From positions 1 to 53,276 of the IMG/VR virus record IMGVR_UViG_3300034152_000987: a stretch of DNA of 53,276 nucleotides; one strand, written 5' to 3'. The translations under genes were made by a program, and so were the position numbers. The notes beneath the pieces were generated by a model. The model was given only the letters and a program-made list of their open reading frames with translations, did not search any database and was not told the origin of the DNA. This stretch comes from a virus. Lineage: Duplodnaviria; Caudoviricetes. Shown here one piece after another: positions 1 to 53,276 of this stretch; position 1 is the first letter of the stretch; every line of letters begins with the position of its first letter.

Positions 1-7
1 ACCTCGA

Positions 8-3000
8 TTAAGAATGTTTTTTCCTAAACACGCAAGTTGACACCACCCAATCCACGTCAGTGGAAGGAATGTCCAAAAACACCCAATTGCCAGACGCTAT
101 GGTTGAGTCGTCTATGTCGGTTGTCTCAACCTCAGCGTAACTTCCAGAAGCCGTGGTTGAAACGTCTTCAATCGTGGAGCTGAATGACAACGGATCCCCT
201 GACCACTCTTCAAACCCCATAGTGTAAGAAGTTCCTTCTGACAACTGAATCGACACCGCAATCACGTCTACGCCGTTTGGATAAATTCTGTCATTGACGT
301 GAAACATCGGCACTTGAGTGTTGACCTGGTCAGGTTCAAATATAGTCATTTCTTTAGATTCTAATGAACGATCAATCGCTCCTGACACAGTGGTAATTAA
401 ATCATCAACTTCAGATTCAGTGTAATACCTATTGTCCAACTGACCGTTGTCTAATTCTGTTTCTGTGTAGTACCTTGCGTCACCTCGGGCATCGGTGTGA
501 TATTGTGGATGATCGTCATCTGTTAGTCCAGACAAATTACCATGATCTATGCCACTTCCAGTAACAAGATCATATTCATTGCCTAAATCATCCAATGCAA
601 ACACTGAGGACTCTTTTCCACAGCTCCAAGAACCAGACATTGTTGTAGAATAAAACACCTTAGCACTAGATATTTCATCAGACGTACAACAACCAGAAGC
701 AAAAAACGTATGGTCATCATCATAACAAATACAATACGCATTACCATCAGAATACAAGGAATCCATTAAAACACTAGACCAACTTCCACTAGGATCGCTT
801 GTAAACCATGCTTTTGGATATGAGTCATTACCACCACCAGAATCTCCAACAACTATATAACTGGCGCCATCATGAATTATAGAATAACCATGTCCTCCAG
901 AAGCTATTTCTTTGTCCACCCAACCTTCTGATAAAGAGGATGAATACCATACTTTAACTGGACCATACGGGTTGGCGCCTTCTCCAACAATGACGTATTG
1001 ATTAGAACCATTATATGCTATCGAAGTCCCCCTTATATCATTAATACCGTCGTATTCAATCTGTTTGGTAGACCATGAACCACTAACTGACGTTGAATAC
1101 CAGATATCACAAGAACTTTTGTATCCTTGCCGATCAAAATTTTGTCCGCCGCATATTACATAGTTGGTTCCGTCATACAAAAGATCGCGACCGGAGCCGA
1201 AGTTTCCTCCTCCACTGTCAACACGAGTTGAACCCCACGTGCCAGATAAAGTTGAAGAATAATAACAATAAACAGCTTCAACTCCAGCATAAGTGCCGGC
1301 AACTACGTAAAGCCCATTGTCACTGTCATAAATCATTCCATATGGAGTAAAAGAAGCAAGATCGCTGTTATAAATAGTACTACTATTCCAAGTACCGTCT
1401 AATGTATCAGAATAAAAAACTTTTGCTTGATAAACAAAAGGATTTCCATCATTAGGGATTACTCTACTACATATGAAATAATTACTGCCATCATGTCCAA
1501 TAGCAGTAGGGTAACATCTACCAGATGAATAAACATCATTATATTGCCAATTACCATTTAAAGCAGTAGTGTACCACACTCTTACCCATGTATTACTTAG
1601 ATTAACAGTATAACCACCAACAACAACGTAATAAGGATCATTAAAACAACAAGAATAACCACTAGATGCATTGGATACTTCCAAATGAGCTATCTGCCAT
1701 TCGTCCAAAACAACAGGAACGCTAGTTCCATATTCTCTCACATACAACTTCCAAAAATCACTGTCAGTTGTAGGAATTGAATTGAGTTTTCTTAAACCAA
1801 TGTCACCTTGCACCGTCAATATTGAATCATTTGCATTGGAATAACCGCCAGCTATAACATTACCAGACCCTTTTATATCGCCATATTTGTAATCTATGTC
1901 ATCTCCATCGGTTCTTGGTGTTAAAGCAGTTCCAACTCTATCCCACAAATGAACTGTACCAGAAAGAGTGCTAATGGTGTTGTTTATATATTCCTTGGTG
2001 TGGTATCTACCATCAGGATTCCATTTTCTAAACCAACCTGAAGACCATGACGTCAACGTGTCAAATCCAGCTGGAGCGGGGTAAGCAAAACCAGTGGCTC
2101 CAAAATTCGCTGTAAACACGTCGTCTGTCCTGTGCGGCGCGGCGCATGGATACATAGTGCCAGTTAAACCAGAAAACGCTTCCCCAGCGCCTGTTTCTGG
2201 ATCACCGCCTCCTTGCCAAACTCCGTTCTTTGCAAACCAAACCTTACCACTGTCCATGTCCAACGCAATTCCTATGACGTCGTCAGTGGAATAGGTGTCA
2301 CCATAATCGTATCCAGAGCTGTTAAAATAAATTTTACCGTCAGTTTCAGAATAACCCCAACTGTTTGCATTCCAACCGCATAGTTGAGACATTGCTGCGG
2401 AACCATTGGCAATTCCTAAATAAGAAGTGCCGACCAAGTCTTCTTGAGTATAAGTGATTTCCCAATACCATTTGCCACTGGACACCCCATCTGTCGCTCT
2501 CACAGAATTGGTAAAAAGGTCGTTGGAAGAACAAGTTAAATTTCCATTTGACAAATCTATTCCAGCGTCTTTGTCGTCTGGGTTCCAAGTGCATGAATGG
2601 GTAACGTATCTTTCTTTTTTGAAAATGTCTCCATCGTCCCTGTCAAGATAATAATCTTTGTAAGCGCCTAAGGTTCCAGATGGAGTGCCGGCCCCGTCGT
2701 GCCAAACTGGAATTCTGTCTATCGCTTCCTGCAAAGACCCAGAAACAGAAGTCACAACGCTCCAAATGCCTTCATCAGAAGCTTGGTACAACCCTGAATT
2801 AAAACCAGCCGGCACGGAATGACTGAACGCCGACTGACCAAAATTGGCCCGCAACTGAGCGCTTCCAAAGTATTCATTTGCCATTGGGTAAATCGTGCCT
2901 GTTATCCCGCTAAAAGCTTCATTTGTTCCATTGGCCGGATCTCCAGACGCCTGCCAAACTCCGTCTTTTGCCCACCATATCTTGCCGTTGTCCATGTCAA

Positions 3001-3550
3001 GGGCAACGCTTATAATGTTTGTTCCAGTAAAAGTGTCTCCAAACGCCGTACTATCGCCATCGTCATATTTATTTCCATTAAACCCAAAATAACTTTTACC
3101 ATCGGTTTCATAACAAAAATCTACGCCATCAAAACCAGTGCTGTCAGACCCAATTCCTATGTGCCACCTGTTGCCATAAGCCGCAGCAGGATCTAATTCC
3201 CAATACCACTTTCCTGAAGACACGCCGACAGAACCTTTTATTGATCCAACCCCATTGCCGTATTTTACAGCATTTAGGCCTCCGGACACAAAAAAATACT
3301 CATCCATGTCAGAGTTGTCTGGGTCCCACACGCAGTAATTAACGACCACGTCTGGAGACATTTTGTACACGTCTCCAGTGTCCCTGTCGTAATAATAATC
3401 ACCAGGCACTGCGTTTCTTCTTGAATTGGTGCCTGACACAGTGCCGGTTGGGGGGCCATAACCGTCATACAACACTGAGTACCTAACGTCAGCGTCGTTT
3501 ATTTCCTCCCCAGTGGTTATGTTTATTAGACCTTTGATTTCGTTAGCCAT
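8..3550 (-). CDS. Large modular virion/tail protein: two SPRY/concanavalin-like domains plus beta-propeller-like repeats
   Basis: 1180 aa. Duplicated module GVSSGKWYWE...ALDMDxGKxW.AKxGVWQ...A.FG typical of SPRY/B30.2-like domains in phage tail proteins; repeated (V/C)xY(S/T)xxxxGxW blades; DHGNLSGLTDDDHPQY motif; lies downstream of the head module. Confidence 0.7.
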   Translation of the reverse strand: MANEIKGLINITTGEEINDADVRYSVLYDGYGPPTGTVSGTNSRRNAVPGDYYYDRDTGDVYKMSPDVVVNYCVWDPDNSDMDEYFFVSGGLNAVKYGNGVGSIKGSVGVSSGKWYWELDPAAAYGNRWHIGIGSDSTGFDGVDFCYETDGKSYFGFNGNKYDDGDSTAFGDTFTGTNIISVALDMDNGKIWWAKDGVWQASGDPANGTNEAFSGITGTIYPMANEYFGSAQLRANFGQSAFSHSVPAGFNSGLYQASDEGIWSVVTSVSGSLQEAIDRIPVWHDGAGTPSGTLGAYKDYYLDRDDGDIFKKERYVTHSCTWNPDDKDAGIDLSNGNLTCSSNDLFTNSVRATDGVSSGKWYWEITYTQEDLVGTSYLGIANGSAAMSQLCGWNANSWGYSETDGKIYFNSSGYDYGDTYSTDDVIGIALDMDSGKVWFAKNGVWQGGGDPETGAGEAFSGLTGTMYPCAAPHRTDDVFTANFGATGFAYPAPAGFDTLTSWSSGWFRKWNPDGRYHTKEYINNTISTLSGTVHLWDRVGTALTPRTDGDDIDYKYGDIKGSGNVIAGGYSNANDSILTVQGDIGLRKLNSIPTTDSDFWKLYVREYGTSVPVVLDEWQIAHLEVSNASSGYSCCFNDPYYVVVGGYTVNLSNTWVRVWYTTALNGNWQYNDVYSSGRCYPTAIGHDGSNYFICSRVIPNDGNPFVYQAKVFYSDTLDGTWNSSTIYNSDLASFTPYGMIYDSDNGLYVVAGTYAGVEAVYCYYSSTLSGTWGSTRVDSGGGNFGSGRDLLYDGTNYVICGGQNFDRQGYKSSCDIWYSTSVSGSWSTKQIEYDGINDIRGTSIAYNGSNQYVIVGEGANPYGPVKVWYSSSLSEGWVDKEIASGGHGYSIIHDGASYIVVGDSGGGNDSYPKAWFTSDPSGSWSSVLMDSLYSDGNAYCICYDDDHTFFASGCCTSDEISSAKVFYSTTMSGSWSCGKESSVFALDDLGNEYDLVTGSGIDHGNLSGLTDDDHPQYHTDARGDARYYTETELDNGQLDNRYYTESEVDDLITTVSGAIDRSLESKEMTIFEPDQVNTQVPMFHVNDRIYPNGVDVIAVSIQLSEGTSYTMGFEEWSGDPLSFSSTIEDVSTTASGSYAEVETTDIDDSTIASGNWVFLDIPSTDVDWVVSTCVFRKKHS

Positions 3551-3581
3551 TTTAATTACCTGCCTTAATTGTGTTTTTTAA

Positions 3582-6155
3582 TTACCAAGAAGTGGCCACC
3601 GCGTGCCTTACCCACGTGTTGGTGTCTACGCACTCATACAAATACCCAGAGCCAAAATACTTCTGACCTTGAACTCCAGAAGAAGTCGGAGTTGGTTCAT
3701 AGTCAACGTATAAACCACTCATTGAGCCAGATATGGTTAAATTTCCTTCATCGTCTATGGAAGCGACTTCATTGTTGTAATAATCACAGAAAGATATTTT
3801 TCTGTGACCGTCATCAAGACCCATTCTCAGAATTGGGTGCTCCGCTTCAGCGGAAAATATGCTTTCCCTTCCTCTTGAACTTATGAACACCCTTCCGGTG
3901 GTACCAGATCCTAATTTTGTAAACATCCCAATGCGCTGAACGCTCCCAAAAGTGGGCTCCACCGTGGTCAAAGTGCCACTGCTGGTCACATAAACTCTGC
4001 TTCCCAAAGGAGATCCAGAAAACGAAGAAGTGTCCATAAACAATCTTCCAAAGCGCACCACGTATCCGTCGTCGCCGTTTGCTATGTTAGCTCTCACCAA
4101 GCCAATGCACGGCATCTTGTCACAATCCGTGTTGTCGCAAGCGGCCACTGATGGAACGGTTCCAACAAGACCGTTGACGTAAACAGGAGTCCCTCTCTCA
4201 AGAGTGGATCCAGTGTCGTTGCTGACCAACACAGCGTTGTACTTCGTGAACATTCCGTTTACGTCTTCAACGTTGTTGTCATTTAAATCCAAATCCCCAT
4301 TCACTGACAGCGCCCCGCCAAAATATGAATCTCCCGCGTTCACGTAAAAAGCCCAAGGATTGGTGATCGACATGTTGGCTCCAGCGGTTGGTGATCCATC
4401 AATGTAAACCGTGCAAGCGTCAGTTATTGTAATGGAATTGTCACCAATCATGGTGGGAATCCCGAACGAAGTGGCAGATCCTTTGTCTCTAAGACCGGGA
4501 GTGAAGTTGTCAGTTAAATTGGCCGCAGAAACGCGCAGTTGCAAACCTTCTTTTGTAATTGGAGAGTCATCCACGTTGCCCGCTATATTGACGTATTCCG
4601 CCGGCCTTGCTCCAGTTGTTATGAAGTACTGAGTGTGATCGTCAGCGTCAAGACCGGTGAGATCTGCGTGTGCCGAAGCTCCTGCAGCTCCGCTGACAGT
4701 TGTGTCAACGTAAGTCTTGACAGCCTTTTCTGTTGGTATGGCGGAATCGGAATTGTCTGTAAAAGCTCCGTCAGTGGAAAACTCATCTACGGAGTTGCTG
4801 TCTATTGTCAAATTGTTGGTTATGACGACGCTGCCTTCAAAATTCACGTCGTTTTCAACGTCAACGTCTGAATATGACGTGTAAATTTGCTTGTTCCAAG
4901 AAGTTCCGGTTATTTTGGAAAAAGTGGGAGTGGTTGCCAAAAACGAAAGGACTTCTCCTGGAGCCGTCACGTCAGACCAATTGTCTCCATAATCCTCTGA
5001 CACGCTGACTTCACCAGTGGCCGCGCAAGCGATTTGAATTTTTCCGTCGTAAGACAACTTCAAATCGTTCCACTGACGACTTTCGCCTTTCGCTGACCAA
5101 TTCTCGCCATAATCAGTGGAAACGTATATGTTGCCTCCCCACACCGCCGCAGCTTGAATGGAACCGTCGTCTGACATGCCAACCGGTTTCCAGTTTCTGT
5201 CGGAGTCTTTTGCTGACCAAGATTGTCCTCCGTCGCTTGAAACGTACAATTTACCTCCGAAGGCGCCAGCGGTGACGTAATCCCCGGAAGCTGACATCCA
5301 AATTCCATACCAAGCCTCAGACGGACCTGTGTGGTTCCAAGTTTGCCCGAAGTCATTGGAAACGTAAATGTGCCCCAAACCATTGAAAACAGCCATTCTT
5401 CTACCGCTTGAAGACATTGCCATCCCGTAAGGAACCCCAAGGACTGGACCGTAACCAACGAAAGTCTCTCCATGATCCACGGACACTTGCGTTTGACCGC
5501 CCACCACAGTCCCAGCAATGACCCTGCCGTCAGCCGACATCGCCAAAGAGTACCACTGCAACGCCGCAACCGTGAGAGTCGACCAAGTCTTTCCAGAGTC
5601 GGTCGATTTGTACAACACGGAATTGCTAACGCAAGCCACTTGAGTGACTCCGTCAGACGTCATGGCCACCCCGTTCCAGAACCTGGAGCTGTCTCTGGCA
5701 GTCCAAGAATTTCCAAAATTGGATCTTAGGGTGTAGTCGTCCTGTCTGCAAGTCATCCTGTTCACAATGACTTGTCCCCTGGAACTGCTGGCTATGACGG
5801 AATCTCCGACGTGCGCGCTTCCGCCAGAAGTGAACAACTCATCACAATAAATGTCACCGGTTCCAGAAATGGTTCCGGCTCCGTAATCTATGTTGTCATT
5901 GGCGTTTTTTGGAGTTAGGGTCGTGCCGGTTCTGTCCCAATAAGAAGAAAGGTCTGAGTGTGAATACCCAGAATCTTTTGGAAGGCCGTTTGAATCAAAC
6001 GAAACAAAGTTGTCTTCTGTCGCCCCAGCAACCCCGTAATGATCGACGACCCCGTCTATGTGGTGTTTTCTTGGGTGATCGTTCACTCCAGACGACGTCG
6101 CGGCTCCGACCATGTCCAGTTTTCTGGTAAACGGATTATAATCAAACGAAGGCAT
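3582..6155 (-). CDS. Virion/tail protein with Asp-box (BNR) beta-propeller
   Basis: 857 aa. About six Asp-box repeats S-x-D-x-G-x-T/S/N-W (STDSGKTW, SNDFGQTW, SSDGGQSW, STDYGENW, SEDYGDNW); shares WDRxGTxLTP and DDHxQY motifs with the adjacent 1180-aa protein. Confidence 0.7.
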   Translation of the reverse strand: MPSFDYNPFTRKLDMVGAATSSGVNDHPRKHHIDGVVDHYGVAGATEDNFVSFDSNGLPKDSGYSHSDLSSYWDRTGTTLTPKNANDNIDYGAGTISGTGDIYCDELFTSGGSAHVGDSVIASSSRGQVIVNRMTCRQDDYTLRSNFGNSWTARDSSRFWNGVAMTSDGVTQVACVSNSVLYKSTDSGKTWSTLTVAALQWYSLAMSADGRVIAGTVVGGQTQVSVDHGETFVGYGPVLGVPYGMAMSSSGRRMAVFNGLGHIYVSNDFGQTWNHTGPSEAWYGIWMSASGDYVTAGAFGGKLYVSSDGGQSWSAKDSDRNWKPVGMSDDGSIQAAAVWGGNIYVSTDYGENWSAKGESRQWNDLKLSYDGKIQIACAATGEVSVSEDYGDNWSDVTAPGEVLSFLATTPTFSKITGTSWNKQIYTSYSDVDVENDVNFEGSVVITNNLTIDSNSVDEFSTDGAFTDNSDSAIPTEKAVKTYVDTTVSGAAGASAHADLTGLDADDHTQYFITTGARPAEYVNIAGNVDDSPITKEGLQLRVSAANLTDNFTPGLRDKGSATSFGIPTMIGDNSITITDACTVYIDGSPTAGANMSITNPWAFYVNAGDSYFGGALSVNGDLDLNDNNVEDVNGMFTKYNAVLVSNDTGSTLERGTPVYVNGLVGTVPSVAACDNTDCDKMPCIGLVRANIANGDDGYVVRFGRLFMDTSSFSGSPLGSRVYVTSSGTLTTVEPTFGSVQRIGMFTKLGSGTTGRVFISSRGRESIFSAEAEHPILRMGLDDGHRKISFCDYYNNEVASIDDEGNLTISGSMSGLYVDYEPTPTSSGVQGQKYFGSGYLYECVDTNTWVRHAVATSW

Positions 6156-6182
6156 GTTACTCCTCCCTTATTCTATGTATTT

Positions 6183-6431
6183 TTATACCTCGGACCAAGA
6201 AGAATAATGAACAGAGTAATCGATAGTTTGATCTATAACTCCTCCCCCCGACTTCGTACCAGAAACCGTCTGTCTAAAAGTTTTCCCACCGAAAGTTTCA
6301 TCTATCTGAATCAAATCTTCATCGGAGTTGTAATACAAAACCACCTCAGGATTGAACCCCTTTTTTCCTATGTGAGCAGTGGTGGCGTAAAACCTCGCCA
6401 ACATTAAGTTTCTGTCATATGTTTCTGGCAT
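6183..6431 (-). CDS. Hypothetical protein, probably virion-associated
   Basis: 82 aa ORF with AGGAGG SD, co-oriented in the structural operon. Confidence 0.55.
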   Translation of the reverse strand: MPETYDRNLMLARFYATTAHIGKKGFNPEVVLYYNSDEDLIQIDETFGGKTFRQTVSGTKSGGGVIDQTIDYSVHYSSWSEV

Positions 6432-6466
6432 TTTATTGAATTACCTCCTGGACCAAGTATAGAACG

Positions 6467-6955
6467 TTAACTTCTAAAAGTCTGTAAATCAAGAAGTCTT
6501 TTTCTTAAAATTTGACAAAGGCTGTCCTTGCCAGGACGCGGACGGGCTTCTTGCAAAGAATATTTCAACAACTTCTCATCGTTTATCTTGGGAACGATTT
6601 CTCTCGCTTTTCTAACTGACAGACCAACCACGTCTTCAACTGAAAGTTCTTTCGTTGGAACCGGAGACGGGCTGTTGTCTATTTCAGTCTGAGTCTTGGG
6701 CGGCGCCGGTTCCTCTTCTTTTGATTTTTCAACCTTAGGTTTTGGTTCCTCGTCTTTCAGCTCTATCTTCCAATTATTTCTGTTCTGCAACTTAACCGAT
6801 TTCAACCAGTTGACAAACTGTTTGCCCCTGGCTAAGTCGTGTTTTTCTCCATATTGAACGTACAACTCCTCCAAAGAAATTTTGCCTAAAGGAGCCACGT
6901 TTCTTTTCATTGCGTGAGCCCAAGTTTTAGAAACGTTTTGAACGTATCCTTTCAT
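6467..6955 (-). CDS. Hypothetical phage protein
   Basis: 162 aa ORF with GGAGG SD and a low-complexity Pro/Lys/Glu linker. Confidence 0.6.
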   Translation of the reverse strand: MKGYVQNVSKTWAHAMKRNVAPLGKISLEELYVQYGEKHDLARGKQFVNWLKSVKLQNRNNWKIELKDEEPKPKVEKSKEEEPAPPKTQTEIDNSPSPVPTKELSVEDVVGLSVRKAREIVPKINDEKLLKYSLQEARPRPGKDSLCQILRKRLLDLQTFRS

Positions 6956-6974
6956 TTTTCAAATCCTCCTTGTC

Positions 6975-8363
6975 CTATATAAAGTTATATAAATAAGTTC
7001 TATGACCGGCGTCCCACACCCGATCATACCCTTGTCCGACCAGCGATTCAAACTCAATTTCATTCAATTCTCTCTCTTCTTTATTCTCATTCAAAAAAAA
7101 ATTCTTAATTCTTTTTCCGTTCTTAAAATAATGAGGAGCGCATTTGGTAAAACCAACAGGTTTAAAACCCAACAAATCACAATCAGTGGAGAAAAAGTTG
7201 TCGTATCTCATGTCACAATAAGATTTAACGCAACCGATCCCATGATTTTTGCAATGCTCTTTCGCCACCTCAAACAACTTTCTAGCCCCTCCAACCACGG
7301 TAAAATTTTTCTTTTCGCAAAATCTCTTCAACTCCAATTCATTGTTCAAATTGGAACGCTTTTTCACAGGGTTTGACAAACCCAAGGCGGCCACCAACTC
7401 ATCGTCGCTAAACAAACCCCAAACAACCACGAAATCAGATCCTCCTCTCACGTGATTTTCATTGAAAAAATCGTTGGCGGTCTTTGAATCAAGAGTTTTG
7501 ATGAAACAATTTCCAGCCAACGCCTCGTTGTCACTCAAACCCAAAGCGCGTTTTATTATAGAAACCACTATGTCAAATTTGTCACACGCTTCATCCTCAA
7601 AAACCGTGATCAAACGAACTCCCTTGTCCGCGCATTCTTTCATTTTGTCATAATGGTAAAATTTGTTTTTACCCGATGAAGCTTCCCCGTGCCAATACAA
7701 ACCGCACACTTCCACCGCCACCTTTAAATCATGAAAATAAACGTCCAATTCTTTTGGAGCTATGATTGAACGATCGTTGTAAATCACGTTCACGTTTCGC
7801 AAGTCCCTTTCTATGAAATCTCGCATTTTTCGTTCGGGCCGCGAAACGAAATCGTTGCCAAGGAAACATCTCAAACACCTGTTTCCGTTGTCTTTGAACC
7901 CATGATAAGTGACACAGTACTCATGACCTTTTGGGCACTCCAAGAGAACGCGACCGTTGTGGCAATTTTTAAACTCCTTGGCGGAAAGCGTTTTGTAACC
8001 AAACCTTTCAACGTGCTTTTTCATTTCCTTTATTTTATTGGCCCTGTTAAAAATTCTTTTCCTAGCCCTGTCCTTTTTCCTCGTTAAAGATCTTTTTCTT
8101 TCTGCGTTCTCAGAATTCAGCTTTCTTCTCTCTTTTTCACATTCTTCAGATCCGCAATGCGTTTTGTTTTTGTAATAAGTGCTGAACTCTCTCCCGCAAA
8201 CCAAACACTCTCTAACTCGTTTTCTAAAGTTGTTTCTTGCTCTGCTGCGATTCCTCTCGCGTTCCTTTGCAAGCAAATCCCCACAGGTTGAGCAGCGTTT
8301 TTGATTTCCAGACGTGGGGATGAAAACCAAGTTGCACCTCTCACACCTTTTCTTTTTAAGCAC
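6975..8363 (-). CDS. Free-standing Zn-finger / PD-(D/E)XK (Vsr/Hef-like) endonuclease with C-terminal GNAT-like region
   Basis: 462 aa, GTG start. Repeated CxxC ribbons, CPKGHEY, ELDVYFxxLKVAVEVCGLYWHG and GVRLITVFEDE nuclease motifs, ELKRFC...GGARKL...SYCD...WDAG C-terminus typical of phage Hef-like endonucleases. Confidence 0.7.
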   Translation of the reverse strand: MLKKKRCERCNLVFIPTSGNQKRCSTCGDLLAKERERNRSRARNNFRKRVRECLVCGREFSTYYKNKTHCGSEECEKERRKLNSENAERKRSLTRKKDRARKRIFNRANKIKEMKKHVERFGYKTLSAKEFKNCHNGRVLLECPKGHEYCVTYHGFKDNGNRCLRCFLGNDFVSRPERKMRDFIERDLRNVNVIYNDRSIIAPKELDVYFHDLKVAVEVCGLYWHGEASSGKNKFYHYDKMKECADKGVRLITVFEDEACDKFDIVVSIIKRALGLSDNEALAGNCFIKTLDSKTANDFFNENHVRGGSDFVVVWGLFSDDELVAALGLSNPVKKRSNLNNELELKRFCEKKNFTVVGGARKLFEVAKEHCKNHGIGCVKSYCDMRYDNFFSTDCDLLGFKPVGFTKCAPHYFKNGKRIKNFFLNENKEERELNEIEFESLVGQGYDRVWDAGHRTYLYNFI

Positions 8364-8376
8364 GGTTGTCCTTTTT

Positions 8377-8419
8377 TAATATTCTGTGCCCATAACGCTT
8401 GCTAGGGCACAGAATATTA
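8377..8419. other. 15-bp perfect stem-loop between capsid gene and endonuclease gene
   Basis: taatattctgtgccc (8377-8391) and gggcacagaatatta (8405-8419) are perfect inverted repeats; no U-tract follows on the coding strand. Confidence 0.7.
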
Positions 8420-8428
8420 TTGATTAAA

Positions 8429-11400
8429 TTATAAGCTTCTATCAATAACGCCCATCCCGAGCATTCTTGAGTCAAGGCACGCAAATCCTATTTCTGCCCA
8501 TCCAAAGAAGCCTTGTTTTTGTTGACGAAGCAATGCTGGATCATCAATAGCTTCATATTCTTTTCTGATGGGCATTACAAGAGAATCATTTACGCTCATG
8601 TCAAAACCAAGTATCTGAGTTTCCCCCAACGAACTGACTGTTCCGTCAGCGGACGTTACGTTAGGATTGTCAAGAGTGTAGTTGTTGTAAACTTCGCCTG
8701 CGTCGGCTATGAACTTGCCAAAAGCAGCGGTGCTGGCATTGATGTTGTACATGCCGGTTGCTCCCAAATGTTGCACCTCATGAAGCTGCACGTTCCAAAT
8801 GGAACCCATTCCAGAAGCCTGAAAAATCTCTCTCCTGGTCACAGGATCAATGTCCGTGTCAGTCCACTCTCTAATGTCTGCAGCGTCTTCAGGAGCTATG
8901 TAAAGATCTGTCAAAGTCCTGCCAATTCTCTTGAAACCTACCAACATCTTATTTATAAGTTCCTTAGAAAGGTAACCAGCACCAGTTGACGCCGGATCAA
9001 TCTCATAAATAGGAGCTGGACGTGAACCCAACAGTCCCTTTCCAGAAAAAGCAGACGTCGCGGCCGGCATGATGATCTTCCAACCGCATTCTTCCTCATA
9101 ATTGGCAATGTCCTTTGCAACTCTAGCAGCAGCTCTTTGAGCAATGTCAATCCTCGAATCTCTAGCGTACGTCACTTTCCAATCTGCAGAAGCGTTAATA
9201 GCGAAGGTAGGAACATAGCATTCTGTTACTTGTAATGACCTCGGCTTTACCCGTTAGGCGGGGAAGCTCTTCGGCATTCCCTCTCACAGTTTCCTGTGAG
9301 TTCAGACTATATCATCATCCCAATGCAGGGAGTCTGGCGTATAGTCGTTGAGGAGTCTTAAAAAAGTTTCCTGCTGATTACCCAATCTTTGTTATTTTTA
9401 CCATGTCAGTAAACAAAGCTCTAAGGGCTTTCCAGCATATAGCAAGATTAAGAGGCCTATTTATTTTAGCTAACCTCTTCTCCTATACCTTCGATAAAGT
9501 TCTGGGCCATATCATCCTGTTACTTGTAATGACCTCGGCTTTACCCGTTAGGCGGGGAAGCTCTTCGGCGTTCCCTCTCACTGTCTCCAGTGAGTTCAGA
9601 CTATATCATCGCCTTATCGGCGTTTGACGTATAGTCGTTGGGGCTTACTTTATTTTAATCTCTTAGGAATATCCATAGTTATAACGTCTTTACTGCCATT
9701 CAAACTTCGTAAAGAAATTGCTATTTCAATGTCCCTATCGGTTACCGGAGTTCCTCTATTGACAGTCATTCTGTTATTGACATACTCTAACAATAGTTTA
9801 GCCTGCTTTTTCTTTGCAACCTCATTAGCCGCTAAAACAGGAAGTGCTTTATGAAGCCTCTTCATTCCCCCCAACGAAATTTTGTATTCAAGCTTTCCGT
9901 TTTTACGGGGTTTAGGACTTATATAAGCGCCTACTTTAAACCACTCTTTAATGACTCTATCGCAGTTTAATATAAATCCTTCACTGTCATTGGTTATTTC
10001 TATTGATGGAAAAAGATATAACGTCTTATTTTTATGATGATGTTGTTTAGACAACACATAACTTCCATCACTGTCAATGGCTCCGATCAACCATCCTAAG
10101 TCAAATAAAGTCTTGCCACCTGATTGTCCCATATTAGTCATATTTTCACCTTAGTAGTAATGACCACTTAGCGGGAGTTCCCAGCGTTATAGTCAAATTT
10201 TCAATACTACGTCTCTGTAGTATGGGCCATATGTTTATAGCCAAGCCCAGGTAGTACCCAAACTGGACAGTCTGTTACTTTTATGACCTAAAACGTCTTT
10301 TCTTTAGGCGGGTTGCTGCGAAGCAACCTCTGCACGTTTCCATGCAGCTCGGACTATATCTTCATTCAGTAAGAATGTTTGGCGTGTAGTCTCTGAGGAG
10401 TCTTAAAAAAGTTTCCTGCTGATTACCCAATCTTTGTTATTTTTACCATGTCAGTAAACAAAGCTCTAAGGGCTTTCCAGCATATAGCCAAATTATGAAG
10501 CTCTTAAAGAACCTCAAAATCTTCACTCACGGGGTAGACCGTTCAACCCAATGTGTTTCCACATTGGCCGGACTCTATCATCACGTTAAGCGTCTTGCGT
10601 ATTAGTCTCTGGGGTATCTTCATAGTTAGGGTTGTGATTTAAAAATTTTACTTTTTCAACTATATTATATATGTCTTTTGTATTAAATCTATTTATTTTT
10701 TTATGTTCCAAATAATCAATCATCAATTCCAGCTGGTTTTGTTTTGCAATAATTTTATTATTAATAAAACTCAGTAGTTTATACAAAGAATCCTGATTTC
10801 TTACATAAATGTTATAATTAAATTTCTTTTTGTTCTTACCTAATCTTTTTTTAGCTTTAGATTTATTGGTCCTATAATTATAATTTATATTAAGACTTTC
10901 ATATAAAGCTATAACATTATTAAGCATGGTGTCTGATCCAGTAGTTATGTCTACAGTGGGTATAACGCGTTCACTCTTTGTAACTACAAAACATATAGAA
11001 CCATCACCATCGATCGTACCGGCTAGCCAAGAAGGCGTGAAATTTCTATACCCGGTATCATAATTATAATCAAGATTCAGCTCTACTATTTTATTGTATA
11101 ACTCTTTTTGATAAGCAGTGTATGGTGTATTATTTTGTTTCCAACCAAGCTCATTAACATACCTCAATCTATCCTCACAAAACTTCCTTATTACTTCTAA
11201 TTGAGGTCTCCTAGAAATACAATATCCAACAACCAGATCAACAAACTCTATACATTTAGATAGACGTTTTATAGTTAGTTCCTTCTTATCTTTTCCAACA
11301 CTGGCTTTTCTCGTGGATATATGATGATTTATATTATTGTTATCTAAATAAGTATGGCATGCCTCAATTAAATCAAACCTAGTGTTATTAAAAGAAACAG

Positions 11401-11793
11401 TTGGTCTAAGTTGTAATCTCCCCCTAGGATAAAACCTGTGTATATACACACCAAAATCACTGTCAACTAAACCAGCAATATAGTTATCATTAACTATGAA
11501 GTTACCTGCATGATTGTCCATAACATCCTCCCCATTTTCACGTTGTCAGTAAGGGACGGCTTTAGGAGTTTCCAGCATATAGCAAGATTTTAACAGGCCA
11601 TTTACCCCACCATAGCCTGCGCTCCCGGCGCCAAATTCTCCACCGCGAACAATTCCCTCATGATTGATTCCAGTTCAATTTTCTGCAGGATTGGAGTAGT
11701 GAGCGCAGCGGCAAAAGCTCTGTAAGCCGCCATGCCTTCAGGAGTGTGCTCAGCTGTTGCTCTGAACAGTTGTCTCATTTCACGTTCGTCCAT
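8429..11793 (-). CDS. Major capsid protein, 355 aa after splicing; exons 11793-11614, 10539-10511, 10267-10239, 9512-9473, 9218-8429
   Basis: Joining the exons at U|...G| group I junctions gives one open frame of 1068 nt: ...LAPGAQA|VYPVSEDFEV|PVWVLPGLGY|MAQNFIEGIGEEV|YVPTFAINASADWKVTYARDSRIDIAQRAA... Position after portal, protease, scaffold and decoration genes, plus its size, fit an HK97-fold capsid protein. Confidence 0.85.
9219..9472 (-). mobile_element. Group I intron 4 of capsid gene (254 nt, no ORF)
   Basis: P1 AAGAGGU| pairs with GCCUCUU; same core motifs as introns 2 and 3; ends ...GUAACAGAAUG; removal joins GT+C into Val, in frame with the 8429-9175 ORF. Confidence 0.9.
9513..10238 (-). 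mobile_element. Group I intron 3 of capsid gene (726 nt) with LAGLIDADG ORF
   Basis: P1 GGCU|AU pairs with AUGGCC; core ACGCUGGGAAC, CAACGACUAUA, GAUAUAGUCU; ends ...GUAACAGGAUG; removal joins T+AT into a Tyr codon in frame. Confidence 0.9.
9650..10141 (-). CDS. Intron-encoded single-motif LAGLIDADG homing endonuclease
   Basis: 163 aa with LGWLIGAIDSDGSY motif and KKKQAKLLLEY helix; lies inside intron 3. Confidence 0.85.
   Translation of the reverse strand: MTNMGQSGGKTLFDLGWLIGAIDSDGSYVLSKQHHHKNKTLYLFPSIEITNDSEGFILNCDRVIKEWFKVGAYISPKPRKNGKLEYKISLGGMKRLHKALPVLAANEVAKKKQAKLLLEYVNNRMTVNRGTPVTDRDIEIAISLRSLNGSKDVITMDIPKRLK
10268..10510 (-). mobile_element. Group I intron 2 of capsid gene (243 nt, no ORF)
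   Basis: P1 hairpin UGAGGU|UCU-UUA-AGAGCUUCA with U-G at the splice site; UAUGCUGGAAAG, AAUCAGCAGG, UCAGAGACUACA and GAUAUAGUCC core elements; terminal G; removal restores the frame. Confidence 0.9.
10540..11613 (-). mobile_element. Group I intron 1 of capsid gene (1074 nt) with LAGLIDADG ORF
   Basis: P1: exon CAGGCU pairs with intron GGCCUG with a U-G at the splice site; P10 GGGGUA pairs with exon 2 UACCCC; core motifs AUGCUGGAAAC, CAGAGACUA, GAUAGAGUCC; ends in G. Confidence 0.9.
10586..11521 (-). CDS. Intron-encoded double-motif LAGLIDADG homing endonuclease
   Basis: 311 aa. Motifs YIAGLVDSDFGV and WLAGTIDGDGSI; AT- and TA-rich; start and stop overlap intron core sequences. Confidence 0.88.
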   Translation of the reverse strand: MDNHAGNFIVNDNYIAGLVDSDFGVYIHRFYPRGRLQLRPTVSFNNTRFDLIEACHTYLDNNNINHHISTRKASVGKDKKELTIKRLSKCIEFVDLVVGYCISRRPQLEVIRKFCEDRLRYVNELGWKQNNTPYTAYQKELYNKIVELNLDYNYDTGYRNFTPSWLAGTIDGDGSICFVVTKSERVIPTVDITTGSDTMLNNVIALYESLNINYNYRTNKSKAKKRLGKNKKKFNYNIYVRNQDSLYKLLSFINNKIIAKQNQLELMIDYLEHKKINRFNTKDIYNIVEKVKFLNHNPNYEDTPETNTQDA

Positions 11794-11893
11794 TTCTAAT
11801 CGTCCTCCTTTTAGTTATGGATGCGTCAAAATTCACGCATTAATCCATTTCTCACCACTCGTTCACTGTAATTCACAAAAAACCAATTTACAA

Positions 11894-12571
11894 TTAAACC
11901 AACAGTTTAATTCTAATTGGATAAAGAGTCGTGTTGGCAATGTTGGCAGAACATTTGGCAGCGCTTGCCCCTTTGACAACTCGAGCAACGTTGTAAGTTC
12001 TGTCCACAGCCTTGTAATTTGTGTCTCCGTCTCCAGAGCAATCCACGTACACGTTGGTCACTCGAGAACCGTTGTTGCAAGCAACGTGCAAATACTGTCC
12101 TGGCTTCATGTGATTTCCGTCAGTGACAGTGTTTGTCGTGTGCTGGCAAGTGTAATGCACGGTGTCCCAAATGCCCATGTGCGCTACCGCCAAAGGAGCT
12201 GTCTTTGTACCTATGATGTCTCCTGAAGAATCGTACAGGGGCTGAGCGATCACGTCGCTCGAACCAAGATCTCCAGGCATCAAGTGCCCAGCCGGATGCA
12301 CCTGATGGTAACCGGTTTTAACCTTCTGCATTGCAAACCCAAAAGGATCCACAGTGGTTCCGCTACCTTCTTTGTTGGCGTCTCCAGTTGGAATGTTGGT
12401 ATACGTATCATATCTACATACCTCAGCTTCCTGATTGGTTGCGCTGGATTTCAAATACACCACGGCGCCAGCGTAACAAATCACTCCGCCAACCCCCGCG
12501 GAACCTGTTCCACTTTGAGTGGTGTACTTGCAAAACTGATTTTGCACAACAGGATGTCTAGGTATAAACAT
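11894..12571 (-). CDS. Probable capsid decoration/cement protein
   Basis: 225 aa, Gly/Thr-rich, between scaffold and capsid genes; assigned by synteny. Confidence 0.5.
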   Translation of the reverse strand: MFIPRHPVVQNQFCKYTTQSGTGSAGVGGVICYAGAVVYLKSSATNQEAEVCRYDTYTNIPTGDANKEGSGTTVDPFGFAMQKVKTGYHQVHPAGHLMPGDLGSSDVIAQPLYDSSGDIIGTKTAPLAVAHMGIWDTVHYTCQHTTNTVTDGNHMKPGQYLHVACNNGSRVTNVYVDCSGDGDTNYKAVDRTYNVARVVKGASAAKCSANIANTTLYPIRIKLLV

Positions 12572-12602
12572 ATCCTTTCTCCTCCTTCATTAATAAACTT
12601 CT

Positions 12603-13358
12603 TTATTTCTTGTTGCTCTTCCGCTTCATCATTTCAGCCATGGCTTTGCCTAAATTAGAATACTTCGTCATGACTTCCTCATCAGGAAAAACGTCTATGT
12701 TGTAAGAAGCTCTCACAGCCTGATTAGGATCAATGTTAGCTGGAGGAGTTTCTTCCTCTGAAGTTTCCTCTTCGGCAGTTTCTTCCTCAGTGACGTTCTC
12801 TGAAGTTGAATCTGTCTCAGAAGAGTTTTCCTCTTTTGTTTCAACGTTCTGATTCTCTTCTGATCTTTCAGCGGAATTTGCCTCTATTTCATTGATCACT
12901 TCCTCTCTAATCGCCACAAGCTCTTCTTTGTAAGACGCGAATTCTTCATCAGACATTTCTCTAATCTTAGACGCTTGCTCTGCTCTGGCTTTTTCTTCGA
13001 CTCGAGCAACTTTAGCTTCGTCCAACTCAGACAGTCTAACGTCAGCAAGTCTGTCCTTCTTCATCTCTTCCAAAGCTGTTTGAGTTTCCGTCAGTTTCTC
13101 GTTGGAATCATTGATCTCCGCTCTAGCCGCCTCAAGCTGAGAGTTAAGATCTTCAATGGTTCCTTCATGTTCAGAAACTGAGGATTTCAGACTTTCAAGC
13201 TCTGCGTTTCTCTCTTCAAGAGTGGCTGTGAGATCTTCAATGGTCCCAGCCGCTTGCTGAAGAGCGTCTTCAGTCTTTTTTCTCATGTCAGCTTCTTCTT
13301 TCTCAGAAAAGATAGACATTACCATAGCTTCTACGTCTTTTCTTAGCTTATCTTCCAT
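12603..13358 (-). CDS. Probable capsid scaffolding protein
   Basis: 251 aa, highly acidic coiled coil with basic C-terminal helix, upstream of the capsid gene. Confidence 0.6.
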   Translation of the reverse strand: MEDKLRKDVEAMVMSIFSEKEEADMRKKTEDALQQAAGTIEDLTATLEERNAELESLKSSVSEHEGTIEDLNSQLEAARAEINDSNEKLTETQTALEEMKKDRLADVRLSELDEAKVARVEEKARAEQASKIREMSDEEFASYKEELVAIREEVINEIEANSAERSEENQNVETKEENSSETDSTSENVTEEETAEEETSEEETPPANIDPNQAVRASYNIDVFPDEEVMTKYSNLGKAMAEMMKRKSNKK

Positions 13359-13459
13359 GAAGTCTATACCTCCTTGAAAAATTTTAAATAAAATAAAGCA
13401 TTATACCAACCTACATAATCAACCCTGTCCTTTTAAATCAACAAAAAAAACAATTCTAA

Positions 13460-13897
13460 TTAGGGAAAATTAGGCATGGCGCCAGTGTTTCCCCTACAAG
13501 CCCACGCTTCCAAAGTGGTCTTGTCCAAATCATCTCCCAACATAAAATGCACGTCAAAATTTACACCACCGGCTCCAGCGGCATTGCTACACACAAGCTT
13601 TACAACGTTGGTGGTAGTGTTCTTGTCAATCCAAAAATAACCACCTGGATTTGAAAGAGGTGTAGCTGTAATAGTCCCGTACGTGGCTAAATCATAACCA
13701 TGAAACTTCACGCTTTCAGCAATGGTGATTTCGGTAGTGCCGCTTGCCAGCGTGACCGTGTCAGCCCATATGAACGGATAAGCGTGATTGTTTCCAGCTT
13801 GTTTGTACACGGCCTTCATGTTGTCATCGCCATCGATACGCGTTATCTTCGGAGTGCTCTTTCTTTTACCGGTGAGTGCTTGTCCGAGTTGCGTCAT
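13460..13897 (-). CDS. Hypothetical virion protein
   Basis: 145 aa ORF with GGAGG SD in the head operon. Confidence 0.55.
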   Translation of the reverse strand: MTQLGQALTGKRKSTPKITRIDGDDNMKAVYKQAGNNHAYPFIWADTVTLASGTTEITIAESVKFHGYDLATYGTITATPLSNPGGYFWIDKNTTTNVVKLVCSNAAGAGGVNFDVHFMLGDDLDKTTLEAWACRGNTGAMPNFP

Positions 13898-13900
13898 CTC

Positions 13901-15109
13901 TTAGTCCTCCTTGTTCAAATATTTTTCTGCACTGGATAAAACAGTTTTCAATACAGACATTCTTTCTCTTCGATTGTCTTCACTTCTCCTTTTCTCTAAC
14001 ATTCTAGCCGCCATTGCGTTCACAGTAGACTCAATCCTGTTTCTTAGACAATCAGGATCAGTAGTGTCCCGCGAGAAAGAAGTGCACTCCCTATCATACA
14101 AAGTACACCAGTTTTCATGCAACACTTTGGTGTCAGGACCCTTCACGGATCCTTCGTAAACCCACCGTTTAAAACTCACGCATATTCCAACAGTGTCATC
14201 ATTTTCTATCGCCCCCGAATTGCCGCCAAGTTCCTCAACGTCGGAATCAGAATTTTTTGATTCTTCAACGTCTTTGTCCTCAAAAACGGCGGAGGGTTCT
14301 TCGTCTAAAGAGGTTAAATTATTGTTTTCTTCAGAAACGTCCTGAGTTTCATTATTAGCTTCATCGTAATTTATAATGATTTCACTGCATTGATTTGATT
14401 CGTTGCGCGAAGAATGCGCCGTTTCCAACACAATGGAAGGTGGGTTGGCTGCATGTTTCACAAAACCACAACCGGAAAACACTATGCCTCTCAAAACTCT
14501 TGTAATCGTGCCTTTCGCAATCTCTTTTTTGTCCTTAATCACTTTAGCCATTCTGCCAAACGTGGAAAGATCGTTTGAAGCTAAACCCAAAGACTCAGCT
14601 TCGTCTTTGCTTATTATCAAGTCGCCCACTTTTACGTCAAAATCAGTAAAGTACGCTTCCATGCTCACTTTCCATTTGCGCTCTTCCACTTCTTTTGCCA
14701 AGTTTGGAAACCTTGATTTGTACAATATGCCTGCAATCGCAACGTGAACGTCCATCAAATCTATTTCTTCGTTGCTGGCAAGCTCTTTCAAATCCAAAAC
14801 TTCCCCATTGCTGTCAACAAAAGCGCGTTCATAAATGTGACCGACAATCTCCTCTTCCTTGTGTTCTACGTCCAACGCCTTATTAATTATGGAGCCCTCC
14901 GCTTGTATCAACTCAGAAGGCAAAAAATAAGCGTGATTCAAGTTTTCGCCAGAAGAAACAAAAATAGCCGAAAAATACAACAAGTCCGGCTGCTTCAACT
15001 TTACGTCCGGCAGCTTTATCGCAGACGACGCTTTCTCCCTCAAAGCCTTGGTTTCTTCATGAATTTCTACGTCAGCTTCCAAATACAACACGTTTTCACT
15101 GTCACCCAT
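13901..15109 (-). CDS. Probable prohead maturation protease
   Basis: 402 aa directly after portal; GENLN, LDVEH...IVGH, WKVSME and GCGFVKHAAN motifs resemble herpes/HK97-fold prohead proteases. Confidence 0.65.
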   Translation of the reverse strand: MGDSENVLYLEADVEIHEETKALREKASSAIKLPDVKLKQPDLLYFSAIFVSSGENLNHAYFLPSELIQAEGSIINKALDVEHKEEEIVGHIYERAFVDSNGEVLDLKELASNEEIDLMDVHVAIAGILYKSRFPNLAKEVEERKWKVSMEAYFTDFDVKVGDLIISKDEAESLGLASNDLSTFGRMAKVIKDKKEIAKGTITRVLRGIVFSGCGFVKHAANPPSIVLETAHSSRNESNQCSEIIINYDEANNETQDVSEENNNLTSLDEEPSAVFEDKDVEESKNSDSDVEELGGNSGAIENDDTVGICVSFKRWVYEGSVKGPDTKVLHENWCTLYDRECTSFSRDTTDPDCLRNRIESTVNAMAARMLEKRRSEDNRRERMSVLKTVLSSAEKYLNKED

Positions 15110-15162
15110 TACGCACTTCCTCCTTGCAATAATGAAAAAAAAACAATAACCCCCTACTTACA

Positions 15163-15177
15163 AGAGGTTAGTTTATT
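15163..15177 (-). promoter_or_regulatory. Candidate phage late-promoter motif AATAAACTAACCTCT (copy 1)
   Basis: Identical 15-mer at 15163-15177 and 31955-31969, each 40-55 nt upstream of a minus-strand gene. Confidence 0.4.
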
Positions 15178-16942
15178 ATTCCTCAATTCTTGATTTCAAC
15201 ACAGCGTTCAAAAACCCAGCGTACTCTTCGTCAGACATGCTTTTGACTATGTTCGACACAACGTCAGCCGCACCCAACTCTCCGGAATCGTTTGTTTTTA
15301 CGCTTTTATTTGGATCCAGGTTTTTTTGTTTTGGTTTTGCTGGATTGGCTTTCGGCCGTCCAGCTGAAGGAGTGCCTGAAGGAGCGTTTTGATTAGGCTG
15401 CATTCCTTTTTTGGATTGTTGCCAAGGAGAACCGTGCAACCCGAACACCCCGTCCTGCACCAACTTGAATTCCTCCTTCATGTTCTCATGTTCACTTGAA
15501 AAATCAAAATTCAGCGCTTCCAAAGCGGTTTTGTAACTTAGCATTCTTCTGTCCACAAGCTGAGAAATGATTGACATGTACAATATGGTGTCTTTAAGAA
15601 CGCTTTCATCCCACCTTACTTTAGGAAATTTTTCAAAACCAACGGCTTCTGCTATCTGCCTGTATTCACCGTAAATCCATCTTGTCACCTGCCTCCTGGC
15701 GTAAGCAATCTCCTCCATCAACCCCTTTATCAACAAACTCACCTCTGAAGCGTTCACGTTGCCTGTGCCGTCAATTATGGATCTTGTAACCCCAAGACCC
15801 CCGGTCATGTCTTCATTCACTTGTTTGTATTTGTCTTGACCAAGAACGGCTTCTATTTCTGGCGAAACAATCTTTTCAACCTTCAAAGTGTGGTTCCACA
15901 CAACTGAAAAGGATTTGCTGGTCGTGTCAAACAATTTTGCCACGGCCTCCAACTCCGCCTGAGTGACCACTGGATATTCGTCGCTTCCTATGGTCACCTT
16001 CAAAATGTAATTGCTTATTCCATCCAAAGTGCTTATGTCCGCCTCTTTCAAAGAATTCTTGTACTCTATAGTGTCAAAAACTCTGGCGGATCTTGGCTTT
16101 GCGTACCTTTCATACGGTTGCTTTCTGTAAGTTATGGATCCAACCAGCCTTGAATCCAACAATATGGATTCACTTTTTTCCGCGGCTCTTTTCAAATCAG
16201 CAGGCAAGGCTTTTATCAACCTCTTTTCTTCTTCGGACAAGTCTCCTGACGGCTTGTCCAATATGTCCTTAAGTTCTTTGGGCGGTTTCAACTTTATGCT
16301 GTAATTGTTGAACAACAAACTTCCGTCTATGTCCACCAACAAAGGATTCAACACAGTGTAAGAAATAGGCAAATGTCCTTTTGACCATATCTTTTTTCTA
16401 GCCGCTTTCTCTCCAGTGAGCACTTTTCCAGGAATTGGAGACAAGGTGGAAACTCTAGGCTCATATTTGGCAATGGCTTTGTAAGTCGTAACGTGACCCA
16501 CCTTGAAAAAATCCAAAAAGATCCATTCCAATATTTCATCAAACCTAACGTCAAAAGCCCAGGTGTCAAAAAAACTTTTTATTTTTTCATCGTCAACGTC
16601 ATTCTCAAACCCTCGAAAAGCCAAATTTGCCAATAAATTAGTAACTGTTCCGACCAAAGGATCTGACACGTAATACTTCATGGCTCTTTTAAAAAGAGTT
16701 TTAGGCTCTTCTTCAAAAGGACTCTTTTTGCCAAGAAAAAGATCCAGGTCAGGTCTCTGCAAAGCGTCCCTTCGAACAATGGACGCTTTTTCAGGTTCCA
16801 AAAAAGCCAGCGTCTTCTTGGTTGGCTCCAAATAAAAACTGGCCTTCCCACTTTTGTCGTCCACTTCTATGTGATGAAGCCCTATGTCAGGGTACTTCTC
16901 TTTAAGATCCGAGGTCACTTTTTTTATAGTGTCTTTTCTCAT
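15176..16942 (-). CDS. Portal protein
   Basis: 588 aa between terminase and protease; YYVSDPLVGTVTN, ILKVTIG, helical core and low-complexity C-terminal tail with GRP motif. Confidence 0.75.
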   Translation of the reverse strand: MRKDTIKKVTSDLKEKYPDIGLHHIEVDDKSGKASFYLEPTKKTLAFLEPEKASIVRRDALQRPDLDLFLGKKSPFEEEPKTLFKRAMKYYVSDPLVGTVTNLLANLAFRGFENDVDDEKIKSFFDTWAFDVRFDEILEWIFLDFFKVGHVTTYKAIAKYEPRVSTLSPIPGKVLTGEKAARKKIWSKGHLPISYTVLNPLLVDIDGSLLFNNYSIKLKPPKELKDILDKPSGDLSEEEKRLIKALPADLKRAAEKSESILLDSRLVGSITYRKQPYERYAKPRSARVFDTIEYKNSLKEADISTLDGISNYILKVTIGSDEYPVVTQAELEAVAKLFDTTSKSFSVVWNHTLKVEKIVSPEIEAVLGQDKYKQVNEDMTGGLGVTRSIIDGTGNVNASEVSLLIKGLMEEIAYARRQVTRWIYGEYRQIAEAVGFEKFPKVRWDESVLKDTILYMSIISQLVDRRMLSYKTALEALNFDFSSEHENMKEEFKLVQDGVFGLHGSPWQQSKKGMQPNQNAPSGTPSAGRPKANPAKPKQKNLDPNKSVKTNDSGELGAADVVSNIVKSMSDEEYAGFLNAVLKSRIEE

Positions 16943-16955
16943 TTAAATCTCCTAT

Positions 16956-17393
16956 TTATCTTCTTGTCACCACTCCAGAAAGAGTTTCTTTAAGTCTGGA
17001 TCCAAAGTAAAACGCGATTACTGATCCCAAAACGAGATGAGCCTCGACGCTTATGTTTATAGGAGTGAATTCTATTCCCAACCATCTTGAAACGTTTTCT
17101 CCCCACAAAGCGTAAAACTCAGTGAACAAAGCCCCTAATCCTCCAAGCGGCCTAACCAACCCATTCAACACCCTTATCAACCACGGCTGAGATTGGGTTT
17201 GCATTTCCGTCATGAACATCTCCCTAGCCGAATCCGTTGATTTCTCAGATATGTCAAACAACGTTGCGTAGTACTTCATTTTTTCCGCTTCACTTAATTT
17301 TTTAGGCCAAAACCTGTCCGCTATGTTGCTCGCAGCGCTTCCCAACATTTTTAAACCTGGTATAGCCGGGTTCAACCACTCTCCTAGTCCCAT
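16956..17393 (-). CDS. Holin-like membrane protein (3TM holin type)
   Basis: 145 aa with NGLVRP and VIAFYFGSR motifs and hydrophobic helices. Confidence 0.6.
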   Translation of the reverse strand: MGLGEWLNPAIPGLKMLGSAASNIADRFWPKKLSEAEKMKYYATLFDISEKSTDSAREMFMTEMQTQSQPWLIRVLNGLVRPLGGLGALFTEFYALWGENVSRWLGIEFTPINISVEAHLVLGSVIAFYFGSRLKETLSGVVTRR

Positions 17394-17413
17394 GGCTCAA
17401 ATCCTCCGTCCAA

Positions 17414-17731
17414 TTATTTGTCAGTGTTCAAATAGTTTTCGTTGTTGCCGTTTGTCAAATTAGTGTTGGCCAGTATCCTTGCAGACACCAAAGTGAGAAA
17501 ACCTCCGCCCATAAATCCAATTCCAATGGTTGAAGATATCCAAGGAGTCTGAGTTCCTGGTATTAAATGAAACATCCCCCATATAACAGGAACGTACATT
17601 GCCGCCAACAACATGAACTTCATGGAGGCAAAGTTTCTAAAAACTTTCATGAACCACAAACTCCAAAATCGGCCGCCAAAAAAAGACAACTCTTGCTTTT
17701 TGTCATCCATCAGATCATTCCTCCCAAACAA
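17414..17731 (-). CDS. Small membrane protein
   Basis: 105 aa with two hydrophobic segments, next to the holin-like gene. Confidence 0.55.
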   Translation of the reverse strand: MFGRNDLMDDKKQELSFFGGRFWSLWFMKVFRNFASMKFMLLAAMYVPVIWGMFHLIPGTQTPWISSTIGIGFMGGGFLTLVSARILANTNLTNGNNENYLNTDK

Positions 17732-17741
17732 CTGAAGTTAT

Positions 17742-20696
17742 TCATTTCTTTTTGGTCAAAACAGCTTCTGAACAAACCCTGGCGGCGTCGCCTCCTTTTG
17801 CAAATCCCGCGTCAACGCGCTCCCAGGAAGCTCCAGATCTATGCTCTTTCATCAATCCTCCAGAACTGTACATAGTCAATCCTTCCTCCACTTGAGAATC
17901 CTTTTCTATGGCCCTTATTCCATAACCAACCAATATCATTGCTGAATACAAGTCTTTGTTCTGTCCTTTTTTAGGAGTGTCGAAATGCAAAACACCGCTT
18001 GCTTTTTGAGTGACCACTATGTTCAACATCTGTGACTTTAAAACGTTTATGGCTTCAAAAACCCCCGCTTCCACGTCAGACGCAGAAGTTGGAGGCTCTG
18101 GAAACCGCAATTTTTTGTCCTCCAACAAAGACAAAGTGGCGTAGTTCGCGTCGGAAATCCACGATGGAGAAAAATTAACCATCTCCAAAATGTGACGACC
18201 TTCCATTTTTTTGTGATTGTCGTTAGTTATGTCTATGATGGGAACTTCGTCATTGTAACCTTCTTCAAGCAAATCGCAGACGGCTTTGCCTCCACCGCCT
18301 TTGTCCATGTATATTCTTGTTGCGTTGAACTGATCCGACAAACTTTGCACTGCTTTTGCAAGCTCTGGAGTGGTGTTTGTTTTTAGCTCTATTGCGCTAA
18401 CCACTTTATTGGTTTTTCCCAATTTTACAACCACGACTCCACAACTTGCAGATCCTCCCTGATTCGGATCAACCCCCATAATGTAATTCTCACCAGGCTC
18501 CGCTCCCAACTCCACGGAAAATTCGCTTCCGAAAGTGCAAGCCTCCAACAAGGAAGCTTTAAAAAATCCTTCTGAATCAGATATCATGGTGGCTTCGTAT
18601 TCCATTTGGAACCCAGCCTTGGACATGACCCTTTTTGCTTCCATGACGCTGTTCAAATCCAAAAACCCTTCTGGCAAAAACCAATATGGAATTTGATGCA
18701 CCGCGTACTGTGAATTTGAACCGTGTTTTTCCACTTGCTTCCAATAATCTTTCATTCTTTTCCACATGTGATTGAACTTGTAATAACCTGAAGAAGTCAT
18801 TATCATTTTATTCACAGTGCTTTCTTCGAAGTCCTCTTCTGTGGCCAATCCCATTTCTATTAATTTCTTTTGTCTTTGAAGACGTCTGACGTTTTTCATC
18901 GGTTCCAATATTGTGGCGGCCATGGGCCTGATGACCGTGTCCAAAACCGTTGGGTTGACTTGCGCCAACTCGTCAATGCATATTAAATAATAACGAGATC
19001 CTCTAATTTTGGAACCGTCGGCCAGTGGAAGTCCTTCTATGTAAGATCCTGAAAAATCTCCAGAAGATTTAAACGGAAGATAAACGGAGTCAGATCCCCT
19101 CGTTGGTTTTTTCGCAGTGGCCTCTTTCAGTATGGGAGATTTGTCCCATAATTTTTCAACTTCCATAAATATGTTTTTAGAATTATGGTTTATAAATCCA
19201 TTAGCCCAATAACATTCCTCATTTTCTACCTCCATATCCATGGTTGGAGCGAAAAAATAATTAGATTTTACCATTTTTACAAAATACAAACCCTGGTCCA
19301 AATAATCTTTACACTTAAAATAATTGCGCTCCACAATCTCCTGTGGAAGCCCTATAGAGCGAGCCAAACTCTCTTCTTTATCAAAATGACAACATAAATA
19401 ATTTTTCAAGTCAGCGTTTTTTCTCCTGCACCTAAACCCCACTACACCATTGAATTTTTTAATAAACGTTTGTCCGGTTATTCTAATCTTATAACTTTCC
19501 GCGCATTTAGACGGTTTGTTGCCCTGTGGTAATTGTTTAACGCGTTTTTTATTGCCAATCCCTAAATTAGACACAATGCCTAAATTCAATAATACAGATT
19601 GAACTTCCTTAGCTAACTGTAATGATGAGGCGTTGAATGTTATTTCACACGCTTTATTTTTTTGTACATAAACACAACCATCAGTATCAAACAAACCCTG
19701 TAAAAAAGCAATCACATTCTCCTTAGACGCCTTTTTAATAACGTCAGGGATTTTCTTATCCAACGCTATGGTTTTTGTAAACCCACACTTTAACAGGTAC
19801 ATACATAATTTTTTATTGCTAAACTGTAATTCTTTTGTATTATTTCTTCTCTGACACTCTTTTGTTTCTATGCCAAAATATTCTTTTGTATACCTATGAA
19901 AACTGTCTAATAAATCTCTATCTTCATTAACAAAATCTAATCTTGGTTTCTTATCCTTTTTTCTAAACGTAACACAACCATCACCAACCAACAAACCCAT
20001 CCAATAAGCTAAATCTTCAGTTAATAGTTTTGGAACTAAACAATCTTTAGTTCTCCAATCGTGCTCAAACTCATCAAAACTTGGCATGGAATCATTGTTG
20101 CCAAAATAATTAAATCCAGTTTTTATTGCTATGTAATCGTCTTTTACGTCTTGAAGGTCTTTATATACAATATCTGCGTCATCGTCAAGCACTATAATGG
20201 CGTGATCTACAGTGCCAGCCAATTCAAAACCTTTTGTTGTTTTTATTCTTCTACAAGCTCTGTCATCATTCTTCCATTTACTTAGTATTGTATTCTGAGA
20301 CTTAAAAGACTGCGTTTGCGTAATGTTGGGAACAACGCTTTCATACATGTCTTCTGCGCCAACAACCATCCCTGAGGTGGTCCAGAATGTATCATAATTA
20401 TTTGATATAATTAGGCTTTGTCTAAAGACAGGGCCAATTAAACCCACCCTATAACCAGGATACAGCAAACAGCTCAAACAAGCCAACACTCCCAGCATCC
20501 ACGTCTTTCCGCCGCCCCTGCCCATTACGGTGATCGTGTAATTCTTGAACCACATGTCCCTAAACACTATTTTCTGGACTGGAGCGAAATCAACCCCCAA
20601 CAACTCGCTGGCTGCTATGCAAGGGTGTTCTCTGTAAAACTGTATTAAATCAACCCCCCTGTCCAGTATTTTTTCAAGTTGATCGTCGTGCATCAA
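17742..20696 (-). CDS. terL: Terminase large subunit containing an intein (572 aa after splicing)
   Basis: Walker A GRGGGKT, KIRGSR, Walker B LICIDE, motif III MTSSG, RNase H-like YIMGVDP, YMDKGGGG and KDLYSA. Confidence 0.9.
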   Translation of the reverse strand: MMHDDQLEKILDRGVDLIQFYREHPCIAASELLGVDFAPVQKIVFRDMWFKNYTITVMGRGGGKTWMLGVLACLSCLLYPGYRVGLIGPVFRQSLIISNNYDTFWTTSGMVVGAEDMYESVVPNITQTQSFKSQNTILSKWKNDDRACRRIKTTKGFELAGTVDHAIIVLDDDADIVYKDLQDVKDDYIAIKTGFNYFGNNDSMPSFDEFEHDWRTKDCLVPKLLTEDLAYWMGLLVGDGCVTFRKKDKKPRLDFVNEDRDLLDSFHRYTKEYFGIETKECQRRNNTKELQFSNKKLCMYLLKCGFTKTIALDKKIPDVIKKASKENVIAFLQGLFDTDGCVYVQKNKACEITFNASSLQLAKEVQSVLLNLGIVSNLGIGNKKRVKQLPQGNKPSKCAESYKIRITGQTFIKKFNGVVGFRCRRKNADLKNYLCCHFDKEESLARSIGLPQEIVERNYFKCKDYLDQGLYFVKMVKSNYFFAPTMDMEVENEECYWANGFINHNSKNIFMEVEKLWDKSPILKEATAKKPTRGSDSVYLPFKSSGDFSGSYIEGLPLADGSKIRGSRYYLICIDELAQVNPTVLDTVIRPMAATILEPMKNVRRLQRQKKLIEMGLATEEDFEESTVNKMIMTSSGYYKFNHMWKRMKDYWKQVEKHGSNSQYAVHQIPYWFLPEGFLDLNSVMEAKRVMSKAGFQMEYEATMISDSEGFFKASLLEACTFGSEFSVELGAEPGENYIMGVDPNQGGSASCGVVVVKLGKTNKVVSAIELKTNTTPELAKAVQSLSDQFNATRIYMDKGGGGKAVCDLLEEGYNDEVPIIDITNDNHKKMEGRHILEMVNFSPSWISDANYATLSLLEDKKLRFPEPPTSASDVEAGVFEAINVLKSQMLNIVVTQKASGVLHFDTPKKGQNKDLYSAMILVGYGIRAIEKDSQVEEGLTMYSSGGLMKEHRSGASWERVDAGFAKGGDAARVCSEAVLTKKK
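19182..20417 (-). mobile_element. LAGLIDADG intein in terminase (412 aa, Ser1...His-Asn / Ser+1)
   Basis: Exteins rejoin as VFRQ|SKNIF; block B GTVDH, endonuclease motifs MGLLVGDG and LQGLFDTDG, terminal YWANGFINHN; TA-rich relative to the flanks. Confidence 0.9.
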
Positions 20697-21229
20697 TTGT
20701 CTTCTTCCTCGTCTTTTGTCGTTTCTGCGTCATATTTGTTCCCGTCATACTCCGACAACATTTCTGACATTTCTTCTTCCGCTTTTCCATCCAGTTTATT
20801 GAACTTTTCCATCAACTCTTTCTTTCTGGTGTCATCAAACGCGACCGCCAAATCAACGATTGAAAAACCTTTGTACTTGTTTGGATCTATTCTGTCTCTT
20901 CTTCTCACTGACAAACTGCCCTTGATTTTCTCAGTTTGTTTCCTTAGCTTGTCTATCGCCGTTGTGGCTTCAAGCTGATTGTTGTAGTTGTCTTTGCTGT
21001 TCTTCAACAATCTCAATTCAAGTATCTTGTTGGTCGCAAGAGTCATTATGTCATCCATGTCTCCGGAAGTAAGCTCCTCATCTTCAAAATCATTCACGTA
21101 AATGTCAACCAAATTGTTGTACAACGTCTCTTCCTCTTCACTGAAAATGTCTTTTATAGGAACGAATTCCTTTAACATTTCTTTAATTTTTGGCGGATTT
21201 TTTGGCCGGCCGGGCCCCCTCTTAGCCAT
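20693..21229 (-). CDS. Probable terminase small subunit
   Basis: 178 aa, overlaps the terL start, N-terminal AT-hook-like KRGPGRPK, helical; assigned by synteny. Confidence 0.5.
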   Translation of the reverse strand: MAKRGPGRPKNPPKIKEMLKEFVPIKDIFSEEEETLYNNLVDIYVNDFEDEELTSGDMDDIMTLATNKILELRLLKNSKDNYNNQLEATTAIDKLRKQTEKIKGSLSVRRRDRIDPNKYKGFSIVDLAVAFDDTRKKELMEKFNKLDGKAEEEMSEMLSEYDGNKYDAETTKDEEEDN

Positions 21230-21651
21230 CAGTAATTTAGATCCTCCAATATCAATTCCATGTCGATTCCATACTTGTCAACGACGTCTTTTATAATAAT
21301 CAACACTTCCGGAGTTAAACCGTGCCCAAATTTGTCTATGTCATAACCGCAACATATTTCCAAACCGTTGTGGGTCTTCAGTCTTCTTTCAGTGACTATG
21401 TCTTTGAAATCGTCTATGTTGTCTTTTCTGTCCATTATCCAAGAGCATAAATCATCGTCATCGGTTCTGCAATACCTGTCTATCAATTCATTGCTTATGG
21501 AATTGAGCTCTCTAAAATAAAAAAGCAATGACTTGGAAATTTTGTCTTTGGTTGCCTGACTGTGACATTGGCCAGTTCTGGATTTGCTGATGGCGAGCTT
21601 GCTTTCCTCACTCAGCTTGAATCCAATCGGCCTACCCACTCTTCCTCTCAT
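21229..21651 (-). CDS. NUMOD3-motif DNA-binding protein
   Basis: KLSEESKLAISKSRTG.HSQATKDKISKS NUMOD3-like repeats; no nuclease motif seen. Confidence 0.55.
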   Translation of the reverse strand: MRGRVGRPIGFKLSEESKLAISKSRTGQCHSQATKDKISKSLLFYFRELNSISNELIDRYCRTDDDDLCSWIMDRKDNIDDFKDIVTERRLKTHNGLEICCGYDIDKFGHGLTPEVLIIIKDVVDKYGIDMELILEDLNY

Positions 21652-21682
21652 TTTTCAACCACACCTCCTGCGCAGCGCAACT

Positions 21683-21946
21683 TCACAAAGGATTGACTGA
21701 AACGTACTTTTTGCATTCGTTGCATATCATTCCAATCGCGTTCACTGGGACCATGGTTTCGTAACCGCACACCGAGCATTTGACGCGCGCGTGTTTTTTC
21801 GGTCTTTGTGGTTTTGAAAAAGTGAACGGCAAATTTTTGCAATCATCCGCAAATTTGCTGTCTCTGTGAATTTTGCTTCTGTGTTTTTCCAAACCTCCTT
21901 CAGGAATCCACCTTCTAGAAGTGGATCCCGGACTCAATTCTGGCAT
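21683..21946 (-). CDS. Small Zn-ribbon protein
   Basis: 87 aa with CSVC and CNEC pairs and a GGAGG SD. Confidence 0.55.
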   Translation of the reverse strand: MPELSPGSTSRRWIPEGGLEKHRSKIHRDSKFADDCKNLPFTFSKPQRPKKHARVKCSVCGYETMVPVNAIGMICNECKKYVSVNPL

Positions 21947-21948
21947 GA

Positions 21949-22509
21949 TTACCTCCTATAATCAACAGCAACGAATCTTTTTGACGCTATGTAATCCGAC
22001 AAGTACACGCACATTTCTTCAGCCGTGTATTCCGACAAATCCTTCTTCCATTTGTCGGTGCTCCACAAACCGTAATGAAAACCAACGCAATTCTTAATCA
22101 TGCTGTATGATTTTGGCGTTAACATTTGAGTGTCCTTGTAAATTTTGATCACCAACTCGGCCGCCAAATCAGGATGATTGTTGACAGTGTGACCTGTTCT
22201 TTCAACCCCCTGTTTCAACAAATCATGCACTATGCAGGCGCTAAGTATTTCATCCCTGTTGGCTTCACATCCCAAAGCCTTGCACAGCTCATAAGCCACC
22301 GTGAACATTTTTTTTGTGTGTATTAAAGTGCCGTCCCAACCCAACTCGTCCAACGGATGAAATTTTCCAGTGCTTGACGCCGGGCAATTGGTAAAAACGT
22401 AATCAGGGCATTTCAACAAACACAATTTTGTGAACTCTCTCACGCTGTCATCAATGATGAGAGCCAACTCTTTTTCAAAAACTTTGCATCTTTCTTCATA
22501 AGAAACCAT
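21949..22509 (-). CDS. HD-domain phosphohydrolase
   Basis: PASSTGKFH, LIHT, VHDLLK, NHP, FHYG and LSDY motifs. Confidence 0.8.
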   Translation of the reverse strand: MVSYEERCKVFEKELALIIDDSVREFTKLCLLKCPDYVFTNCPASSTGKFHPLDELGWDGTLIHTKKMFTVAYELCKALGCEANRDEILSACIVHDLLKQGVERTGHTVNNHPDLAAELVIKIYKDTQMLTPKSYSMIKNCVGFHYGLWSTDKWKKDLSEYTAEEMCVYLSDYIASKRFVAVDYRR

Positions 22510-22756
22510 TGTTCAATCCTTTCCTCAACGTCCTTTTAAAGTAACGTCGTCTCTGTCCAACCTGATCCTCTCCACTCTTGTTGAATCATGATTCGGGTTG
22601 TAACCCGGTTGGGGAAAACGACCGTGTCTGTAACTCCTTTTAAACTGGCTGTAATCCATGAACCTGGCCCTTTGGTTGGGAATTCCGGCTATGGTGTATC
22701 TTTCTCTCATTCTTATCCATCTCGGTTTTTTAAAATCCTCTATGGACATTGGCATT

Positions 22757-23035
22757 TTATTTGTCTTCCCTTTCTTGAAGTCTGGAATATTCTTCTTTGT
22801 AACTCTCCACAACTTCGTTGGGCTTCATTTCATTCGCTTTAAGAGTGTCCATCAAATCCATTGCGAAAGACGGTATTGACTCACCGCTTTCCCACTCAAC
22901 CGACACGGTCATGTAAACCTTGTCATTAACTTTGGACACCAGTCTAGCGCTGTTGTATCCGTCTTTGGATCTGCTAATGGATGAATACATGATTTCATCC
23001 GCTCCAATCTTTATCGTCAACCCCTTGCTAGCCAT
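22757..23035 (-). CDS. Hypothetical protein
   Basis: 92 aa ORF with GGAGG SD in operon. Confidence 0.55.
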   Translation of the reverse strand: MASKGLTIKIGADEIMYSSISRSKDGYNSARLVSKVNDKVYMTVSVEWESGESIPSFAMDLMDTLKANEMKPNEVVESYKEEYSRLQEREDK

Positions 23036-23039
23036 AACG

Positions 23040-23660
23040 TCATCCTCCTAATTTTTTTTGCTTGCTCACAACGTCGTCCACTATTGCTTTGGCTTCTCTC
23101 TTTAAATCTTCAAAAGTCCCGTCATTGTGAACAACGTAATCAATTCTAACGTCAACGCCGTCCAAACTCGTTTCCGATTCATGATCTCCACCGTGAATTT
23201 TATCAGGGAAATCTCTGTAAACTCTAACGTGACAACCTCCCATTTCAAGCACTGGCAATATCTCGTTTGGATACCTGCCATCCGTTATGATTGCGTTTTC
23301 AGGAATGGTTGAAAACAATTTGCGAACCCAAAAATTTGGATCTATTGATCTGTAAAAAGCCCCGTACTCCTGCATTATTTCCCTAGGAGTCCAGTAGTCT
23401 TCTGGGTTGCTTGAAAGACCGAACCCTCTTTTAAAATATTCGGTCATTTTTTCTTTTTCGTTTCCCCACAGCTGTTCGTAAGTCAAACCAAAATCTCTCT
23501 GAACCATTTCTTTAAGAACCCCAGCGTAAGCCACGCTGCCAAAATTCAAATTGCAATCATTTCTAAAAATTTCTCTTAAATAACCTCCCAACGTGTCCTT
23601 GCCCACTCTCGCTCTACCGGAAATGACAATCACAATTCCCATGACCAATCTCCTTCCCAT
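23040..23660 (-). CDS. Deoxynucleoside monophosphate kinase
   Basis: ISGRARVGKDT P-loop, PREIMQ, IITDGRYPNE and HESET, typical of T4 gp1-like dNMP kinases. Confidence 0.85.
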   Translation of the reverse strand: MGRRLVMGIVIVISGRARVGKDTLGGYLREIFRNDCNLNFGSVAYAGVLKEMVQRDFGLTYEQLWGNEKEKMTEYFKRGFGLSSNPEDYWTPREIMQEYGAFYRSIDPNFWVRKLFSTIPENAIITDGRYPNEILPVLEMGGCHVRVYRDFPDKIHGGDHESETSLDGVDVRIDYVVHNDGTFEDLKREAKAIVDDVVSKQKKLGG

Positions 23661-24112
23661 CGTTGTTTCTCACAAACCAGAACTAAATTCTTTTTTCATT
23701 TTATCAACCATTGGTTCTTTGAAGAACGTCGTTCAATTTGTCCAAAACTTTCTTGAATTTCTTTTGATTGTTTCTCCACACAAGGAACCACACCACCGTT
23801 GACGCAGCAAACCCGGACAAAAAACAAATCATTCCATCCATGATCAAAACCCCCTATATTTTAAATTTTTTAAACTCCCTCACGCTTTTCTGTATTTCCG
23901 TTTCAAACTTCTTCAATTGTCTTTTCACTTCAGCTTCAGAAGCAATGAGGGTTTTTCCTGCGTCGTCCACAGCGTCTTTCAAATCCCCAAGCTTGTTTCT
24001 GTCAATCTTCATAAACTTCACCACGTATTCTGAGCATTCAAAATCAGGTTTCTCGGAACATTTTTTCTTTCCGTTTTCACAAAAACATTCCACAAAACCT
24101 TCTTCGTCAAAC

Positions 24113-24601
24113 TTAACCCACATCTTCTTCGTTATCATCAACTTCTTCCTGTTCCAGCGATTCTTTGTTTTGTATTGAAACGTTCCACCCGTGATTGTCC
24201 AAAATTTTGTTCAGATTGACCAACTCAGCGGACAATTTGTCTTTGTCTTCAATCAACGAATACAAATCAAACGTCACTCTTGAATCGGTGAGCTTGCACG
24301 TTTTTATCAAATCTGACAAAACGTTTATCCTAAACTCCAAAGAATTTCTAAGCTCTATTACGTTCGACATTTTTGTTTTTGAATTGCCAACGTTTATTTC
24401 CACTGTGTTTATGAGATTGTTTATCAACATGTTTTTCGACTGATTCCGCTCCACGCAATCGAACAATTCCCTTAAAACTTGTTGCGCCTTGTTTTGATCG
24501 GAAAACTTGCCTGTGTCGGCAATGAACAAAAGATGCTCTTTAAGCTCCTCTATTTTTTTTGACAACGCGTTTCTGTCATAAATCAACTCAGCTAAAAACA
24601 T
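24113..24601 (-). CDS. Hypothetical coiled-coil protein
   Basis: 162 aa, helical, starts MFLAEL. Confidence 0.55.
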   Translation of the reverse strand: MFLAELIYDRNALSKKIEELKEHLLFIADTGKFSDQNKAQQVLRELFDCVERNQSKNMLINNLINTVEINVGNSKTKMSNVIELRNSLEFRINVLSDLIKTCKLTDSRVTFDLYSLIEDKDKLSAELVNLNKILDNHGWNVSIQNKESLEQEEVDDNEEDVG

Positions 24602-24651
24602 TGTTTATCTCCCCTTTGATTCGTTTAGTAGTTGTTCATCAACAATCTACT

Positions 24652-25425
24652 TTATTCTAAAAAAGTCCCGCAACGAGAACAAAATTCCGCTGTAGATTTT
24701 GATTTTTTGCCGCAAGTTGGGCAGGTCAATTTAGATCGTACAGTCATCGGTTTTCCAACCAAACCGCCGTTTCTTTTAATCCCTCTAAGCCTGATGACTA
24801 TGACTGAGGATTTTGACTCAACGGAACCGACGTAACCGCGATCAAATTCTTGGTTAGTTCTCGATCCTTTGACAGTGATTCCTTCATCGTCATTTGGAAA
24901 TCCCAACCCAGTCACAGACGAGTTGTCGCAAAAACAACAAGTCGTCGTGTCGCAGTTTGAATAAAAACCGCTTCCAACGGAGCCGACGGAACCAGAATCC
25001 CAACTTCTGCCGAGTAGGTCAACTCCTACGAACCAATGCGGGTAATAATAATAAGTCGCTTGACACGGCCAAGCTTCTTCCTTTTCGTGTCTAAACTCAA
25101 CTCTAATCACCCCGTCGTCAATTCTATCTCCTCTGTAATCAGAAATCTCCTTGGTTTTTTCAATGAATCTGAATCTGTTGGTTGCTTTCCTTCCATTCAA
25201 AAATCCTTGTAGCTCACTGGTTGAATTTGGTTGAACTATTAAGGATTGACCGTCAAGCGCGTCTTCACCGTCAACGTCAACGTTGACGATGGCTTTTCTC
25301 GATTCTAGATTTTTGAACAACAGAGAATACTCTGATCCAAAAGGCACGTTGACCACTCCGTTTCGTTCCCTCAAAACTTTGCCTTTGCTTTTCACAACGG
25401 CAACGAAATTTTTCTTAAACGTCAT
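24652..25425 (-). CDS. Hypothetical protein with C-terminal zinc ribbon
   Basis: 257 aa with AGGAGG SD; ends CPTCG...FCSRCGT. Confidence 0.7.
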   Translation of the reverse strand: MTFKKNFVAVVKSKGKVLRERNGVVNVPFGSEYSLLFKNLESRKAIVNVDVDGEDALDGQSLIVQPNSTSELQGFLNGRKATNRFRFIEKTKEISDYRGDRIDDGVIRVEFRHEKEEAWPCQATYYYYPHWFVGVDLLGRSWDSGSVGSVGSGFYSNCDTTTCCFCDNSSVTGLGFPNDDEGITVKGSRTNQEFDRGYVGSVESKSSVIVIRLRGIKRNGGLVGKPMTVRSKLTCPTCGKKSKSTAEFCSRCGTFLE

Positions 25426-25523
25426 AATAAGTTCCTCCTTCTAAGGCCTGTTGACTGCTGGCCTGAATTTGTTTTAAGTCAACTGGATTGATATTATGAT
25501 GAACAACTACTCTCATTCCAAAT

Positions 25524-25745
25524 TTACTTGTCTGCCTTTTTTACCGCCACCGCTTGAACTCCTTTGTCAGTTTCGCTGAGCTCAAAAGTGACTTCTTGTC
25601 CGGCTTTCAAAGTTTTGTATCCATCCATTTCTATCGAAGAAAAATGAACGAAATACTCCTCGTCCTCACTTCCGTCTTTTAAAACAAAACCGTAACCCCT
25701 GTCATTGCTAAACCATTTAACAACCCCATTAAGTCTAGTACCCAT
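25524..25745 (-). CDS. csp: Cold-shock domain RNA chaperone
   Basis: GVVKWFSNDRGYGFV (RNP1), YFVHFSSI (RNP2), GYKTLKAGQEV. Confidence 0.93.
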   Translation of the reverse strand: MGTRLNGVVKWFSNDRGYGFVLKDGSEDEEYFVHFSSIEMDGYKTLKAGQEVTFELSETDKGVQAVAVKKADK

Positions 25746-25772
25746 AATTCTCTAATTCCTCCCTTGTTTTTT

Positions 25773-26507
25773 TTAACCGAGAACAACTAAAAACTTGTAG
25801 TTGTTCGGTATTGTGTAAACGTTGTTGTTCTGAGGATCTATGAAATAAAACCTCCGATCTTTGGTCACGCACCCATTTAAAGCGTGTATGTAAGTGGTCC
25901 CGTTCTTTGGAAACGACACCCAAACAATGAACGTCGCCATTTTGGCCAACTCATAATCCAAATTCCAAACCCCTTTGGCGGCAAAAGAAAAGTTTCCACA
26001 GTCAAATCCAGGAAATCTGTACTCAAAGCTGGATATTTTGAAAACCCTCATCTGAGCCACCAACAAGTTGACGTCGGCGGGCGAATATTCTTGATCTTCC
26101 AACAACCAATGATCCACCCTTTTGTAACCTATTGCCGCGGAAACCATCTGCGAAGTTATTTTTGAGATCACTGGGCTCGGATCTGGATCCGGTTGAGGCG
26201 TTGGATCCGGAATGATTATTTTTTTCTTATCAAAAAAATCATCGTTGAACAAACCGAATTTGTCCTCAAACCTGTCTTTCCAACTGTCAAACAAATCGTT
26301 TTTGAACATTCCCCACTTGTCACTGAAATCAAGCTCCGTTCCAGACGGACGCGCCACGTTCTTTGACAACGACTCCTCGCTTACGGAAGGGGGAGCCAGA
26401 ACTCCTTTATACTCTTTTGCTATTTCTTGTGATTTTAATATAAGTCTAGTCCTAACGCCCCCCCGTTTTCCAAAACTTTCAACTTTGTCCAATAAACTTA
26501 AGCTCAT
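25773..26507 (-). CDS. Protein with papain/transglutaminase-like (agglutinin C-terminal) domain
   Basis: FDCGNFS...HALN...FIDPQ Cys-His-Asp pattern after a PDPTPQPDPDP linker. Confidence 0.55.
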   Translation of the reverse strand: MSLSLLDKVESFGKRGGVRTRLILKSQEIAKEYKGVLAPPSVSEESLSKNVARPSGTELDFSDKWGMFKNDLFDSWKDRFEDKFGLFNDDFFDKKKIIIPDPTPQPDPDPSPVISKITSQMVSAAIGYKRVDHWLLEDQEYSPADVNLLVAQMRVFKISSFEYRFPGFDCGNFSFAAKGVWNLDYELAKMATFIVWVSFPKNGTTYIHALNGCVTKDRRFYFIDPQNNNVYTIPNNYKFLVVLG

Positions 26508-26520
26508 CGCTTGTCCTCTG

Positions 26521-27282
26521 TTAATTTAGTTGAAACCCTTGTTCTCCATTGTCGTTAAAAAAATTAGTCATGAATTGATCAACCGACGGGTCTTGACCCC
26601 AATCTCCAGGACACAACCCTTCTATGCCCTCAAACTCGTCCACCGGAGAAGCCGGGTTAAGATCGTCGTCAGTGATTTGAAACACAAATTCGTTCACGTC
26701 GCCAGTGGCTCTGAATCTGTCCACGTTTTCGTTGAACTCAAAAGAAAAAGTTCCGTCGTCGTTTTCGGTTCTCAAACACTGCCTCTCGATCAATTCCGCG
26801 GAAGCTCTTGCGTTAGAAGCGTTCGCAATTGACAGAGCGAAATTCACTCCTTCTGGGTTCAGCCCGTCAAAAGTCGTGGAATTCAAGCTTTCCACCGACC
26901 TGGCGTTGAGAGATCCTTGAACCGCGGTTTGAGCCCCTTCAGAATTCGTGAAAACGGATCTTGCGGCAGCCTCTTCCCAATCAAAATTGCCTATCAACAA
27001 AGCCCCTTGCCCGGTCGCTTCCGTGACGTAAACCCCGTCCTGCTCTCCAAAATTGACTGACACGTTTCCCATGCTTATGGCGTTCAACTTGGTTCTGTGC
27101 CTTTCTTGAAAAGCCGGCCTGCCTCCGTCAGTGGTCCCAGAATCGTTGGTGGCGGACTCAACGCTGACAGATCCGTTGTTAACCACGGTGGAGAAAATTT
27201 TGTCAGCGTCTGCTGACGCTGTTCCCGTCAAAAGAAAAAACCCCAACAAACTCCCAAAAATTAAATTTAATGCTTTTTTCAT
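26521..27282 (-). CDS. Secreted hypothetical protein
   Basis: 253 aa with signal peptide MKKALNLIFGSLLGFFLLTGTASA; acidic. Confidence 0.6.
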   Translation of the reverse strand: MKKALNLIFGSLLGFFLLTGTASADADKIFSTVVNNGSVSVESATNDSGTTDGGRPAFQERHRTKLNAISMGNVSVNFGEQDGVYVTEATGQGALLIGNFDWEEAAARSVFTNSEGAQTAVQGSLNARSVESLNSTTFDGLNPEGVNFALSIANASNARASAELIERQCLRTENDDGTFSFEFNENVDRFRATGDVNEFVFQITDDDLNPASPVDEFEGIEGLCPGDWGQDPSVDQFMTNFFNDNGEQGFQLN

Positions 27283-27309
27283 TCCTTTACCTCCTATTCC
27301 TTTAACTAA

Positions 27310-27855
27310 TCATTTTCTTTTGTACATCCTTTTCAAACAGTCGATGGTGACTGTCTCATAGTTGTGCGTGGAGTCTTTCAATTTCAACTCCCTTGAATTT
27401 GGGCCGTTTCTTAAATAGGCCACGTGTATCCACCCATCCCTGTCAAAGAATTCCGCTATCAGCTCTCTGTATTCCAACTCATCGTGAATGAATTCCAAAA
27501 CGCTCATCAACTCAACGCCCGCTTTCATTGGTTCCACGTCGGCCGCGCAACCGAAGCGGTGCAAGGAGGTTTTAGATCCCCCCACGAGATCGTTCAAGTC
27601 GTCCGTTCTAAACCCCGACAACACTTTCATTGGACCGAATTCGTCCCTAACCGGTTGCAGCACGTTTCTGGCCAAGCTTTCCAAATTCTTCCAACCCTCT
27701 TCGTCTGGTAAATTGACCAAGCCGTTCCTTGTCGCGACAATTGACCTGACAAACTCCCTGTAGACGAAATTGGGAGCTCCAGGAATTTTGGAATTCAGCG
27801 AAAAATCATTTGAAGAAAACATGACTTTACAGCTGCGACGCCAACAAAGCCCCAT
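27310..27855 (-). CDS. Peptidase M15 family (candidate endolysin); true start probably near 27822
   Basis: LQPVRD...SGFR...LN..VGGSKTSLH..GCAAD...WIHV Zn-peptidase motifs. Confidence 0.8.
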   Translation of the reverse strand: MGLCWRRSCKVMFSSNDFSLNSKIPGAPNFVYREFVRSIVATRNGLVNLPDEEGWKNLESLARNVLQPVRDEFGPMKVLSGFRTDDLNDLVGGSKTSLHRFGCAADVEPMKAGVELMSVLEFIHDELEYRELIAEFFDRDGWIHVAYLRNGPNSRELKLKDSTHNYETVTIDCLKRMYKRK

Positions 27856-28849
27856 TGGCCACAGTCGTCATGGGGTTTTTGGCTCTCACAACTTCTCCCA
27901 ATCTAATTGGAAAATCCACGTCTTTCAAACAAGCTTTGAATTTGTCCACGAACCCTTCAGCCAAAGTCAGTCCGCCCGACACCACGACCGGCACAGGATT
28001 TTTGAAAGAAGGCAAATCATTGCCTATTTCTTTCAACTCAAAGCCAATGTTCTTAAGAGAGTATTTAATCACGCTTCCGTAATAAATTCCAACAGCTTCT
28101 TCTATCTTTGACTTGGGGTTGTTCAAATCAACCCCAGCTTCCTTTTCAAGTTGCACTATCGAAGGACTCACGTCCAAAGCGTATCCAACGCTCTGATCAA
28201 TGAAATCCCCTGCTTTTGTTATGCTCATCTCTATGAGCGGATCTCCTTGATGAGCCACGCACACGTTCACCATCCCAGCCCCAAAAGACATGGACAAGCC
28301 AGTTAAATTCTCATCCAGCAATTCAGACAAACATATGGCGAACGCCTCGTTTATCGGTTGAGATTGATGACCCAGTTCAGACAAATAAGCTCCCATCACC
28401 TCCTGATGGTACAAAACGTCAAACTTTCCGTCTATCGGCTTCGCTGGCACCGAATAAACCACTTTGCTTCCTTCAGCGGCTTCTTTCAACAAATCTTTTA
28501 TTATCAACTTCAACATTGGAAACGAACTTTTTTCCTTAGGAGACAACACCCCCCTGCTCAACGGTCTTTGCGCCACGCCGTTTCGTTCCACAGCTATTTC
28601 CAAAGCGTCTTGTCCCACCACGATGAAACTGCCGTCTGAATCGGTTATGAAGCTGCATCCTCGCTTTTCCAATCCCATTCTAATGGAACTTTTGTTGACC
28701 TGAGATTTGGGCACTATTTTGAAAAAAGCGTCTCTCTGCATTTTGAATTTGGGATTTCCTCCGTCACCGACAGTGGCAACCACCAACATGTTTGTGCCAA
28801 TGTCCAAACCCACTCCGCTGGAACTTTTTTTCTTAATTCCGTCATTCAT
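27827..28849 (-). CDS. Actin-fold ATPase (MreB/FtsA/ParM-like)
   Basis: Phosphate 1 GLDIGT, connect 1 INEAFA, phosphate 2 SFGAG, adenosine VSGG, connect 2 VANGAL. Confidence 0.8.
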   Translation of the reverse strand: MNDGIKKKSSSGVGLDIGTNMLVVATVGDGGNPKFKMQRDAFFKIVPKSQVNKSSIRMGLEKRGCSFITDSDGSFIVVGQDALEIAVERNGVAQRPLSRGVLSPKEKSSFPMLKLIIKDLLKEAAEGSKVVYSVPAKPIDGKFDVLYHQEVMGAYLSELGHQSQPINEAFAICLSELLDENLTGLSMSFGAGMVNVCVAHQGDPLIEMSITKAGDFIDQSVGYALDVSPSIVQLEKEAGVDLNNPKSKIEEAVGIYYGSVIKYSLKNIGFELKEIGNDLPSFKNPVPVVVSGGLTLAEGFVDKFKACLKDVDFPIRLGEVVRAKNPMTTVANGALLASQL

Positions 28850-29484
28850 GTTTGCTTGTCCTCCTTGCTTTTGCCCAACAGATTTTTCAATCTGCTAACT
28901 TTGTCCACTAAATTTTCTTGTTCTTCCACCACGTTGTCTTGATGGGTGAACAACTCTAAACCGTCTCCTGACCCCTTTTCCAAAGGATCTATGAACTCTC
29001 CTTCCACCTGAGGTCTGTCAGAACTCGCGTCGACCAAACTCTCATTCGATCCAATCCCGGATTGCTCCAACGTTTCCAACTTTCTTATCGCCTCTTCCAC
29101 CAAAGAAACTATTTTGTTCGCTTCCTTGTCAGTTTTAAAACTCTCAAGTTCTTTGTTTTTTGAATCCAACGCCTTTTCCAATTCCTTGACTTGGTTTTGC
29201 AGCTCTTTCACTTCACCGATTCTGCCGCTGGTTTTTCCAGTCTCATTCATCACTTCCTTAACCACTTTCCTTATTTCTTTGTCCACTTGTTCGGGCGTGT
29301 ACATTTCTTTCATCTGCCGTTCTTTTTTGTTCAATTTGTCCTTTGCTTTGGCAAGCTCTTCTTCCAAAACTTTTATGAACAACTTTATTTCGTGTTCCAC
29401 TTTTTGCTTTCTTTGAGAGTCTCTGGGCCCTCTAGTCATGACCCTTCTCCCGTCTTTGTGAATTTCTTTCTTGTATTCCATCAC
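28846..29484 (-). CDS. Coiled-coil hypothetical protein
   Basis: 212 aa, Glu/Lys-rich, overlaps both clpP and the actin-like gene (ATGA junctions). Confidence 0.6.
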   Translation of the reverse strand: MMEYKKEIHKDGRRVMTRGPRDSQRKQKVEHEIKLFIKVLEEELAKAKDKLNKKERQMKEMYTPEQVDKEIRKVVKEVMNETGKTSGRIGEVKELQNQVKELEKALDSKNKELESFKTDKEANKIVSLVEEAIRKLETLEQSGIGSNESLVDASSDRPQVEGEFIDPLEKGSGDGLELFTHQDNVVEEQENLVDKVSRLKNLLGKSKEDKQT

Positions 29485-30071
29485 TTCCTCACGATTTGAA
29501 CTTCATCCACAACCCCGTATTTTATGGCTTCTTCAGGAGTCATCCAAAAATCCCTCTCGAGATCCTTCAAAACTCTTTTAACCGGTTTGCCAGTCATTTC
29601 AGAGTATTGTCTAGCCATCTTATTTTTGTGATACTCCATCCGTTTGAAATCTATGGCCACGTCCGTGGCTTTGCCGTACATGCCGCCAGACAGCTCATGC
29701 AACATGATTTCAGTGTTTTCAAGCGCGTATCTTTTGCCTTTCGTTCCAGCCGCCAAAATGAAACTGCCTGCCGACGCCACTTGACCGAACCCTATCGTGA
29801 CCACGTCAGGTCTTATGTATTTTATCGTGTCGTATATGGCGTACATGGCCGTTATTTCCCCGCCTGGACTGTTGATGTAAACGTATATGTCCTTGTCCCT
29901 TCCGTCAGCTTCCAAAAACAACAGCTGGGCCACCACAGAGTTGGCCAACTCGCTGGTGAACCTGCCAGAAATGAAAACTATCCTGTCCTTCAAAAGCCTG
30001 CTGTACAAATCGTAAACCCTTTCCTGATTCTTTTCGTCCTTCTCAATAACGTACGGCACTGACATGATCAA
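29481..30071 (-). CDS. clpP: ATP-dependent Clp protease proteolytic subunit
   Basis: YDLYSRLLKDRIVF, YINSPGG, QVASAGS (catalytic Ser), IMLHE, ERDFWM. Confidence 0.93.
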   Translation of the reverse strand: MIMSVPYVIEKDEKNQERVYDLYSRLLKDRIVFISGRFTSELANSVVAQLLFLEADGRDKDIYVYINSPGGEITAMYAIYDTIKYIRPDVVTIGFGQVASAGSFILAAGTKGKRYALENTEIMLHELSGGMYGKATDVAIDFKRMEYHKNKMARQYSEMTGKPVKRVLKDLERDFWMTPEEAIKYGVVDEVQIVRK

Positions 30072-30650
30072 TCTCCTTTTCCTTGCGTTTAAAATTCTTC
30101 CTTAGGGTCAATCAATGAAGACAAAAAACAAAGCTCGCCCTCGCTCAAAAAACGAGGGTGCCAAACTTCTTCAATTTCCCCACAAGGCAGGTTGTAAATC
30201 ACGGTTGTAAAATCCCCTTTCCAAACCGTTGAAGCGTGAATCAGCCCGTCACGGTTCGAATTCAATTTCAAATTTGCCTTCGCCAAAACCTCGTCCGCGT
30301 AGTCGTTGCGTTCCATTAAACTTTTCCTATCTTTTCCACAAGCAACGCGTTTATGAAATCCAAGTCGTCCTGATCAAATTCAACGTTCTTCGGAAACAAG
30401 TCGATCGCTTTTCCTAAAGCGCGATCGTACATTCCAGTGATTTTAACGCCTTTCCAAAGAGTTTCAAAGTGAACGACTTGACCTATTGGGTAAATTCTCA
30501 AGGCTTCCGTTGCGGTTAATTTTTCTTTTCCAGAACTGGACATTTTGTTTTTCCTTTTACAAAGATTTTGTCATTTCTTTTGTGAAAGTCAGATTAGGAT
30601 TTTTTCCTAGTGACTATTTAAAACTTATTATTAGTAACTTATTATTTAAG

Positions 30651-30694
30651 GGTACAATTTTTGTACCTATCATAGGTACAATTTTTGTACCTAT
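30651..30694. repeat. Two palindromic 17-bp direct repeats (GGTACAA-TTT-TTGTACC), iteron-like
   Basis: Copies at 30651-30667 and 30675-30691 (24-bp period), next to an AT-rich tract (30600-30650) at the 3' end of an HTH gene. Confidence 0.75.
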
Positions 30695-31203
30695 GGTTGC
30701 CACAATTTCCTCACCAGCGGTTGGTGAAGATTGTCGTAAAAACTGTTTTCCAAATCATCCGCGACTGAATTTTTAATCGATGATTTTTCTTGTTTGTTTT
30801 GAAATTTGTTGTCCAAAAAATAACTCTCCCTGTAATCAGGCCTTGGAGCTCCGTTGTGGGTGCCAAGCACGTAAACGTTTTGTTTTTTCTTGTTTCCCAA
30901 ATTCACGCATTTGATTATGACGGCACCGTCTTCTTCAAGCTCCTTTACCCATTTTATCACCGTGCTTTTGCTGCAATCCAATTTTTTGGCCAACCAACTG
31001 TATGATTTGGAACAGGCCAAATATCCGTTTTTCCAATATTTGCGTTGTATGTTCAAGAAATCCCAATCGTGTTTCTTCCTTATCACGCAACTTTTTATCA
31101 AAAAGTACAAAGTCAGTTTGCTTTTGTAGGTTTTTAAAAATTGGTCGTCGTTTATGGCTTCGAAAGAAAGGTATTGATTGTAATTTCTCATTAATTCAGG
31201 CAA
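30691..31203 (-). CDS. Winged-HTH protein, replication-initiator-like
   Basis: SYSWLAKKLDCSKSTVIKWVKELEEDGAV...NVY wHTH; ends in iteron-like repeats. Confidence 0.6.
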   Translation of the reverse strand: MPELMRNYNQYLSFEAINDDQFLKTYKSKLTLYFLIKSCVIRKKHDWDFLNIQRKYWKNGYLACSKSYSWLAKKLDCSKSTVIKWVKELEEDGAVIIKCVNLGNKKKQNVYVLGTHNGAPRPDYRESYFLDNKFQNKQEKSSIKNSVADDLENSFYDNLHQPLVRKLWQP

Positions 31204-31508
31204 TTCCTCATAAATTCATTTAAACGCTTTTCCGCTGAAAAAGTCCTTGAACAATAAATTTTCATTGCTTTCCGCTTCATTTTTGTGTTTGGTGCACTCA
31301 ATCACCAGGTGATCTCCCACGTCTATGTCCAATAAAACGCATGAATGAGTGACGAACACTTTTTGATCTCCCAACTCCTGATTGTCCAGCAAATTTCCTT
31401 CTTCGTCTTCCGTAGGCATTATCAATCTAGACACTCTGAAAACGCAGTCCTTGCATTTCGTTTCATCAGACATCAAAAGAGCGTCTATGACGTTTTTGTC
31501 AGACATTT

Positions 31509-31748
31509 TCACACCTCACGCATTCTTTGCTCGTAAGATCTTTTTTTTGTTTCCTCCGTTTTGCCTCCAATTATTTTTCCTTCCGCTTTGAGCCTTTTGA
31601 TTTCAGAATTGATGGAATCCCTGGTTCTTCCTGGCAACAGCTTCTCCAGTTCTTTTATGGTCAGGGTTCGATAATTTTCCACCAACGTCAGTTTTTCTTT
31701 GTGCCTCCAGCCTCTGCGCTTCATTTTAAAAGTTTTCGTTTCCTCCAT
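31509..31748 (-). CDS. Small Myb/HTH-like DNA-binding protein
   Basis: W..KEKLTLVENY..LTIKELEKLLPGRTRDSINSEIKRL pattern. Confidence 0.5.
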   Translation of the reverse strand: MEETKTFKMKRRGWRHKEKLTLVENYRTLTIKELEKLLPGRTRDSINSEIKRLKAEGKIIGGKTEETKKRSYEQRMREV

Positions 31749-31954
31749 TTACCATGATTTCAACGCTTTCAAGAATGTTAAGCATCTCTTCAATCACTTT
31801 TTTTTCTTCGCTTCCATCTGGAAAAGAAGTTTCTTTTAGATTTTTTTTGAACTCCTCTAGATTTTCTTCGCACCACTTTTCCACTTTTTTTATTGTTTTT
31901 AAAGTCGCTTTCATTCAACCTCCGTTTAAAACCATCATGGTCTTCTATATATAT

Positions 31955-31969
31955 AGAGGTTAGTTTATT
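31955..31969 (-). promoter_or_regulatory. Candidate phage late-promoter motif AATAAACTAACCTCT (copy 2)
   Basis: Identical to 15163-15177. Confidence 0.4.
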
Positions 31970-32425
31970 GTGAACGCAGATTTTGTAACATTTGTCGGCC
32001 ACAATGGTTATTGGCCGGCCCAACAGTTTTTCATACGCTTTGCACACCAGCAACGCTTTGTTTTTTTTGAAACCATTCTGAGTCAATTTGCAATAAATTC
32101 TAAGAGAATTGGTTTTGTGTTGCACCTCCAAAAACAAATTTTTTTGCAGCATTTTTCTTCCACCCGCTCGTTTGCGTATTTAAACTCGATGGGAGAGGTT
32201 TTAGATTCATGTTTCTCCTCCATCAGAAGCGTTTATAAAATCCAATCTGTCAGTTTCTTTCAAAAAATTTTTTCTCAACTCTTCTATTTCATCGAAACAT
32301 TTGAAACAAATCGATTTTTTTGAGTTTATTTTTTCTTTCTTAAGTTTTTTGGATTTTATTTCTTTTTCACACCGATCGCAGTACAATTTGTTTTCCAACC
32401 AACTCATTTTCAACTCCTTTTCCTT

Positions 32426-32962
32426 TCATAGCTTTTTCATTGTGAATGGCGGTCGCACTCCGCAAGAAAATTCGTGCGCGGTTTCCAAAGCCTTCAGCAC
32501 CCTTTCTTCTGGAGTGAAATCGTATTCCGCCATTGCGTACAACGATCCTAAAGCGTAATTTTCCCCAGAACCGCAAGCGTCATAATTGGCCAGTTTTATT
32601 CCAACTTGCAAATCATTTTCGACTCTGTACAATTTTCCTTTGTAACCCACTAAAAATTCATCCGTTCTTATCTCATTGTTTTCTATTGTGGCGCATTTCT
32701 TTTCTTCTAAAATTTTTGAAACCGAGTCGATGAAACTCGTGCACATGTATTCATAGTCGTTTTTGTTTGATTGCGTTGGAATTTTTAAACTAAATCTCAA
32801 CAATTGTCCCGTTCTGTAGGATCCAGTGTAGCCGATCAACATGTTTTTGTTTAAGAACAGTTTCTCGTCCGATCTGATTCTAACGTCACAATCAGCCACT
32901 CCTGCTGAATCAGCGCCCATGTAAATCTTTCCGTCCTCCATCCATCCCACAATACAAGTCAC
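32426..32962 (-). CDS. HslV/proteasome beta-like Ntn protease
   Basis: N-terminal (M)TCIVG...MGADS, EKLF, GYTGS, ACGSG..YALGSL. Confidence 0.75.
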   Translation of the reverse strand: MTCIVGWMEDGKIYMGADSAGVADCDVRIRSDEKLFLNKNMLIGYTGSYRTGQLLRFSLKIPTQSNKNDYEYMCTSFIDSVSKILEEKKCATIENNEIRTDEFLVGYKGKLYRVENDLQVGIKLANYDACGSGENYALGSLYAMAEYDFTPEERVLKALETAHEFSCGVRPPFTMKKL

Positions 32963-33053
32963 GATTTTGGCTCCTCCACGCTCTTTGTTAAACCCACACC
33001 CAATAAAACGAGTGATTTAACGATGATCATTGGAATTTCTTTCACTCTTTCAT

Positions 33054-33081
33054 ATTGTAAACATTAATTTTTATTTGTCAA
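33054..33081 (-). promoter_or_regulatory. Sigma70-type promoter TTGACA-N16-TACAAT
   Basis: Near-consensus; shares CTTGACAAATAAAA..TAATG.TTA.AAT with the promoter at 39633-39660. Confidence 0.7.
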
Positions 33082-33337
33082 GTTAAATTTTTACGTTTTC
33101 GCGCGACTCACGCGCTCCCAAGTTGGTTTATTTCCCTCCTCAATGCTTGCTTTAAGTCGTTTGTACACCAATTCGCTTGAAACAAAACCAATGATCAATT
33201 TAAAGGCCAACATTAAAAGAGCCACTAACAGCAATTCTTTGCCAAGAAAATATCCTGACAAAAACAGCACTATGTCAGAAAATCTTGACACGAATTGCAA
33301 CCATTTTTGATAGTGTCTGCTCGGCTTCATTTTGCGT

Positions 33338-33982
33338 CTAAATGAAAAAGTTCACAACGAACTCCACAGCTTCGTCAACGGTTTCCACTTTTGCCGAACA
33401 ACACTCGTTTATCCAAGGGTGTCTTGTGTATACGTTGTCTTCTCCGCCAGTTATGGCTATTACAGGAACGTAAAAAACGTCTCTGGCCCAAGCCAATTCT
33501 TGAATTGTTCCAACCATTGGTTTTTCTTTGCTGCTGTACCCAAGATGAACCACCACCAAATCGGAGTGTTTAATAAGTTGATAATCCCTTGCTCTAAAGA
33601 TGTTTTGAGCTCTGTTCGCCAGCATTTTTGTGAGTTCCAGGCCGTCGCTCGCGTTTAATTCCTGATCATTGAACCTGTCGGCGCATGGATTGATGACGTG
33701 AATGTCGTGGTTGACCAACCCGCTTAATTTGTCTATGGGTCGTGGGTTCCAGGGCAACACAGTCGGACTCAAAGAGTCACACAGTTTTTCGGTAAATTCT
33801 TCTCTCCATTCACGCGTCCTGGGATCTTCGCTAATGTTTCCGGCCAAGTACACGTGTCTCTTTTTGTCTATCAACAAATTAAAAGCGTATCCTTTAAGCA
33901 ACTCCCTTTCTTTGCTTGACATGTTGATTTCCATTTTTCTCCCCTTTACCATTCCTGGTTTTTTAAACTTCTTTTTCCACAA
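33338..33982 (-). CDS. Nucleoside 2-deoxyribosyltransferase-like protein
   Basis: VYLAG, WRE, INP, RD...I..SDLVVV, GTIQELAWA motifs. Confidence 0.7.
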   Translation of the reverse strand: MWKKKFKKPGMVKGRKMEINMSSKERELLKGYAFNLLIDKKRHVYLAGNISEDPRTREWREEFTEKLCDSLSPTVLPWNPRPIDKLSGLVNHDIHVINPCADRFNDQELNASDGLELTKMLANRAQNIFRARDYQLIKHSDLVVVHLGYSSKEKPMVGTIQELAWARDVFYVPVIAITGGEDNVYTRHPWINECCSAKVETVDEAVEFVVNFFI

Positions 33983-35654
33983 AACTTACTTGGATATGGA
34001 TAATCTCTGTGATTAAACGTGTCTGGCCAACTCATTTTATTTTTCCTTTCCTTTAAAGTTTTTTAAAAATTAATTCTTTATTCTTTTGCCATTGAGGCTT
34101 CCACGACCAGTTAAATTTTTTGTACAGCAATCTGCTGTGTTTTGTTTCTTGAGTTATTTCAAAGTAATCTCCTGCAGGATCTTCATACTGATAAAACGGT
34201 TTTTGTGGGTCCATGTGTGAATCAACCATTCTTTGAAACATCAATTCCGCCGGAGGCATTTTGTTTGAAACAAGTTCACTTCTTTTAATTTTAAGTATAA
34301 TCATTGTCTACGATTTTTAAATTTTTTTGGGTGGTTTTTCCAATCCTTTAAAGTTTTTTAAAAATCAATTCTTTTTGGCTTCCTTGAAGGTTTGAGAATT
34401 TTTTTACGCTTTTCGTCGCCCGCGACCATGATGAAGAAGTTTGTCACAAAACAAACCGTTTAAAATAGCCTACCGTCAATTTAGAACAAACCGCCCATCC
34501 ATTCCACCGCGCTTGAAACAAACGGAGAGGAATCGATCGCGTCCAACGCCATTGCGAAAGTCACCAAGGACCAAATCACTGTCACCGTTGACAAGGCAAT
34601 GAAAGAGAAAACTTTTTGCAACGGGTTGTTCTCTTTGCGTTTTTTCAACAAATCCATTCCAAGCAACGCTATCAACAAGTAACCGATTGGCAATGAAATC
34701 AATGAACAGATGAATTTAAAAGTCATCTCACTCAACCTTCCTCTTGTTTTTTTTCTCAATCAAATCAAAAAACTTCAAAACGTCCTTTCCCAAATGATTT
34801 TTTGGGGCGGGGATGAAAAATTCCGTCTTTGTCGTTTTTGTCGAACCATTTCTTTTCAATGGCTTTCGTCACCTTTTTTTCCAACTCTTTGAGTTCTTTG
34901 TTTCTGACTTCTTCAATCAACCTGCCGAACAATTTTTTCCAAGTCCGGTTGTCCAAGTTGAACGAAACCGTCAAAGTGAAATTGCTTTTTTCCCAGGTCA
35001 CCAACAACAAAGACTTGTCGGAAACGTCTTCCAAATATCTGTCGAACAGTTCTTCCAGTATGAGTGAATTTATCGCGTCGATTATTTTGTCTCTGCTTTT
35101 TTCGTCGTCGAATCTGTCTGAGCGAAACTTGCTCTCAAAATCACGCAAATACACGCACACGAAATCAATTTCTTCAACGTTGGTTTTGTCTTTTAAAACA
35201 ACCAATCTGCTTAAAACGTTTGTCATCTCAATCACTCTCTCCGTTTTTCGCCTCGTTGATCGTTTTCACCCAATCAACGTTGGACAGTTCTTTTGTTATC
35301 TCACTGTTTATTCTTTTCAATTCTCTTCTTCTCGCTTCCGCTATTAATTTTCCCAAATGTTTGTCGTAAAACGATTTTTCAAAACTTACAATCAACAGGG
35401 CGGCGTATTTAAACCCTGAGCCGTTGAATGAGTTCAACACTATGCAGCCGACGTGAGGTTTCGGATCTTCCAAAATAATTCTTTTTATCGCTTTTGTTGA
35501 CAGTCGAAACGATTTCAACAACAAAGCGCGGGTTTCACGCTCGTGCATTTGTCTCTCCCCAAATTTTTCTCTGTAAACGTTTGGGTTAACTAAGTATTTA
35601 TCTAATATAGGTATCAGTATTTTCTTTTCTTCCATGTTTGACAACCCGTTCAAT

Positions 35655-36182
35655 TTAGAAAAATTGTTTGATTTCTTTCTCTGCCGAGCTTTCGCTGTCT
35701 GACGCGTGAACCGCGTTTTTTGGAAGTTCGGTTCCAAAATCGCCTCTTATCGTGCCTGGTTTTGCCTTTGTGGGATCCGCGTCCCCAATCAACTGTCTCA
35801 CTGCGTTTATGACGTTGTCTCCTTCCAAAACCATCGCCACTATGGGTCCTGATGTCATGAATTCAACGTTCCTGTCAAAAAAATCTTTTCCGGCGTGTTC
35901 ATGATAAAAGTTCGTCGCTGCCGTTTTGGGCATTTCAAACATTCTCATCCCAACAATTTCCAAACCGTTGTTTTCAAATCTGGCCGTCACTCTTCCTATT
36001 GCGTTGTTTTTCACGCAATCCGGTTTTAACAACACCAACGTTCTTTCTGGTTCGCGGTTCAAGCTTGGTTTGACGTACGTCGGTCTCCAATTGGAAATTA
36101 GGTAATATAAAATCGTCAACAAGAAACCAAGAATTCCTATCTTAGCTGCGTTCCACAAATTATCAACAATGAATTCCAACAT
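35655..36182 (-). CDS. ndk: Nucleoside diphosphate kinase with N-terminal hydrophobic extension
   Basis: ERTLVLLKPD, FYHEH.GKDFF, PGTIRGDFG, NAVHASDS (catalytic His). Confidence 0.93.
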   Translation of the reverse strand: MLEFIVDNLWNAAKIGILGFLLTILYYLISNWRPTYVKPSLNREPERTLVLLKPDCVKNNAIGRVTARFENNGLEIVGMRMFEMPKTAATNFYHEHAGKDFFDRNVEFMTSGPIVAMVLEGDNVINAVRQLIGDADPTKAKPGTIRGDFGTELPKNAVHASDSESSAEKEIKQFF

Positions 36183-37238
36183 TTTTACCTCTCTTCCTCA
36201 ATTAACGTTCCTCTTCGGGATCATAGCCGTTTTTGAACGCGATCAATGACGCTTAAGACGATCAAACAAAGGAAGGTCGACGTTCCAGCCATTGCAAATT
36301 CCATCCACTTGGGCCACGGCGTTTCCATTTTGTTCACCTCCTATACAAAATATTGTTTCAATTAAGAAAAAATTACTGTAATTAAAGTTACTGTGGACAA
36401 CGTCAACGCAGCCATTTCCATGATTCCATCCCCCTTCAGGATCATTTTAAAAAGCGGCGCCTTGAGTTGCGCAATTTTACGTCAAACCCTGGAGGAACAA
36501 TCCCTGAACAGGTGGCTATCCACTCTTCAGCCGCCTCCATCCACCCTTTGCTCGGTTTCCATTTTGGCAATTCAGAAGTTTTGAATTCAACCTTTTCTTC
36601 AAACAAAATCTTTTTGTCAATCATTTTTTTCGTCCTTTCCTTTTGAACGCGCCCGTCACCTGCCTGAACATGGCGATTAGAGTCAAAGCGACGGCTGACG
36701 ACAGAATGATTATCATGGATTCCCTTTCCGTTATGATCTTCAATTCGTAAGTTCCAAAAACGGACAGAAACGCCACAATCATTAGAACGATGAAGTTCAT
36801 CTTTAAATTCTCCTTTCATTGACGTTGCGGAAAAAATCGACTCTTTGCGATTCAAGTTCTGCGCCGCTGGCCGATTTTTGAACCTTCCTGATTCAAAGCG
36901 TCAGTTCCAATTGAAACGTTGAACGTTTGAAATCCGTGTTTTTCCAAACGTTTGTCTAAATATTCATCAAATTTTTTCAACTTGTTCAGCGCCCATTTTT
37001 CAAGCGGCGTGATTTTTTTTTCTCATTGAAGTCATCCTTTCATCCGTTGGTGTAAAATTGAATCAAGCTCCAACGCAATTGATTTTCCCACCTTGAACTC
37101 CCAGTCATTTTAAGAGTCGCTGACTTTTCGTTAGCCAATTTTCTTTCTTTGTAAAAAATTGAAAAAAACCAATGGGTGAAACATTCTTTCTTGTTCACTC
37201 TTCTTGGCATGGTTTAAATTGTCTTGAACACCTCCTTT

Positions 37239-37742
37239 TCACCACTCGAATTGAAGCGTCGCTCCGTGTTCGTTGCAACCAGGATCCGATTCCAACAAGT
37301 TCGAAGAATGGCTGAATCTGTATCCTATTTTCCAACCGTTTCTCAAAAAACCGAACCCGTATTTGACGACGGCTATCATTCCTCTTCGAACGTAATCTTT
37401 TCCAGGCGAATCGAACCAATAAGATCCTCCCACTCCAATTTCCAAGTACGCGTTTTTAGGCAAAGTTTTTTCCCAGAACAAAGTCGCTCCGGTTGATTCG
37501 GAATTTCCTTCGTCAAACTTGCGGACGGCCACGTCCCCTTCCAAAACAAATTTGGATTTTTCCCATTCAATCAGATTAATTCCGGCCATGAGCGAAAAGC
37601 TTTTCAAGTCAACGTCGTCTTTTTGACCCCAACCCATTTCCATTCCAGGGTCTTCCATGTAAGAAATCCCCATTGCGTCAATCAAGATTAAAAAACACAA
37701 CGCGTAAGACAAAACGGTTTTGATCATTTGAAACAAGCGCAC
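37239..37742 (-). CDS. PagL-like outer-membrane beta-barrel (lipid A 3-O-deacylase family)
   Basis: Signal-peptide-like N-terminus, amphipathic beta strands, YLEIGVGG, IGYRFSHSSN (HxSN) and DPGCN, C-terminal aromatic (LQFEW). Confidence 0.65.
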   Translation of the reverse strand: MRLFQMIKTVLSYALCFLILIDAMGISYMEDPGMEMGWGQKDDVDLKSFSLMAGINLIEWEKSKFVLEGDVAVRKFDEGNSESTGATLFWEKTLPKNAYLEIGVGGSYWFDSPGKDYVRRGMIAVVKYGFGFLRNGWKIGYRFSHSSNLLESDPGCNEHGATLQFEW

Positions 37743-38053
37743 TCCTTGTTTTTTAGAATTTCAATTTGTTCTTCAATGGAGTTCACGAATTCAGTTTGTT
37801 TGTCGGATCCAGTGGCTTGTTTTTCATCCAACGGGCTGAAATGCTTGTAATTTCTTTTTTCCATTTCTTTTGTCAAAGCCTCGTGCCTGTTTTGCAACGC
37901 TTTCAATTTTCCAACCCATCTCAACGTTTCAGGATGTTTGGAATACCCTTTCTTTCCGTTGGCAATCACTGACCAAATCGCGTGCAACTCTCTGTGCTCT
38001 CCCAACAAATGCTTCCTGCACAGCTCACTTGGTTTCACGTCCCAAATCCTCAT
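37724..38053 (-). CDS. Pyrimidine dimer DNA glycosylase / endonuclease V-like protein
   Basis: MRIWD...LCRKHLLGEHRELH...HPE..RW...RHE.L..EM..R.YKH.SPL. Confidence 0.75.
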   Translation of the reverse strand: MRIWDVKPSELCRKHLLGEHRELHAIWSVIANGKKGYSKHPETLRWVGKLKALQNRHEALTKEMEKRNYKHFSPLDEKQATGSDKQTEFVNSIEEQIEILKNKECACFK

Positions 38054-38920
38054 CTTTCAACCCTTTCAAATTTTCAAAGTTTTCAACCAAAGCGCAAAAA
38101 CCACACAATTCTCTAACTTCTTCATTTCCTTTCACAAAATCCCTGGCCAAAACAAAACCGTTGCAATTGGTCAACCTTCGGCCGCATTTGAAACATTTTC
38201 GGTTTGGTTCATTCACGGATCGTCTTCCTTAGCGAAAAACCGCTTTCCTTTTTCTTTTGAACCAACCGCAGTCGTTCTTTTCGTTCAATTCTCTGGGGCT
38301 TCATTTGTGCCCCGTCACTTCTCTCAACCACGACCATTCGCTGTTTGAGTTGACGACAACGTTGTTTGGGTTGGAACATTCCCAGTCCACTGGATAACAC
38401 GCTTTGATTTTCAACCATTTGCAATTTGAGCAATAAACCTTTTTTTCTCCAAACATTTCAATCTCCTCTCAGATAAAAAAATAAAATCGTGACAGTCAAC
38501 GTTCATTGAAATACAAAAATTTCTCTATTCTTTTAATGAGGTAGTCAACGTTCGGGTAAATCACCCTTCTCAAATAAATCACTTCCTCTTCAACTTCTTC
38601 AACGTCTTTTTCAAAATCCATTTCACCTTCTTTCTGAGACGTTTCGGTTATTTGAATTTCATATTCGTTTGACGAACGAAAATTGGCTGGATTTAAGATT
38701 GGATTCAGGTCTTCATTGACGTGACATTCTATTTCATAAGCGAGGCTTGCCAAAGCCACGTCACAAACCTTTTTTTCGTACGTTCTCACTCTGTTGAAAG
38801 AATCATCCAACAAATCAATTGTCACAGTGAATTCCGGTTCCATGAATTTAAAATCCTCTCATTTGAATTTTTCATTTGCCAAGTCTCTGTAAATAACAGG
38901 TTACTTTATTGCTCTCGCTC

Positions 38921-39340
38921 TCATTCTCTTTTTTTCCACCTTGCGGCGGGATCCCCGATCGGTTTTTCCAAACGCGCCATTTTGATTTCCCCCGTTTTTC
39001 TGTTTCTAACCACCGCGTCGACGGTTTGCAACTTTTCGCCTCTCCACGATTTCGCCACTTCCAACAATTCCAAATGCGCCAAGTCAATTTGTTCGAACGC
39101 TTCCTCAGCTTCCAACTCTCCCATTTCTTCGTAAATGGTTTCTTTCAACAAGACCAACCCTTGGTAATCGGTCAGAGCTTCAATCATCGATTCGTGACGA
39201 TTGATTTTTTTGTTGAAACAAGCGAACGCGAACAGAGTCAACGCGACTCCGACAATCAACAAAACGACGTTCACGGTTTTCAAGTTCAGTTCGGTTTCAT
39301 TTCTCATCTCCCACTCTCCTTTCCAAACGCTTCGATTCAA
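38921..39340 (-). CDS. Hypothetical membrane-anchored protein
   Basis: One hydrophobic helix followed by an acidic region. Confidence 0.5.
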   Translation of the reverse strand: MNRSVWKGEWEMRNETELNLKTVNVVLLIVGVALTLFAFACFNKKINRHESMIEALTDYQGLVLLKETIYEEMGELEAEEAFEQIDLAHLELLEVAKSWRGEKLQTVDAVVRNRKTGEIKMARLEKPIGDPAARWKKRE

Positions 39341-39632
39341 TCATGGTCGTCGACTTTTCAACGGAGCTCAAAATAAATTTTAAGGAGTCATTTCCAAGCT
39401 GATTCTAAATTTAATTCTGAAAACGTAAATAAAATTGATTGTGATTTCATTCTTTGCGAAAATCAAGGACAACAAGTTGCCTTTGTCAGTTTTCGCCATT
39501 ACGCCAAACAACCCCAATCCAATCCCTTTGCTCCCGTCAAGCGCAACCCACAACGGAATGAACGTAAACATTTTTTTTTTCTTTCCCCCTTCTCTGAGCT
39601 CTGCGCTCTGCGTTACATTGACTCTATTCTAC

Positions 39633-39660
39633 ATTATAATCATTATATTTTATTTGTCAA
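39633..39660 (-). promoter_or_regulatory. Sigma70-type promoter TTGACA-N16-TATAAT driving the leftward arm
   Basis: Perfect hexamers at the point where coding switches strand. Confidence 0.75.
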
Positions 39661-40219
39661 GTAAAATATCATGGTCATAGTGAAAAAACGCTCACAAAAG
39701 TGTGAGTTGGGGTCCCTGTCCATACAGTGGGGATAGATTTACATTTACAAATTATTATAGCCCCCTATTTACAAACTATTCCCTTTTTTTGGACTAACTA
39801 TTGAGGGGAGGTGTCTTAAATGACTAATTGCTTCTTCTGTCTTCACCTTACTCACAGAAGAGAAGCAGGCTTTGTCATCGGCTCCTGTCCATTCATCGAC
39901 GGCTCTGTTCTCTGTGTAGAGGACGACCGTGAGCATGTGAATGGAGTGGACAATGAGGACCTCGGCAACACCGACGTCGAGTTTCCTGAGCATTGCCCTC
40001 TTTACACCGATGAAGAGTTCATTGCTTACATTGGTGAGTAAAGAGAAGGCCCCTTAGGGGGCCCTTCTCTCAATCAGCCCTGGAAACAGGGCTGTTTGAG
40101 AGGGGTTTGGTCAAACCCTCGGGCTAGTCAACGGCCCATAACAAAAGAGTTGACCGCGAACCCATGGCTCTGGGCCATTGGGGTTAGTGCGTTTATTCCC
40201 ATGAGAGGAGGTGATACAC

Positions 40220-40528
40220 ATGGGAATCTATGCGGACATCAGGGGAACACAGGTCAAAGCATCTGGCCTGGTTGCCAAGGTGGTCTGCAAGGCGACAGGC
40301 ACAGAGTGTGCTGATGAAGCCCCTCTAGATAGAGACGGCGCTATCAGAGCACTCAACATCCTGGATGCCATGTTCAGCGATGGACTATCGCTGTCCAGGG
40401 TGGACATGGATGGTGTGCGAATTGCCGCGGCGGACTGTTGGGACATAGCAGCTGTCGCAGAATTCGCGGCTCGCCTTGTGGATTGGTTGGTTAACGACCA
40501 AACCGGAGAGCCAATACGGTTCGGTTAG
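40220..40528 (+). CDS. Hypothetical early protein
   Basis: ATG after AGGAGGTG SD; about 102 aa; followed by a hairpin. Confidence 0.6.
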   Translation: MGIYADIRGTQVKASGLVAKVVCKATGTECADEAPLDRDGAIRALNILDAMFSDGLSLSRVDMDGVRIAAADCWDIAAVAEFAARLVDWLVNDQTGEPIRFG

Positions 40529-40646
40529 TTGGAAACCAACTAAACCGCCGAAACCCCATACACTAACCAGGCTTAGGCCCGTGGGGTACATAACTACCGA
40601 AGGGGTGTTATAAGGTAGTATTTTCATAATGAAAGGAGGGGATGAC

Positions 40647-40775
40647 ATGGACGACGACCGCTTCTTGAAAATTCTTGACGTGGTTGAGATAGCTCTGTAC
40701 GTCATCGCGTTGTTTGGCGGCGGGGCCTTTGGCGTGTGGTACTTTCTCACCATGGCCTGTCTTCTAACAACCTAA
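40647..40775 (+). CDS. 42-aa membrane peptide, not in the ORF track
   Basis: AAGGAGG SD; MDDDRFLKILDVVEIALYVIALFGGGAFGVWYFLTMACLLTT; stops just before repeat copy 2. Confidence 0.6.
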   Translation: MDDDRFLKILDVVEIALYVIALFGGGAFGVWYFLTMACLLTT

Positions 40776-40850
40776 ATGGGGTGGGCCCCTTAGGGGGCCC
40801 TTCTCTCAATCAGCCCTGGAAACAGGGCTGTTTGAGAGGAGGTGATAACC

Positions 40851-41027
40851 ATGAAACCTATTTATTGTGGTCCCCCCAAAAAACCTCTCTCCAAGTTGGA
40901 GCAGGAGTGGGTTTGGATTTGTGAGGACTACGAAGAAATCCGAAACAGGCCCGGAAGAGGTTTTGTCGAGGAAAGGCGAAAGTTGCTTGCCAGAAAGTGT
41001 CGCCTGGAAAGGCTACTCGGATGGTAG
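40851..41027 (+). CDS. Small hypothetical protein between repeat copies 2 and 3
   Basis: ATG directly after the element's SD; 58 aa. Confidence 0.6.
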   Translation: MKPIYCGPPKKPLSKLEQEWVWICEDYEEIRNRPGRGFVEERRKLLARKCRLERLLGW

Positions 41028-42243
41028 AGAACAGGCCCCTTAGGGGGCCCTTCTCTCAATCAGCCCTGGAAACAGGGCTGTTTGAGAGGAGGTGATAACC
41101 GTGAAGGAAATGACAATGAAAACAGAAGAAGCTGTGGTCAAAGTCAAGGAGATTGTGGAAACCCTCAAACGCTTGGTTAAAGGACTGGAATCCTGTCTTG
41201 AACTGATTCCAAACAACAGCCCCAATTGGGAAATCACTTTTAACAAGTATGAGAAAGCGCACGAATGTTTTTCAGCCGCCCGAAAGAAATTGGAGTGGCT
41301 TAAGATTTCTCCTTACGCCAAAGCTTGCGTCAATCTCAACCGGCTTCTTCCCTCACAATTGAAAGGAGGTGAAAGAAATGATGCAGATTTGCACCTCGGA
41401 AGAAGCGATTAAACTCATTCAAGAAGAAGTCATTGACTTCTTGTCTCTCATCGCCATACGAATGTTCGAAGCTGGACAGTGTTTCAGCGACGAATTCACT
41501 GAGGTGTTCGCTCAAAGGGAACGAGCTCGAAACAGGCAGAACGAGCTTTTGGTGGCGCAAACTCTTTCCGTTAAACCCATTTACGTCATGCTGGACGTCA
41601 ACAACATGATAACAATAACAAAATAGGAGGTGAAACGAGTGGAGGAAATGAAGAGAATCAAAGGCAAACTTGTCATCGTAAACAAAGAAACTCAAAGCGA
41701 TCTCAAAACTCTTAGACGCATGCGGAAAGAAGTGTTTCGCATGAAAAAAAGAATAGAACGATTGAAGGGAGGTGAATGAAATGACAAGGACCGTTTTTCA
41801 TGGTTTGCGCGAAACGTTGGACAAACAATACGATGACCCTGTGATTGCCACGTTGATTCACAAACTCGAAAGCGTTCTTCCAGAACCTTGTGAAAGCGAG
41901 TGGGCAATCTCCGTTCCAGAACCGTGCTCCATGCTTCACAACTTGATTGGCTCCATAGCGTTCGCCCTTGGATACAAATTCACGTTCTTATTCATGGATT
42001 GTGAAGGAAACCTGGCGCTGACCTCTTTGCCAACTGAACTAAATTGAAGGAGGTGGAAAAAATGTCGTCGAGGGTGGCCAAAATAGAAGTCAAGAGACTG
42101 GTCGTTTGCCCAAGTTGCAACAGAGAAATCATTATTTGTTCTGAAAACGACGGCGACGTGGAAGAGTACGTCTCTGACTTCACTTGCCCTTACTGCAAGA
42201 ATTTGATAAGAGCACCCAATTACAGTTAGAGGAGGTGAAAACA

Positions 42244-42549
42244 ATGAGCGTGAAAGACGAACTCAGGCGCTTTTACAACGTCATGAAAGAAACTGAAATT
42301 CCAGTGGTCAAGGAAAGGATTGTTGAAAAGCACTACTGGGGCAACAAGTTTCTTTTTGAAGACGGCGTAGGAGAATTCATCACTCCAAAGTCTTTGGAGA
42401 TTCAGGCAAAGGAAGACGGGGAAGAAGGAATGATGGCCGTATTGAACATTTTGTACGACTACATTGGAACTTATTCCCCGGAAGCCGCTGAAGAAGCTGA
42501 CGCAGTGGCAAACCGAGTTTTCAATTTTTGTCAGCGAAAGGACCGTTGA
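42244..42549 (+). CDS. Hypothetical early protein
   Basis: AGGAGGTG SD; 101 aa. Confidence 0.6.
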   Translation: MSVKDELRRFYNVMKETEIPVVKERIVEKHYWGNKFLFEDGVGEFITPKSLEIQAKEDGEEGMMAVLNILYDYIGTYSPEAAEEADAVANRVFNFCQRKDR

Positions 42550-42593
42550 AAGAGTTGGCAGCGACGAAACTTGCAACGTCGTCGTTGCCTCTC

Positions 42594-42720
42594 TTCACGG
42601 GGGTCGTTAGGCAGAGCTGGCACCGTTGAACGCGGATTTAACCCCAGCACCGCGAACAAATAAAGCGCGCCACAATAACGTGGTGGTTCGCACTTGCGAC
42701 AGCTTAGCGACCCCCATGAA
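42594..42720 (+). ncRNA. Candidate structured RNA closed by a 19-bp stem
   Basis: TTCACGGGGGTCGTTAGGC pairs with GCTTAGCGACCCCCATGAA (two G-U, one mismatch) in an intergenic gap. Confidence 0.45.
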
Positions 42721-42754
42721 GGGAATTAAATAGAAAGTAAAAGAGGTAAAGAAA

Positions 42755-43198
42755 ATGAAACTTAGTGCTAAAGGAGAGAGTGTACGCAATGGCAAGGGGA
42801 TAACATTACACACAAATGACACCGTATGGATTATCACCGAACACGTGAGTGAAACAGGACAAACATTCCCATTAAGTAGAATCTTTCTTTCCCCCATGGA
42901 TGCCTGGAAACACATAGTGCGTCTTATCCATGACATTAAACAAGCAGCTATACTTACCCGTTGTGGTGAAATAGTGCGTGCTCCGTTTTATAGCAAAGAT
43001 GGGCCTACTATTAGGGATTGGTTAAAGTATTCAAACACAAAGGAATTTAGAGATAGGTTTTTACCAATAACCATCGACGTACCACATAAATTCACAGACG
43101 TAAAGAAGGTAAACTTAAGTGTAGCAATACGCGTTCCAGCTCTTGCTGGAAAGGATTCTATTACTTACACATTTTGCATCCACAGTTGTTTGGTGTAA
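42755..43198 (+). CDS. Hypothetical protein in a TA-rich island
   Basis: 147 aa; composition differs from its neighbours. Confidence 0.6.
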   Translation: MKLSAKGESVRNGKGITLHTNDTVWIITEHVSETGQTFPLSRIFLSPMDAWKHIVRLIHDIKQAAILTRCGEIVRAPFYSKDGPTIRDWLKYSNTKEFRDRFLPITIDVPHKFTDVKKVNLSVAIRVPALAGKDSITYTFCIHSCLV

Positions 43199-44050
43199 AT
43201 ATAACAAAAAGGAGGTGAAAACATGCGTTGGGACGGAATTCAACTGCATCTCAATCAGTATGAGTTGATGACGATGAAAACCGCTTTGTCCAGCGGTGGT
43301 TTGGAAAAAGCCACTGATTGGCTTCATCGAAGGTCAATTCAAGAAAACATGAACGTTCCAAGATTGTGCTGCGCCCATTCAGCCATGGTTTATCACAACA
43401 TGCTGGAAACCATAACTCCTCAAACTAGGAAGGAGTGGGAAGCGTTGTACAAAAAGTTAAGGAGGTGATGCTTGTGTCTGATTTTGACCTTGGTTTCGAA
43501 GACTTTGCTTGGGTCGGCGGCGCCATTGGCGCTGCCGAGGAAGAATTGTTTGAGGAAACCAAACTAAGAAAGAAACTTGGAAAGAAAACGCTGGAAGAAG
43601 AATTGAACCCTGACGTGAACGACGTCGGAGACGGGCTTGACGATTGCTTCTAGCAAACCCATGAAAGGAGGACTGAACCGATGAAGGATTTACTAAACAA
43701 GATTAAGGCGGAGGTAGAAAAGGTTGTTAACAACAACCAGGCTGCTGCCAAGACAAAGAAGTTTCTTGCGGCACGAAAAGGTAAAGAAAACACGAATCAT
43801 TTTGTTGTGGGCGTGGGAGTGGTTGCCATAGTGCTTGTTGGCATTATTCTATCTCCAATACTCCTTCCGCTGGCAGCCCTTGGTGGTCTTTTAGCCATAG
43901 GCGTGGCGGGTATATGGCTGATTGGAAGAATCATTAACTGGATGGCTAGTCATGCCCATCGCGCACCGGTTAAAGACAGTGAATAACAAACTCGAACCAC
44001 TAGGCTTCTTTACATTGAAGTCTAGTGGTTCCTTAACCAGAGAGGAGGTG

Positions 44051-44350
44051 ATGATTGTGAACGTCATAATAACCAACCACGCCATTGAGCGTTTTCAGAA
44101 GAGATCCAATAAAAAAGAACTAAAATTCACAACGGCTGAGAGCGCCCTTCTCAATCTTTTCTTTTACTCTATTGAAGAAGGCCGGCTACACGGAAATTAC
44201 GGAGACGTGAAATCACGTAGAAGCCGGGACGGCAGATGGCGATTTTTGTACAAAACAAAAAACTCTCCTAAGACATACGTTGTGTTAACATGCGTCAGAA
44301 TAACCAACAGAAACTTCATAACTAGAAGACCTCACCGAAAACATTGGTGA
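44051..44350 (+). CDS. Small basic protein, RelE/BECR-fold RNase-like
   Basis: IITNHAIERFQKR N-terminus, WRFLY and VVLTC strands. Confidence 0.4.
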   Translation: MIVNVIITNHAIERFQKRSNKKELKFTTAESALLNLFFYSIEEGRLHGNYGDVKSRRSRDGRWRFLYKTKNSPKTYVVLTCVRITNRNFITRRPHRKHW

Positions 44351-44364
44351 AAGGAGGATTAGCC

Positions 44365-44670
44365 ATGATGGAAGAAAACGTAAAGGCAATCAGAATGAGT
44401 TTTAACGGACAAACCCTCATCGCGCAAAGAACCACTTACCCAAACGGCATGATTTCCATCCAACTTTTCAACTTAGAAGGGATGCCATTCGCAAAGGCCA
44501 CAATCGACTCTTTGCCCGAACTGCCCGCCAAGGGCTGCGCTTTCGTAAAAAACTACGCTGAAAACAACGGCGTCTTGGAAGCGTTGGAAGAAGCGGGGCT
44601 TGTCAAGCCCACTGGAAATAAAATGAGCGTTGGCTACGCGGAAGCCGACGAGGTGGAAGTTTTGTTCTAA
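44365..44670 (+). CDS. DUF4313-like protein
   Basis: YPNG.ISIQL...PFAKAT...CAFVKNYAEN.G.LEALEEAGL..PTG....GY pattern. Confidence 0.55.
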   Translation: MMEENVKAIRMSFNGQTLIAQRTTYPNGMISIQLFNLEGMPFAKATIDSLPELPAKGCAFVKNYAENNGVLEALEEAGLVKPTGNKMSVGYAEADEVEVLF

Positions 44671-44819
44671 ATTAAACTGAACTTGGAGAGCGACGGGCGT
44701 AGAACTTTAGGCCCGTCCCTCTCTCAAGCCCTCTTCATCGTTTTGGAAAAGAACGCGTTCTTTTTCAAACGATGAAGAGGGCTTGAGAGGGGACTCCAAT
44801 CCCCTCCTAGGAAAGGGGG

Positions 44820-45090
44820 TGGTTAAGTGCCTTCCTCTAACTCATTAGACCCTAAGTGGTTATTTGGGCTGGTTTTAATGGGTCTGCCAGCATTGCAACC
44901 GTGAGCGGACAGCCCAGCCGCAAGTTTGCCGAACTCGTCGCGAGGCGGGGGCGGAAAGCCAGGGGTCCGCTTGCACTGACTGGGACGGCGTGAGTTTGCG
45001 CCAGCGCGTGAATTTACGCCAGCGAGATACCCTGATGCCACCGCATTTAGTTCATGGCAAACAAACCGCAATGGACCGCTGGCAAAAAAC
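44820..45090 (+). ncRNA. Candidate ~270-nt multi-branched ncRNA
   Basis: GC-rich gap with no plus-strand ORF and nested long-range helices (see findings). Confidence 0.5.
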
Positions 45091-45375
45091 GACATCCACG
45101 TTTGAAAAGGAGGTGATGTAGAATGCGTTCAAGCAAAGTCAAGGCTCTTGTCGACAGGGCTGACAACGCTGGCTACGTGCCGGTTCTGTCCGGTAAAAAG
45201 CGCAGGAGCATGAAGACCATGCCTTGCCCCAAAGTTCACAGCCACACGGCCATCGTTTTTCGCCCCAAGAACAACCCAAAGGGCAAGAGAGTCGTCAGGT
45301 GCCCTTATTGCGCTTAACCTCGTGAGGGGGGCCTTGACCCCCCTTGCCCAACCTCATTTGAAAAGGAGGCAAACA

Positions 45376-46029
45376 ATGTCTTGGAAAAGCGAACACATGA
45401 ATTTAAAACCTCTTCCAAGAGGTGAGGCTAGGGGAGGTATTAAAATAAGTGATGTCCCTCCTCGTACTCCGGCTAATGATAAAAGAATGCGTAAGCGTCA
45501 TAGAAATCTGTATGGTTCTACAAAGTTTACGGACATACAGATTGTTTACTTCTTTTTAAAACATAAAGGTGTTTGTGAAAAAGCGTCAGCATATTTAGGG
45601 TATAAAAGCCACTGGGGTTTTATTTGTAGAGTAAGAAAAATAGTATACAATGGTTCACCATTAAAACCTCAAGGTAAAAAGAAGTCCTCATTTACCTCTC
45701 AAGAATTACAAGTTGCCATGGAACTTTCTAAAGGAGTAATTCCTGACGCAGCAAGGTTGCTTGGCGTTAACAAATCTACTGTAAGACAGCGTTGCTGTAA
45801 AGAAGGTATTAAGGTGCGTATCGGTCCTAGAAAAGGACGTTCAACTACAACCCTTACGTATAAGGAGAGCCTAAAGATAGGTAAACTCTTAATTAAAAGA
45901 GATGGAAACATAGGAACCGTCGCAAAAGAACTTAAACAAACTCCACAAACGATTGTATGGAAGGTAGCCAGGATGTACATCATTGACGTTCTTGGCATCG
46001 GTGAGTACAAAAAATCAAAACAATCCTGA
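45376..46029 (+). CDS. Multi-HTH (Fis-like) basic DNA-binding protein in a TA-rich island
   Basis: Three segments of type GVxxxAAxxLG (KGVCEKASAYLG, KGVIPDAARLLGVNKSTV, DGNIGTVAKELK). Confidence 0.55.
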   Translation: MSWKSEHMNLKPLPRGEARGGIKISDVPPRTPANDKRMRKRHRNLYGSTKFTDIQIVYFFLKHKGVCEKASAYLGYKSHWGFICRVRKIVYNGSPLKPQGKKKSSFTSQELQVAMELSKGVIPDAARLLGVNKSTVRQRCCKEGIKVRIGPRKGRSTTTLTYKESLKIGKLLIKRDGNIGTVAKELKQTPQTIVWKVARMYIIDVLGIGEYKKSKQS

Positions 46030-46624
46030 TTCAAAAGGAGGTGATTGCGTGAAAAACTCTTGTGGTTTTGAGGGTCCCAACGCAGGGTCCTTTGAAGAAG
46101 TCCCAGATTTTTTGGGAGAAATTGACGACGAGTTCAGCTCTTGGGATTACCCGCCTGGCACAATGTTCATGTTCTGGTGGGAAAGTTTGATGATGACGTC
46201 TGGTTTTTTCAATGGAGTGAAACACAACTTTGAAACCGCCGAAATGTCTCGCAGTTATTGGGGCAGGTGGCATGAAAAAAGGAGGTAGATTATGCGTTCG
46301 CCAAAACAAGTGAACATTTATGACTTGTCTGGAGGTCTCATTGCAGGCGGTTTGATGTCTCTTGACACAGTCAAACAAAAAGTAGAGGAAAGAAACGGCG
46401 ACGTCAACGCCGTGGAAACCTTGTGGGAGGAATCCAACGGAAGCGTTTACGTGGAGGATTACGCAAAAACGGTAAAAGTGAGCATTTCAAACATTTTCTA
46501 AAGGAGGTTTGAGTTCTGAAGACGGCCATCAGCTGGAGGTCTGGTGGCCGCTTCTTGAGGACTTCAATCCACGTTAAAAAGGAGGTAAATTCAAACAACG
46601 CTCAATCAGAAAGGAGGAACCGAA

Positions 46625-47188
46625 ATGCCAAACGTTCAATTGGATTTAAAACCTGAAAGCACTCTTTGTTTTTCGGGCCATCGACCGAACAACCTTGGAG
46701 GTTATTACGGACCAAAGGCCAGGGCCATTCAGAGCGGAATTCATTCCAAGCTTTATGAATTGGCAAAGAGAGCCCATGAAGGAGGTTTTCGAACTTTCAT
46801 TCAAGGCGGAGCTCAAGGAGTGGATTGGATTGCCGCAGAGGCGTGCATTCGGCTCAGAAGGGAAGGGCACAATTTGAGATTGATAACCGCGAAACCTTTT
46901 CCTTCTCAAGCGGCCAAGTGGCCAAACGTGGTCATGGACAGGTACAACAACATTCTTGAACAATCCGACGCAGTCATCAACGTTTCTGACGACCCGTTCA
47001 CGGCTGTGAAAATGTTCGACAGGAACATGTGGATGATTGACAGGAGCAGAGTTCTCATTGCCGTGTTTGGAGGAAAGTCTGGAGGAACCCTTCAAGCGAT
47101 TTCTTACGCCAGACGGAAAGGACTGCTCATCTGTTCAATAGACCCAATTCATCTTGAGGAGAATTGGGAAAGACCTGAAAGGAGGTAA
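46625..47188 (+). CDS. SLOG superfamily protein (YspA/DUF1273-like)
   Basis: CFSGHRP, FIQGGAQGVD, RNMWMID, GGT...I.YA motifs. Confidence 0.82.
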   Translation: MPNVQLDLKPESTLCFSGHRPNNLGGYYGPKARAIQSGIHSKLYELAKRAHEGGFRTFIQGGAQGVDWIAAEACIRLRREGHNLRLITAKPFPSQAAKWPNVVMDRYNNILEQSDAVINVSDDPFTAVKMFDRNMWMIDRSRVLIAVFGGKSGGTLQAISYARRKGLLICSIDPIHLEENWERPERR

Positions 47189-47192
47189 ATTA

Positions 47193-47993
47193 ATGAGGAT
47201 TTTCACGGCCCAATACCGTTATTCCGGTCCAGACAGATTGGACGTGACGGTCAAAGGGCAAGACCCAGTCGGCAAGGCGTTCGCCCCAACGTGGGAAATG
47301 GTCAAAGGGGTGAAAAATGGTTTCTTTTCGGAAGATGATTACTTGTCCCGCTACAAGCCGATTTTGGACCGAGGACTCGCTTCCTCAGGCGGGGCGTTTG
47401 AAAACAAGGAAAAAGTCGTGCTTGTTTGTTTTTGCGGTCCTGGCACGTTCTGTCATCGAATAACGATGGCGGAAGAAATGGAGCGCAGAGGAATCGGCGT
47501 TTACGAAGGGGAAATAAATCTCGGAAAGGCCCCTGATTGGCAACCTGGAGATTTGCTTGCCATTGAAAGGGGAGTGGTGGTTCACCAGGTGAACGCCAAA
47601 GGAGTCATGGGGGCTGGGATTGCTCTTCAATTCAGAAAGAAACACCCAGCCATGTATGAAGCGTATCGAAACTTGTGCTCAATTCAAACCAAAGACGGGT
47701 TGAAACTCGGCAAAATATTTTTGTGGAGGGCCTCAGACAAACTGATTGTCGCGAATTTTTGCGGCCAAGACGGGTTGGGAAGAAGCCGCAGACAAACTGA
47801 GTACTGGGCTCTCCGCCAATGTTTGAACAAATTGAAAAGTTGGCTTCAACTCAATTCAGAGCTGACTGGAAAGGAGGAACAAATCAACTTTCCTTGGAAA
47901 ATGGGATGCTCGTTGGGAGGAGGAAATTGGTACTTGGTTCATTCAATGATTAAAAACGTTTTTCCAAAAGCTAGAATCATAAGGAAAACGTGA
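47193..47993 (+). CDS. DUF488-like N-terminal domain fused to a macrodomain (Poa1p/DarG-like)
   Basis: N-terminal FAPTW...VLVCFC....CHR; C-terminal GDLL...VHQVNAKGVMGAGIALQF...PWKMGCSLGGGNW. Confidence 0.78.
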   Translation: MRIFTAQYRYSGPDRLDVTVKGQDPVGKAFAPTWEMVKGVKNGFFSEDDYLSRYKPILDRGLASSGGAFENKEKVVLVCFCGPGTFCHRITMAEEMERRGIGVYEGEINLGKAPDWQPGDLLAIERGVVVHQVNAKGVMGAGIALQFRKKHPAMYEAYRNLCSIQTKDGLKLGKIFLWRASDKLIVANFCGQDGLGRSRRQTEYWALRQCLNKLKSWLQLNSELTGKEEQINFPWKMGCSLGGGNWYLVHSMIKNVFPKARIIRKT

Positions 47994-48282
47994 AAGGAGG
48001 CTGGCATGTTCACTCACGTTTCGCGAGATGAAAGAGAAGAACGTCTTCACTTCTCTCATTTGTACAAATACGTGTCAGCGTATGAGTACACAAAAGAGGG
48101 ATTGAAAGAACTTGTTGAAGACGTTGAGTTTGCCGTAGAGAAAGCCAATGAACTCCGTGAACCGGTCATTGTGGATCAAGACGGTGAAATGTGCTTTCAC
48201 GTTCACCCTAATGGAAACATAACTCTCATGCTCCCGTGGAAACGTTACAAAATCATACGGGAATAGAAAGGAGGAATGATTC

Positions 48283-48756
48283 ATGTCAACCACGGCAATG
48301 GAATTGAAGTCAGAAGTTCACGTCCCGTTCATCACGGCCGGGAAGGCGTTGGTGGAATTCAGCAGTTTGAGGAAAGAATTCAAGGTGATTTATCAAATCA
48401 CTAAACACGAAGAAAAAGATTTGTGGTTCGTCTCAGTTCAATTCCGTTTTCCGGCGACTGAAGACGAACCGTTTGGCAAAATCAAGTTCGCTTACGTCGG
48501 GGCCATATTCGAAGACCTTGTTTTCAGACACACCAAGAGAAGCAAAGTGTCTCCAACGTCCAAAGCGTTCCTCGGTTTCAAATTCGTGTGGGACGCTCTG
48601 GTAGCCAAAAATCTTCCTGATTACGTGGCAATCAAACATTTGGGCAGATGCGGTCGTTGCGGCAGACGCCTTAGCGACCCCAAGTCCATGGAAAGAGGGT
48701 TCGGCCCTCATTGTTGGAAGTTTGTCAATGAAGAAGACCCTGAATTGGAGGCTTGA
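48283..48756 (+). CDS. DUF6011-domain protein
   Basis: C-terminal GRCGRCGRRLSDPKSMERGFGPHC. Confidence 0.7.
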   Translation: MSTTAMELKSEVHVPFITAGKALVEFSSLRKEFKVIYQITKHEEKDLWFVSVQFRFPATEDEPFGKIKFAYVGAIFEDLVFRHTKRSKVSPTSKAFLGFKFVWDALVAKNLPDYVAIKHLGRCGRCGRRLSDPKSMERGFGPHCWKFVNEEDPELEA

Positions 48757-48772
48757 AGAAAGGAGGAAAGAA

Positions 48773-49267
48773 ATGTTCGAGTTTGAGGAAAACGCAATCA
48801 AAGAGTTCAAAGGCGAGCATCGTTTTTTGTCCAACTTTTGGAAACAAGAACAAAGCGTCGCGTTCTTGATTGGGTCAGAGGAGGTGGAACTGACTTTTCC
48901 CACCAATGAACATTTTTATCAAGCAAGCAAGGCGAGCACGTTTGACGGTTTGATATACGTCAAAGAAGCCGAAACCCCTGGACAAGCCAAGCGCCGAGGA
49001 AGGTCGGTCAGTCACAGAAAGGACTGGGAAGAAGTGAAAGAAGCCATCATGCTGGCCGGTCTTAGAGTCAAATTCAGAAACCCCTCTCTCAGAAGACGAC
49101 TCGTCGCGACTTGGCCCAGACAACTTGTCGAAGGAAACTGGTGGAACGACAAGTTCTGGGGAGTGTGTCTCAAAACCAACGAGGGAGAGAACAAGTTGGG
49201 CGAATTGCTGATGAAGGTCAGAGAAGAGGTCATGGATGAGAACGTTGAAACTTTGTTCCATGATTGA
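48773..49267 (+). CDS. NADAR (YbiA-like) ADP-ribosyl hydrolase
   Basis: FLSNF, PTNEHFYQASK, AKRRGR, DWEEVK, LVEGN.W.D.FWG, GEN.LG.LLM.VR. Confidence 0.9.
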   Translation: MFEFEENAIKEFKGEHRFLSNFWKQEQSVAFLIGSEEVELTFPTNEHFYQASKASTFDGLIYVKEAETPGQAKRRGRSVSHRKDWEEVKEAIMLAGLRVKFRNPSLRRRLVATWPRQLVEGNWWNDKFWGVCLKTNEGENKLGELLMKVREEVMDENVETLFHD

Positions 49268-49929
49268 TTCGCCGCCGCGGTTTCAGCGTCCGTCCACCGA
49301 CGTCGCGGCGTCTCAGCGTCCGTCAAAAGTGAAGAAAAGCAAATTAAGGAAGTCGCCCGCTCGCGACTCCGCCCAAAGGGCGGGCCGCTCGCAGGGCTCC
49401 GCCAATTCATGTTCCCGCCACCCGCCCCCTCCTAGAAAGCGCGAAGCTCGCGGGCGGGGCGGGCTGGCGGCCCGCCTAGCGTCCGTTCCCTCTCTTTTGA
49501 ACTCAGTCGCGCGCTCTGAAAGAAGCGGAAAGAAAGCGAATGAAGCCAAAGCGCGCCCCTTGGGCAGGGTTTTCCGTCAGCGTCCGATTTCCCAATTGAA
49601 TGAGGTTGAACGAAAAACAAACGAAAAGCGGAAGAAAGGAGGCGAGAGAAAGTGACTTTCAAAACAGAGGAAACGCTCGAAGCGTGGAGTGAAGAAGTGA
49701 GGAAAATCAGAACCAACGACCGAAAGAAAGTCGGGGCGTTGACCGTCGCCATGACGAAAAGAGAGCGCTTGGCGACGATTGCCGAACGCGCGTGCGGAGC
49801 CGAGAGGGAGTTGGAAAGACTGTCGGCGACAATCGTGAGAAGAAGAATGAAGGTGAAGGTGAAGAGCGTCCAGCCCTCGCCCGCGAGGAGCGCGCAAACG
49901 ACTGACCAAACTGAGAAAGGAGAAGCGTC

Positions 49930-51297
49930 ATGAAGAAAAGGGAAGAGAAAGCGGCAATGGCGACCGTCATCGGAGAAACGCAAGTGTTCGGCGGTCATCT
50001 CGTCCACCCGAAAGCGTTGAACGCGTTGAGAGCGTTGATTGAAGCCGAAGGAGAGGCGTTCCGCGCCAGAGCCGTCGCGTTCGTTGAGGAAGAGTCGAGC
50101 GACGGCAGAATCGGCTGCTGGATGAGCGACTTGAAGATGATTGTGATTTATTTGGGCTCTCTGTTGGAAGAGTCCAAAAAGAGGTGTTTGGAAAACCCAA
50201 ACGGCATGGCGGTGATGGCGGAATGCTGGGTGAATCTCATCTACGTCATGGCCCACGAAATCGGGCACGCCTTGGCCGACGTGCACGGAGAAGGGGCGAC
50301 GAAAGAGGAAATCGAAGCGTCTTGCGAAGAGTACGGGGCGGAAAAGTTCGAAGCTTTGGTGGAGTCAAACGAAGTGGACGTGGAGCCTCCGCCCAATCGC
50401 GAAGTTCCTTTTCTGCCCACCCGATTCGTCACCTGGCTGGCGAAGGCCGCTGAAGAGGAAAAGCTGAGACCTTGGGTCGCGAAACAAATGGAAATGTTCG
50501 ACGCCGACGCGATGTTCGACCCTGAAGCCGGAAGCGTCGACACCATGAAAAGCTTCATCGACGCGTGCCCGGGCCTAGAGCAAAGAAGGAAAGAGCAATC
50601 GAGCGTTGAAGTCAAAATGAGCGCTCCTGAAGACGAGCCGGCCCCGGAGCCTCGAGAAAGCGTCGAAACGATTGCCGGAACGGACCCGTTCGCCGACGGG
50701 GCGGGAGAATTCGCCCCGACGCTTCCGAGGCAAAGCGACGATGAAGAGGAAGAGGAAGAGCCGTTCTTCGAGAGCGATGAAGTGGAAAAGCGAAGCGCGG
50801 CTGGCGTGGCTCCGAATCCGGCGGAAGAGCCGGCTTGGAAGAAAATCTACTTGGCGCTGGACACGAGCGTTTGGGAAAAGTGCCGTCCGGAAAATCCCGC
50901 CGCCGGGGCGGAAAGCCTGAGAGCCGACCCTCCGCGCGTCGACCCGGCGCTCTTGGCTGAAGTCGGGTTCGACAAATGCAGGTGGATTCAACTGGAAAAC
51001 CCGAACGAAAAGGCGAAATGGGCTTGGAGGGAACGCCCAATTGAAGACGGCGTGATTCAGTGCGTGATTTTCAAAACCTCCAAACTGCCCAGCTTCCACT
51101 TGTTCAGCTCAAAAGCGAACCAGTGGGTGAAAGTCATTCCTCAAAACCCGGCGACGGGGTCGGATTCGGCGAAGGAAGCCAAACGCGGAAACAGAATATC
51201 GTTCGTGATAGCCGACCCTGCGCCCGGCTCCGGCGTCAAAGACAGTCAATTCGTCGGCAAAATCGTCAACGGCGAGTATGAAAGAATAGTGAAATGA
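49930..51297 (+). CDS. Acidic protein with HExxH metallopeptidase-like motif
   Basis: 455 aa; VMAHEIGHA followed by EEIEA; acidic Pro-rich linker. Confidence 0.6.
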   Translation: MKKREEKAAMATVIGETQVFGGHLVHPKALNALRALIEAEGEAFRARAVAFVEEESSDGRIGCWMSDLKMIVIYLGSLLEESKKRCLENPNGMAVMAECWVNLIYVMAHEIGHALADVHGEGATKEEIEASCEEYGAEKFEALVESNEVDVEPPPNREVPFLPTRFVTWLAKAAEEEKLRPWVAKQMEMFDADAMFDPEAGSVDTMKSFIDACPGLEQRRKEQSSVEVKMSAPEDEPAPEPRESVETIAGTDPFADGAGEFAPTLPRQSDDEEEEEEPFFESDEVEKRSAAGVAPNPAEEPAWKKIYLALDTSVWEKCRPENPAAGAESLRADPPRVDPALLAEVGFDKCRWIQLENPNEKAKWAWRERPIEDGVIQCVIFKTSKLPSFHLFSSKANQWVKVIPQNPATGSDSAKEAKRGNRISFVIADPAPGSGVKDSQFVGKIVNGEYERIVK

Positions 51298-51791
51298 GAG
51301 CGTTGAGAGGAGTGGTGAAAGCGGGAGGATTGGTCGTGACCAAAGAAGGCCCGTCATTCTGGGTCGCGCCGGAACAAGGGTTCGAAATCGGAGACAAGGT
51401 TTGGGCGTGCTACGACTTCACCAAAAACAGAGTTCGAAAGGTCATGAAAAGAGGAGGCTCGCTGAAAGAAGGGGCGAAGGAACCGAAAGAACTAAAAGAA
51501 GAAGCCCCTCAAATTCTTCTGGAAGAGCTGAACGAGTGGCCGTCGAGCGTAATTGAATGGGAAGTTGAAGAGCGTCCAACCCTTGACGGCGAAGAATGAA
51601 AATGAAAATGAAGGGGAAGAGCGTCCGCGACCCCTTGCGGCGAAAGATTGAGGAGCGGAGTTGGCCGCTCCGACGCATAGCGGCGCCATACCGGAGCTTG
51701 AACCGCTCGAGAGAGAGTGGGAAGTAAAGCCAGAGCCGCGCGACAAAGGCCCAACGATTGAAAACCGACGGACTGGAAAGGAGAAATCAAA

Positions 51792-52628
51792 ATGGCTGGA
51801 GGAAACAGAGGTTTGGCAAGCTTGACGGTGATGAACGCAAGAGTCGGAAACGGCATGTCCTTCGTTCCCGCCCATCTCAAGAACGGGTTGGGCGTCAACG
51901 ATTGCGTGAAATTCTCCGGGTTGGTCAACTTGGACGGAGGCGACGGCGAACCGCTGGCCCTGGACTTCACGGCTTGGGGGCGGCTGGCTCGAATGATCGC
52001 TTTCGGGCTGCCCAAGGGAACCACGTTCTTCGCCCGCTGCAGGCCCAACAGCTATCGGGGAAGGGTGTACGAAGTGTCAGGACACGACGAGAAGGGAGAC
52101 CCGATCTATCAGCCCATGATGAAGGCTGACGGGACGGGGCCGAGAACCACGCAAAAGGTCGGGTTCACGATCATCTCCAATCAGTTCCTGTTCGGCGACC
52201 CGTCTCAGAGGCAGATAGACGTGGAAATCGCCCACAATCTTCGCGACCCCAATTGGAACTCCACCCCTGAAGGCAAGGCGGCTTGGAAGCTTCAAATCCA
52301 AGAAAGGCAAAAGTGGCCTCAGCTGCCCGTCGACCTGGCCGCGAAGACGTACGGGTACGCTCGTCTTCAACTTCCGACCGGGGCGGAAATGACGTTCACG
52401 CAAGGTCTGCCGGAACAGCACCGGAGAACGACCGGGGCGCCGACGCCGAGATTGGACGCGTCGCCCACAAGCGCAAACGGGGGAGACAGCGCGGTTGGCA
52501 ACATGGCCGCACAAGTGGCGGCCGCTGCCGCCGGAACGAATCCGACGCCGGCTCCGAACACGGGAGCGGGAGTCCACCATCGTCTGCCGGCCCAAATGAC
52601 GGCTGGAGGCTTTGAAGGTCTGTATTAG
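51792..52628 (+). CDS. Divergent single-stranded DNA-binding protein (OB-fold-like)
   Basis: FTAWGRLA...LPKG motif as in SSBs and a disordered Ala/Pro/Gly C-terminal tail ending GGFEGLY. Confidence 0.5.
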   Translation: MAGGNRGLASLTVMNARVGNGMSFVPAHLKNGLGVNDCVKFSGLVNLDGGDGEPLALDFTAWGRLARMIAFGLPKGTTFFARCRPNSYRGRVYEVSGHDEKGDPIYQPMMKADGTGPRTTQKVGFTIISNQFLFGDPSQRQIDVEIAHNLRDPNWNSTPEGKAAWKLQIQERQKWPQLPVDLAAKTYGYARLQLPTGAEMTFTQGLPEQHRRTTGAPTPRLDASPTSANGGDSAVGNMAAQVAAAAAGTNPTPAPNTGAGVHHRLPAQMTAGGFEGLY

Positions 52629-52639
52629 AAACCCAAAGT

Positions 52640-52687
52640 CAAGCGGGGAGTCTGGCAAGCTTCCCGCTTGGCTCAAAATTTTTTTTT
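52640..52687 (+). terminator. Rho-independent terminator candidate
   Basis: CAAGCGGGGAG...CTTCCCGCTTG hairpin followed shortly by a T-run, between convergent genes. Confidence 0.6.
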
Positions 52688-52878
52688 AAAAAACAAAAAA
52701 TTTTTGATTTGGCGTCAAATTTTTCCGCAAACGGCGAGAAAATTGGAAAGGACGAAGAATTGAAAATGACAATGAAGGTTTGGAATTGAATCGTTTAAAA
52801 AAATTCACTTCGTTTTTTGAGTTCGAGCTTGAATTTTCCTTCGACGAGCTGAAATCGACTTGGACCGCGCAATTGAAT

Positions 52879-53166
52879 TCACTGACGAAACCGCTCTTTT
52901 TTTCCAGGCATCTCTCTGCCACTGCGACCGTCAACTCTGTCATAACAGTTCTTGTAATGACTGTCAAGAACTTCAGCGACTTTGTCCGGTCCTCCGAACA
53001 TGTTGCACGTCGCGTCAATCAAGACGTCCAGCGTTTCGGACCTGCCGATCGTTCTGCCGTTCAAGCCGGACAGCTTCTCTGACATCTTGTTCAAAGCGTT
53101 CAAACGTTCTTCTTCCATCGTGACGGACGTTCTCGTCTTCATGACTGACTCCTTTTCAAGACGCAA
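52879..53166 (-). CDS. Ribbon-helix-helix-like small regulator
   Basis: MKTRTSVTMEEERLNALNKM...IGRSETLDVLID beta-alpha-alpha pattern. Confidence 0.45.
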   Translation of the reverse strand: MRLEKESVMKTRTSVTMEEERLNALNKMSEKLSGLNGRTIGRSETLDVLIDATCNMFGGPDKVAEVLDSHYKNCYDRVDGRSGREMPGKKERFRQ

Positions 53167-53177
53167 AGCGCCATGGC

Positions 53178-53276
53178 TGTAAAACGTTGCAACGCAACTT
53201 CAGGTTACAAAGCGTTGCGACGTAGCTATAAAGTATTACGATATAGCTTCAGGTTATAAAGTATTACGATATAGCT
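53178..53276. repeat. Tandem repeat: four 22-bp units in two 49-bp blocks, running to the window end
   Basis: TATAAAGTATTACGATATAGCT at 53227 and 53255; variants TGTAAAACGTTGCAACGCAACT (53178) and TACAAAGCGTTGCGACGTAGCT (53206); shared TCAGGT linker. Confidence 0.85.

Follow-up and report, generated by a model that had tools for sequence, protein, structure and literature searches.

What gene lies between positions 8,429 and 11,793 of this phage DNA, where gene callers render a 63-aa ORF, a 248-aa ORF and two "endonuclease" genes? The whole stretch that was analysed (the window, 53,276 nt) is IMG/VR record IMGVR_UViG_3300034152_000987 (Caudoviricetes), a metagenome assembly from an uncultured large phage with a completeness estimate of 19%. 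According to our analysis, these pieces belong to a single capsid gene on the minus strand, three exons of which are missed by the gene callers. Its parts, in the direction of transcription, and two repeats within them are as follows:

11614..11793, minus strand: capsid exon 1, 180 nt, residues 1-60; ATG at 11793; 82% identity to residues 1-62 of homologue P0003
10540..11613, minus strand: intron 1, 1074 nt, at CDS position 180; predicted group I intron with a homing-endonuclease gene
10586..11521, minus strand: ORF of intron 1, 311 aa; predicted two-motif LAGLIDADG homing endonuclease, with Pfam matches
10511..10539, minus strand: micro-exon 1, 29 nt; by predicted pairing, P10 with the guide of intron 1 takes up its first 10 nt and P1 of intron 2 its last 6 nt
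10268..10510, minus strand: intron 2, 243 nt, at CDS position 209; predicted group I intron without ORF
10239..10267, minus strand: micro-exon 2, 29 nt; encoded residues average 99.7% identity across 96 homologues
9513..10238, minus strand: intron 3, 726 nt, at CDS position 238; predicted group I intron with a homing-endonuclease gene
9650..10141, minus strand: ORF of intron 3, 163 aa; probably a single-motif LAGLIDADG endonuclease
9473..9512, minus strand: micro-exon 3, 40 nt; placed by frame, alignment and P10/P1 pairing
9219..9472, minus strand: intron 4, 254 nt, at CDS position 278; predicted mosaic group I intron without ORF
8429..9218, minus strand: capsid exon 5, 790 nt with stop, residues 93-355; 90% identity to P0003 residues 92-355
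10394..10488, minus strand: 95-nt exact repeat in intron 2, the same as 9349-9443 in intron 4
9517..9569, minus strand: 53-nt exact repeat at the 3' end of intron 3, the same as 9223-9275 in intron 4

The five exons of 180, 29, 29, 40 and 790 nt (stop counted) add up to 1068 nt, or 355 codons and a stop, and contain no internal stop codon once the four inserts (minus strand, 11613-10540, 10510-10268, 10238-9513 and 9472-9219) are taken out. The insertion sites, at CDS positions 180, 209, 238 and 278, are spread over 98 nt. The last nucleotide of every upstream exon is U, and that of every insert is G. An earlier note on this DNA had held that removing four inserts yields one 355-codon frame and that all four sites fall inside 98 nt of coding sequence; its coordinates proved exact on both counts. 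It had further held that the capsid protein can be obtained only through four splicing events, which agrees with a predicted frame that is intact solely after all four removals, and the peptide it named is found in the predicted spliced product. Because the record is a metagenome assembly with an estimated completeness of 19%, the co-linearity of four introns in one molecule stands at the level of the assembly only. For the same reason the count of one capsid gene, the only one seen in the 53-kb fragment, holds for that fragment and may not hold for the whole genome.

Pfam gives no family for either capsid ORF and PHROGs gives them only a marginal "major head protein" match (E 5e-4), so that the identity of the gene was settled by fold; the region had no megablast match in the phage collection. 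In place of the spliced protein, the fold test used homologue P0003, whose identity is 90% to exon 5 and 82% to exon 1. HK97 and T5 are among the phage capsids and encapsulins that head the PDB matches of its AlphaFold2 model (pLDDT 89.5, pTM 0.87) in Foldseek, with a probability of 1.0 and a target-normalised TM of 0.5-0.6. From this fold the gene product is predicted to be an HK97-fold major capsid protein, in line with the claim of the earlier note that the interrupted gene is the major capsid gene. By tblastn the protein is also distantly similar to proteins annotated as major head proteins in Bacillus phage G and in Tunturiibacter phage Tunturi_5, and genes for portal, large terminase and prohead protease are its neighbours on the same strand. 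An acidic 251-aa ORF upstream is, at a guess, the scaffold.

A homologue search returned 622 proteins at E<=0.001. When the predicted spliced protein was aligned with 96 uninterrupted homologues of 354-361 aa, a comparison that the earlier note had proposed, none of them showed a gap in residues 61-93 (0/96) or across any junction, and residues 61-93 averaged 90.7% identity. The exons are undamaged and 80-91% identical to intact homologues. Within the predicted HK97 fold, the 98-nt intron region would encode strands located between N-terminal arm and spine helix.

Judged by model matches and predicted pairing, all four inserts are group I introns of one family. The Rfam covariance model RF00028 (gathering threshold 50 bits) matches intron 2 at 88.7 bits (E 2e-21, spanning the full model) and intron 4 at 74.7 bits, both above threshold, and intron 3 at 34.3 bits and intron 1 at 24.8 bits (on the 3' core), both below it because their ORFs of 492 nt and 936 nt, respectively, interrupt the model. 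No RF00028 match was found outside the four inserts in the 53-kb window. A P1 helix with a U·G pair is formed in introns 1, 2, 3 and 4 by 7, 6, 4 and 7 bp, the 4 bp of intron 3 being followed by a 3-bp extension. P10 pairs at 9 of 10 positions in intron 1 and comprises only 2 bp in intron 2, 5 bp in intron 3 and 4 bp in intron 4. P7 is retained in all four introns, and each has an in-frame stop codon that ends 7-32 nt into it. Inteins, frameshifting and group II introns were rejected in view of these early stops and the group I model match.

The core helices of introns 2 and 4 are seen in the Rfam structural alignment, with one U-C mismatch in P3 of intron 4, and the 5' core of intron 1 resembles that of intron 4 (E 4e-8). 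Intron 3 is 72-76% identical over its full length to same-site introns in five relatives. Among the three site-238 sequences, compensatory changes occur in P1, P2, P3, P5, P7 and P8, and two-sided change affects 18 of the 81 predicted pairs; P3 and P7 are formed across the ORF, and pairing in P1 is kept through a C-G to U-A change in relatives. The four site-180 sequences keep pairing through two-sided changes in P3, P6, P8 and P9, P3 being built from three different complementary strand pairs, while P7 is invariant. The earlier note had recognised four group I introns by a U-G pair in P1 and a terminal G; both features are present in 4/4, to which the comparison with relatives adds covariation-supported cores for introns 1 and 3, and the covariance-model search that it had suggested matched every insert, the two ORF-bearing ones under threshold.

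The ORF of intron 1 is, by its matches to PF05204 (39.5 bits, cut-off 21.1) and PF14528 (26.7 bits, cut-off 22.5), a two-motif LAGLIDADG homing endonuclease. That of intron 3 reaches only 15 bits with PF14528, under the cut-off of 22.5, and matches PHROG 5046 (E 4e-7); it is probably a single-motif LAGLIDADG endonuclease, since in BLASTP it resembles both halves of the intron 1 ORF (E 4e-7 and 4e-4).

The occupancy of this hot spot was compared in 106 distinct relatives, drawn from the best 80 of 297 and the best 80 of 369 confirmed relatives. Of these, 94 carry no intron here, eight carry one, three carry two and one carries three; four introns occur in the window and in none of the 106 relatives listed, among which six insertion sites within 108 nt are in use. 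In the genomes compared, this presence/absence pattern, with the sites occupied singly or in combination in 12/106, is that of mobile introns. Relative L117 has three introns (sites 180, 209 and 238), of which the site-238 intron ends in A, not G; L030 has two (sites 238 and 278), and L026 has two that flank a 15-nt micro-exon. These three and L137 share with the window the intron family, the hot spot and insertion sites, and their exon 5 is 81-89% identical to that of the window. The ORF-less site-209 intron occurs in three genes (window, L117 and L137), all of which (3/3) have an endonuclease-bearing intron at site 171 or 180, compared with 4 of 104 other genes (one-sided Fisher p ~2e-4, ignoring relatedness). 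Nucleotide conservation in the hot spot is 0.845-0.873, above the gene mean of 0.82 and not the maximum. The idea that endonucleases target it as the best-conserved stretch of the gene is insufficient by itself; as better-conserved stretches exist, conservation alone does not explain the clustering.

Intron 4 is by alignment a mosaic, one part matching intron 2 and another intron 3. Its nt 24-135 are identical to intron 2 at 107 of 112 positions and its nt 136-254 to the 3' end of intron 3 at 104 of 115. Between different-site introns of different genomes, the longest exact match in 165 pairs was 31 nt, which makes the 95-nt block an outlier, and the introns of L026, L030, L117 and L137, paired within each genome, have exact runs of just 10-16 nt in common. 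As far as these four relatives go, recombination among introns of the same gene is thus not general in the family, and a mosaic intron 4 with exact blocks of 95 and 53 nt is specific to the window among the introns compared. Intron 4, we posit, no longer has the endonuclease gene carried by the site-278 introns of relatives (1146-1150 nt, with a 325-aa ORF), and was partly overwritten with sequence of introns 2 and 3 by intragenic recombination. That it might be a phantom put together from introns 2 and 3 during assembly was rejected: two parts are found in neither of them, the first 29 nt with a guide that fits site 278 and nt 125-197, and both halves are homologous to site-278 introns of relatives.

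In this uncultured large phage, we consider it very probable that four paralogous group I introns interrupt the capsid gene and that they splice and spread in the following way. The exon/intron boundaries, ribozyme cores and endonuclease genes are read from the DNA itself, and from them we infer the splicing. A late transcript would carry all four introns. P1 would form between an internal guide and the last 4-7 nt of each upstream exon, with the U·G wobble at the cleavage site, where a free guanosine would attack. The first nucleotides of the next exon would then pair with the guide as P10, and the terminal G of the intron would be used for exon ligation, while the early in-frame stops would halt ribosomes before they reach the ribozyme cores. 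With the four introns removed independently of each other, the outcome would be an mRNA of 1068 nt and, from it, a capsid protein of 355 aa. During co-infection, the LAGLIDADG enzymes of introns 1 and 3 presumably cut intron-less alleles, the repair of which would spread the introns. Introns 2 and 4, which lack an ORF and lie 29-40 nt from mobile neighbours, are for that reason probably carried along in the same repair tracts. This idea of co-conversion draws on three co-occurrences, all in related genomes.

A reading that combines these elements further would see the introns as one co-mobilised array, in which paralogous ribozymes exchange segments and an intron 2/4 hybrid yields a second capsid isoform. 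We regard it as unlikely. It would have the LAGLIDADG-driven repair tracts of introns 1 and 3 move the ORF-less introns 2 and 4 as well, and a hybrid ribozyme, conceivable given the identical 95-nt core in introns 2 and 4, would splice from the 5' site of intron 2 directly to the 3' site of intron 4. Without micro-exons 2 and 3 the message would be shorter by 69 nt and still in frame; it would give a capsid isoform short of 23 residues in the loop region.

Next to splicing as four separate events, a regulatory role of the array, in which the tandem introns order or delay splicing and so time or throttle capsid production, appears quite unlikely. The earlier note had proposed that each micro-exon serves both of its neighbours, and every one of them does carry predicted pairing partners for both, for P10 of the preceding intron at its 5' end and for P1 of the following one at its 3' end. 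Exon skipping between similar tandem introns is moreover documented for Twort orf142 and for a gene of a Bastillevirinae phage in the passages cited here (PMC10136302; PMC11878797). Against this, the P10 segments (first 2-10 nt) and P1 segments (last 4-7 nt) overlap in no micro-exon of 29-40 nt, so that the sequence forces no order of splicing. The same capsid protein is encoded without an intron at this place in 94 of the 106 relatives listed, and the rest carry varied subsets, as would be expected of selfish mobile elements more than of a regulatory device under conservation.

It is very unlikely, in our view, that at least one of the introns (intron 4 being the likeliest) splices poorly, leaving the gene defective or in need of help, for example from the intron-encoded LAGLIDADG proteins as maturases. 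The lack of an ORF and the P3 mismatch in intron 4 point in this direction, as do the 2-bp P10 of intron 2 and the terminal A of the site-238 intron in L117, by which defective copies are seen to occur in the family. Introns 2 and 4 are, however, the two best Rfam matches, the U·G pair, terminal G, P7 and early stops are kept in 4/4 introns, and the exons are undamaged. Highly improbable is a chimeric contig that merged strains with fewer introns (for example 180+209+238 and 238+278) through a shared intron 3, in which case four introns would be present in no real genome. Such subsets exist in L117 and L030 and the region contains the exact repeats of 95 and 53 nt, but with micro-exons of 29-40 nt a single short read must already connect one intron to the next, and no path other than the assembled one retains each micro-exon a single time with the frame intact. 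The 95-nt block common to introns 2 and 4 is best explained by residence in the same genome, and three contigs each are on record for the intron 3 ORF and for the ORF that spans the junction of exon 1 with intron 1, although these may not be independent assemblies.

The family reveals no new kind of element or mechanism. Given the way in which gene callers divide it, the main marker gene of a widespread lineage of uncultured large phages is mis-annotated wherever these introns occur. The family also provides a natural series for intron pile-up, with 0-4 introns, six sites within 108 nt and exons down to 15 nt. It lends itself to the questions of how ORF-less introns spread beside endonuclease-bearing neighbours, and of how near-identical adjacent ribozyme cores avoid or exploit mis-pairing and exon skipping.

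The window is a real, extreme example of a type of gene interruption already known in phages. The earlier note had set it against phage group I introns mostly reported in DNA-metabolism genes, usually one to a few per gene, which overstates its novelty, as introns in phage capsid genes are described in at least the cited sections of two published papers. [quoted passage not shown] Like the gene in the window, this is a major capsid gene in five pieces from an uncultured, metagenomic phage; it belongs to a different phage order, its capsid sequence is unrelated and its introns were recognised by protein domains. The window has its sites within 98 nt and two introns without ORF, whereas clustering and micro-exons are not described for Zeta in the cited part of that paper. 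The major capsid gene of mycobacteriophage LittleE contains an intron whose splicing was proven by RT-PCR and N-terminal sequencing, as reported in the section cited (Pope et al., 2013; PMC3706429). As in the window, U is the last nucleotide of the exon and G that of the intron, a LAGLIDADG-like ORF is present and close relatives lack the intron. In contrast to the window, LittleE has a single intron with its ORF on the opposite strand, according to the same section, and its splicing is proven where ours is predicted. Literature searches turned up no similarly dense intron array in a phage capsid gene.

The introns of the Staphylococcus phage Twort gene orf142 were reportedly described by Landthaler and Shub in 1999. 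In that gene, as summarised in the passages cited, a 23-nt exon between two highly similar introns is subject to exon skipping (PMC10136302), and its product is the tail tube protein (PMC11878797). Twort thus resembles the window in having several group I introns in one structural gene and similar introns around a very short exon. By the same passages it differs in having three introns, not four, in a tail and not a capsid gene, and in that skipping there is experimental, whereas the window is known as sequence. The similarity of tandem introns seen in orf142 has its counterpart in the window, where introns 2 and 4 share the 95-nt and introns 3 and 4 the 53-nt exact block.

The capsid gene of the window is split, on the minus strand, into five exons separated by four inserts. 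In the ORF listing, 8429-11793 holds four ORFs, all on this strand; the exon limits used here are those proposed in the earlier note.

Exons, inserts and ORFs of the capsid gene
11793-11614, minus strand, exon 1 (180 nt)
11793-11602, minus strand, 63-aa ORF
11613-10540, minus strand, intron 1 (1074 nt)
11521-10586, minus strand, 311-aa ORF of intron 1
10539-10511, minus strand, exon 2 (micro-exon 1, 29 nt)
10510-10268, minus strand, intron 2 (243 nt)
10267-10239, minus strand, exon 3 (micro-exon 2, 29 nt)
10238-9513, minus strand, intron 3 (726 nt)
10141-9650, minus strand, 163-aa ORF of intron 3
9512-9473, minus strand, exon 4 (micro-exon 3, 40 nt)
9472-9219, minus strand, intron 4 (254 nt)
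9218-8429, minus strand, exon 5 (790 nt)
9175-8429, minus strand, 248-aa ORF

Joined, the five exons measure 1068 nt and form an open frame of 355 codons and a stop codon, uninterrupted by internal stops, which reproduces the frame claimed previously. With the exon 5 product as query, 622 proteins were found at E<=0.001; among the best 120 of these, 96 were 354-361 aa long and were aligned, and 24 (248-351 aa), truncated or themselves split, were left out. None of the 96 homologues displayed a gap in the micro-exon-encoded residues 61-93, where mean identity was 90.7% (minimum 85%); the corresponding means were 80.2% for exon 1 and 84.8% for exon 5. From this gap-free alignment with all 96 homologues, the junctions are exact to the nucleotide. 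A second capsid gene copy was not found in the available IMG/VR virus record (linear, 53,276 bases, completeness estimate 19%), in which a full-length homologue as query matched just exons 1 and 5.

Pfam searches of the capsid ORFs returned no family, and the PHROGs match was marginal only. The close full-length homologue P0003 was folded with a 51-sequence alignment taken from a representative search (308 relatives at E<=0.001), and the best PDB matches of the resulting model (pLDDT 89.5, pTM 0.87) were HK97-fold capsid proteins and encapsulins, with probability 1.0. Together with same-strand neighbours that include portal, large terminase and prohead protease, this bears out the assignment as a capsid gene. 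A tblastn search against 50,697 phage records gave only three matches, all annotated as major head proteins: two records of Bacillus phage G (23% identity, E 3e-9) and Tunturiibacter phage Tunturi_5. Cultured close relatives of the lineage are thus absent from that collection. In the P0003 model, residues 50-107 form short strands between N-terminal helices and a long helix (116-147); if the elements of the HK97 fold follow their customary order, residues 60-93, which hold the intron sites, would lie in or beside the E-loop.

Rfam model RF00028 matched all four inserts and nothing else in the 53-kb window, but only introns 2 and 4 exceeded the threshold of 50 bits. In all four cases the preceding exon ends in U and the insert in G, and the U-G splice site in P1 proposed earlier is present.

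Group I features of the four introns
Intron 1: RF00028 24.8 bits (E 0.0016 in a 2.9-kb search, 0.03 in the whole window), below 50, ORF-split; P1 7 bp with U·G at the splice site; P10 9/10 positions; first in-frame stop ends 12 nt in
Intron 2: RF00028 88.7 bits; P1 6 bp with U·G at the splice site; P10 2 bp; first in-frame stop ends 7 nt in
Intron 3: RF00028 34.3 bits, below 50, ORF-split; P1 4 bp with U·G plus 3 intron-side pairs; P10 5 bp; first in-frame stop ends 32 nt in
Intron 4: RF00028 74.7 bits; P1 7 bp with U·G at the splice site; P10 4 bp; first in-frame stop ends 7 nt in

Intron 3 shares 72-76% full-length identity with introns of relatives at its site (CDS position 238). RNAalifold, applied to three site-238 introns, predicted 81 pairs, 18 of which were changed on both sides; compensatory changes were tabulated for P1, P2, P3, P5, P7 and P8, with P3 and P7 pairing across the ORF. 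Four introns at the site of intron 1 (180) carry the P3 variants UCUUGC/GCAAGA, UUUCGC/GCGAAA and CUUUGC/GCAAAG and also compensate in P6, P8 and P9, P7 being invariant. The earlier observation is correct in every detail, and its core claim holds: the capsid gene carries four group I introns, and its product would require four splicing events, which we infer from sequence. For ordered splicing or a timing of capsid production, the sequence provides no support.

For the 311-aa ORF of intron 1, the Hom_end and LAGLIDADG_3 profiles of Pfam both scored above cut-off. Its 163-aa counterpart in intron 3 scored under the cut-off (15 bits vs 22.5) and most likely encodes a single-motif LAGLIDADG enzyme, since its product can be aligned with each half of the intron 1 endonuclease (E 4e-7 and 4e-4). 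Both ORFs start inside the P5-P6 region and extend through part of the core.

Eight peptide anchors were located in each of the fetched capsid-gene loci (L numbers). From viral contigs these were the best 80 of 297 confirmed loci, from metagenome contigs the best 80 of 369; both sets were ranked by exon 5 similarity and are therefore not a random sample. After removal of exact duplicates and of loci not reaching residue 31, 106 distinct genes were left. Between residues 31 and 112, 94 had no intron, eight had one, three had two (L026, L030, L137) and one had three (L117); only the window has four. Exact sites, derived from the U/G rule and the requirement that the frame be restored, number six within 108 nt in the window and the relatives examined, and their introns are recognisably one family.

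Intron insertion sites (CDS position) and carriers
171: L041, L051, L137
180: L026, L117, L153, window
195: L026
209: L117, L137, window
238: L015, L030, L100, L117, L120, window
278: L030, L038, L080, window

Conservation of the target does not by itself account for this clustering: across 90 intron-free relatives and the window, the majority-base fraction of CDS 196-285 is 0.845-0.873 vs 0.82 gene-wide, and three further stretches of the gene equal or exceed it. Each of the three carriers of the ORF-less site-209 intron has an endonuclease-bearing intron 29-38 nt upstream, and an intron at 171 or 180 occurs in only 4 of the 104 other genes. In this small number of related genomes, the pattern suggests that the site-209 intron may hitch-hike with its neighbour. 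The shortest exon seen in the family is a 15-nt micro-exon of five codons (L026:4990-5004) between introns at 180 and 195. The site-238 intron of L117 (4233-4959) ends in A rather than the G required for group I splicing; either this copy is defective or the A is a sequencing error.

At site 278, introns of relatives are 1146-1150 nt long with a 325-aa ORF, whereas intron 4 has 254 nt and no ORF. Its nt 24-135 are identical to intron 2 at 107 of 112 positions, including a 95-nt exact block, vs 78-80% identity to the relatives' site-278 introns; nt 136-254 match the 3' end of intron 3 at 104 of 115 positions, with a 53-nt exact block. Both blocks are outliers, as exact matches reach 9-21 nt in other within-genome intron pairs and at most 31 nt in 165 between-genome, different-site pairs. 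The 5' end and guide sequence of intron 4 are its own and match site 278, and P3 contains one U-C mismatch exactly where intron-2-like meets site-278-like sequence. While a residual chance remains that the mosaic is an assembly effect, we read intron 4 as the putative product of recombination between introns within the gene.

The rarity claimed for capsid-gene introns was overstated. Such an intron was demonstrated by RT-PCR and protein sequencing in mycobacteriophage LittleE (PMC3706429), whose introduction cites another in lactococcal phage Tuc2009, and Yutin et al. described a crAss-like capsid gene broken into five fragments, three of whose four spacers contain group I intron domains (PMC7886860). 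Of the three introns in Twort orf142, two are highly similar to each other and flank an exon of 23 nt, which can be skipped (PMC10136302; PMC11878797). No phage capsid gene of comparable intron density was found in the published literature searched, and the window gene is an extreme case of an already known kind of interruption. Three features are of genuine interest: the hot spot with its six insertion sites, the proximity of introns lacking an ORF to others that encode an endonuclease, and the mosaic make-up of intron 4.

Further candidate mobile elements were observed in the window. LAGLIDADG domains (PF14528, 82.8 bits) mark an in-frame insert of the large terminase ORF (984 aa, 17742-20696, minus strand), which also has an intein splicing-domain match barely under cut-off (35.4 vs 35.8 bits). 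This insert is probably an intein, so that two head-module genes of the phage would have been invaded. Just upstream, a 140-aa ORF (21229-21651, minus strand) weakly matches a homing-endonuclease PHROG (phrog_314, E 4e-4). Directly downstream of the capsid gene lies a free-standing 462-aa homing-endonuclease-like gene (6975-8363, minus strand; PHROG 559, E 2e-57; PHROG 3339, E 1e-54; no Pfam family). Homologues occur in 20 of the 102 fetched loci, duplicates included, whose sequence continues downstream of the capsid gene for 1500 nt or more, so this gene, too, comes and goes. Elsewhere, a long hairpin (44710-44804) gave sub-threshold matches on both strands to several microRNA-precursor models (about 32-34 bits), adjoined by a weak c-di-GMP-I-GGC riboswitch match (44919-45043; 25.8 bits vs threshold 59).

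Follow-up and report, generated by a model that had tools for sequence, protein, structure and literature searches.

A mobile group I intron is usually viewed as a unit that inserts at one site and afterwards decays. The capsid gene considered here raises the question of how one of its introns came to share long stretches of sequence with two other introns of the same gene. The gene lies in the window, by which we mean the whole stretch of DNA that was analysed (53,276 nt); its source is an uncultured large phage, and the lineage is widespread in sediment. Four introns are crowded into about 100 bases of the capsid coding sequence, and the original prediction had described the fourth as a mosaic of the second and the third. 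We argue that intron 4 is, with fairly high probability, a natural recombinant produced by ectopic gene conversion among the paralogous introns of this one capsid gene.

The gene, its exons, its introns and the open reading frames (ORFs) within the introns were placed as follows.

8429..11793, minus strand: major capsid protein gene with four predicted group I introns; 355 aa once spliced in silico
11614..11793, minus strand: exon 1, 180 nt, 3' end GCAGGCT
10540..11613, minus strand: intron 1 at site 1, 1074 nt, holding a two-motif LAGLIDADG ORF
10586..11521, minus strand: ORF of intron 1, 311 aa, predicted LAGLIDADG homing endonuclease (PF05204 and PF14528)
10511..10539, minus strand: exon 2, 29 nt, 3' end GAGGT
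10268..10510, minus strand: intron 2 at site 2, 243 nt, ORF-less
10239..10267, minus strand: exon 3, 29 nt, 3' end TTGGCT
9513..10238, minus strand: intron 3 at site 3, 726 nt, holding a single-motif LAGLIDADG-like ORF
9650..10141, minus strand: ORF of intron 3, 163 aa, related by BLASTP to the ORF of intron 1
9473..9512, minus strand: exon 4, 40 nt, 3' end GAGGT
9219..9472, minus strand: intron 4 at site 4, 254 nt, ORF-less, the probable recombinant
8429..9218, minus strand: exon 5, 790 nt, stop codon included

The five exons joined in silico made 1068 nt, which encoded 355 aa and a stop codon without any internal stop. An alignment of the spliced protein with P0003, an intronless homologue, needed no gaps and had 318 of 355 residues identical. 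Since the joined exons stay in frame and match an intronless protein gaplessly, the intron boundaries at 9219 and 10510 are correct. The product is predicted to be a phage G-like (HK97-type) major capsid protein. For exon 5 a match to Gp27, the major capsid protein of phage G (PDB 6wkk_A), had an E value of 6.4e-6 and was confined to query residues 74-145; the major head proteins of phage G and of Tunturi_5 matched in tblastn searches at 22-23% identity. The protein family is a wide one, with 239 matches at E values up to 0.001 in the representative search, while a megablast search of positions 8400-12000 against the phage collection gave no matches. About 20 of the best 120 protein matches were short at the N-terminus, and in the four of these that were inspected the starts coincided with exon boundaries.

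At all four sites the 5' exon ended in T and the intron ended in G. Introns 2 and 4 scored 88.7 and 74.7 bits against the Rfam model RF00028 (gathering score 50); introns 1 and 3 fell under the gathering score, at 24.8 bits (E 0.0021) and 34.3 bits (E 3e-6), respectively. From the P1 context, the covarying core and the restoration of the frame upon removal, all four are predicted to be group I introns. The ORF of intron 1 passed the cut-offs of both PF05204 (E 6.9e-10, 39.5 bits against 21.1) and PF14528 (E 6.9e-6, 26.7 bits against 22.5), as expected for a LAGLIDADG homing endonuclease, and it was 71% identical across residues 1-311 to the intron ORFs of the related loci L084-L088. The ORF of intron 3 matched both halves of the intron 1 ORF (BLASTP E 4e-7 and 4e-4), reached 15 bits against PF14528 (cut-off 22.5), and was 70% identical to the intron ORF of L083. 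That introns 2 and 4 lack an ORF, as had been claimed, was borne out by their longest ATG-initiated reading frames, of 20 aa and 8 aa.

The stretches that intron 4 shares with its neighbors are the following.

9349..9443, minus strand: identical block, intron 4 copy, 95/95 with intron 2
10394..10488, minus strand: identical block, intron 2 copy, 95/95 with intron 4
9219..9316, minus strand: shared 3' domain, intron 4 copy, 93/98 with intron 3
9513..9610, minus strand: shared 3' domain, intron 3 copy, 93/98 with intron 4
9283..9300, minus strand: P9 hairpin of intron 4, containing the compensatory difference 9288/9295 relative to intron 3

The identity of the first pair over 95 nt had been predicted, and the exact run indeed stops precisely at the ends of these intervals. 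By the Rfam alignment this block covers the 3' end of the P3 5' strand, P4, P5, P6 and J6/7. The second pair covers J8/7, the 3' strand of P7, P9, P9.1, P9.2 and the 3' tail. The predicted near-identity of 9223-9316 to 9517-9610, with compensatory stem changes, was likewise found: 90 of 94 positions agreed, and the mismatches were at 9276, 9288, 9291 and 9295. Intron 4 has A-U and intron 3 has U-A at the pair 9288/9295 of P9, so the change is compensatory, and position 9291 is in the P9 loop.

Segment by segment, as measured in a fitting alignment of the introns, intron 4 had four different affinities. Positions 1-29 of the intron (P1 with the guide sequence, and the P3 5' strand) were 79% identical to L034_s4, a site-4 intron of another phage, versus 60% to intron 2. 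Positions 30-124 were 100% identical to intron 2, with the second closest sequence at 79%. Positions 125-156 (P7/P3'/P8) had no close relative, being at most 72% identical to anything, and positions 157-254 were 95% identical to intron 3, with the second closest sequence at 87%. Therefore, the predicted mosaic of introns 2 and 3 stands for the two shared blocks but does not extend to the whole intron, whose first 29 positions are of the site-4 type and whose positions 125-156 stand apart. As the proposal of local gene conversion would have it, the neighbors in the same gene match intron 4 at 100% and 95%, compared to only 66-84% for the same segments of site-4 introns in other phages, a contrast that was observed directly.

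The extent of exact sharing was far beyond chance for both pairs. Among 300 pairs of introns of the family, the 95-nt stretch of introns 2 and 4 was the longest, and the 53-nt run of introns 3 and 4 was the fourth longest. For pairs of introns from different genomes and different sites (n=241), the longest exact match had a median of 14 nt and a maximum of 38 nt.

Shared ancestry under strong purifying selection, with no recent exchange, could in principle maintain such similarity, and the core elements of the family are indeed conserved. Yet the same segments are only 60-87% identical in all other family members, introns at the same site included, and the paired positions of the stems vary freely with compensation, so selection does not require these exact sequences. 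We consider this explanation hardly credible. The family is under selection for structure: 10 of the 13 predicted P9/P9.1 pairs showed compensatory change among 15 introns, and P3 covaries across the family.

Recombination tests gave the mosaic its statistical support. The alignment and tests suggested along with the original prediction yielded a single sharp breakpoint. In a triplet test of intron 4 against introns 2 and 3, with 110 informative sites, it fell at intron positions 122-125. To the left of it 51 sites favored intron 2 and 5 favored intron 3, while to the right 47 favored intron 3 and 7 favored intron 2 (Fisher p=1.4e-17; Bonferroni-corrected 1.5e-15).

The trees were in conflict between segments of the introns. 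In the tree of the 5' halves, intron 4 grouped with intron 2 (support 87/87) and not with the site-4 introns, while introns 1 and 3 were placed within the clades of their own sites (99/96 support each). Among AU tests, for which the groups were partly chosen after the trees had been seen, constraining the 5' half of intron 4 to the site-4 introns was rejected (p=0.007), as was constraining the 3' half of intron 3 to the site-3 introns (p=0.0016). The shared 3' domain fitted neither the site-3 nor the site-4 clade (p=0.036 and p=0.023). Grouping the 95-nt block with the site-2 introns carried no penalty (p=0.49), and grouping it with the site-4 introns was borderline (p=0.052); in plain similarity the block was at 74-75% to site-2 introns versus 72-75% to site-4 introns.

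A different route to the shared block would be the transposition of a whole intron either from site 2 to site 4 or the other way, perhaps through reverse splicing, with the guide sequence paired to a common GAGGU, after which the ends diverged and the tail of intron 3 was acquired later. The guide sequences and the P3 strands that bear on it are listed below.

10496..10501, minus strand: internal guide sequence of intron 2, GCUUCA, forming P1 with the exon 2 end UGAGGU
9451..9456, minus strand: internal guide sequence of intron 4, GCCUCU, forming P1 with the exon 4 end AGAGGU
9442..9447, minus strand: 5' strand of P3 in intron 4, UCUUGC, of site-4 type and the same in L034_s4 and intron 1
9333..9338, minus strand: 3' strand of P3 in intron 4, GCCAGA, pairing 5/6 with its own partner

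Introns 2 and 4 had been said to follow the same GAG GT context. In the window genome this holds, with exon 2 ending at 10511 and exon 4 at 9473, both in GAGGT, and the guides of introns 2 and 4 each form 5/6 pairs with the other's site. Elsewhere, in L127 and L146, site 2 reads GAGAT, and TGAGGT is found at site 2 in only 1 of 67 intronless alleles. Guides were complementary to the exon at every site (with P1 of intron 3 only 4 bp long) and, at sites 2 and 3, covaried with changes in the exon. For example, the site-2 guides GUCUCU in L127 and GUCUCG in L146 pair with AGAGAU and CGAGAU and covary with the guide of intron 2, while the site-4 guides GCCUCU and GCCUCG pair with GAGGU. L026, L034 and L076 share the guide element of intron 4 in their own site-4 introns.

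Site-2 and site-4 introns have homologous 5' ends across phages, a GGTCTCTTAATCT-type element versus GGCCTCTTAATCT; the base that sets them apart pairs with exon position -2, which is A at site 2 elsewhere and G at site 4. Having a homologous 5' element and guides that match each its own site and covary with the exon, these introns would be consistent with an old transposition from site to site, and reverse splicing is a reasonable candidate for the route by which related introns reached sites 2 and 4. It is, however, unnecessary for the mosaic. At each end of the block, identity falls sharply from 100% to about 60%, unlike what duplication followed by even divergence would leave, and the first 29 nt of intron 4 are nearer to site-4 introns elsewhere than to intron 2. 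Moreover, sites 2 and 4 are held by distinct lineages in other phages, so that any transposition was old and would leave the identical block unexplained. As the origin of intron 4, transposition of the whole intron is therefore unlikely.

The P3 helix adds a further peculiarity. Scored with the best-pairing candidate strands (the context of L162_s1 and L023_s1b was non-standard), P3 formed 6/6 pairs in 23 of 24 introns, intron 1 among them, with many different sequences. The single imperfect P3 is that of intron 4, where one U x C mismatch leaves 5/6 pairs. Its 3' strand pairs 6/6 with the P3 5' strand of intron 2, UUUGGC. Conversion may explain this mismatch as well; alternatively, it could be a plain point mutation.

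We also weighed the possibility that intron 4 exists in no single genome and is an assembly artefact, either a chimera of co-occurring strains or a misjoin induced by the repeat. As a virus record derived from a metagenome, the window is linear and about 19% complete, and the exact intron 4 junction was absent from other contigs: a 43-nt string across the boundary between the intron's own flank and the block had no exact match in viral_contigs or metagenome_contigs, collections that may leave out records of the window's own genome. One public run was matched (6% of words), with contigs that resemble portions of the introns and of the capsid gene at 85-95%; at that similarity the contigs derive from relatives and neither support nor contradict the assembly. 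On the other hand, a misjoin at the 95-nt repeat should delete or duplicate the intervening stretch, and the five exons are single, ordered and in frame. The copies shared by introns 3 and 4 differ at five positions, including a compensatory pair, and so represent two real sequences. An assembler would not be misled by the conserved cores of the family, whose exact matches are short (median 14 nt), and the three proteins encoded across the region were each found on 2-3 JGI contigs, which are possibly copies of one assembly. An artefact thus seems distinctly improbable, more so than transposition of a whole intron.

The gene conversion that we prefer would have been a non-reciprocal homologous recombination between paralogous introns about 0.3-1 kb apart. 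The backbone would be the usual site-4 intron of related phages, which carries a gene for a 325-aa LAGLIDADG endonuclease in the P6 loop. A first conversion tract would have brought in the whole P4-P6 domain, probably from the ORF-less intron 2, and the endonuclease gene of intron 4 would have been removed in the process; the direction, from intron 2 to intron 4, is put forward tentatively. Having accumulated no differences in 95 nt, this tract is probably recent. A second tract, common to intron 3, would run from P9.1 through the 3' end and possibly include P9; with 5 differences in 98 nt it is probably older. Since three of these five differences are in P9, and the P9 of intron 4 equals that of L034_s4, the real tract may be about 65 nt long. 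The tracts end in the most conserved parts of the core (P3/J3-4, J6/7-P7 and J8/7), where homology would be available for exchange. The swapped units correspond to self-contained folding domains, so a working ribozyme has likely been kept and intron 4 may well continue to splice.

The distribution of the family in related phages agrees in its ORF content with the backbone proposed above. We surveyed the best 80 of 297 viral and the best 80 of 369 metagenome relatives, and found introns of the family in 17 of 116 evaluable loci, with zero to three introns per related capsid allele. All three distinct sequences of site-4 introns elsewhere carried the 325-aa endonuclease ORF. The three site-2 introns, which besides intron 2 are those of L127 (212 nt) and L146 (237 nt), all lacked an ORF and had P6 regions of 32-33 nt, and in each case one short exon, of 29 to 38 nt, stood between the intron and an endonuclease-bearing one. 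This proximity would suit the suggestion that ORF-less introns may ride on the endonucleases of their neighbors. A free-standing endonuclease-like gene downstream of the capsid gene was considered as a partner of the ORF-less introns and showed no association with them: 27 of the fetched loci contained the gene, many of these having no introns, and neither L127 nor L146 was found to have it. In the other genes with several introns (L023, L026, L127 and L146), exact sharing within the genome was not elevated, at 9-16 nt; homogenisation is thus not general in this intron family.

Insertion sites numbered six in the survey, and a seventh was found among loci fetched by endonuclease similarity. 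It is conceivable, though we hold it with considerable doubt, that these at least seven sites within about 230 nt were colonised by guide-directed transposition resembling reverse splicing, with sites 2 and 4 as a pair caught in the act, and that a composite ribozyme can form. With GAGGU at both sites, identical P4-P6 domains and a P3 that cross-pairs 6/6, such a ribozyme could join exon 2 to exon 5. If it does, 69 nt would be skipped in frame and the capsid protein would be 23 aa shorter.

The locus presents a family of introns in one gene whose members appear to swap folding domains between sites, with one member apparently having lost its endonuclease gene in this way. It would be a case of domain shuffling among ribozymes that arose naturally in a phage. 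It bears on questions left open in a review of group I introns (PMC3984707), namely how these introns reach new sites and how ORF-less introns persist. It is a compact test bed as well, combining four introns and three exons of 29-40 nt with relatives whose alleles have from none to three introns. There is also a lesson for annotation: wherever introns are present in this widespread sediment lineage of phages, the capsid gene is called wrongly, in fragments.

The case of intron 4 is one of known processes in a new form. Recombination among the td, nrdB and sunY introns of phage T4 reportedly produced chimeric introns, by exchange at conserved core elements between introns of one genome, and the chimeras are said to have been functional. 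Those chimeras were reportedly selected in the laboratory and involved introns in different genes; the capsid-gene case would be naturally fixed and within one gene.

Precedent for conversion between group I introns with and without an endonuclease is provided by the mosaic omega introns in the 21S rRNA genes of yeast mitochondria (Wu and Hao 2014, PMC4059233). These introns are also chimeric, with sharp identity tracts, and their endonuclease genes are lost or gained through conversion inside the intron. There, however, the exchanging copies occupy the same site in different species after horizontal transfer, whereas here they occupy different sites in one gene of one genome.

Richness in introns has parallels among other phages. 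Jug phages have on average 18.5 group I introns per genome, and crAss-like phages are also intron-rich (PMC12880540), while Bastillevirinae have genes with two or three introns (PMC11878797). The present phage resembles the Jug and crAss-like phages in being large and uncultured, with essential genes interrupted by numerous group I introns and by genes for homing endonucleases. The portions of these two papers at hand dealt with terL, nrdD and polymerase genes and made no mention of four clustered capsid introns or of mosaics. In gene architecture a close case is orf142 of Staphylococcus phage Twort, with three group I introns, of which two highly similar ones flank a 23-nt exon, and with exon skipping (PMC10136302, PMC11878797). 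Both are phage structural genes with several related introns, predicted in the capsid gene to be self-splicing, and very short exons between them, and in both the similarity of neighboring introns makes a cross-reaction possible. The capsid gene differs from orf142 in having four introns, exons of 29, 29 and 40 nt and two LAGLIDADG or LAGLIDADG-like genes; its introns are alike in the swapped domains and not over their whole length.

Finally, collaborative homing and the ectopic spread of group I introns have been reviewed by Hausner, Hafez and Edgell (2014, PMC3984707). Unlike the collaborative homing outlined in that review, the ORF-less introns here lie between intron-borne genes for putative endonucleases and not beside a proven free-standing partner. 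The likeness is in ORF-less introns that stand next to endonucleases, which here may likewise cut near the insertion site, and in related introns that occupy nearby sites, each with a guide matching its own.

The capsid gene lies on the minus strand, with its start at 11793 and a long last frame running to 8429 (ORF listing and sequence), and four matches to the group I intron model fall between the start and the last reading frame. With the Rfam model RF00028 (gathering score 50), introns 2 and 4 scored above gathering, at 88.7 and 74.7 bits; the laxer threshold used for the two ORF-bearing introns gave 34.3 bits for intron 3 (E 3e-6) and 24.8 bits for intron 1 (E 0.0021). The exon map was anchored on P0003, an intronless homologue.

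Exons and introns of the capsid gene
11793..11614, minus strand: exon 1, 180 nt
11613..10540, minus strand: intron 1, 1074 nt
10539..10511, minus strand: exon 2, 29 nt
10510..10268, minus strand: intron 2, 243 nt
10267..10239, minus strand: exon 3, 29 nt
10238..9513, minus strand: intron 3, 726 nt
9512..9473, minus strand: exon 4, 40 nt
9472..9219, minus strand: intron 4, 254 nt
9218..8429, minus strand: exon 5, 790 nt

Spliced in silico, the five exons made 1068 nt (355 aa and a stop), and the protein aligned to P0003 without gaps, with 318/355 residues identical. Exon 5 matched the phage G Gp27 capsid protein (PDB 6wkk) with E 6.4e-6, and in tblastn it found proteins annotated as major head proteins in phage G and in Tunturiibacter phage Tunturi_5. 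The product of the split gene is a major capsid protein. Since the record, a linear virus, is by estimate ~19% complete and capsid relatives were found on contigs up to 312 kb, the window is probably a fragment of a large uncultured phage. At the gathering threshold, the Rfam scan of the whole window found no RNA family other than the group I intron, and profiles of the 5' and 3' halves of the intron family, run along all 53 kb, hit nothing but the four introns of the capsid gene.

A protein search with the last exon produced 622 relatives, mostly of 355-356 aa. About 20 of the best 120 capsid protein matches were only 248-314 aa long, compared to ~355 aa. The four short records examined (P0002, P0008, P0012 and P0001) start at exon boundaries (e.g. 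MVYPVAEDFE, LEDFEI, MAQNFIEG), so automated gene calling shortens this capsid gene wherever it contains introns. A few records carry archaeal MAG labels (Asgardarchaeum, Baldrarchaeia), which probably come from phage contigs binned there.

The survey of intron presence in related phages, suggested along with the original prediction, took in the best 80 relatives from each of two collections, out of 297 in viral_contigs and 369 in metagenome_contigs. The viral set had 67 loci intronless across the region and 10 with introns; L022, L053 and L066 begin within or past the intron region. The metagenome set had 36 duplicates of viral loci and 39 new loci (32 intronless, 7 with introns), while five loci without the motif used were left out of the evaluation. 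With duplicates removed, introns were present in 17 of the 116 evaluable loci. All belonged to one family, with ~55-85% identity to the window's four introns in the ribozyme parts, and occupied six sites within ~110 nt of coding sequence. Loci fetched via endonuclease genes added a seventh site, before GGWRVIMPA, in the region of the window's exon 5.

Insertion sites (s1 to s4 hold the window's introns 1 to 4; numbers of loci from the survey)
s0: after Pro-Gly, 3 loci
s1: after Ala-Gln-Ala, 4 loci
s1b: after VYPVA, 2 loci
s2: after Phe-Glu plus 2 nt, 2 loci
s3: inside the Tyr codon after Leu-Gly, 5 loci
s4: after Gly-Glu-Glu plus 2 nt, 6 loci
Seventh site: introns at L083:2300-3456, L084:1650-2890 and L089:3607-5161, whose 3' halves match the family profile and whose 5' halves the profile missed

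No other surveyed locus had four introns; L127 had three (s1, s2, s3). By exon alignment, the site-3 intron of L127 (L127:4236-4962) ends in A rather than the expected terminal G, and may be splicing-defective or have a shifted 3' splice site. Across 15 introns, compensatory changes were seen at 10 of the 13 predicted P9/P9.1 pairs. In P3, 23 of the 24 introns kept 6/6 standard pairs, in many sequence variants (the script took the best-pairing candidate, and two rows lay outside the standard context). Given this compensation and the pairing kept across differing sequences, the predicted RNA structure of the introns is under selection.

The introns of other phages at s0, s1, s1b, s3 and s4 all had a LAGLIDADG-type ORF of 162-334 aa, starting inside P5/P4 and ending in P7/P3'. 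Intron 1 carries a two-motif LAGLIDADG endonuclease gene (311 aa; PF05204 and PF14528). The 163-aa ORF of intron 3 is a single-motif relative that matched both halves of the intron 1 protein in BLASTP, with a Pfam match below the cut-off. Family members without an ORF were limited to introns 2 and 4 of the window (no ORF >20 aa) and, in other phages, the introns at site 2 of L127 and L146. Each of the three site-2 introns, all ORF-less, was separated from an ORF-bearing intron by a single short exon of 29 to 38 nt, a placement in line with co-conversion during the neighbour's homing (n=3).

Directly downstream of the capsid gene we observed a free-standing ORF with no Pfam family.

8363..6975, minus strand: endonuclease-like ORF, 462 aa; PHROG 559 (E 1.9e-57), PHROG 3339 (E 1e-54)

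Its homologues (30-44% identity) matched somewhere in 27 fetched loci, many of them intronless; in at least L016 the homologue was just downstream of the capsid gene. A link of this gene to the ORF-less introns was rejected, as it recurs in the 27 fetched loci whether introns are present or absent. Between the capsid stop and the start of this ORF there is a perfect inverted repeat with 14-bp arms (8378-8391 and 8405-8418), which may form a terminator or regulatory hairpin.

The original prediction described intron 4 as half intron 2 and half intron 3. Both shared tracts held up: the 95-nt identity between introns 2 and 4 (9349-9443 and 10394-10488) is exact and ends at those coordinates, while the 3' halves of introns 3 and 4 agree at 90 of 94 positions, two of the four differences (9288 and 9295) forming the predicted compensated pair, in the P9 hairpin. 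What the description left out were a native 5' end and a native P3'/P8 segment. A three-sequence recombination test on introns 2, 3 and 4 found one breakpoint, at intron 4 positions 122-125 (p=1.4e-17). Among 300 family pairs ranked by longest exact match, introns 2/4 were first and introns 3/4 fourth, and both exceeded the maximum of 38 nt among the 241 pairs from different genomes and different sites. Since the exact matches topped all 241 pairs and the breakpoint was so strongly supported, chance sharing is excluded.

Segments of intron 4 in a fitting alignment against 24 family members (L034_s4 and L170_s1b are introns at sites 4 and 1b of loci L034 and L170)
Positions 1-29: guide sequence and P3 5' strand; L034_s4 best at 79%, intron 2 60%
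Positions 30-124: P4, P5, P6 and J6/7; intron 2 100%, next best 79%
Positions 125-156: P7 5' strand, P3 3' strand and P8; nothing above 72%
Positions 157-254: J8/7, P7 3' strand, P9, P9.1, P9.2 and tail; intron 3 95%, L170_s1b next at 87%, L034_s4 84%

In the tree of 5' halves, introns 1 and 3 fell in own-site clades (99/96 each) and intron 4 was placed with intron 2 (87/87). With groups partly picked after the trees, AU tests rejected forcing intron 4 with the site-4 introns (p=0.007) and forcing the 3' half of intron 3 with the site-3 introns (p=0.0016). Segment identities and trees thus argue that intron 4 is a site-4 intron with a foreign P4-P6 domain and a 3' domain in common with its upstream neighbour. 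Transposition of a whole intron into site 4 is contradicted on two counts: identity drops sharply at each edge of the block, and the 5' end of intron 4 is of site-4 type. Selection alone as the cause of the likeness is excluded, the same segments being only 60-87% identical elsewhere. An assembly chimera is unlikely: all exons are single-copy and in frame, the copies in introns 3 and 4 are distinct sequences, and the family cores offer too little length to misdirect assembly.

The 95-nt block includes a compact P6 hairpin standing where the endonuclease gene otherwise sits. Because a compact P6 region of 32-33 nt is common to all three site-2 introns, because the distinct site-4 introns elsewhere (3/3) have a 325-aa ORF at the P6 position, and because grouping the block with site-2 introns gave AU p=0.49 compared to a borderline p=0.052 with site-4 introns, we regard intron 2, with moderate confidence, as the donor in a conversion that stripped intron 4 of its endonuclease gene. 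For the 3' domain of introns 3 and 4, AU tests pointed to no direction of exchange. Three of the five differences in this tract are in P9, where intron 4 equals L034_s4, so the tract may cover only P9.1 to the 3' end. The P3 of intron 4 is the only imperfect one among 24 introns (UCUUGC against GCCAGA, one U x C mismatch). Its 3' strand GCCAGA would pair 6/6 with the 5' strand of intron 2 and resembles a hybrid of the site-4 GCAAGA and intron 2's GCCAAA. The imperfect P3 may be a scar of the exchange; a simple point mutation explains it equally well.

As originally noted, sites 2 and 4 of the window both end in GAGGT. The intron 4 guide GCCUCU pairs with AGAGGU; the intron 2 guide GCUUCA pairs with UGAGGU and includes a single G.U pair. 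Site 2 is GAGAT in other phages, where the site-2 guides GUCUCU (L127) and GUCUCG (L146) form part of a 5' element plainly homologous to the one in site-4 introns. Site-2 and site-4 guides differ in the base facing exon position -2. In the 67 intronless alleles, the end of site 4 is AGAGGT in 29 and AGAAGT in 35; at site 2, ten have G at -2 and only one has TGAGGT. A single lineage moving between sites 2 and 4 by guide-sequence pairing would be expected to leave such a pattern, but the move would be old and would leave the identical block unexplained. The site-3 guide also covaries with the exon (GGCC with GGCU, GACC with GGUU). Given the 5' exon context and P4-P6 domain that introns 2 and 4 have in common, and their compatible P3, one may speculate about a composite ribozyme able to splice exon 2 directly to exon 5; 69 nt would then be skipped in frame (GT|C), with a loss of 23 residues. 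The idea is akin to the single-large-ribozyme model discussed for Twort in PMC10136302.

Local gene conversion, as originally proposed, is the best explanation for intron 4. On this reading, paralogous introns lying ~0.3-1 kb from each other underwent non-reciprocal homologous recombination, and the exchanges fell in conserved core elements: P3/J3-4 for the 5' edge of the block, J6/7 for its 3' edge, and J8/7 for the start of the tract common to introns 3 and 4. Recombination is abundant during phage replication, and the two neighbouring endonucleases might add breaks near the introns' sites. The swapped units are self-contained folding domains, in line with a ribozyme that kept working in an essential gene. 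The accompanying idea of homogenisation did not extend to the family: within-genome intron pairs of L023, L026, L127 and L146 had only 9-16 exact nt in common, and homogenisation is no general habit. Over longer times, module shuffling seems common, because exact stretches are shared across sites and genomes (31 nt of P9.1 between the L013 site-3 and L076 site-4 introns, 28 nt between the window's intron 2 and the L026 site-3 intron) and the 3' domains show no clustering by site.

Laboratory work has reportedly shown recombination between T4 introns. Twort orf142 is described as a phage gene with several introns, among them similar neighbours around a 23-nt exon, and with exon skipping (PMC10136302); huge phages with many introns are described in PMC12880540. 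For yeast mitochondria, PMC4059233 describes chimeric group I introns arising via conversion, with the endonuclease gene gained or lost; the apparent loss in intron 4 is like the process, endonuclease loss by conversion, proposed there for the omega intron. In the literature searched (main texts, with few subscription journals), nothing described four clustered introns in a capsid gene, a single intron family occupying seven sites in one phage gene, or conversion between introns that sit at separate sites within the same gene.

Follow-up and report, generated by a model that had tools for sequence, protein, structure and literature searches.

The sequence analysed is an entire virus record of 53,276 bp (here, the record) from an uncultivated tailed phage, whose portal bears only a distant likeness to its counterparts in Bacillus phage G and in other phages of Bacillota. 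Stretches of it hold almost no TA dinucleotides. The question raised is whether this shortage exceeds the ordinary phage range and, if so, what could have removed TpA from this genome.

Size and distribution of the TpA shortage

The symmetrised TpA odds ratio (ρ*TA) is 0.51 for the whole record and 0.41 for its 43.4 kb of resident DNA. By span, it is 0.71 at 1–12500, 0.48 at 12501–34299, 0.32 at 34300–40000, 0.60 at 40001–46000, 0.27 at 46001–49000, and 0.21 at 49001–53276. The 105 1-kb windows of the record have a minimum of 0.06 and a median of 0.47, with 56% below 0.5; low windows include 49001–50000 (0.09, 4 TA) and 50001–51000 (0.12, 5 TA). The pooled control consists of 1109 1-kb windows from 61 distinct loci (minimum 0.22, 1st percentile 0.39, median 0.87), of which 35 are below 0.5, and 33% of the record's windows lie under the control 1st percentile. 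None of the 32 loci of portal relatives shows the depletion (0.80–1.10; 18 from IMG/VR, 0.85–1.10, and 14 from metagenomes, 0.80–1.05). Loci of Patescibacteria genomes (n = 30) range from 0.52 to 1.00 with a median of 0.72, and three named or huge phages from 0.66 to 0.82. A study of 4969 phage genomes reports a TpA ratio of 0.77 in phages outside Demerecviridae (PMC11409064).

The first-pass annotation had called the depletion extreme, and the window scan, the relatives, and codon-order permutation all bear this out. Its five hand counts were repeated exactly by program: 3 TA in 420 nt at 38941–39360 (29.5 expected given the local A and T content), 1 in 420 nt at 50401–50820 (16.0 expected), 2 in 180 nt at 52681–52860 (20.5 expected), and 9 in 60 nt at both 1501–1560 and 10801–10860 (6.8 and 8.7 expected). 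The span to which it assigned the depletion, 34300..53170, is depleted (ρ*TA 0.38), but the depleted territory extends beyond it to all but approximately 9.9 kb of islands. The division into resident genome and islands was right.

The rightward distal arm (46001..53150, plus strand) is the most depleted part. Its plus-strand genes include, by Pfam/PHROGs matches, YpsA/SLOG (46625–47188), DUF488/phosphatase (47154–47993), DUF6011 (48283–48756), and NADAR (48722–49267). Downstream of NADAR, on the same strand, are ORFans at 55–58% GC, among them a 455-aa ORF (49930–51297) whose homologue search returned only itself. The leftward arm of small genes (34300..39571, minus strand) is also strongly depleted and contains NDK (35655–36182) and a pyrimidine-dimer glycosylase (37724–38053), both by Pfam match; the rest includes ORFans.

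The core module common to relatives (12501..34299, minus strand) is moderately depleted, and gene order at 6.4–30 kb is the same as in the relatives. It carries the portal (15176–16942), the terminase (17742–20696), an HD-domain protein (21949–22509; 69% identity in relatives L001/L002), and a dNMP kinase (23040–23660; 45%), along with a cold-shock protein, an M15 endolysin, an actin-like protein, ClpP, and an initiator-like protein, all on the minus strand. A weak nucleoside 2-deoxyribosyltransferase-like match lies at 33338–33982. The 1180-aa SPRY-domain gene (8..3550, minus strand), structural or tail-fibre-like by its SPRY and virion structural PHROG matches, is mildly depleted (ρ 0.78). 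No DNA polymerase turned up in the record.

The islands are TA-normal. The homing-endonuclease island (9176..11600, minus strand) has repeated flanks (D2–D4, D10) and contains an HNH-like gene (9650–10141, minus strand), which shares 74% identity with an ORF of relative L017, and a LAGLIDADG gene (10586–11521, minus strand; PHROGs/Pfam matches). The two have ρ of 0.92 and 1.05 and codon-junction ratios, defined below, of 1.00 and 1.02. A LAGLIDADG intein occupies residues ~112–503 of the terminase (19186..20363, minus strand; Pfam LAGLIDADG_3 and Intein_splicing). Its TA is near normal, in contrast to the flanking extein: by 60-codon bins, ρ is 0.61–0.97 in the intein and 0.30–0.68 in the C-extein. 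The intein segment is missing from L001; compared with L012, the intein is 63% identical and the extein 61–70%. Three plus-strand accessory genes (42755–43198, 43922–44350, and 45322–46029, the last with a Fis-type HTH by HTH_8 match) have junction ratios of 0.95, 0.76, and 1.02, compared with 0–0.6 in their neighbours. The median δ* to the relatives is 0.116 for islands and 0.215 for resident DNA.

Regulatory gaps stay at ρ of 0.85–0.96. The putative regulatory divergent region between the two arms (39572..39800) has TA at normal density (39572–39768: 19 TA, 19.7 expected, ρ 0.96). It contains a putative sigma-70-type promoter, TTGACA-16-TATAAT (39633..39660, minus strand; 12/12 consensus), with a related copy at 33045–33088 (direct repeat family D11). 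This match, read 39660→39633, heads the leftward arm, which is probably early; that the depleted arms are early is inferred from the match. In an AT-rich intergenic stretch next to the initiator-like gene (30544..30690, minus strand; 18 TA, 19.2 expected, ρ 0.94), the palindrome GGTACAAAAATTGTACC occurs twice; on its sequence, this stretch is possibly an origin or operator. TA-rich direct repeats lie at the right end (53160..53276), within the gap 53083–53276 (ρ 0.93).

Other non-coding DNA is depleted, as had been claimed: 52629–52779 has 1 TA, where 14.0 are expected, and 46191–46291 and 46502–46624 have ρ of 0.25. These three stretches are probably transcribed. The first lies in an AT-rich non-coding stretch between convergent genes (52629..52879), made up of A- and T-tracts with hardly any TA, which includes a bidirectional terminator-like hairpin (52637–52673). 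A minus-strand gene was read by eye as ending near 52880.

Codon junctions, tyrosine, and accompanying signals

TA across a codon junction (third-position T, first-position A; T3-A1) was compared with its expectation from codon-order permutation. The ratio is 0.44 in the core module, 0.21 in the leftward arm (23 observed, 107.1 permuted; 0–0.57 per gene), and 0.13 and then 0.05 in the rightward arm (2 observed, 40.4 permuted, for the latter), with z of −7 to −21. It is 0.63 in the SPRY gene. Core orthologues have 0.89 in L001/L002 and 0.40 in the record. Depletion is present at codon positions 2–3, at junctions, and in transcribed non-coding DNA, and codon usage is no explanation for it. At four-fold sites before A in the three depleted arm spans (34300–40000, 46001–49000, and 49001–53276), T3 makes up 16 of 469. 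From L001/L002 to the record, TTA goes from 67 to 22, GTA from 51 to 13, CTA from 23 to 8, and ATA from 55 to 68. Asp codons GAT:GAC stand at 31:194 when the next base is A and at 143:37 when it is T. Third-position choice is thus strongly dependent on the next base and strand-asymmetric, which points to pressures at the RNA or translation level.

Tyrosine had been described as under-used, with His, Cys, or Phe in its place. Under-use is seen in ORF 49930–51297 (5 Tyr in 455 aa), but core genes aligned with relatives have equal numbers (136 and 139). The Tyr share in six regions is 5.2, 3.2, 2.1, 2.3, 2.7, and 1.0%. Replacement by His or Cys is not borne out: lost ancestral Tyr became Phe at 21 sites, His/Gln at 4, and Cys/Trp at 2. 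Tyr-to-Phe changes occur at 21 of 130 sites in the record, whereas six other lineages have 3–9 each.

Across 18 orthologous genes, the record differs from its relatives per 1000 dinucleotides by −31.9 TA, +14.8 CA+TG, and −22.4 ApT, while CG, TT, GG, AC, and GA are all up. A/T runs of at least 5 are 2.7–3.3 times as frequent as in shuffles in resident DNA, versus 1.1–1.45 times in relatives and islands. The record's GC is about 3–4 points above that of its nearest relatives, whose portal identity is at most 67%, and TpA falls as GC rises across the 1-kb windows of the record. TA is depleted in every one of the ten NTAN contexts. Surviving TA had been said to favour TTAA, and of the four spans examined, three do have TTAA as their least depleted context. 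Depletion past the dinucleotide prediction is seen in no 4- or 6-bp palindrome (most negative ATAT, z −5.7, and GACGTC, z −3.2). TACTA is the most depleted of the 1024 pentamers (7 occurrences, where 113.7 are expected, or 15.0 according to a first-order Markov model). CpA at codon junctions is not avoided. Avoidance of −10 mimics was considered and is without specific support, as TAnnnT is not depleted past TA itself.

Candidate causes of the depletion

The reading tentatively favoured here, at somewhat less than an even chance, is that selection peculiar to this lineage has acted against TpA/UpA steps outside regulatory DNA. TpA, and more weakly ApT, would be avoided in long-resident DNA, with A/T content kept in A- and T-tracts. 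The purge would act on coding DNA in all three codon phases and on transcribed spacers. TpA would be retained where easy melting or specific reading is needed, as in −10 boxes, the divergent promoter region, and the origin-like iteron region. Recent selfish arrivals (homing-endonuclease genes, the intein, and a few accessory genes) would be untouched and would still bear the signature of TA-normal relatives. Of the possible agents, we place first the breakdown of phage transcripts by UpA-sensitive decay or cleavage. Second may come a DNA-binding factor of the host that, like Rok, H-NS, and MvaT, recognises flexible TpA steps and disfavours A-tracts. Selection against a TA- or UA-acting factor had also been raised at first pass; it fits better than a mutator. 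The gene-by-gene variation in depletion suits a locally acting pressure.

The main idea of the first-pass annotation, a T:A to C:G mutator at TpA, is not supported as main or sole cause, with CA/TG barely up. A wider form of it is improbable as the explanation: TpA would undergo A:T to G:C transitions at an elevated rate, for example through deamination of adenines exposed in single-stranded DNA or through biased mismatch repair. Such a bias might be transcription-coupled, so that heavily transcribed arms decay further. NTA has shifted to NTG relative to orthologues (G share 0.74–0.87 versus 0.25–0.50; absent after A/G), T3-A1 has become mainly C3-A1 (T/(T+C) 0.25 before A versus 0.84–0.88 before C/T), coding-strand TG (1.16) is above CA (1.05), and ATA, where A-to-G is non-synonymous, is not reduced. 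That exception also fits a preference for purine-3 before purine, and Ile has no G-ending codon. TG is the commonest replacement at positions 2–3 (53% versus 23–36% in other lineages) and CA at junctions (42% versus 23–34%), but transversions are also seen (TT in 70 of 214 cases at positions 2–3, AA in 58 of 331 at junctions), and where T3-A1 stands at a four-fold site of the relative, the record shows A 24, C 22, T 16, and G 13; because even the nearest relatives have diverged to saturation at synonymous sites, these counts show equilibria and not mutation paths. The CA+TG gain covers only 14.8 of the 31.9 lost, and ρ*CA/TG, which is 0.96–1.05 in relatives, is 1.07 in resident DNA and drops to 0.82 in the arm with the strongest depletion. 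A transition bias also sits poorly with the loss of ApT, the gain of A/T-tracts, Tyr giving way to Phe, near-neutral junctions that vary 2–9 fold between resident regions (0.44 versus 0.05–0.21), and TA kept in regulatory DNA. No deaminase, methylase, or other modification enzyme was found among 104 ORFs compared with Pfam, 75 of them also with PHROGs. Since transitions are enriched over other lineages and GC exceeds that of the nearest relatives, a mutational share of the depletion is possible.

The main rival to selection is that the phage passively mirrors a host lineage with a very TA-poor, A-tract-rich genome, which we consider unlikely but with a real chance. Replication would use host enzymes, the most depleted ORFan arms would have been longest in the gene pool, and the islands would derive from phages of other hosts. 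Phage dinucleotide content is reported to track the host, and the reported negative GC–TpA link of bacteria (both PMC11282364) also holds within the record; a host shift would be expected to leave the sharp contrast seen with relatives. In one Patescibacteria genome (G029, three 20-kb pieces), ρ*TA is 0.51–0.56, AA/TT 1.30–1.35, CG 1.14, and δ* to resident DNA only 0.072–0.082, a resemblance that comes from a sample of cells of a single phylum and so may not be specific. However, no sampled cell locus is below 0.51–0.52, versus 0.21–0.32 in the phage arms, and the spread of TpA around the GC trend is described as narrow in more than 15,000 bacteria (PMC11282364). G029 also differs in its codons (GTA 301 of 1509 Val codons, Arg as CGN, junction ratio 0.65 versus 0.32), and no spacer-like DNA match to the phage turned up in five candidate genomes. 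Homing-endonuclease genes shared with TA-normal relatives (74% to L017) suggest co-infection of a common host, a weak argument against a pressure on every phage of that host. A modified T or A base that disfavours TpA steps is very improbable. The record does have the dNMP kinase, HD-domain protein, NDK, and weak deoxyribosyltransferase-like match, but the first two are also in L001/L002, which are TA-normal, no thymidylate-synthase-like, PurZ-like, glycosyl-, methyl-, or aminotransferase gene was found among the scanned ORFs of the record (possibly a partial genome), and TA-normal islands lie on the same molecule. Hardly credible is an artefact, either a chimeric assembly of TA-poor and TA-normal genomes or a gene-calling illusion. 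Patchy composition and few stop codons, hence long open frames on both strands, would suit it. The TA-normal patches are single mobile-type genes flanked by depleted genes, or an intein within a gene; the conserved gene order and dinucleotide counts independent of gene calls likewise stand against it.

Comparison with known systems

Vertebrate CpG decay by methylation and deamination, the analogy drawn at first pass, also leaves one self-complementary dinucleotide strongly deficient. The record differs in that the reciprocal excess of transition products is small or missing, ApT is lost too, and no methylase or deaminase was found among the scanned ORFs. Phages avoid restriction sites, losing short sequences under host pressure. 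The record shares the loss of a short sequence, but no 4- or 6-bp palindrome falls below the dinucleotide prediction.

We know of no UpA-specific prokaryotic nuclease that shapes phage genomes. UpA suppression in eukaryotic RNA and small DNA viruses is attributed to UpA-acting RNases (PMC11282364, PMC3829696, PMC5659819). It resembles the record in affecting transcribed sequence in any codon phase, with gene-by-gene strength and independently of GC. The record is, however, a dsDNA phage of a prokaryote, in which action at the RNA level is putative. UpA decay alone leaves the ApT loss and the A/T-tract excess unexplained, and the lack of CpA avoidance at junctions also tells against it.

TACTA is reported as a top Rok motif (PMC6212790), and its rank as lowest pentamer is weak evidence, since this pentamer has two TAs in it and includes CTA, a generally rare trimer. 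The record is A-tract rich and TpA-step poor, the reverse of what Rok-type silencers favour, and AACTA has an O/E of 0.28. Unlike reported Rok-type silencing, every TA context is depleted, beyond Rok motifs alone. Silencing should purge AT-rich DNA most, yet the GC-rich arm, at 55–58% GC, is the one most depleted, and silencing also predicts TA-poor promoters, which are not seen, promoter DNA being TA-rich.

The universal TpA under-representation reported for bacteria and phages (PMC11282364, PMC11409064) concerns the same dinucleotide in the same direction, in coding and non-coding DNA, and is likewise stronger at higher GC. The record departs from it in magnitude (0.41 in resident DNA and 0.21–0.32 in the arms, versus approximately 0.77 in typical phages), in being sharply lineage-specific, and in its 2–5 fold enrichment of A/T-tracts.

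Extent and base context of the TpA shortage

The symmetrised TpA odds ratio (rho*TA) is 0.51 for the whole record and falls to 0.32 at 34300-40000, 0.27 at 46001-49000, and 0.21 at 49001-53276. Two 1-kb windows contain just 4 and 5 TA dinucleotides. The first-pass annotation, made from the sequence alone, had reported TA counts made by hand, and every one of these was reproduced exactly. Once the TA-normal patches (~9.9 kb) are removed, the remaining 43.4 kb, referred to here as resident DNA, has a rho*TA of 0.41, with values of 0.75 for AT, 1.43 for AA/TT, 1.07 for CA/TG, and 1.02 for CG.

The nearest relatives are 32 loci on uncultivated viral and metagenome contigs, some of them duplicates, with a portal identity of 52-67%. 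Synteny with these relatives extends from ~6.4 to 30 kb, and a portal scan of metagenomes gave no relative above 67% identity. The rho*TA is 0.80-1.10 in the 32 loci, 0.52-1.00 in 30 loci from Patescibacteria genomes, and 0.66-0.82 in three named or huge phages. Values below 0.5 are present in 35 of 1109 control windows of 1 kb, compared with 56% of the 105 windows of the record. In a study of 4969 genomes, the TpA ratio of phages outside one family is put at 0.77 (PMC11409064), and another study describes bacterial TpA as tracking phylogeny and GC content, with residuals that spread narrowly (PMC11282364). The shortage is beyond chance, and the familiar TpA under-representation here takes an extreme form specific to the lineage. 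This form is coupled to a loss of ApT and a gain of A/T tracts, with TA-normal mobile and regulatory islands.

Codon order was permuted within each gene, which keeps the amino acids and codon usage and randomises the codon junctions. The ratio of observed to permuted T-then-A steps across codon borders (T3|A1 junction ratio) is 0.57, 0.44, 0.21, 0.61, 0.13, and 0.05 in six regions, and the most depleted region has 2 such junctions against a permuted mean of 40.4. Among the four-fold codons of the three arms with the strongest depletion, a third-position T is found in 16 of 469 when A follows and in 22-41% when another base follows. Inside codons, TTA, CTA, and GTA are seldom used. As a stop, TGA (43) is used more often than TAA (37) or TAG (10). 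Non-coding stretches adjoining depleted genes share the depletion; the AT-rich stretch at 52629-52779 consists of T- and A-tracts and contains 1 TA against 14.0 expected. Every NTAN context is depleted, and in three of four spans compared the depletion is weakest for TTAA. Codon usage is not the explanation of the shortage.

A very strong, strand-asymmetric third-base context rule is present on the coding strand of the resident genes, with C before purines and T before pyrimidines. The Asp codons GAT and GAC stand at 31:194 when the next base is A and at 143:37 when it is T. An A3 is avoided ahead of T and C, and G is preferred to A at position 3 after a pyrimidine at position 2. The rule is missing from L001, one of the two closest relatives, where T/(T+C) by next base is 0.64-0.77 as against 0.20-0.78 in the window.

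Nineteen genes were aligned to their orthologues in the two closest relatives (L001 and L002), giving 3993 codon columns, and codon counts were taken at identical residues. From relative to window, TTA changes from 67 to 22 and TTG from 61 to 143, GTA from 51 to 13 and GTG from 17 to 60, CTA from 23 to 8, and TAT from 75 to 38 with TAC from 28 to 65. The shift from A3 to G3 is found after T, less so after C, and is absent after A or G. ATA does not drop (55 to 68). This exception at first resembled a transition signature; it has an alternative explanation, in that the window strongly prefers a third-position purine when a purine follows, and Ile lacks a codon ending in G. For the aligned genes, the junction ratio is 0.40 (window) versus 0.89 (relative).

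At sites with TA in at least 60% of the relatives, the window retains it in 24% of cases at codon positions 2-3, in 15% at junctions, and in 74% in Tyr codons. With each of six other lineages taken as focal, retention is 29-81%, 34-81%, and 81-92%, respectively. The window replaces TA at positions 2-3 with TG (113), TT (70), and TC (16), at junctions with CA (139), AA (58), GA (33), and CG (32), and in Tyr codons with TT (Phe, 21), CA (4), and TG (2). These counts represent equilibria and not paths, because synonymous sites are saturated at such a distance. Replacement of Tyr by His or Cys had been proposed from the sequence alone and is not seen, Phe being the usual substitute. An alignment of the NADAR protein with YbiA contains one Tyr to Phe change, one Tyr to Glu change, and one Tyr-Phe pair in swapped order. 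Tyr totals in the aligned columns are 136 for the window and 139 for the relative. In the arms Tyr stands at 1.0-2.7%, a figure whose direction of change is not polarisable because the arm genes are without relatives.

TA-normal islands and regulatory gaps

Junction depletion by gene is bimodal. A ratio of ~1.0 is found for an HNH-like gene (9650-10141), a LAGLIDADG gene (10586-11521), and the genes at 42755-43198 and 45322-46029. The gene at 43922-44350, a 1180-aa structural gene, and the intein-bearing terminase are intermediate, and the remaining genes range from 0 to ~0.7. The large terminase gene (17742-20696, minus strand) contains a LAGLIDADG intein at residues ~112-503. Its rho is 0.61-0.97 in the intein compared with 0.30-0.68 in the C-extein. 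The intein is missing in L001 and L002 and is present at the same site in the relatives of the L012 type, to which the intein is 63% and the extein 61-70% identical.

The islands have a signature of 0.85 for TA, 0.79 for CG, and 1.14 for AA/TT. Their median dinucleotide signature distance (delta*) to the relatives is 0.116, compared with 0.215 for resident DNA, and one island gene, at 9650-10141, has a 74%-identical ORF in the relative L017. The first-pass annotation had described a resident genome carrying foreign islands. This picture holds, because the islands resemble the relatives in signature, the resident DNA does not, and an island gene is shared with L017 at that identity. The islands are mostly selfish mobile genes.

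The homing-endonuclease island at 9214-11589 is flanked by repeats of 56-125 nt that are 94-96% identical, with spacings of 294, 1045, and 1095 nt. The arrangement of these repeats suggests that the endonuclease cassette was duplicated or serially inserted.

Three short, AT-rich gaps of regulatory appearance have a normal TA density. The gap at 39572-39800 is a divergent promoter region with a perfect match to the TTGACA-16-TATAAT consensus (predicted promoter). The second gap (30600-30700, minus strand) has 24% GC and contains two copies of the palindrome GGTACAAAAATTGTACC. It immediately follows the initiator-like HTH gene (30691-31203) on the downstream side and is a possible origin or operator. 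The third is at 13359-13459. The rho of TA in the regulatory gaps is 0.85-0.96, and the TAs of the promoter and origin-like gaps may be functionally required.

Candidate causes of the depletion

A CpG-like decay of TA to CA/TG had been put forward in the first-pass annotation as one of two causes. As a pure cause it does not agree with the counts: the source deficit is present (0.41 in resident DNA, 0.21-0.32 in the arms), but the product excess does not match it. In 18 orthologous genes, TA changes by -31.9 per 1000 dinucleotides, and the CA+TG gain of +14.8 covers only part of this loss. ApT changes by -22.4, and CG, TT, GG, AC, and GA each gain 7-10. The rho* for CA/TG is 1.07 in resident DNA, 0.82 at 49001-53276, and 0.96-1.05 in the relatives. 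The predictions of a pure mutator thus fail, and the anatomy of the depletion is an observed property of the window. Context-specific mutation in a wider sense would agree with the transition products being the commonest replacements, above the level in other lineages, and with a window GC 3-4 points over that of the nearest relatives. It is nevertheless considered improbable. At near-neutral sites of resident DNA the junction ratio is uneven, 0.44 in the core (12501-34299) versus 0.21, 0.13, and 0.05 in the arms, so that depletion varies several-fold between resident regions, and regulatory DNA keeps its TA. The loss of Tyr to Phe is a transversion, and the four-fold T3|A1 sites of the relative have become A in 24 cases, C in 22, and G in 13. 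A/T homopolymer runs of at least 5 are present at 2.7-3.3 times the shuffled number in resident DNA versus 1.1-1.45 times in the relatives and islands. A comparison of 104 ORFs of the window with Pfam, and of 75 of these also with PHROGs, revealed no deaminase, methylase, or other enzyme of base modification. Base modification is regarded as very improbable, and an artefact is harder still to credit.

Passive mirroring of an unusual host is the main rival explanation and is a realistic, if minority, possibility. The signatures of the relatives differ from that of the window, the 32 loci combining their higher rho*TA with low CpG and their median delta* of 0.215 to resident DNA. The cells sampled were of one phylum, Patescibacteria, reached via a chance ClpP match. 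The nearest of the sampled genomes (G029) has a rho*TA of 0.51-0.56 and a delta* to resident DNA of just 0.072-0.082. However, its codons differ, with GTA common, Arg encoded by CGN, and a junction ratio of 0.65, and nothing sampled nears 0.2-0.3. A homing-endonuclease gene is common to the window and TA-normal relatives. This sharing hints that the phages meet in the same cells and counts weakly against a pressure on every phage of the host. A ClpP scan of genome contigs gave hits of 47-50% identity only, ClpP in 201 Patescibacteria genomes was at most 53% identical, and no spacer-like match to the window was found in five candidate genomes.

The reading tentatively preferred, and held with somewhat less than even confidence, is that selection by a host-linked agent would act against TpA or UpA steps in the non-regulatory resident DNA. 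We infer both the agent and the level of action (RNA or DNA). Part of the pressure would bear on RNA or translation rather than the duplex, because TG versus CA and AC versus GT differ on the coding strand. As predicted for action on UpA in RNA, depletion is found at all codon phases and in non-coding spacers; the depleted spacers are probably transcribed, judging by the layout of genes and terminators. The gene-by-gene strength, the depleted spacers, the independence from GC, and the spared promoter and origin-like DNA fit selection on transcripts (UpA). The same features fit selection on a local property of DNA too.

Action at the DNA level has some support from the depletion of TACTA and the excess of A-tracts. 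Rok-bearing Bacillus genomes are described in a passage of one source as A-tract-rich and poor in AACTA and TACTA (PMC6212790). The window is likewise A-tract-rich, TpA-poor, and short of preferred silencer motifs, as in DNA that evades a silencer of the Rok/H-NS type. TACTA is first of the 1024 pentamers of resident DNA by depletion, with 7 copies against 113.7 expected, or 15.0 under a first-order Markov model. AACTA has an observed/expected ratio of 0.28 in the window, and both pentamers contain the generally rare CTA. Evasion of this type is expected in AT-rich DNA and in promoters, whereas the lowest rho of the window is in its GC-richest arm (55-58% GC) and its promoter regions are TA-rich. 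The order of depletion follows weak base stacking, TA first and then AT. By nearest-neighbour energies, the stability of resident DNA exceeds that of shuffles by 0.021 kcal per step (z of -30), a result that mostly repeats the loss of TA and does not count as separate evidence.

It is a rather doubtful proposal that the depletion is the footprint of an uncharacterised prokaryotic activity on TpA in DNA or UpA in RNA, whether a UA-cutting defence RNase, a silencer or nuclease that reads TpA steps, or a DNA editor of TA contexts. If true, the footprint would be the bacterial equivalent of those left by APOBEC, ZAP, and RNase L in eukaryotic viruses, and the TA-normal homing-endonuclease islands would be built-in controls within the same molecule. 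The cause of the near-universal TpA under-representation is called mysterious in a passage on the subject (PMC11282364). As a natural example, the window is extreme and brings its own controls, namely TA-normal mobile islands, regulatory DNA, and the orthologues of the relatives. With the host found, UpA RNA cleavage, readers of the TpA step, duplex stability, and mutation would be separable as causes.

Several other readings were rejected. Halophily was set aside, the proteome not being acidic. Thermophily is hinted at by purine-loaded coding strands and ATA/AGR usage. The IVYWREL and charged-minus-polar indices have thresholds for thermophily, and the values here (37.6% and ~4.8) look mesophilic. 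Stop-codon reassignment was rejected on the counts of the three stops. Avoidance of one restriction site is ruled out because the scarcity of 4- and 6-bp palindromes does not exceed that predicted by lower-order composition; maximal-order Markov z values are -2.7 for CTAG, -3.6 for TTAA, +2.6 for GTAC, and +2.3 for TATA, and the most extreme 6-mer is at -3.2. Avoidance of -10 mimics has no specific support, TAnnnT being no scarcer than TA itself predicts. No clear AA/TT periodicity of 10-11 bp was found.

Gene layout and other features of the record

The window is the entire record, a single viral contig of 53,276 bp. Leftward genes extend from ~39.6 kb to base 8 and rightward genes from ~39.8 kb to 52.6 kb. 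At 40 kb the skews of GC and AT switch sign. The left part of the window contains a core module with the portal, the terminase with its LAGLIDADG intein, an HD protein, a dNMP kinase, a cold-shock protein, an M15 endolysin, an actin-like protein of the 'Volactin' family, ClpP, and the initiator-like HTH protein. Two more homing-endonuclease genes and large structural genes are found at the far left. The two arms diverging from 39.6-39.8 kb contain NDK, a pyrimidine-dimer glycosylase, YpsA/SLOG, DUF488/phosphatase, DUF6011, NADAR, and many ORFans. The ribosome-binding site sequence of the window is GAGAGGAGGTGAT. No tRNA genes were found in the window.

The portal is distantly related to those of Bacillus phage G and other Bacillota phages (23-26% identity). 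No DNA match to the phage collection was found for 46000-53276 in distant mode or for 13000-33000 in near mode. The 455-aa ORF, the 279-aa DUF488 protein, and NDK have no relatives in IMG/VR, the sole match of the 455-aa ORF among 5.8 billion proteins is itself, and an Atlas search yielded sub-threshold leads only. An NDK of 75% identity is encoded on a 1.2-kb contig (P0003), which points to a sister genome. Most of the portal relatives (L001-L018 and L024-L037) are CpG-poor, with a rho* for CG of 0.28-0.79 at 32-43% GC, as against 1.02 in resident DNA. The lineage of the window departs from its kin in CpG as in TpA.

There are 144 ORFs of at least 80 aa on both strands of the window, many of them antisense overlaps. 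The scarcity of TAA and TAG triplets keeps many long frames open on the non-coding strand. With long open frames on both strands, such genomes will mislead gene callers as well as host prediction from composition. The gene call at 39769-39993 (minus strand) is probably wrong; an ORF at 39801-40042 (plus strand) with the strong ribosome-binding site GAGGGGAGGTG, read by eye, is a better fit.

The right end of the record (53160-53276) is TA-rich and contains near-identical direct repeats of ~30 nt. No terminal repeat common to the right and left ends was found. A pyrimidine-dimer glycosylase gene is located at 37724-38053 (minus strand) in a genome with TT/AA at 1.4-1.6 times expectation, and its product has no sequence match in the PDB. 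Speculatively, the many potential thymine-dimer sites may be a reason for carrying this gene.

The YpsA/SLOG, DUF488-plus-phosphatase, DUF6011, and NADAR genes are adjacent at 46625-49267 (plus strand) within the TA-poor arm. This set is a nucleotide- or ADP-ribose-processing cluster and, going by literature on NADAR and DarT, may have a counter-defence role. The Volactin-family protein (27827-28849, minus strand) is 340 aa long and matches the Pfam family over its full length with an E value of 3e-60. It is 63-64% identical to proteins in four relatives and ~30% identical to those in two huge uncultured phages. Genes for ClpP, an HslV-like peptidase, a cold-shock protein, and NDK accompany it in the window.

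A 72-nt unit has three copies (40048-40119, 40784-40855, and 41034-41105). It contains, in order, the hairpin GGCCCCTTAGGGGGCC, a second hairpin CAGCCCTGGAAACAGGGCTG, a strong ribosome-binding site, and a start codon. Each copy is located before a small gene, an arrangement that resembles cassette boundaries.
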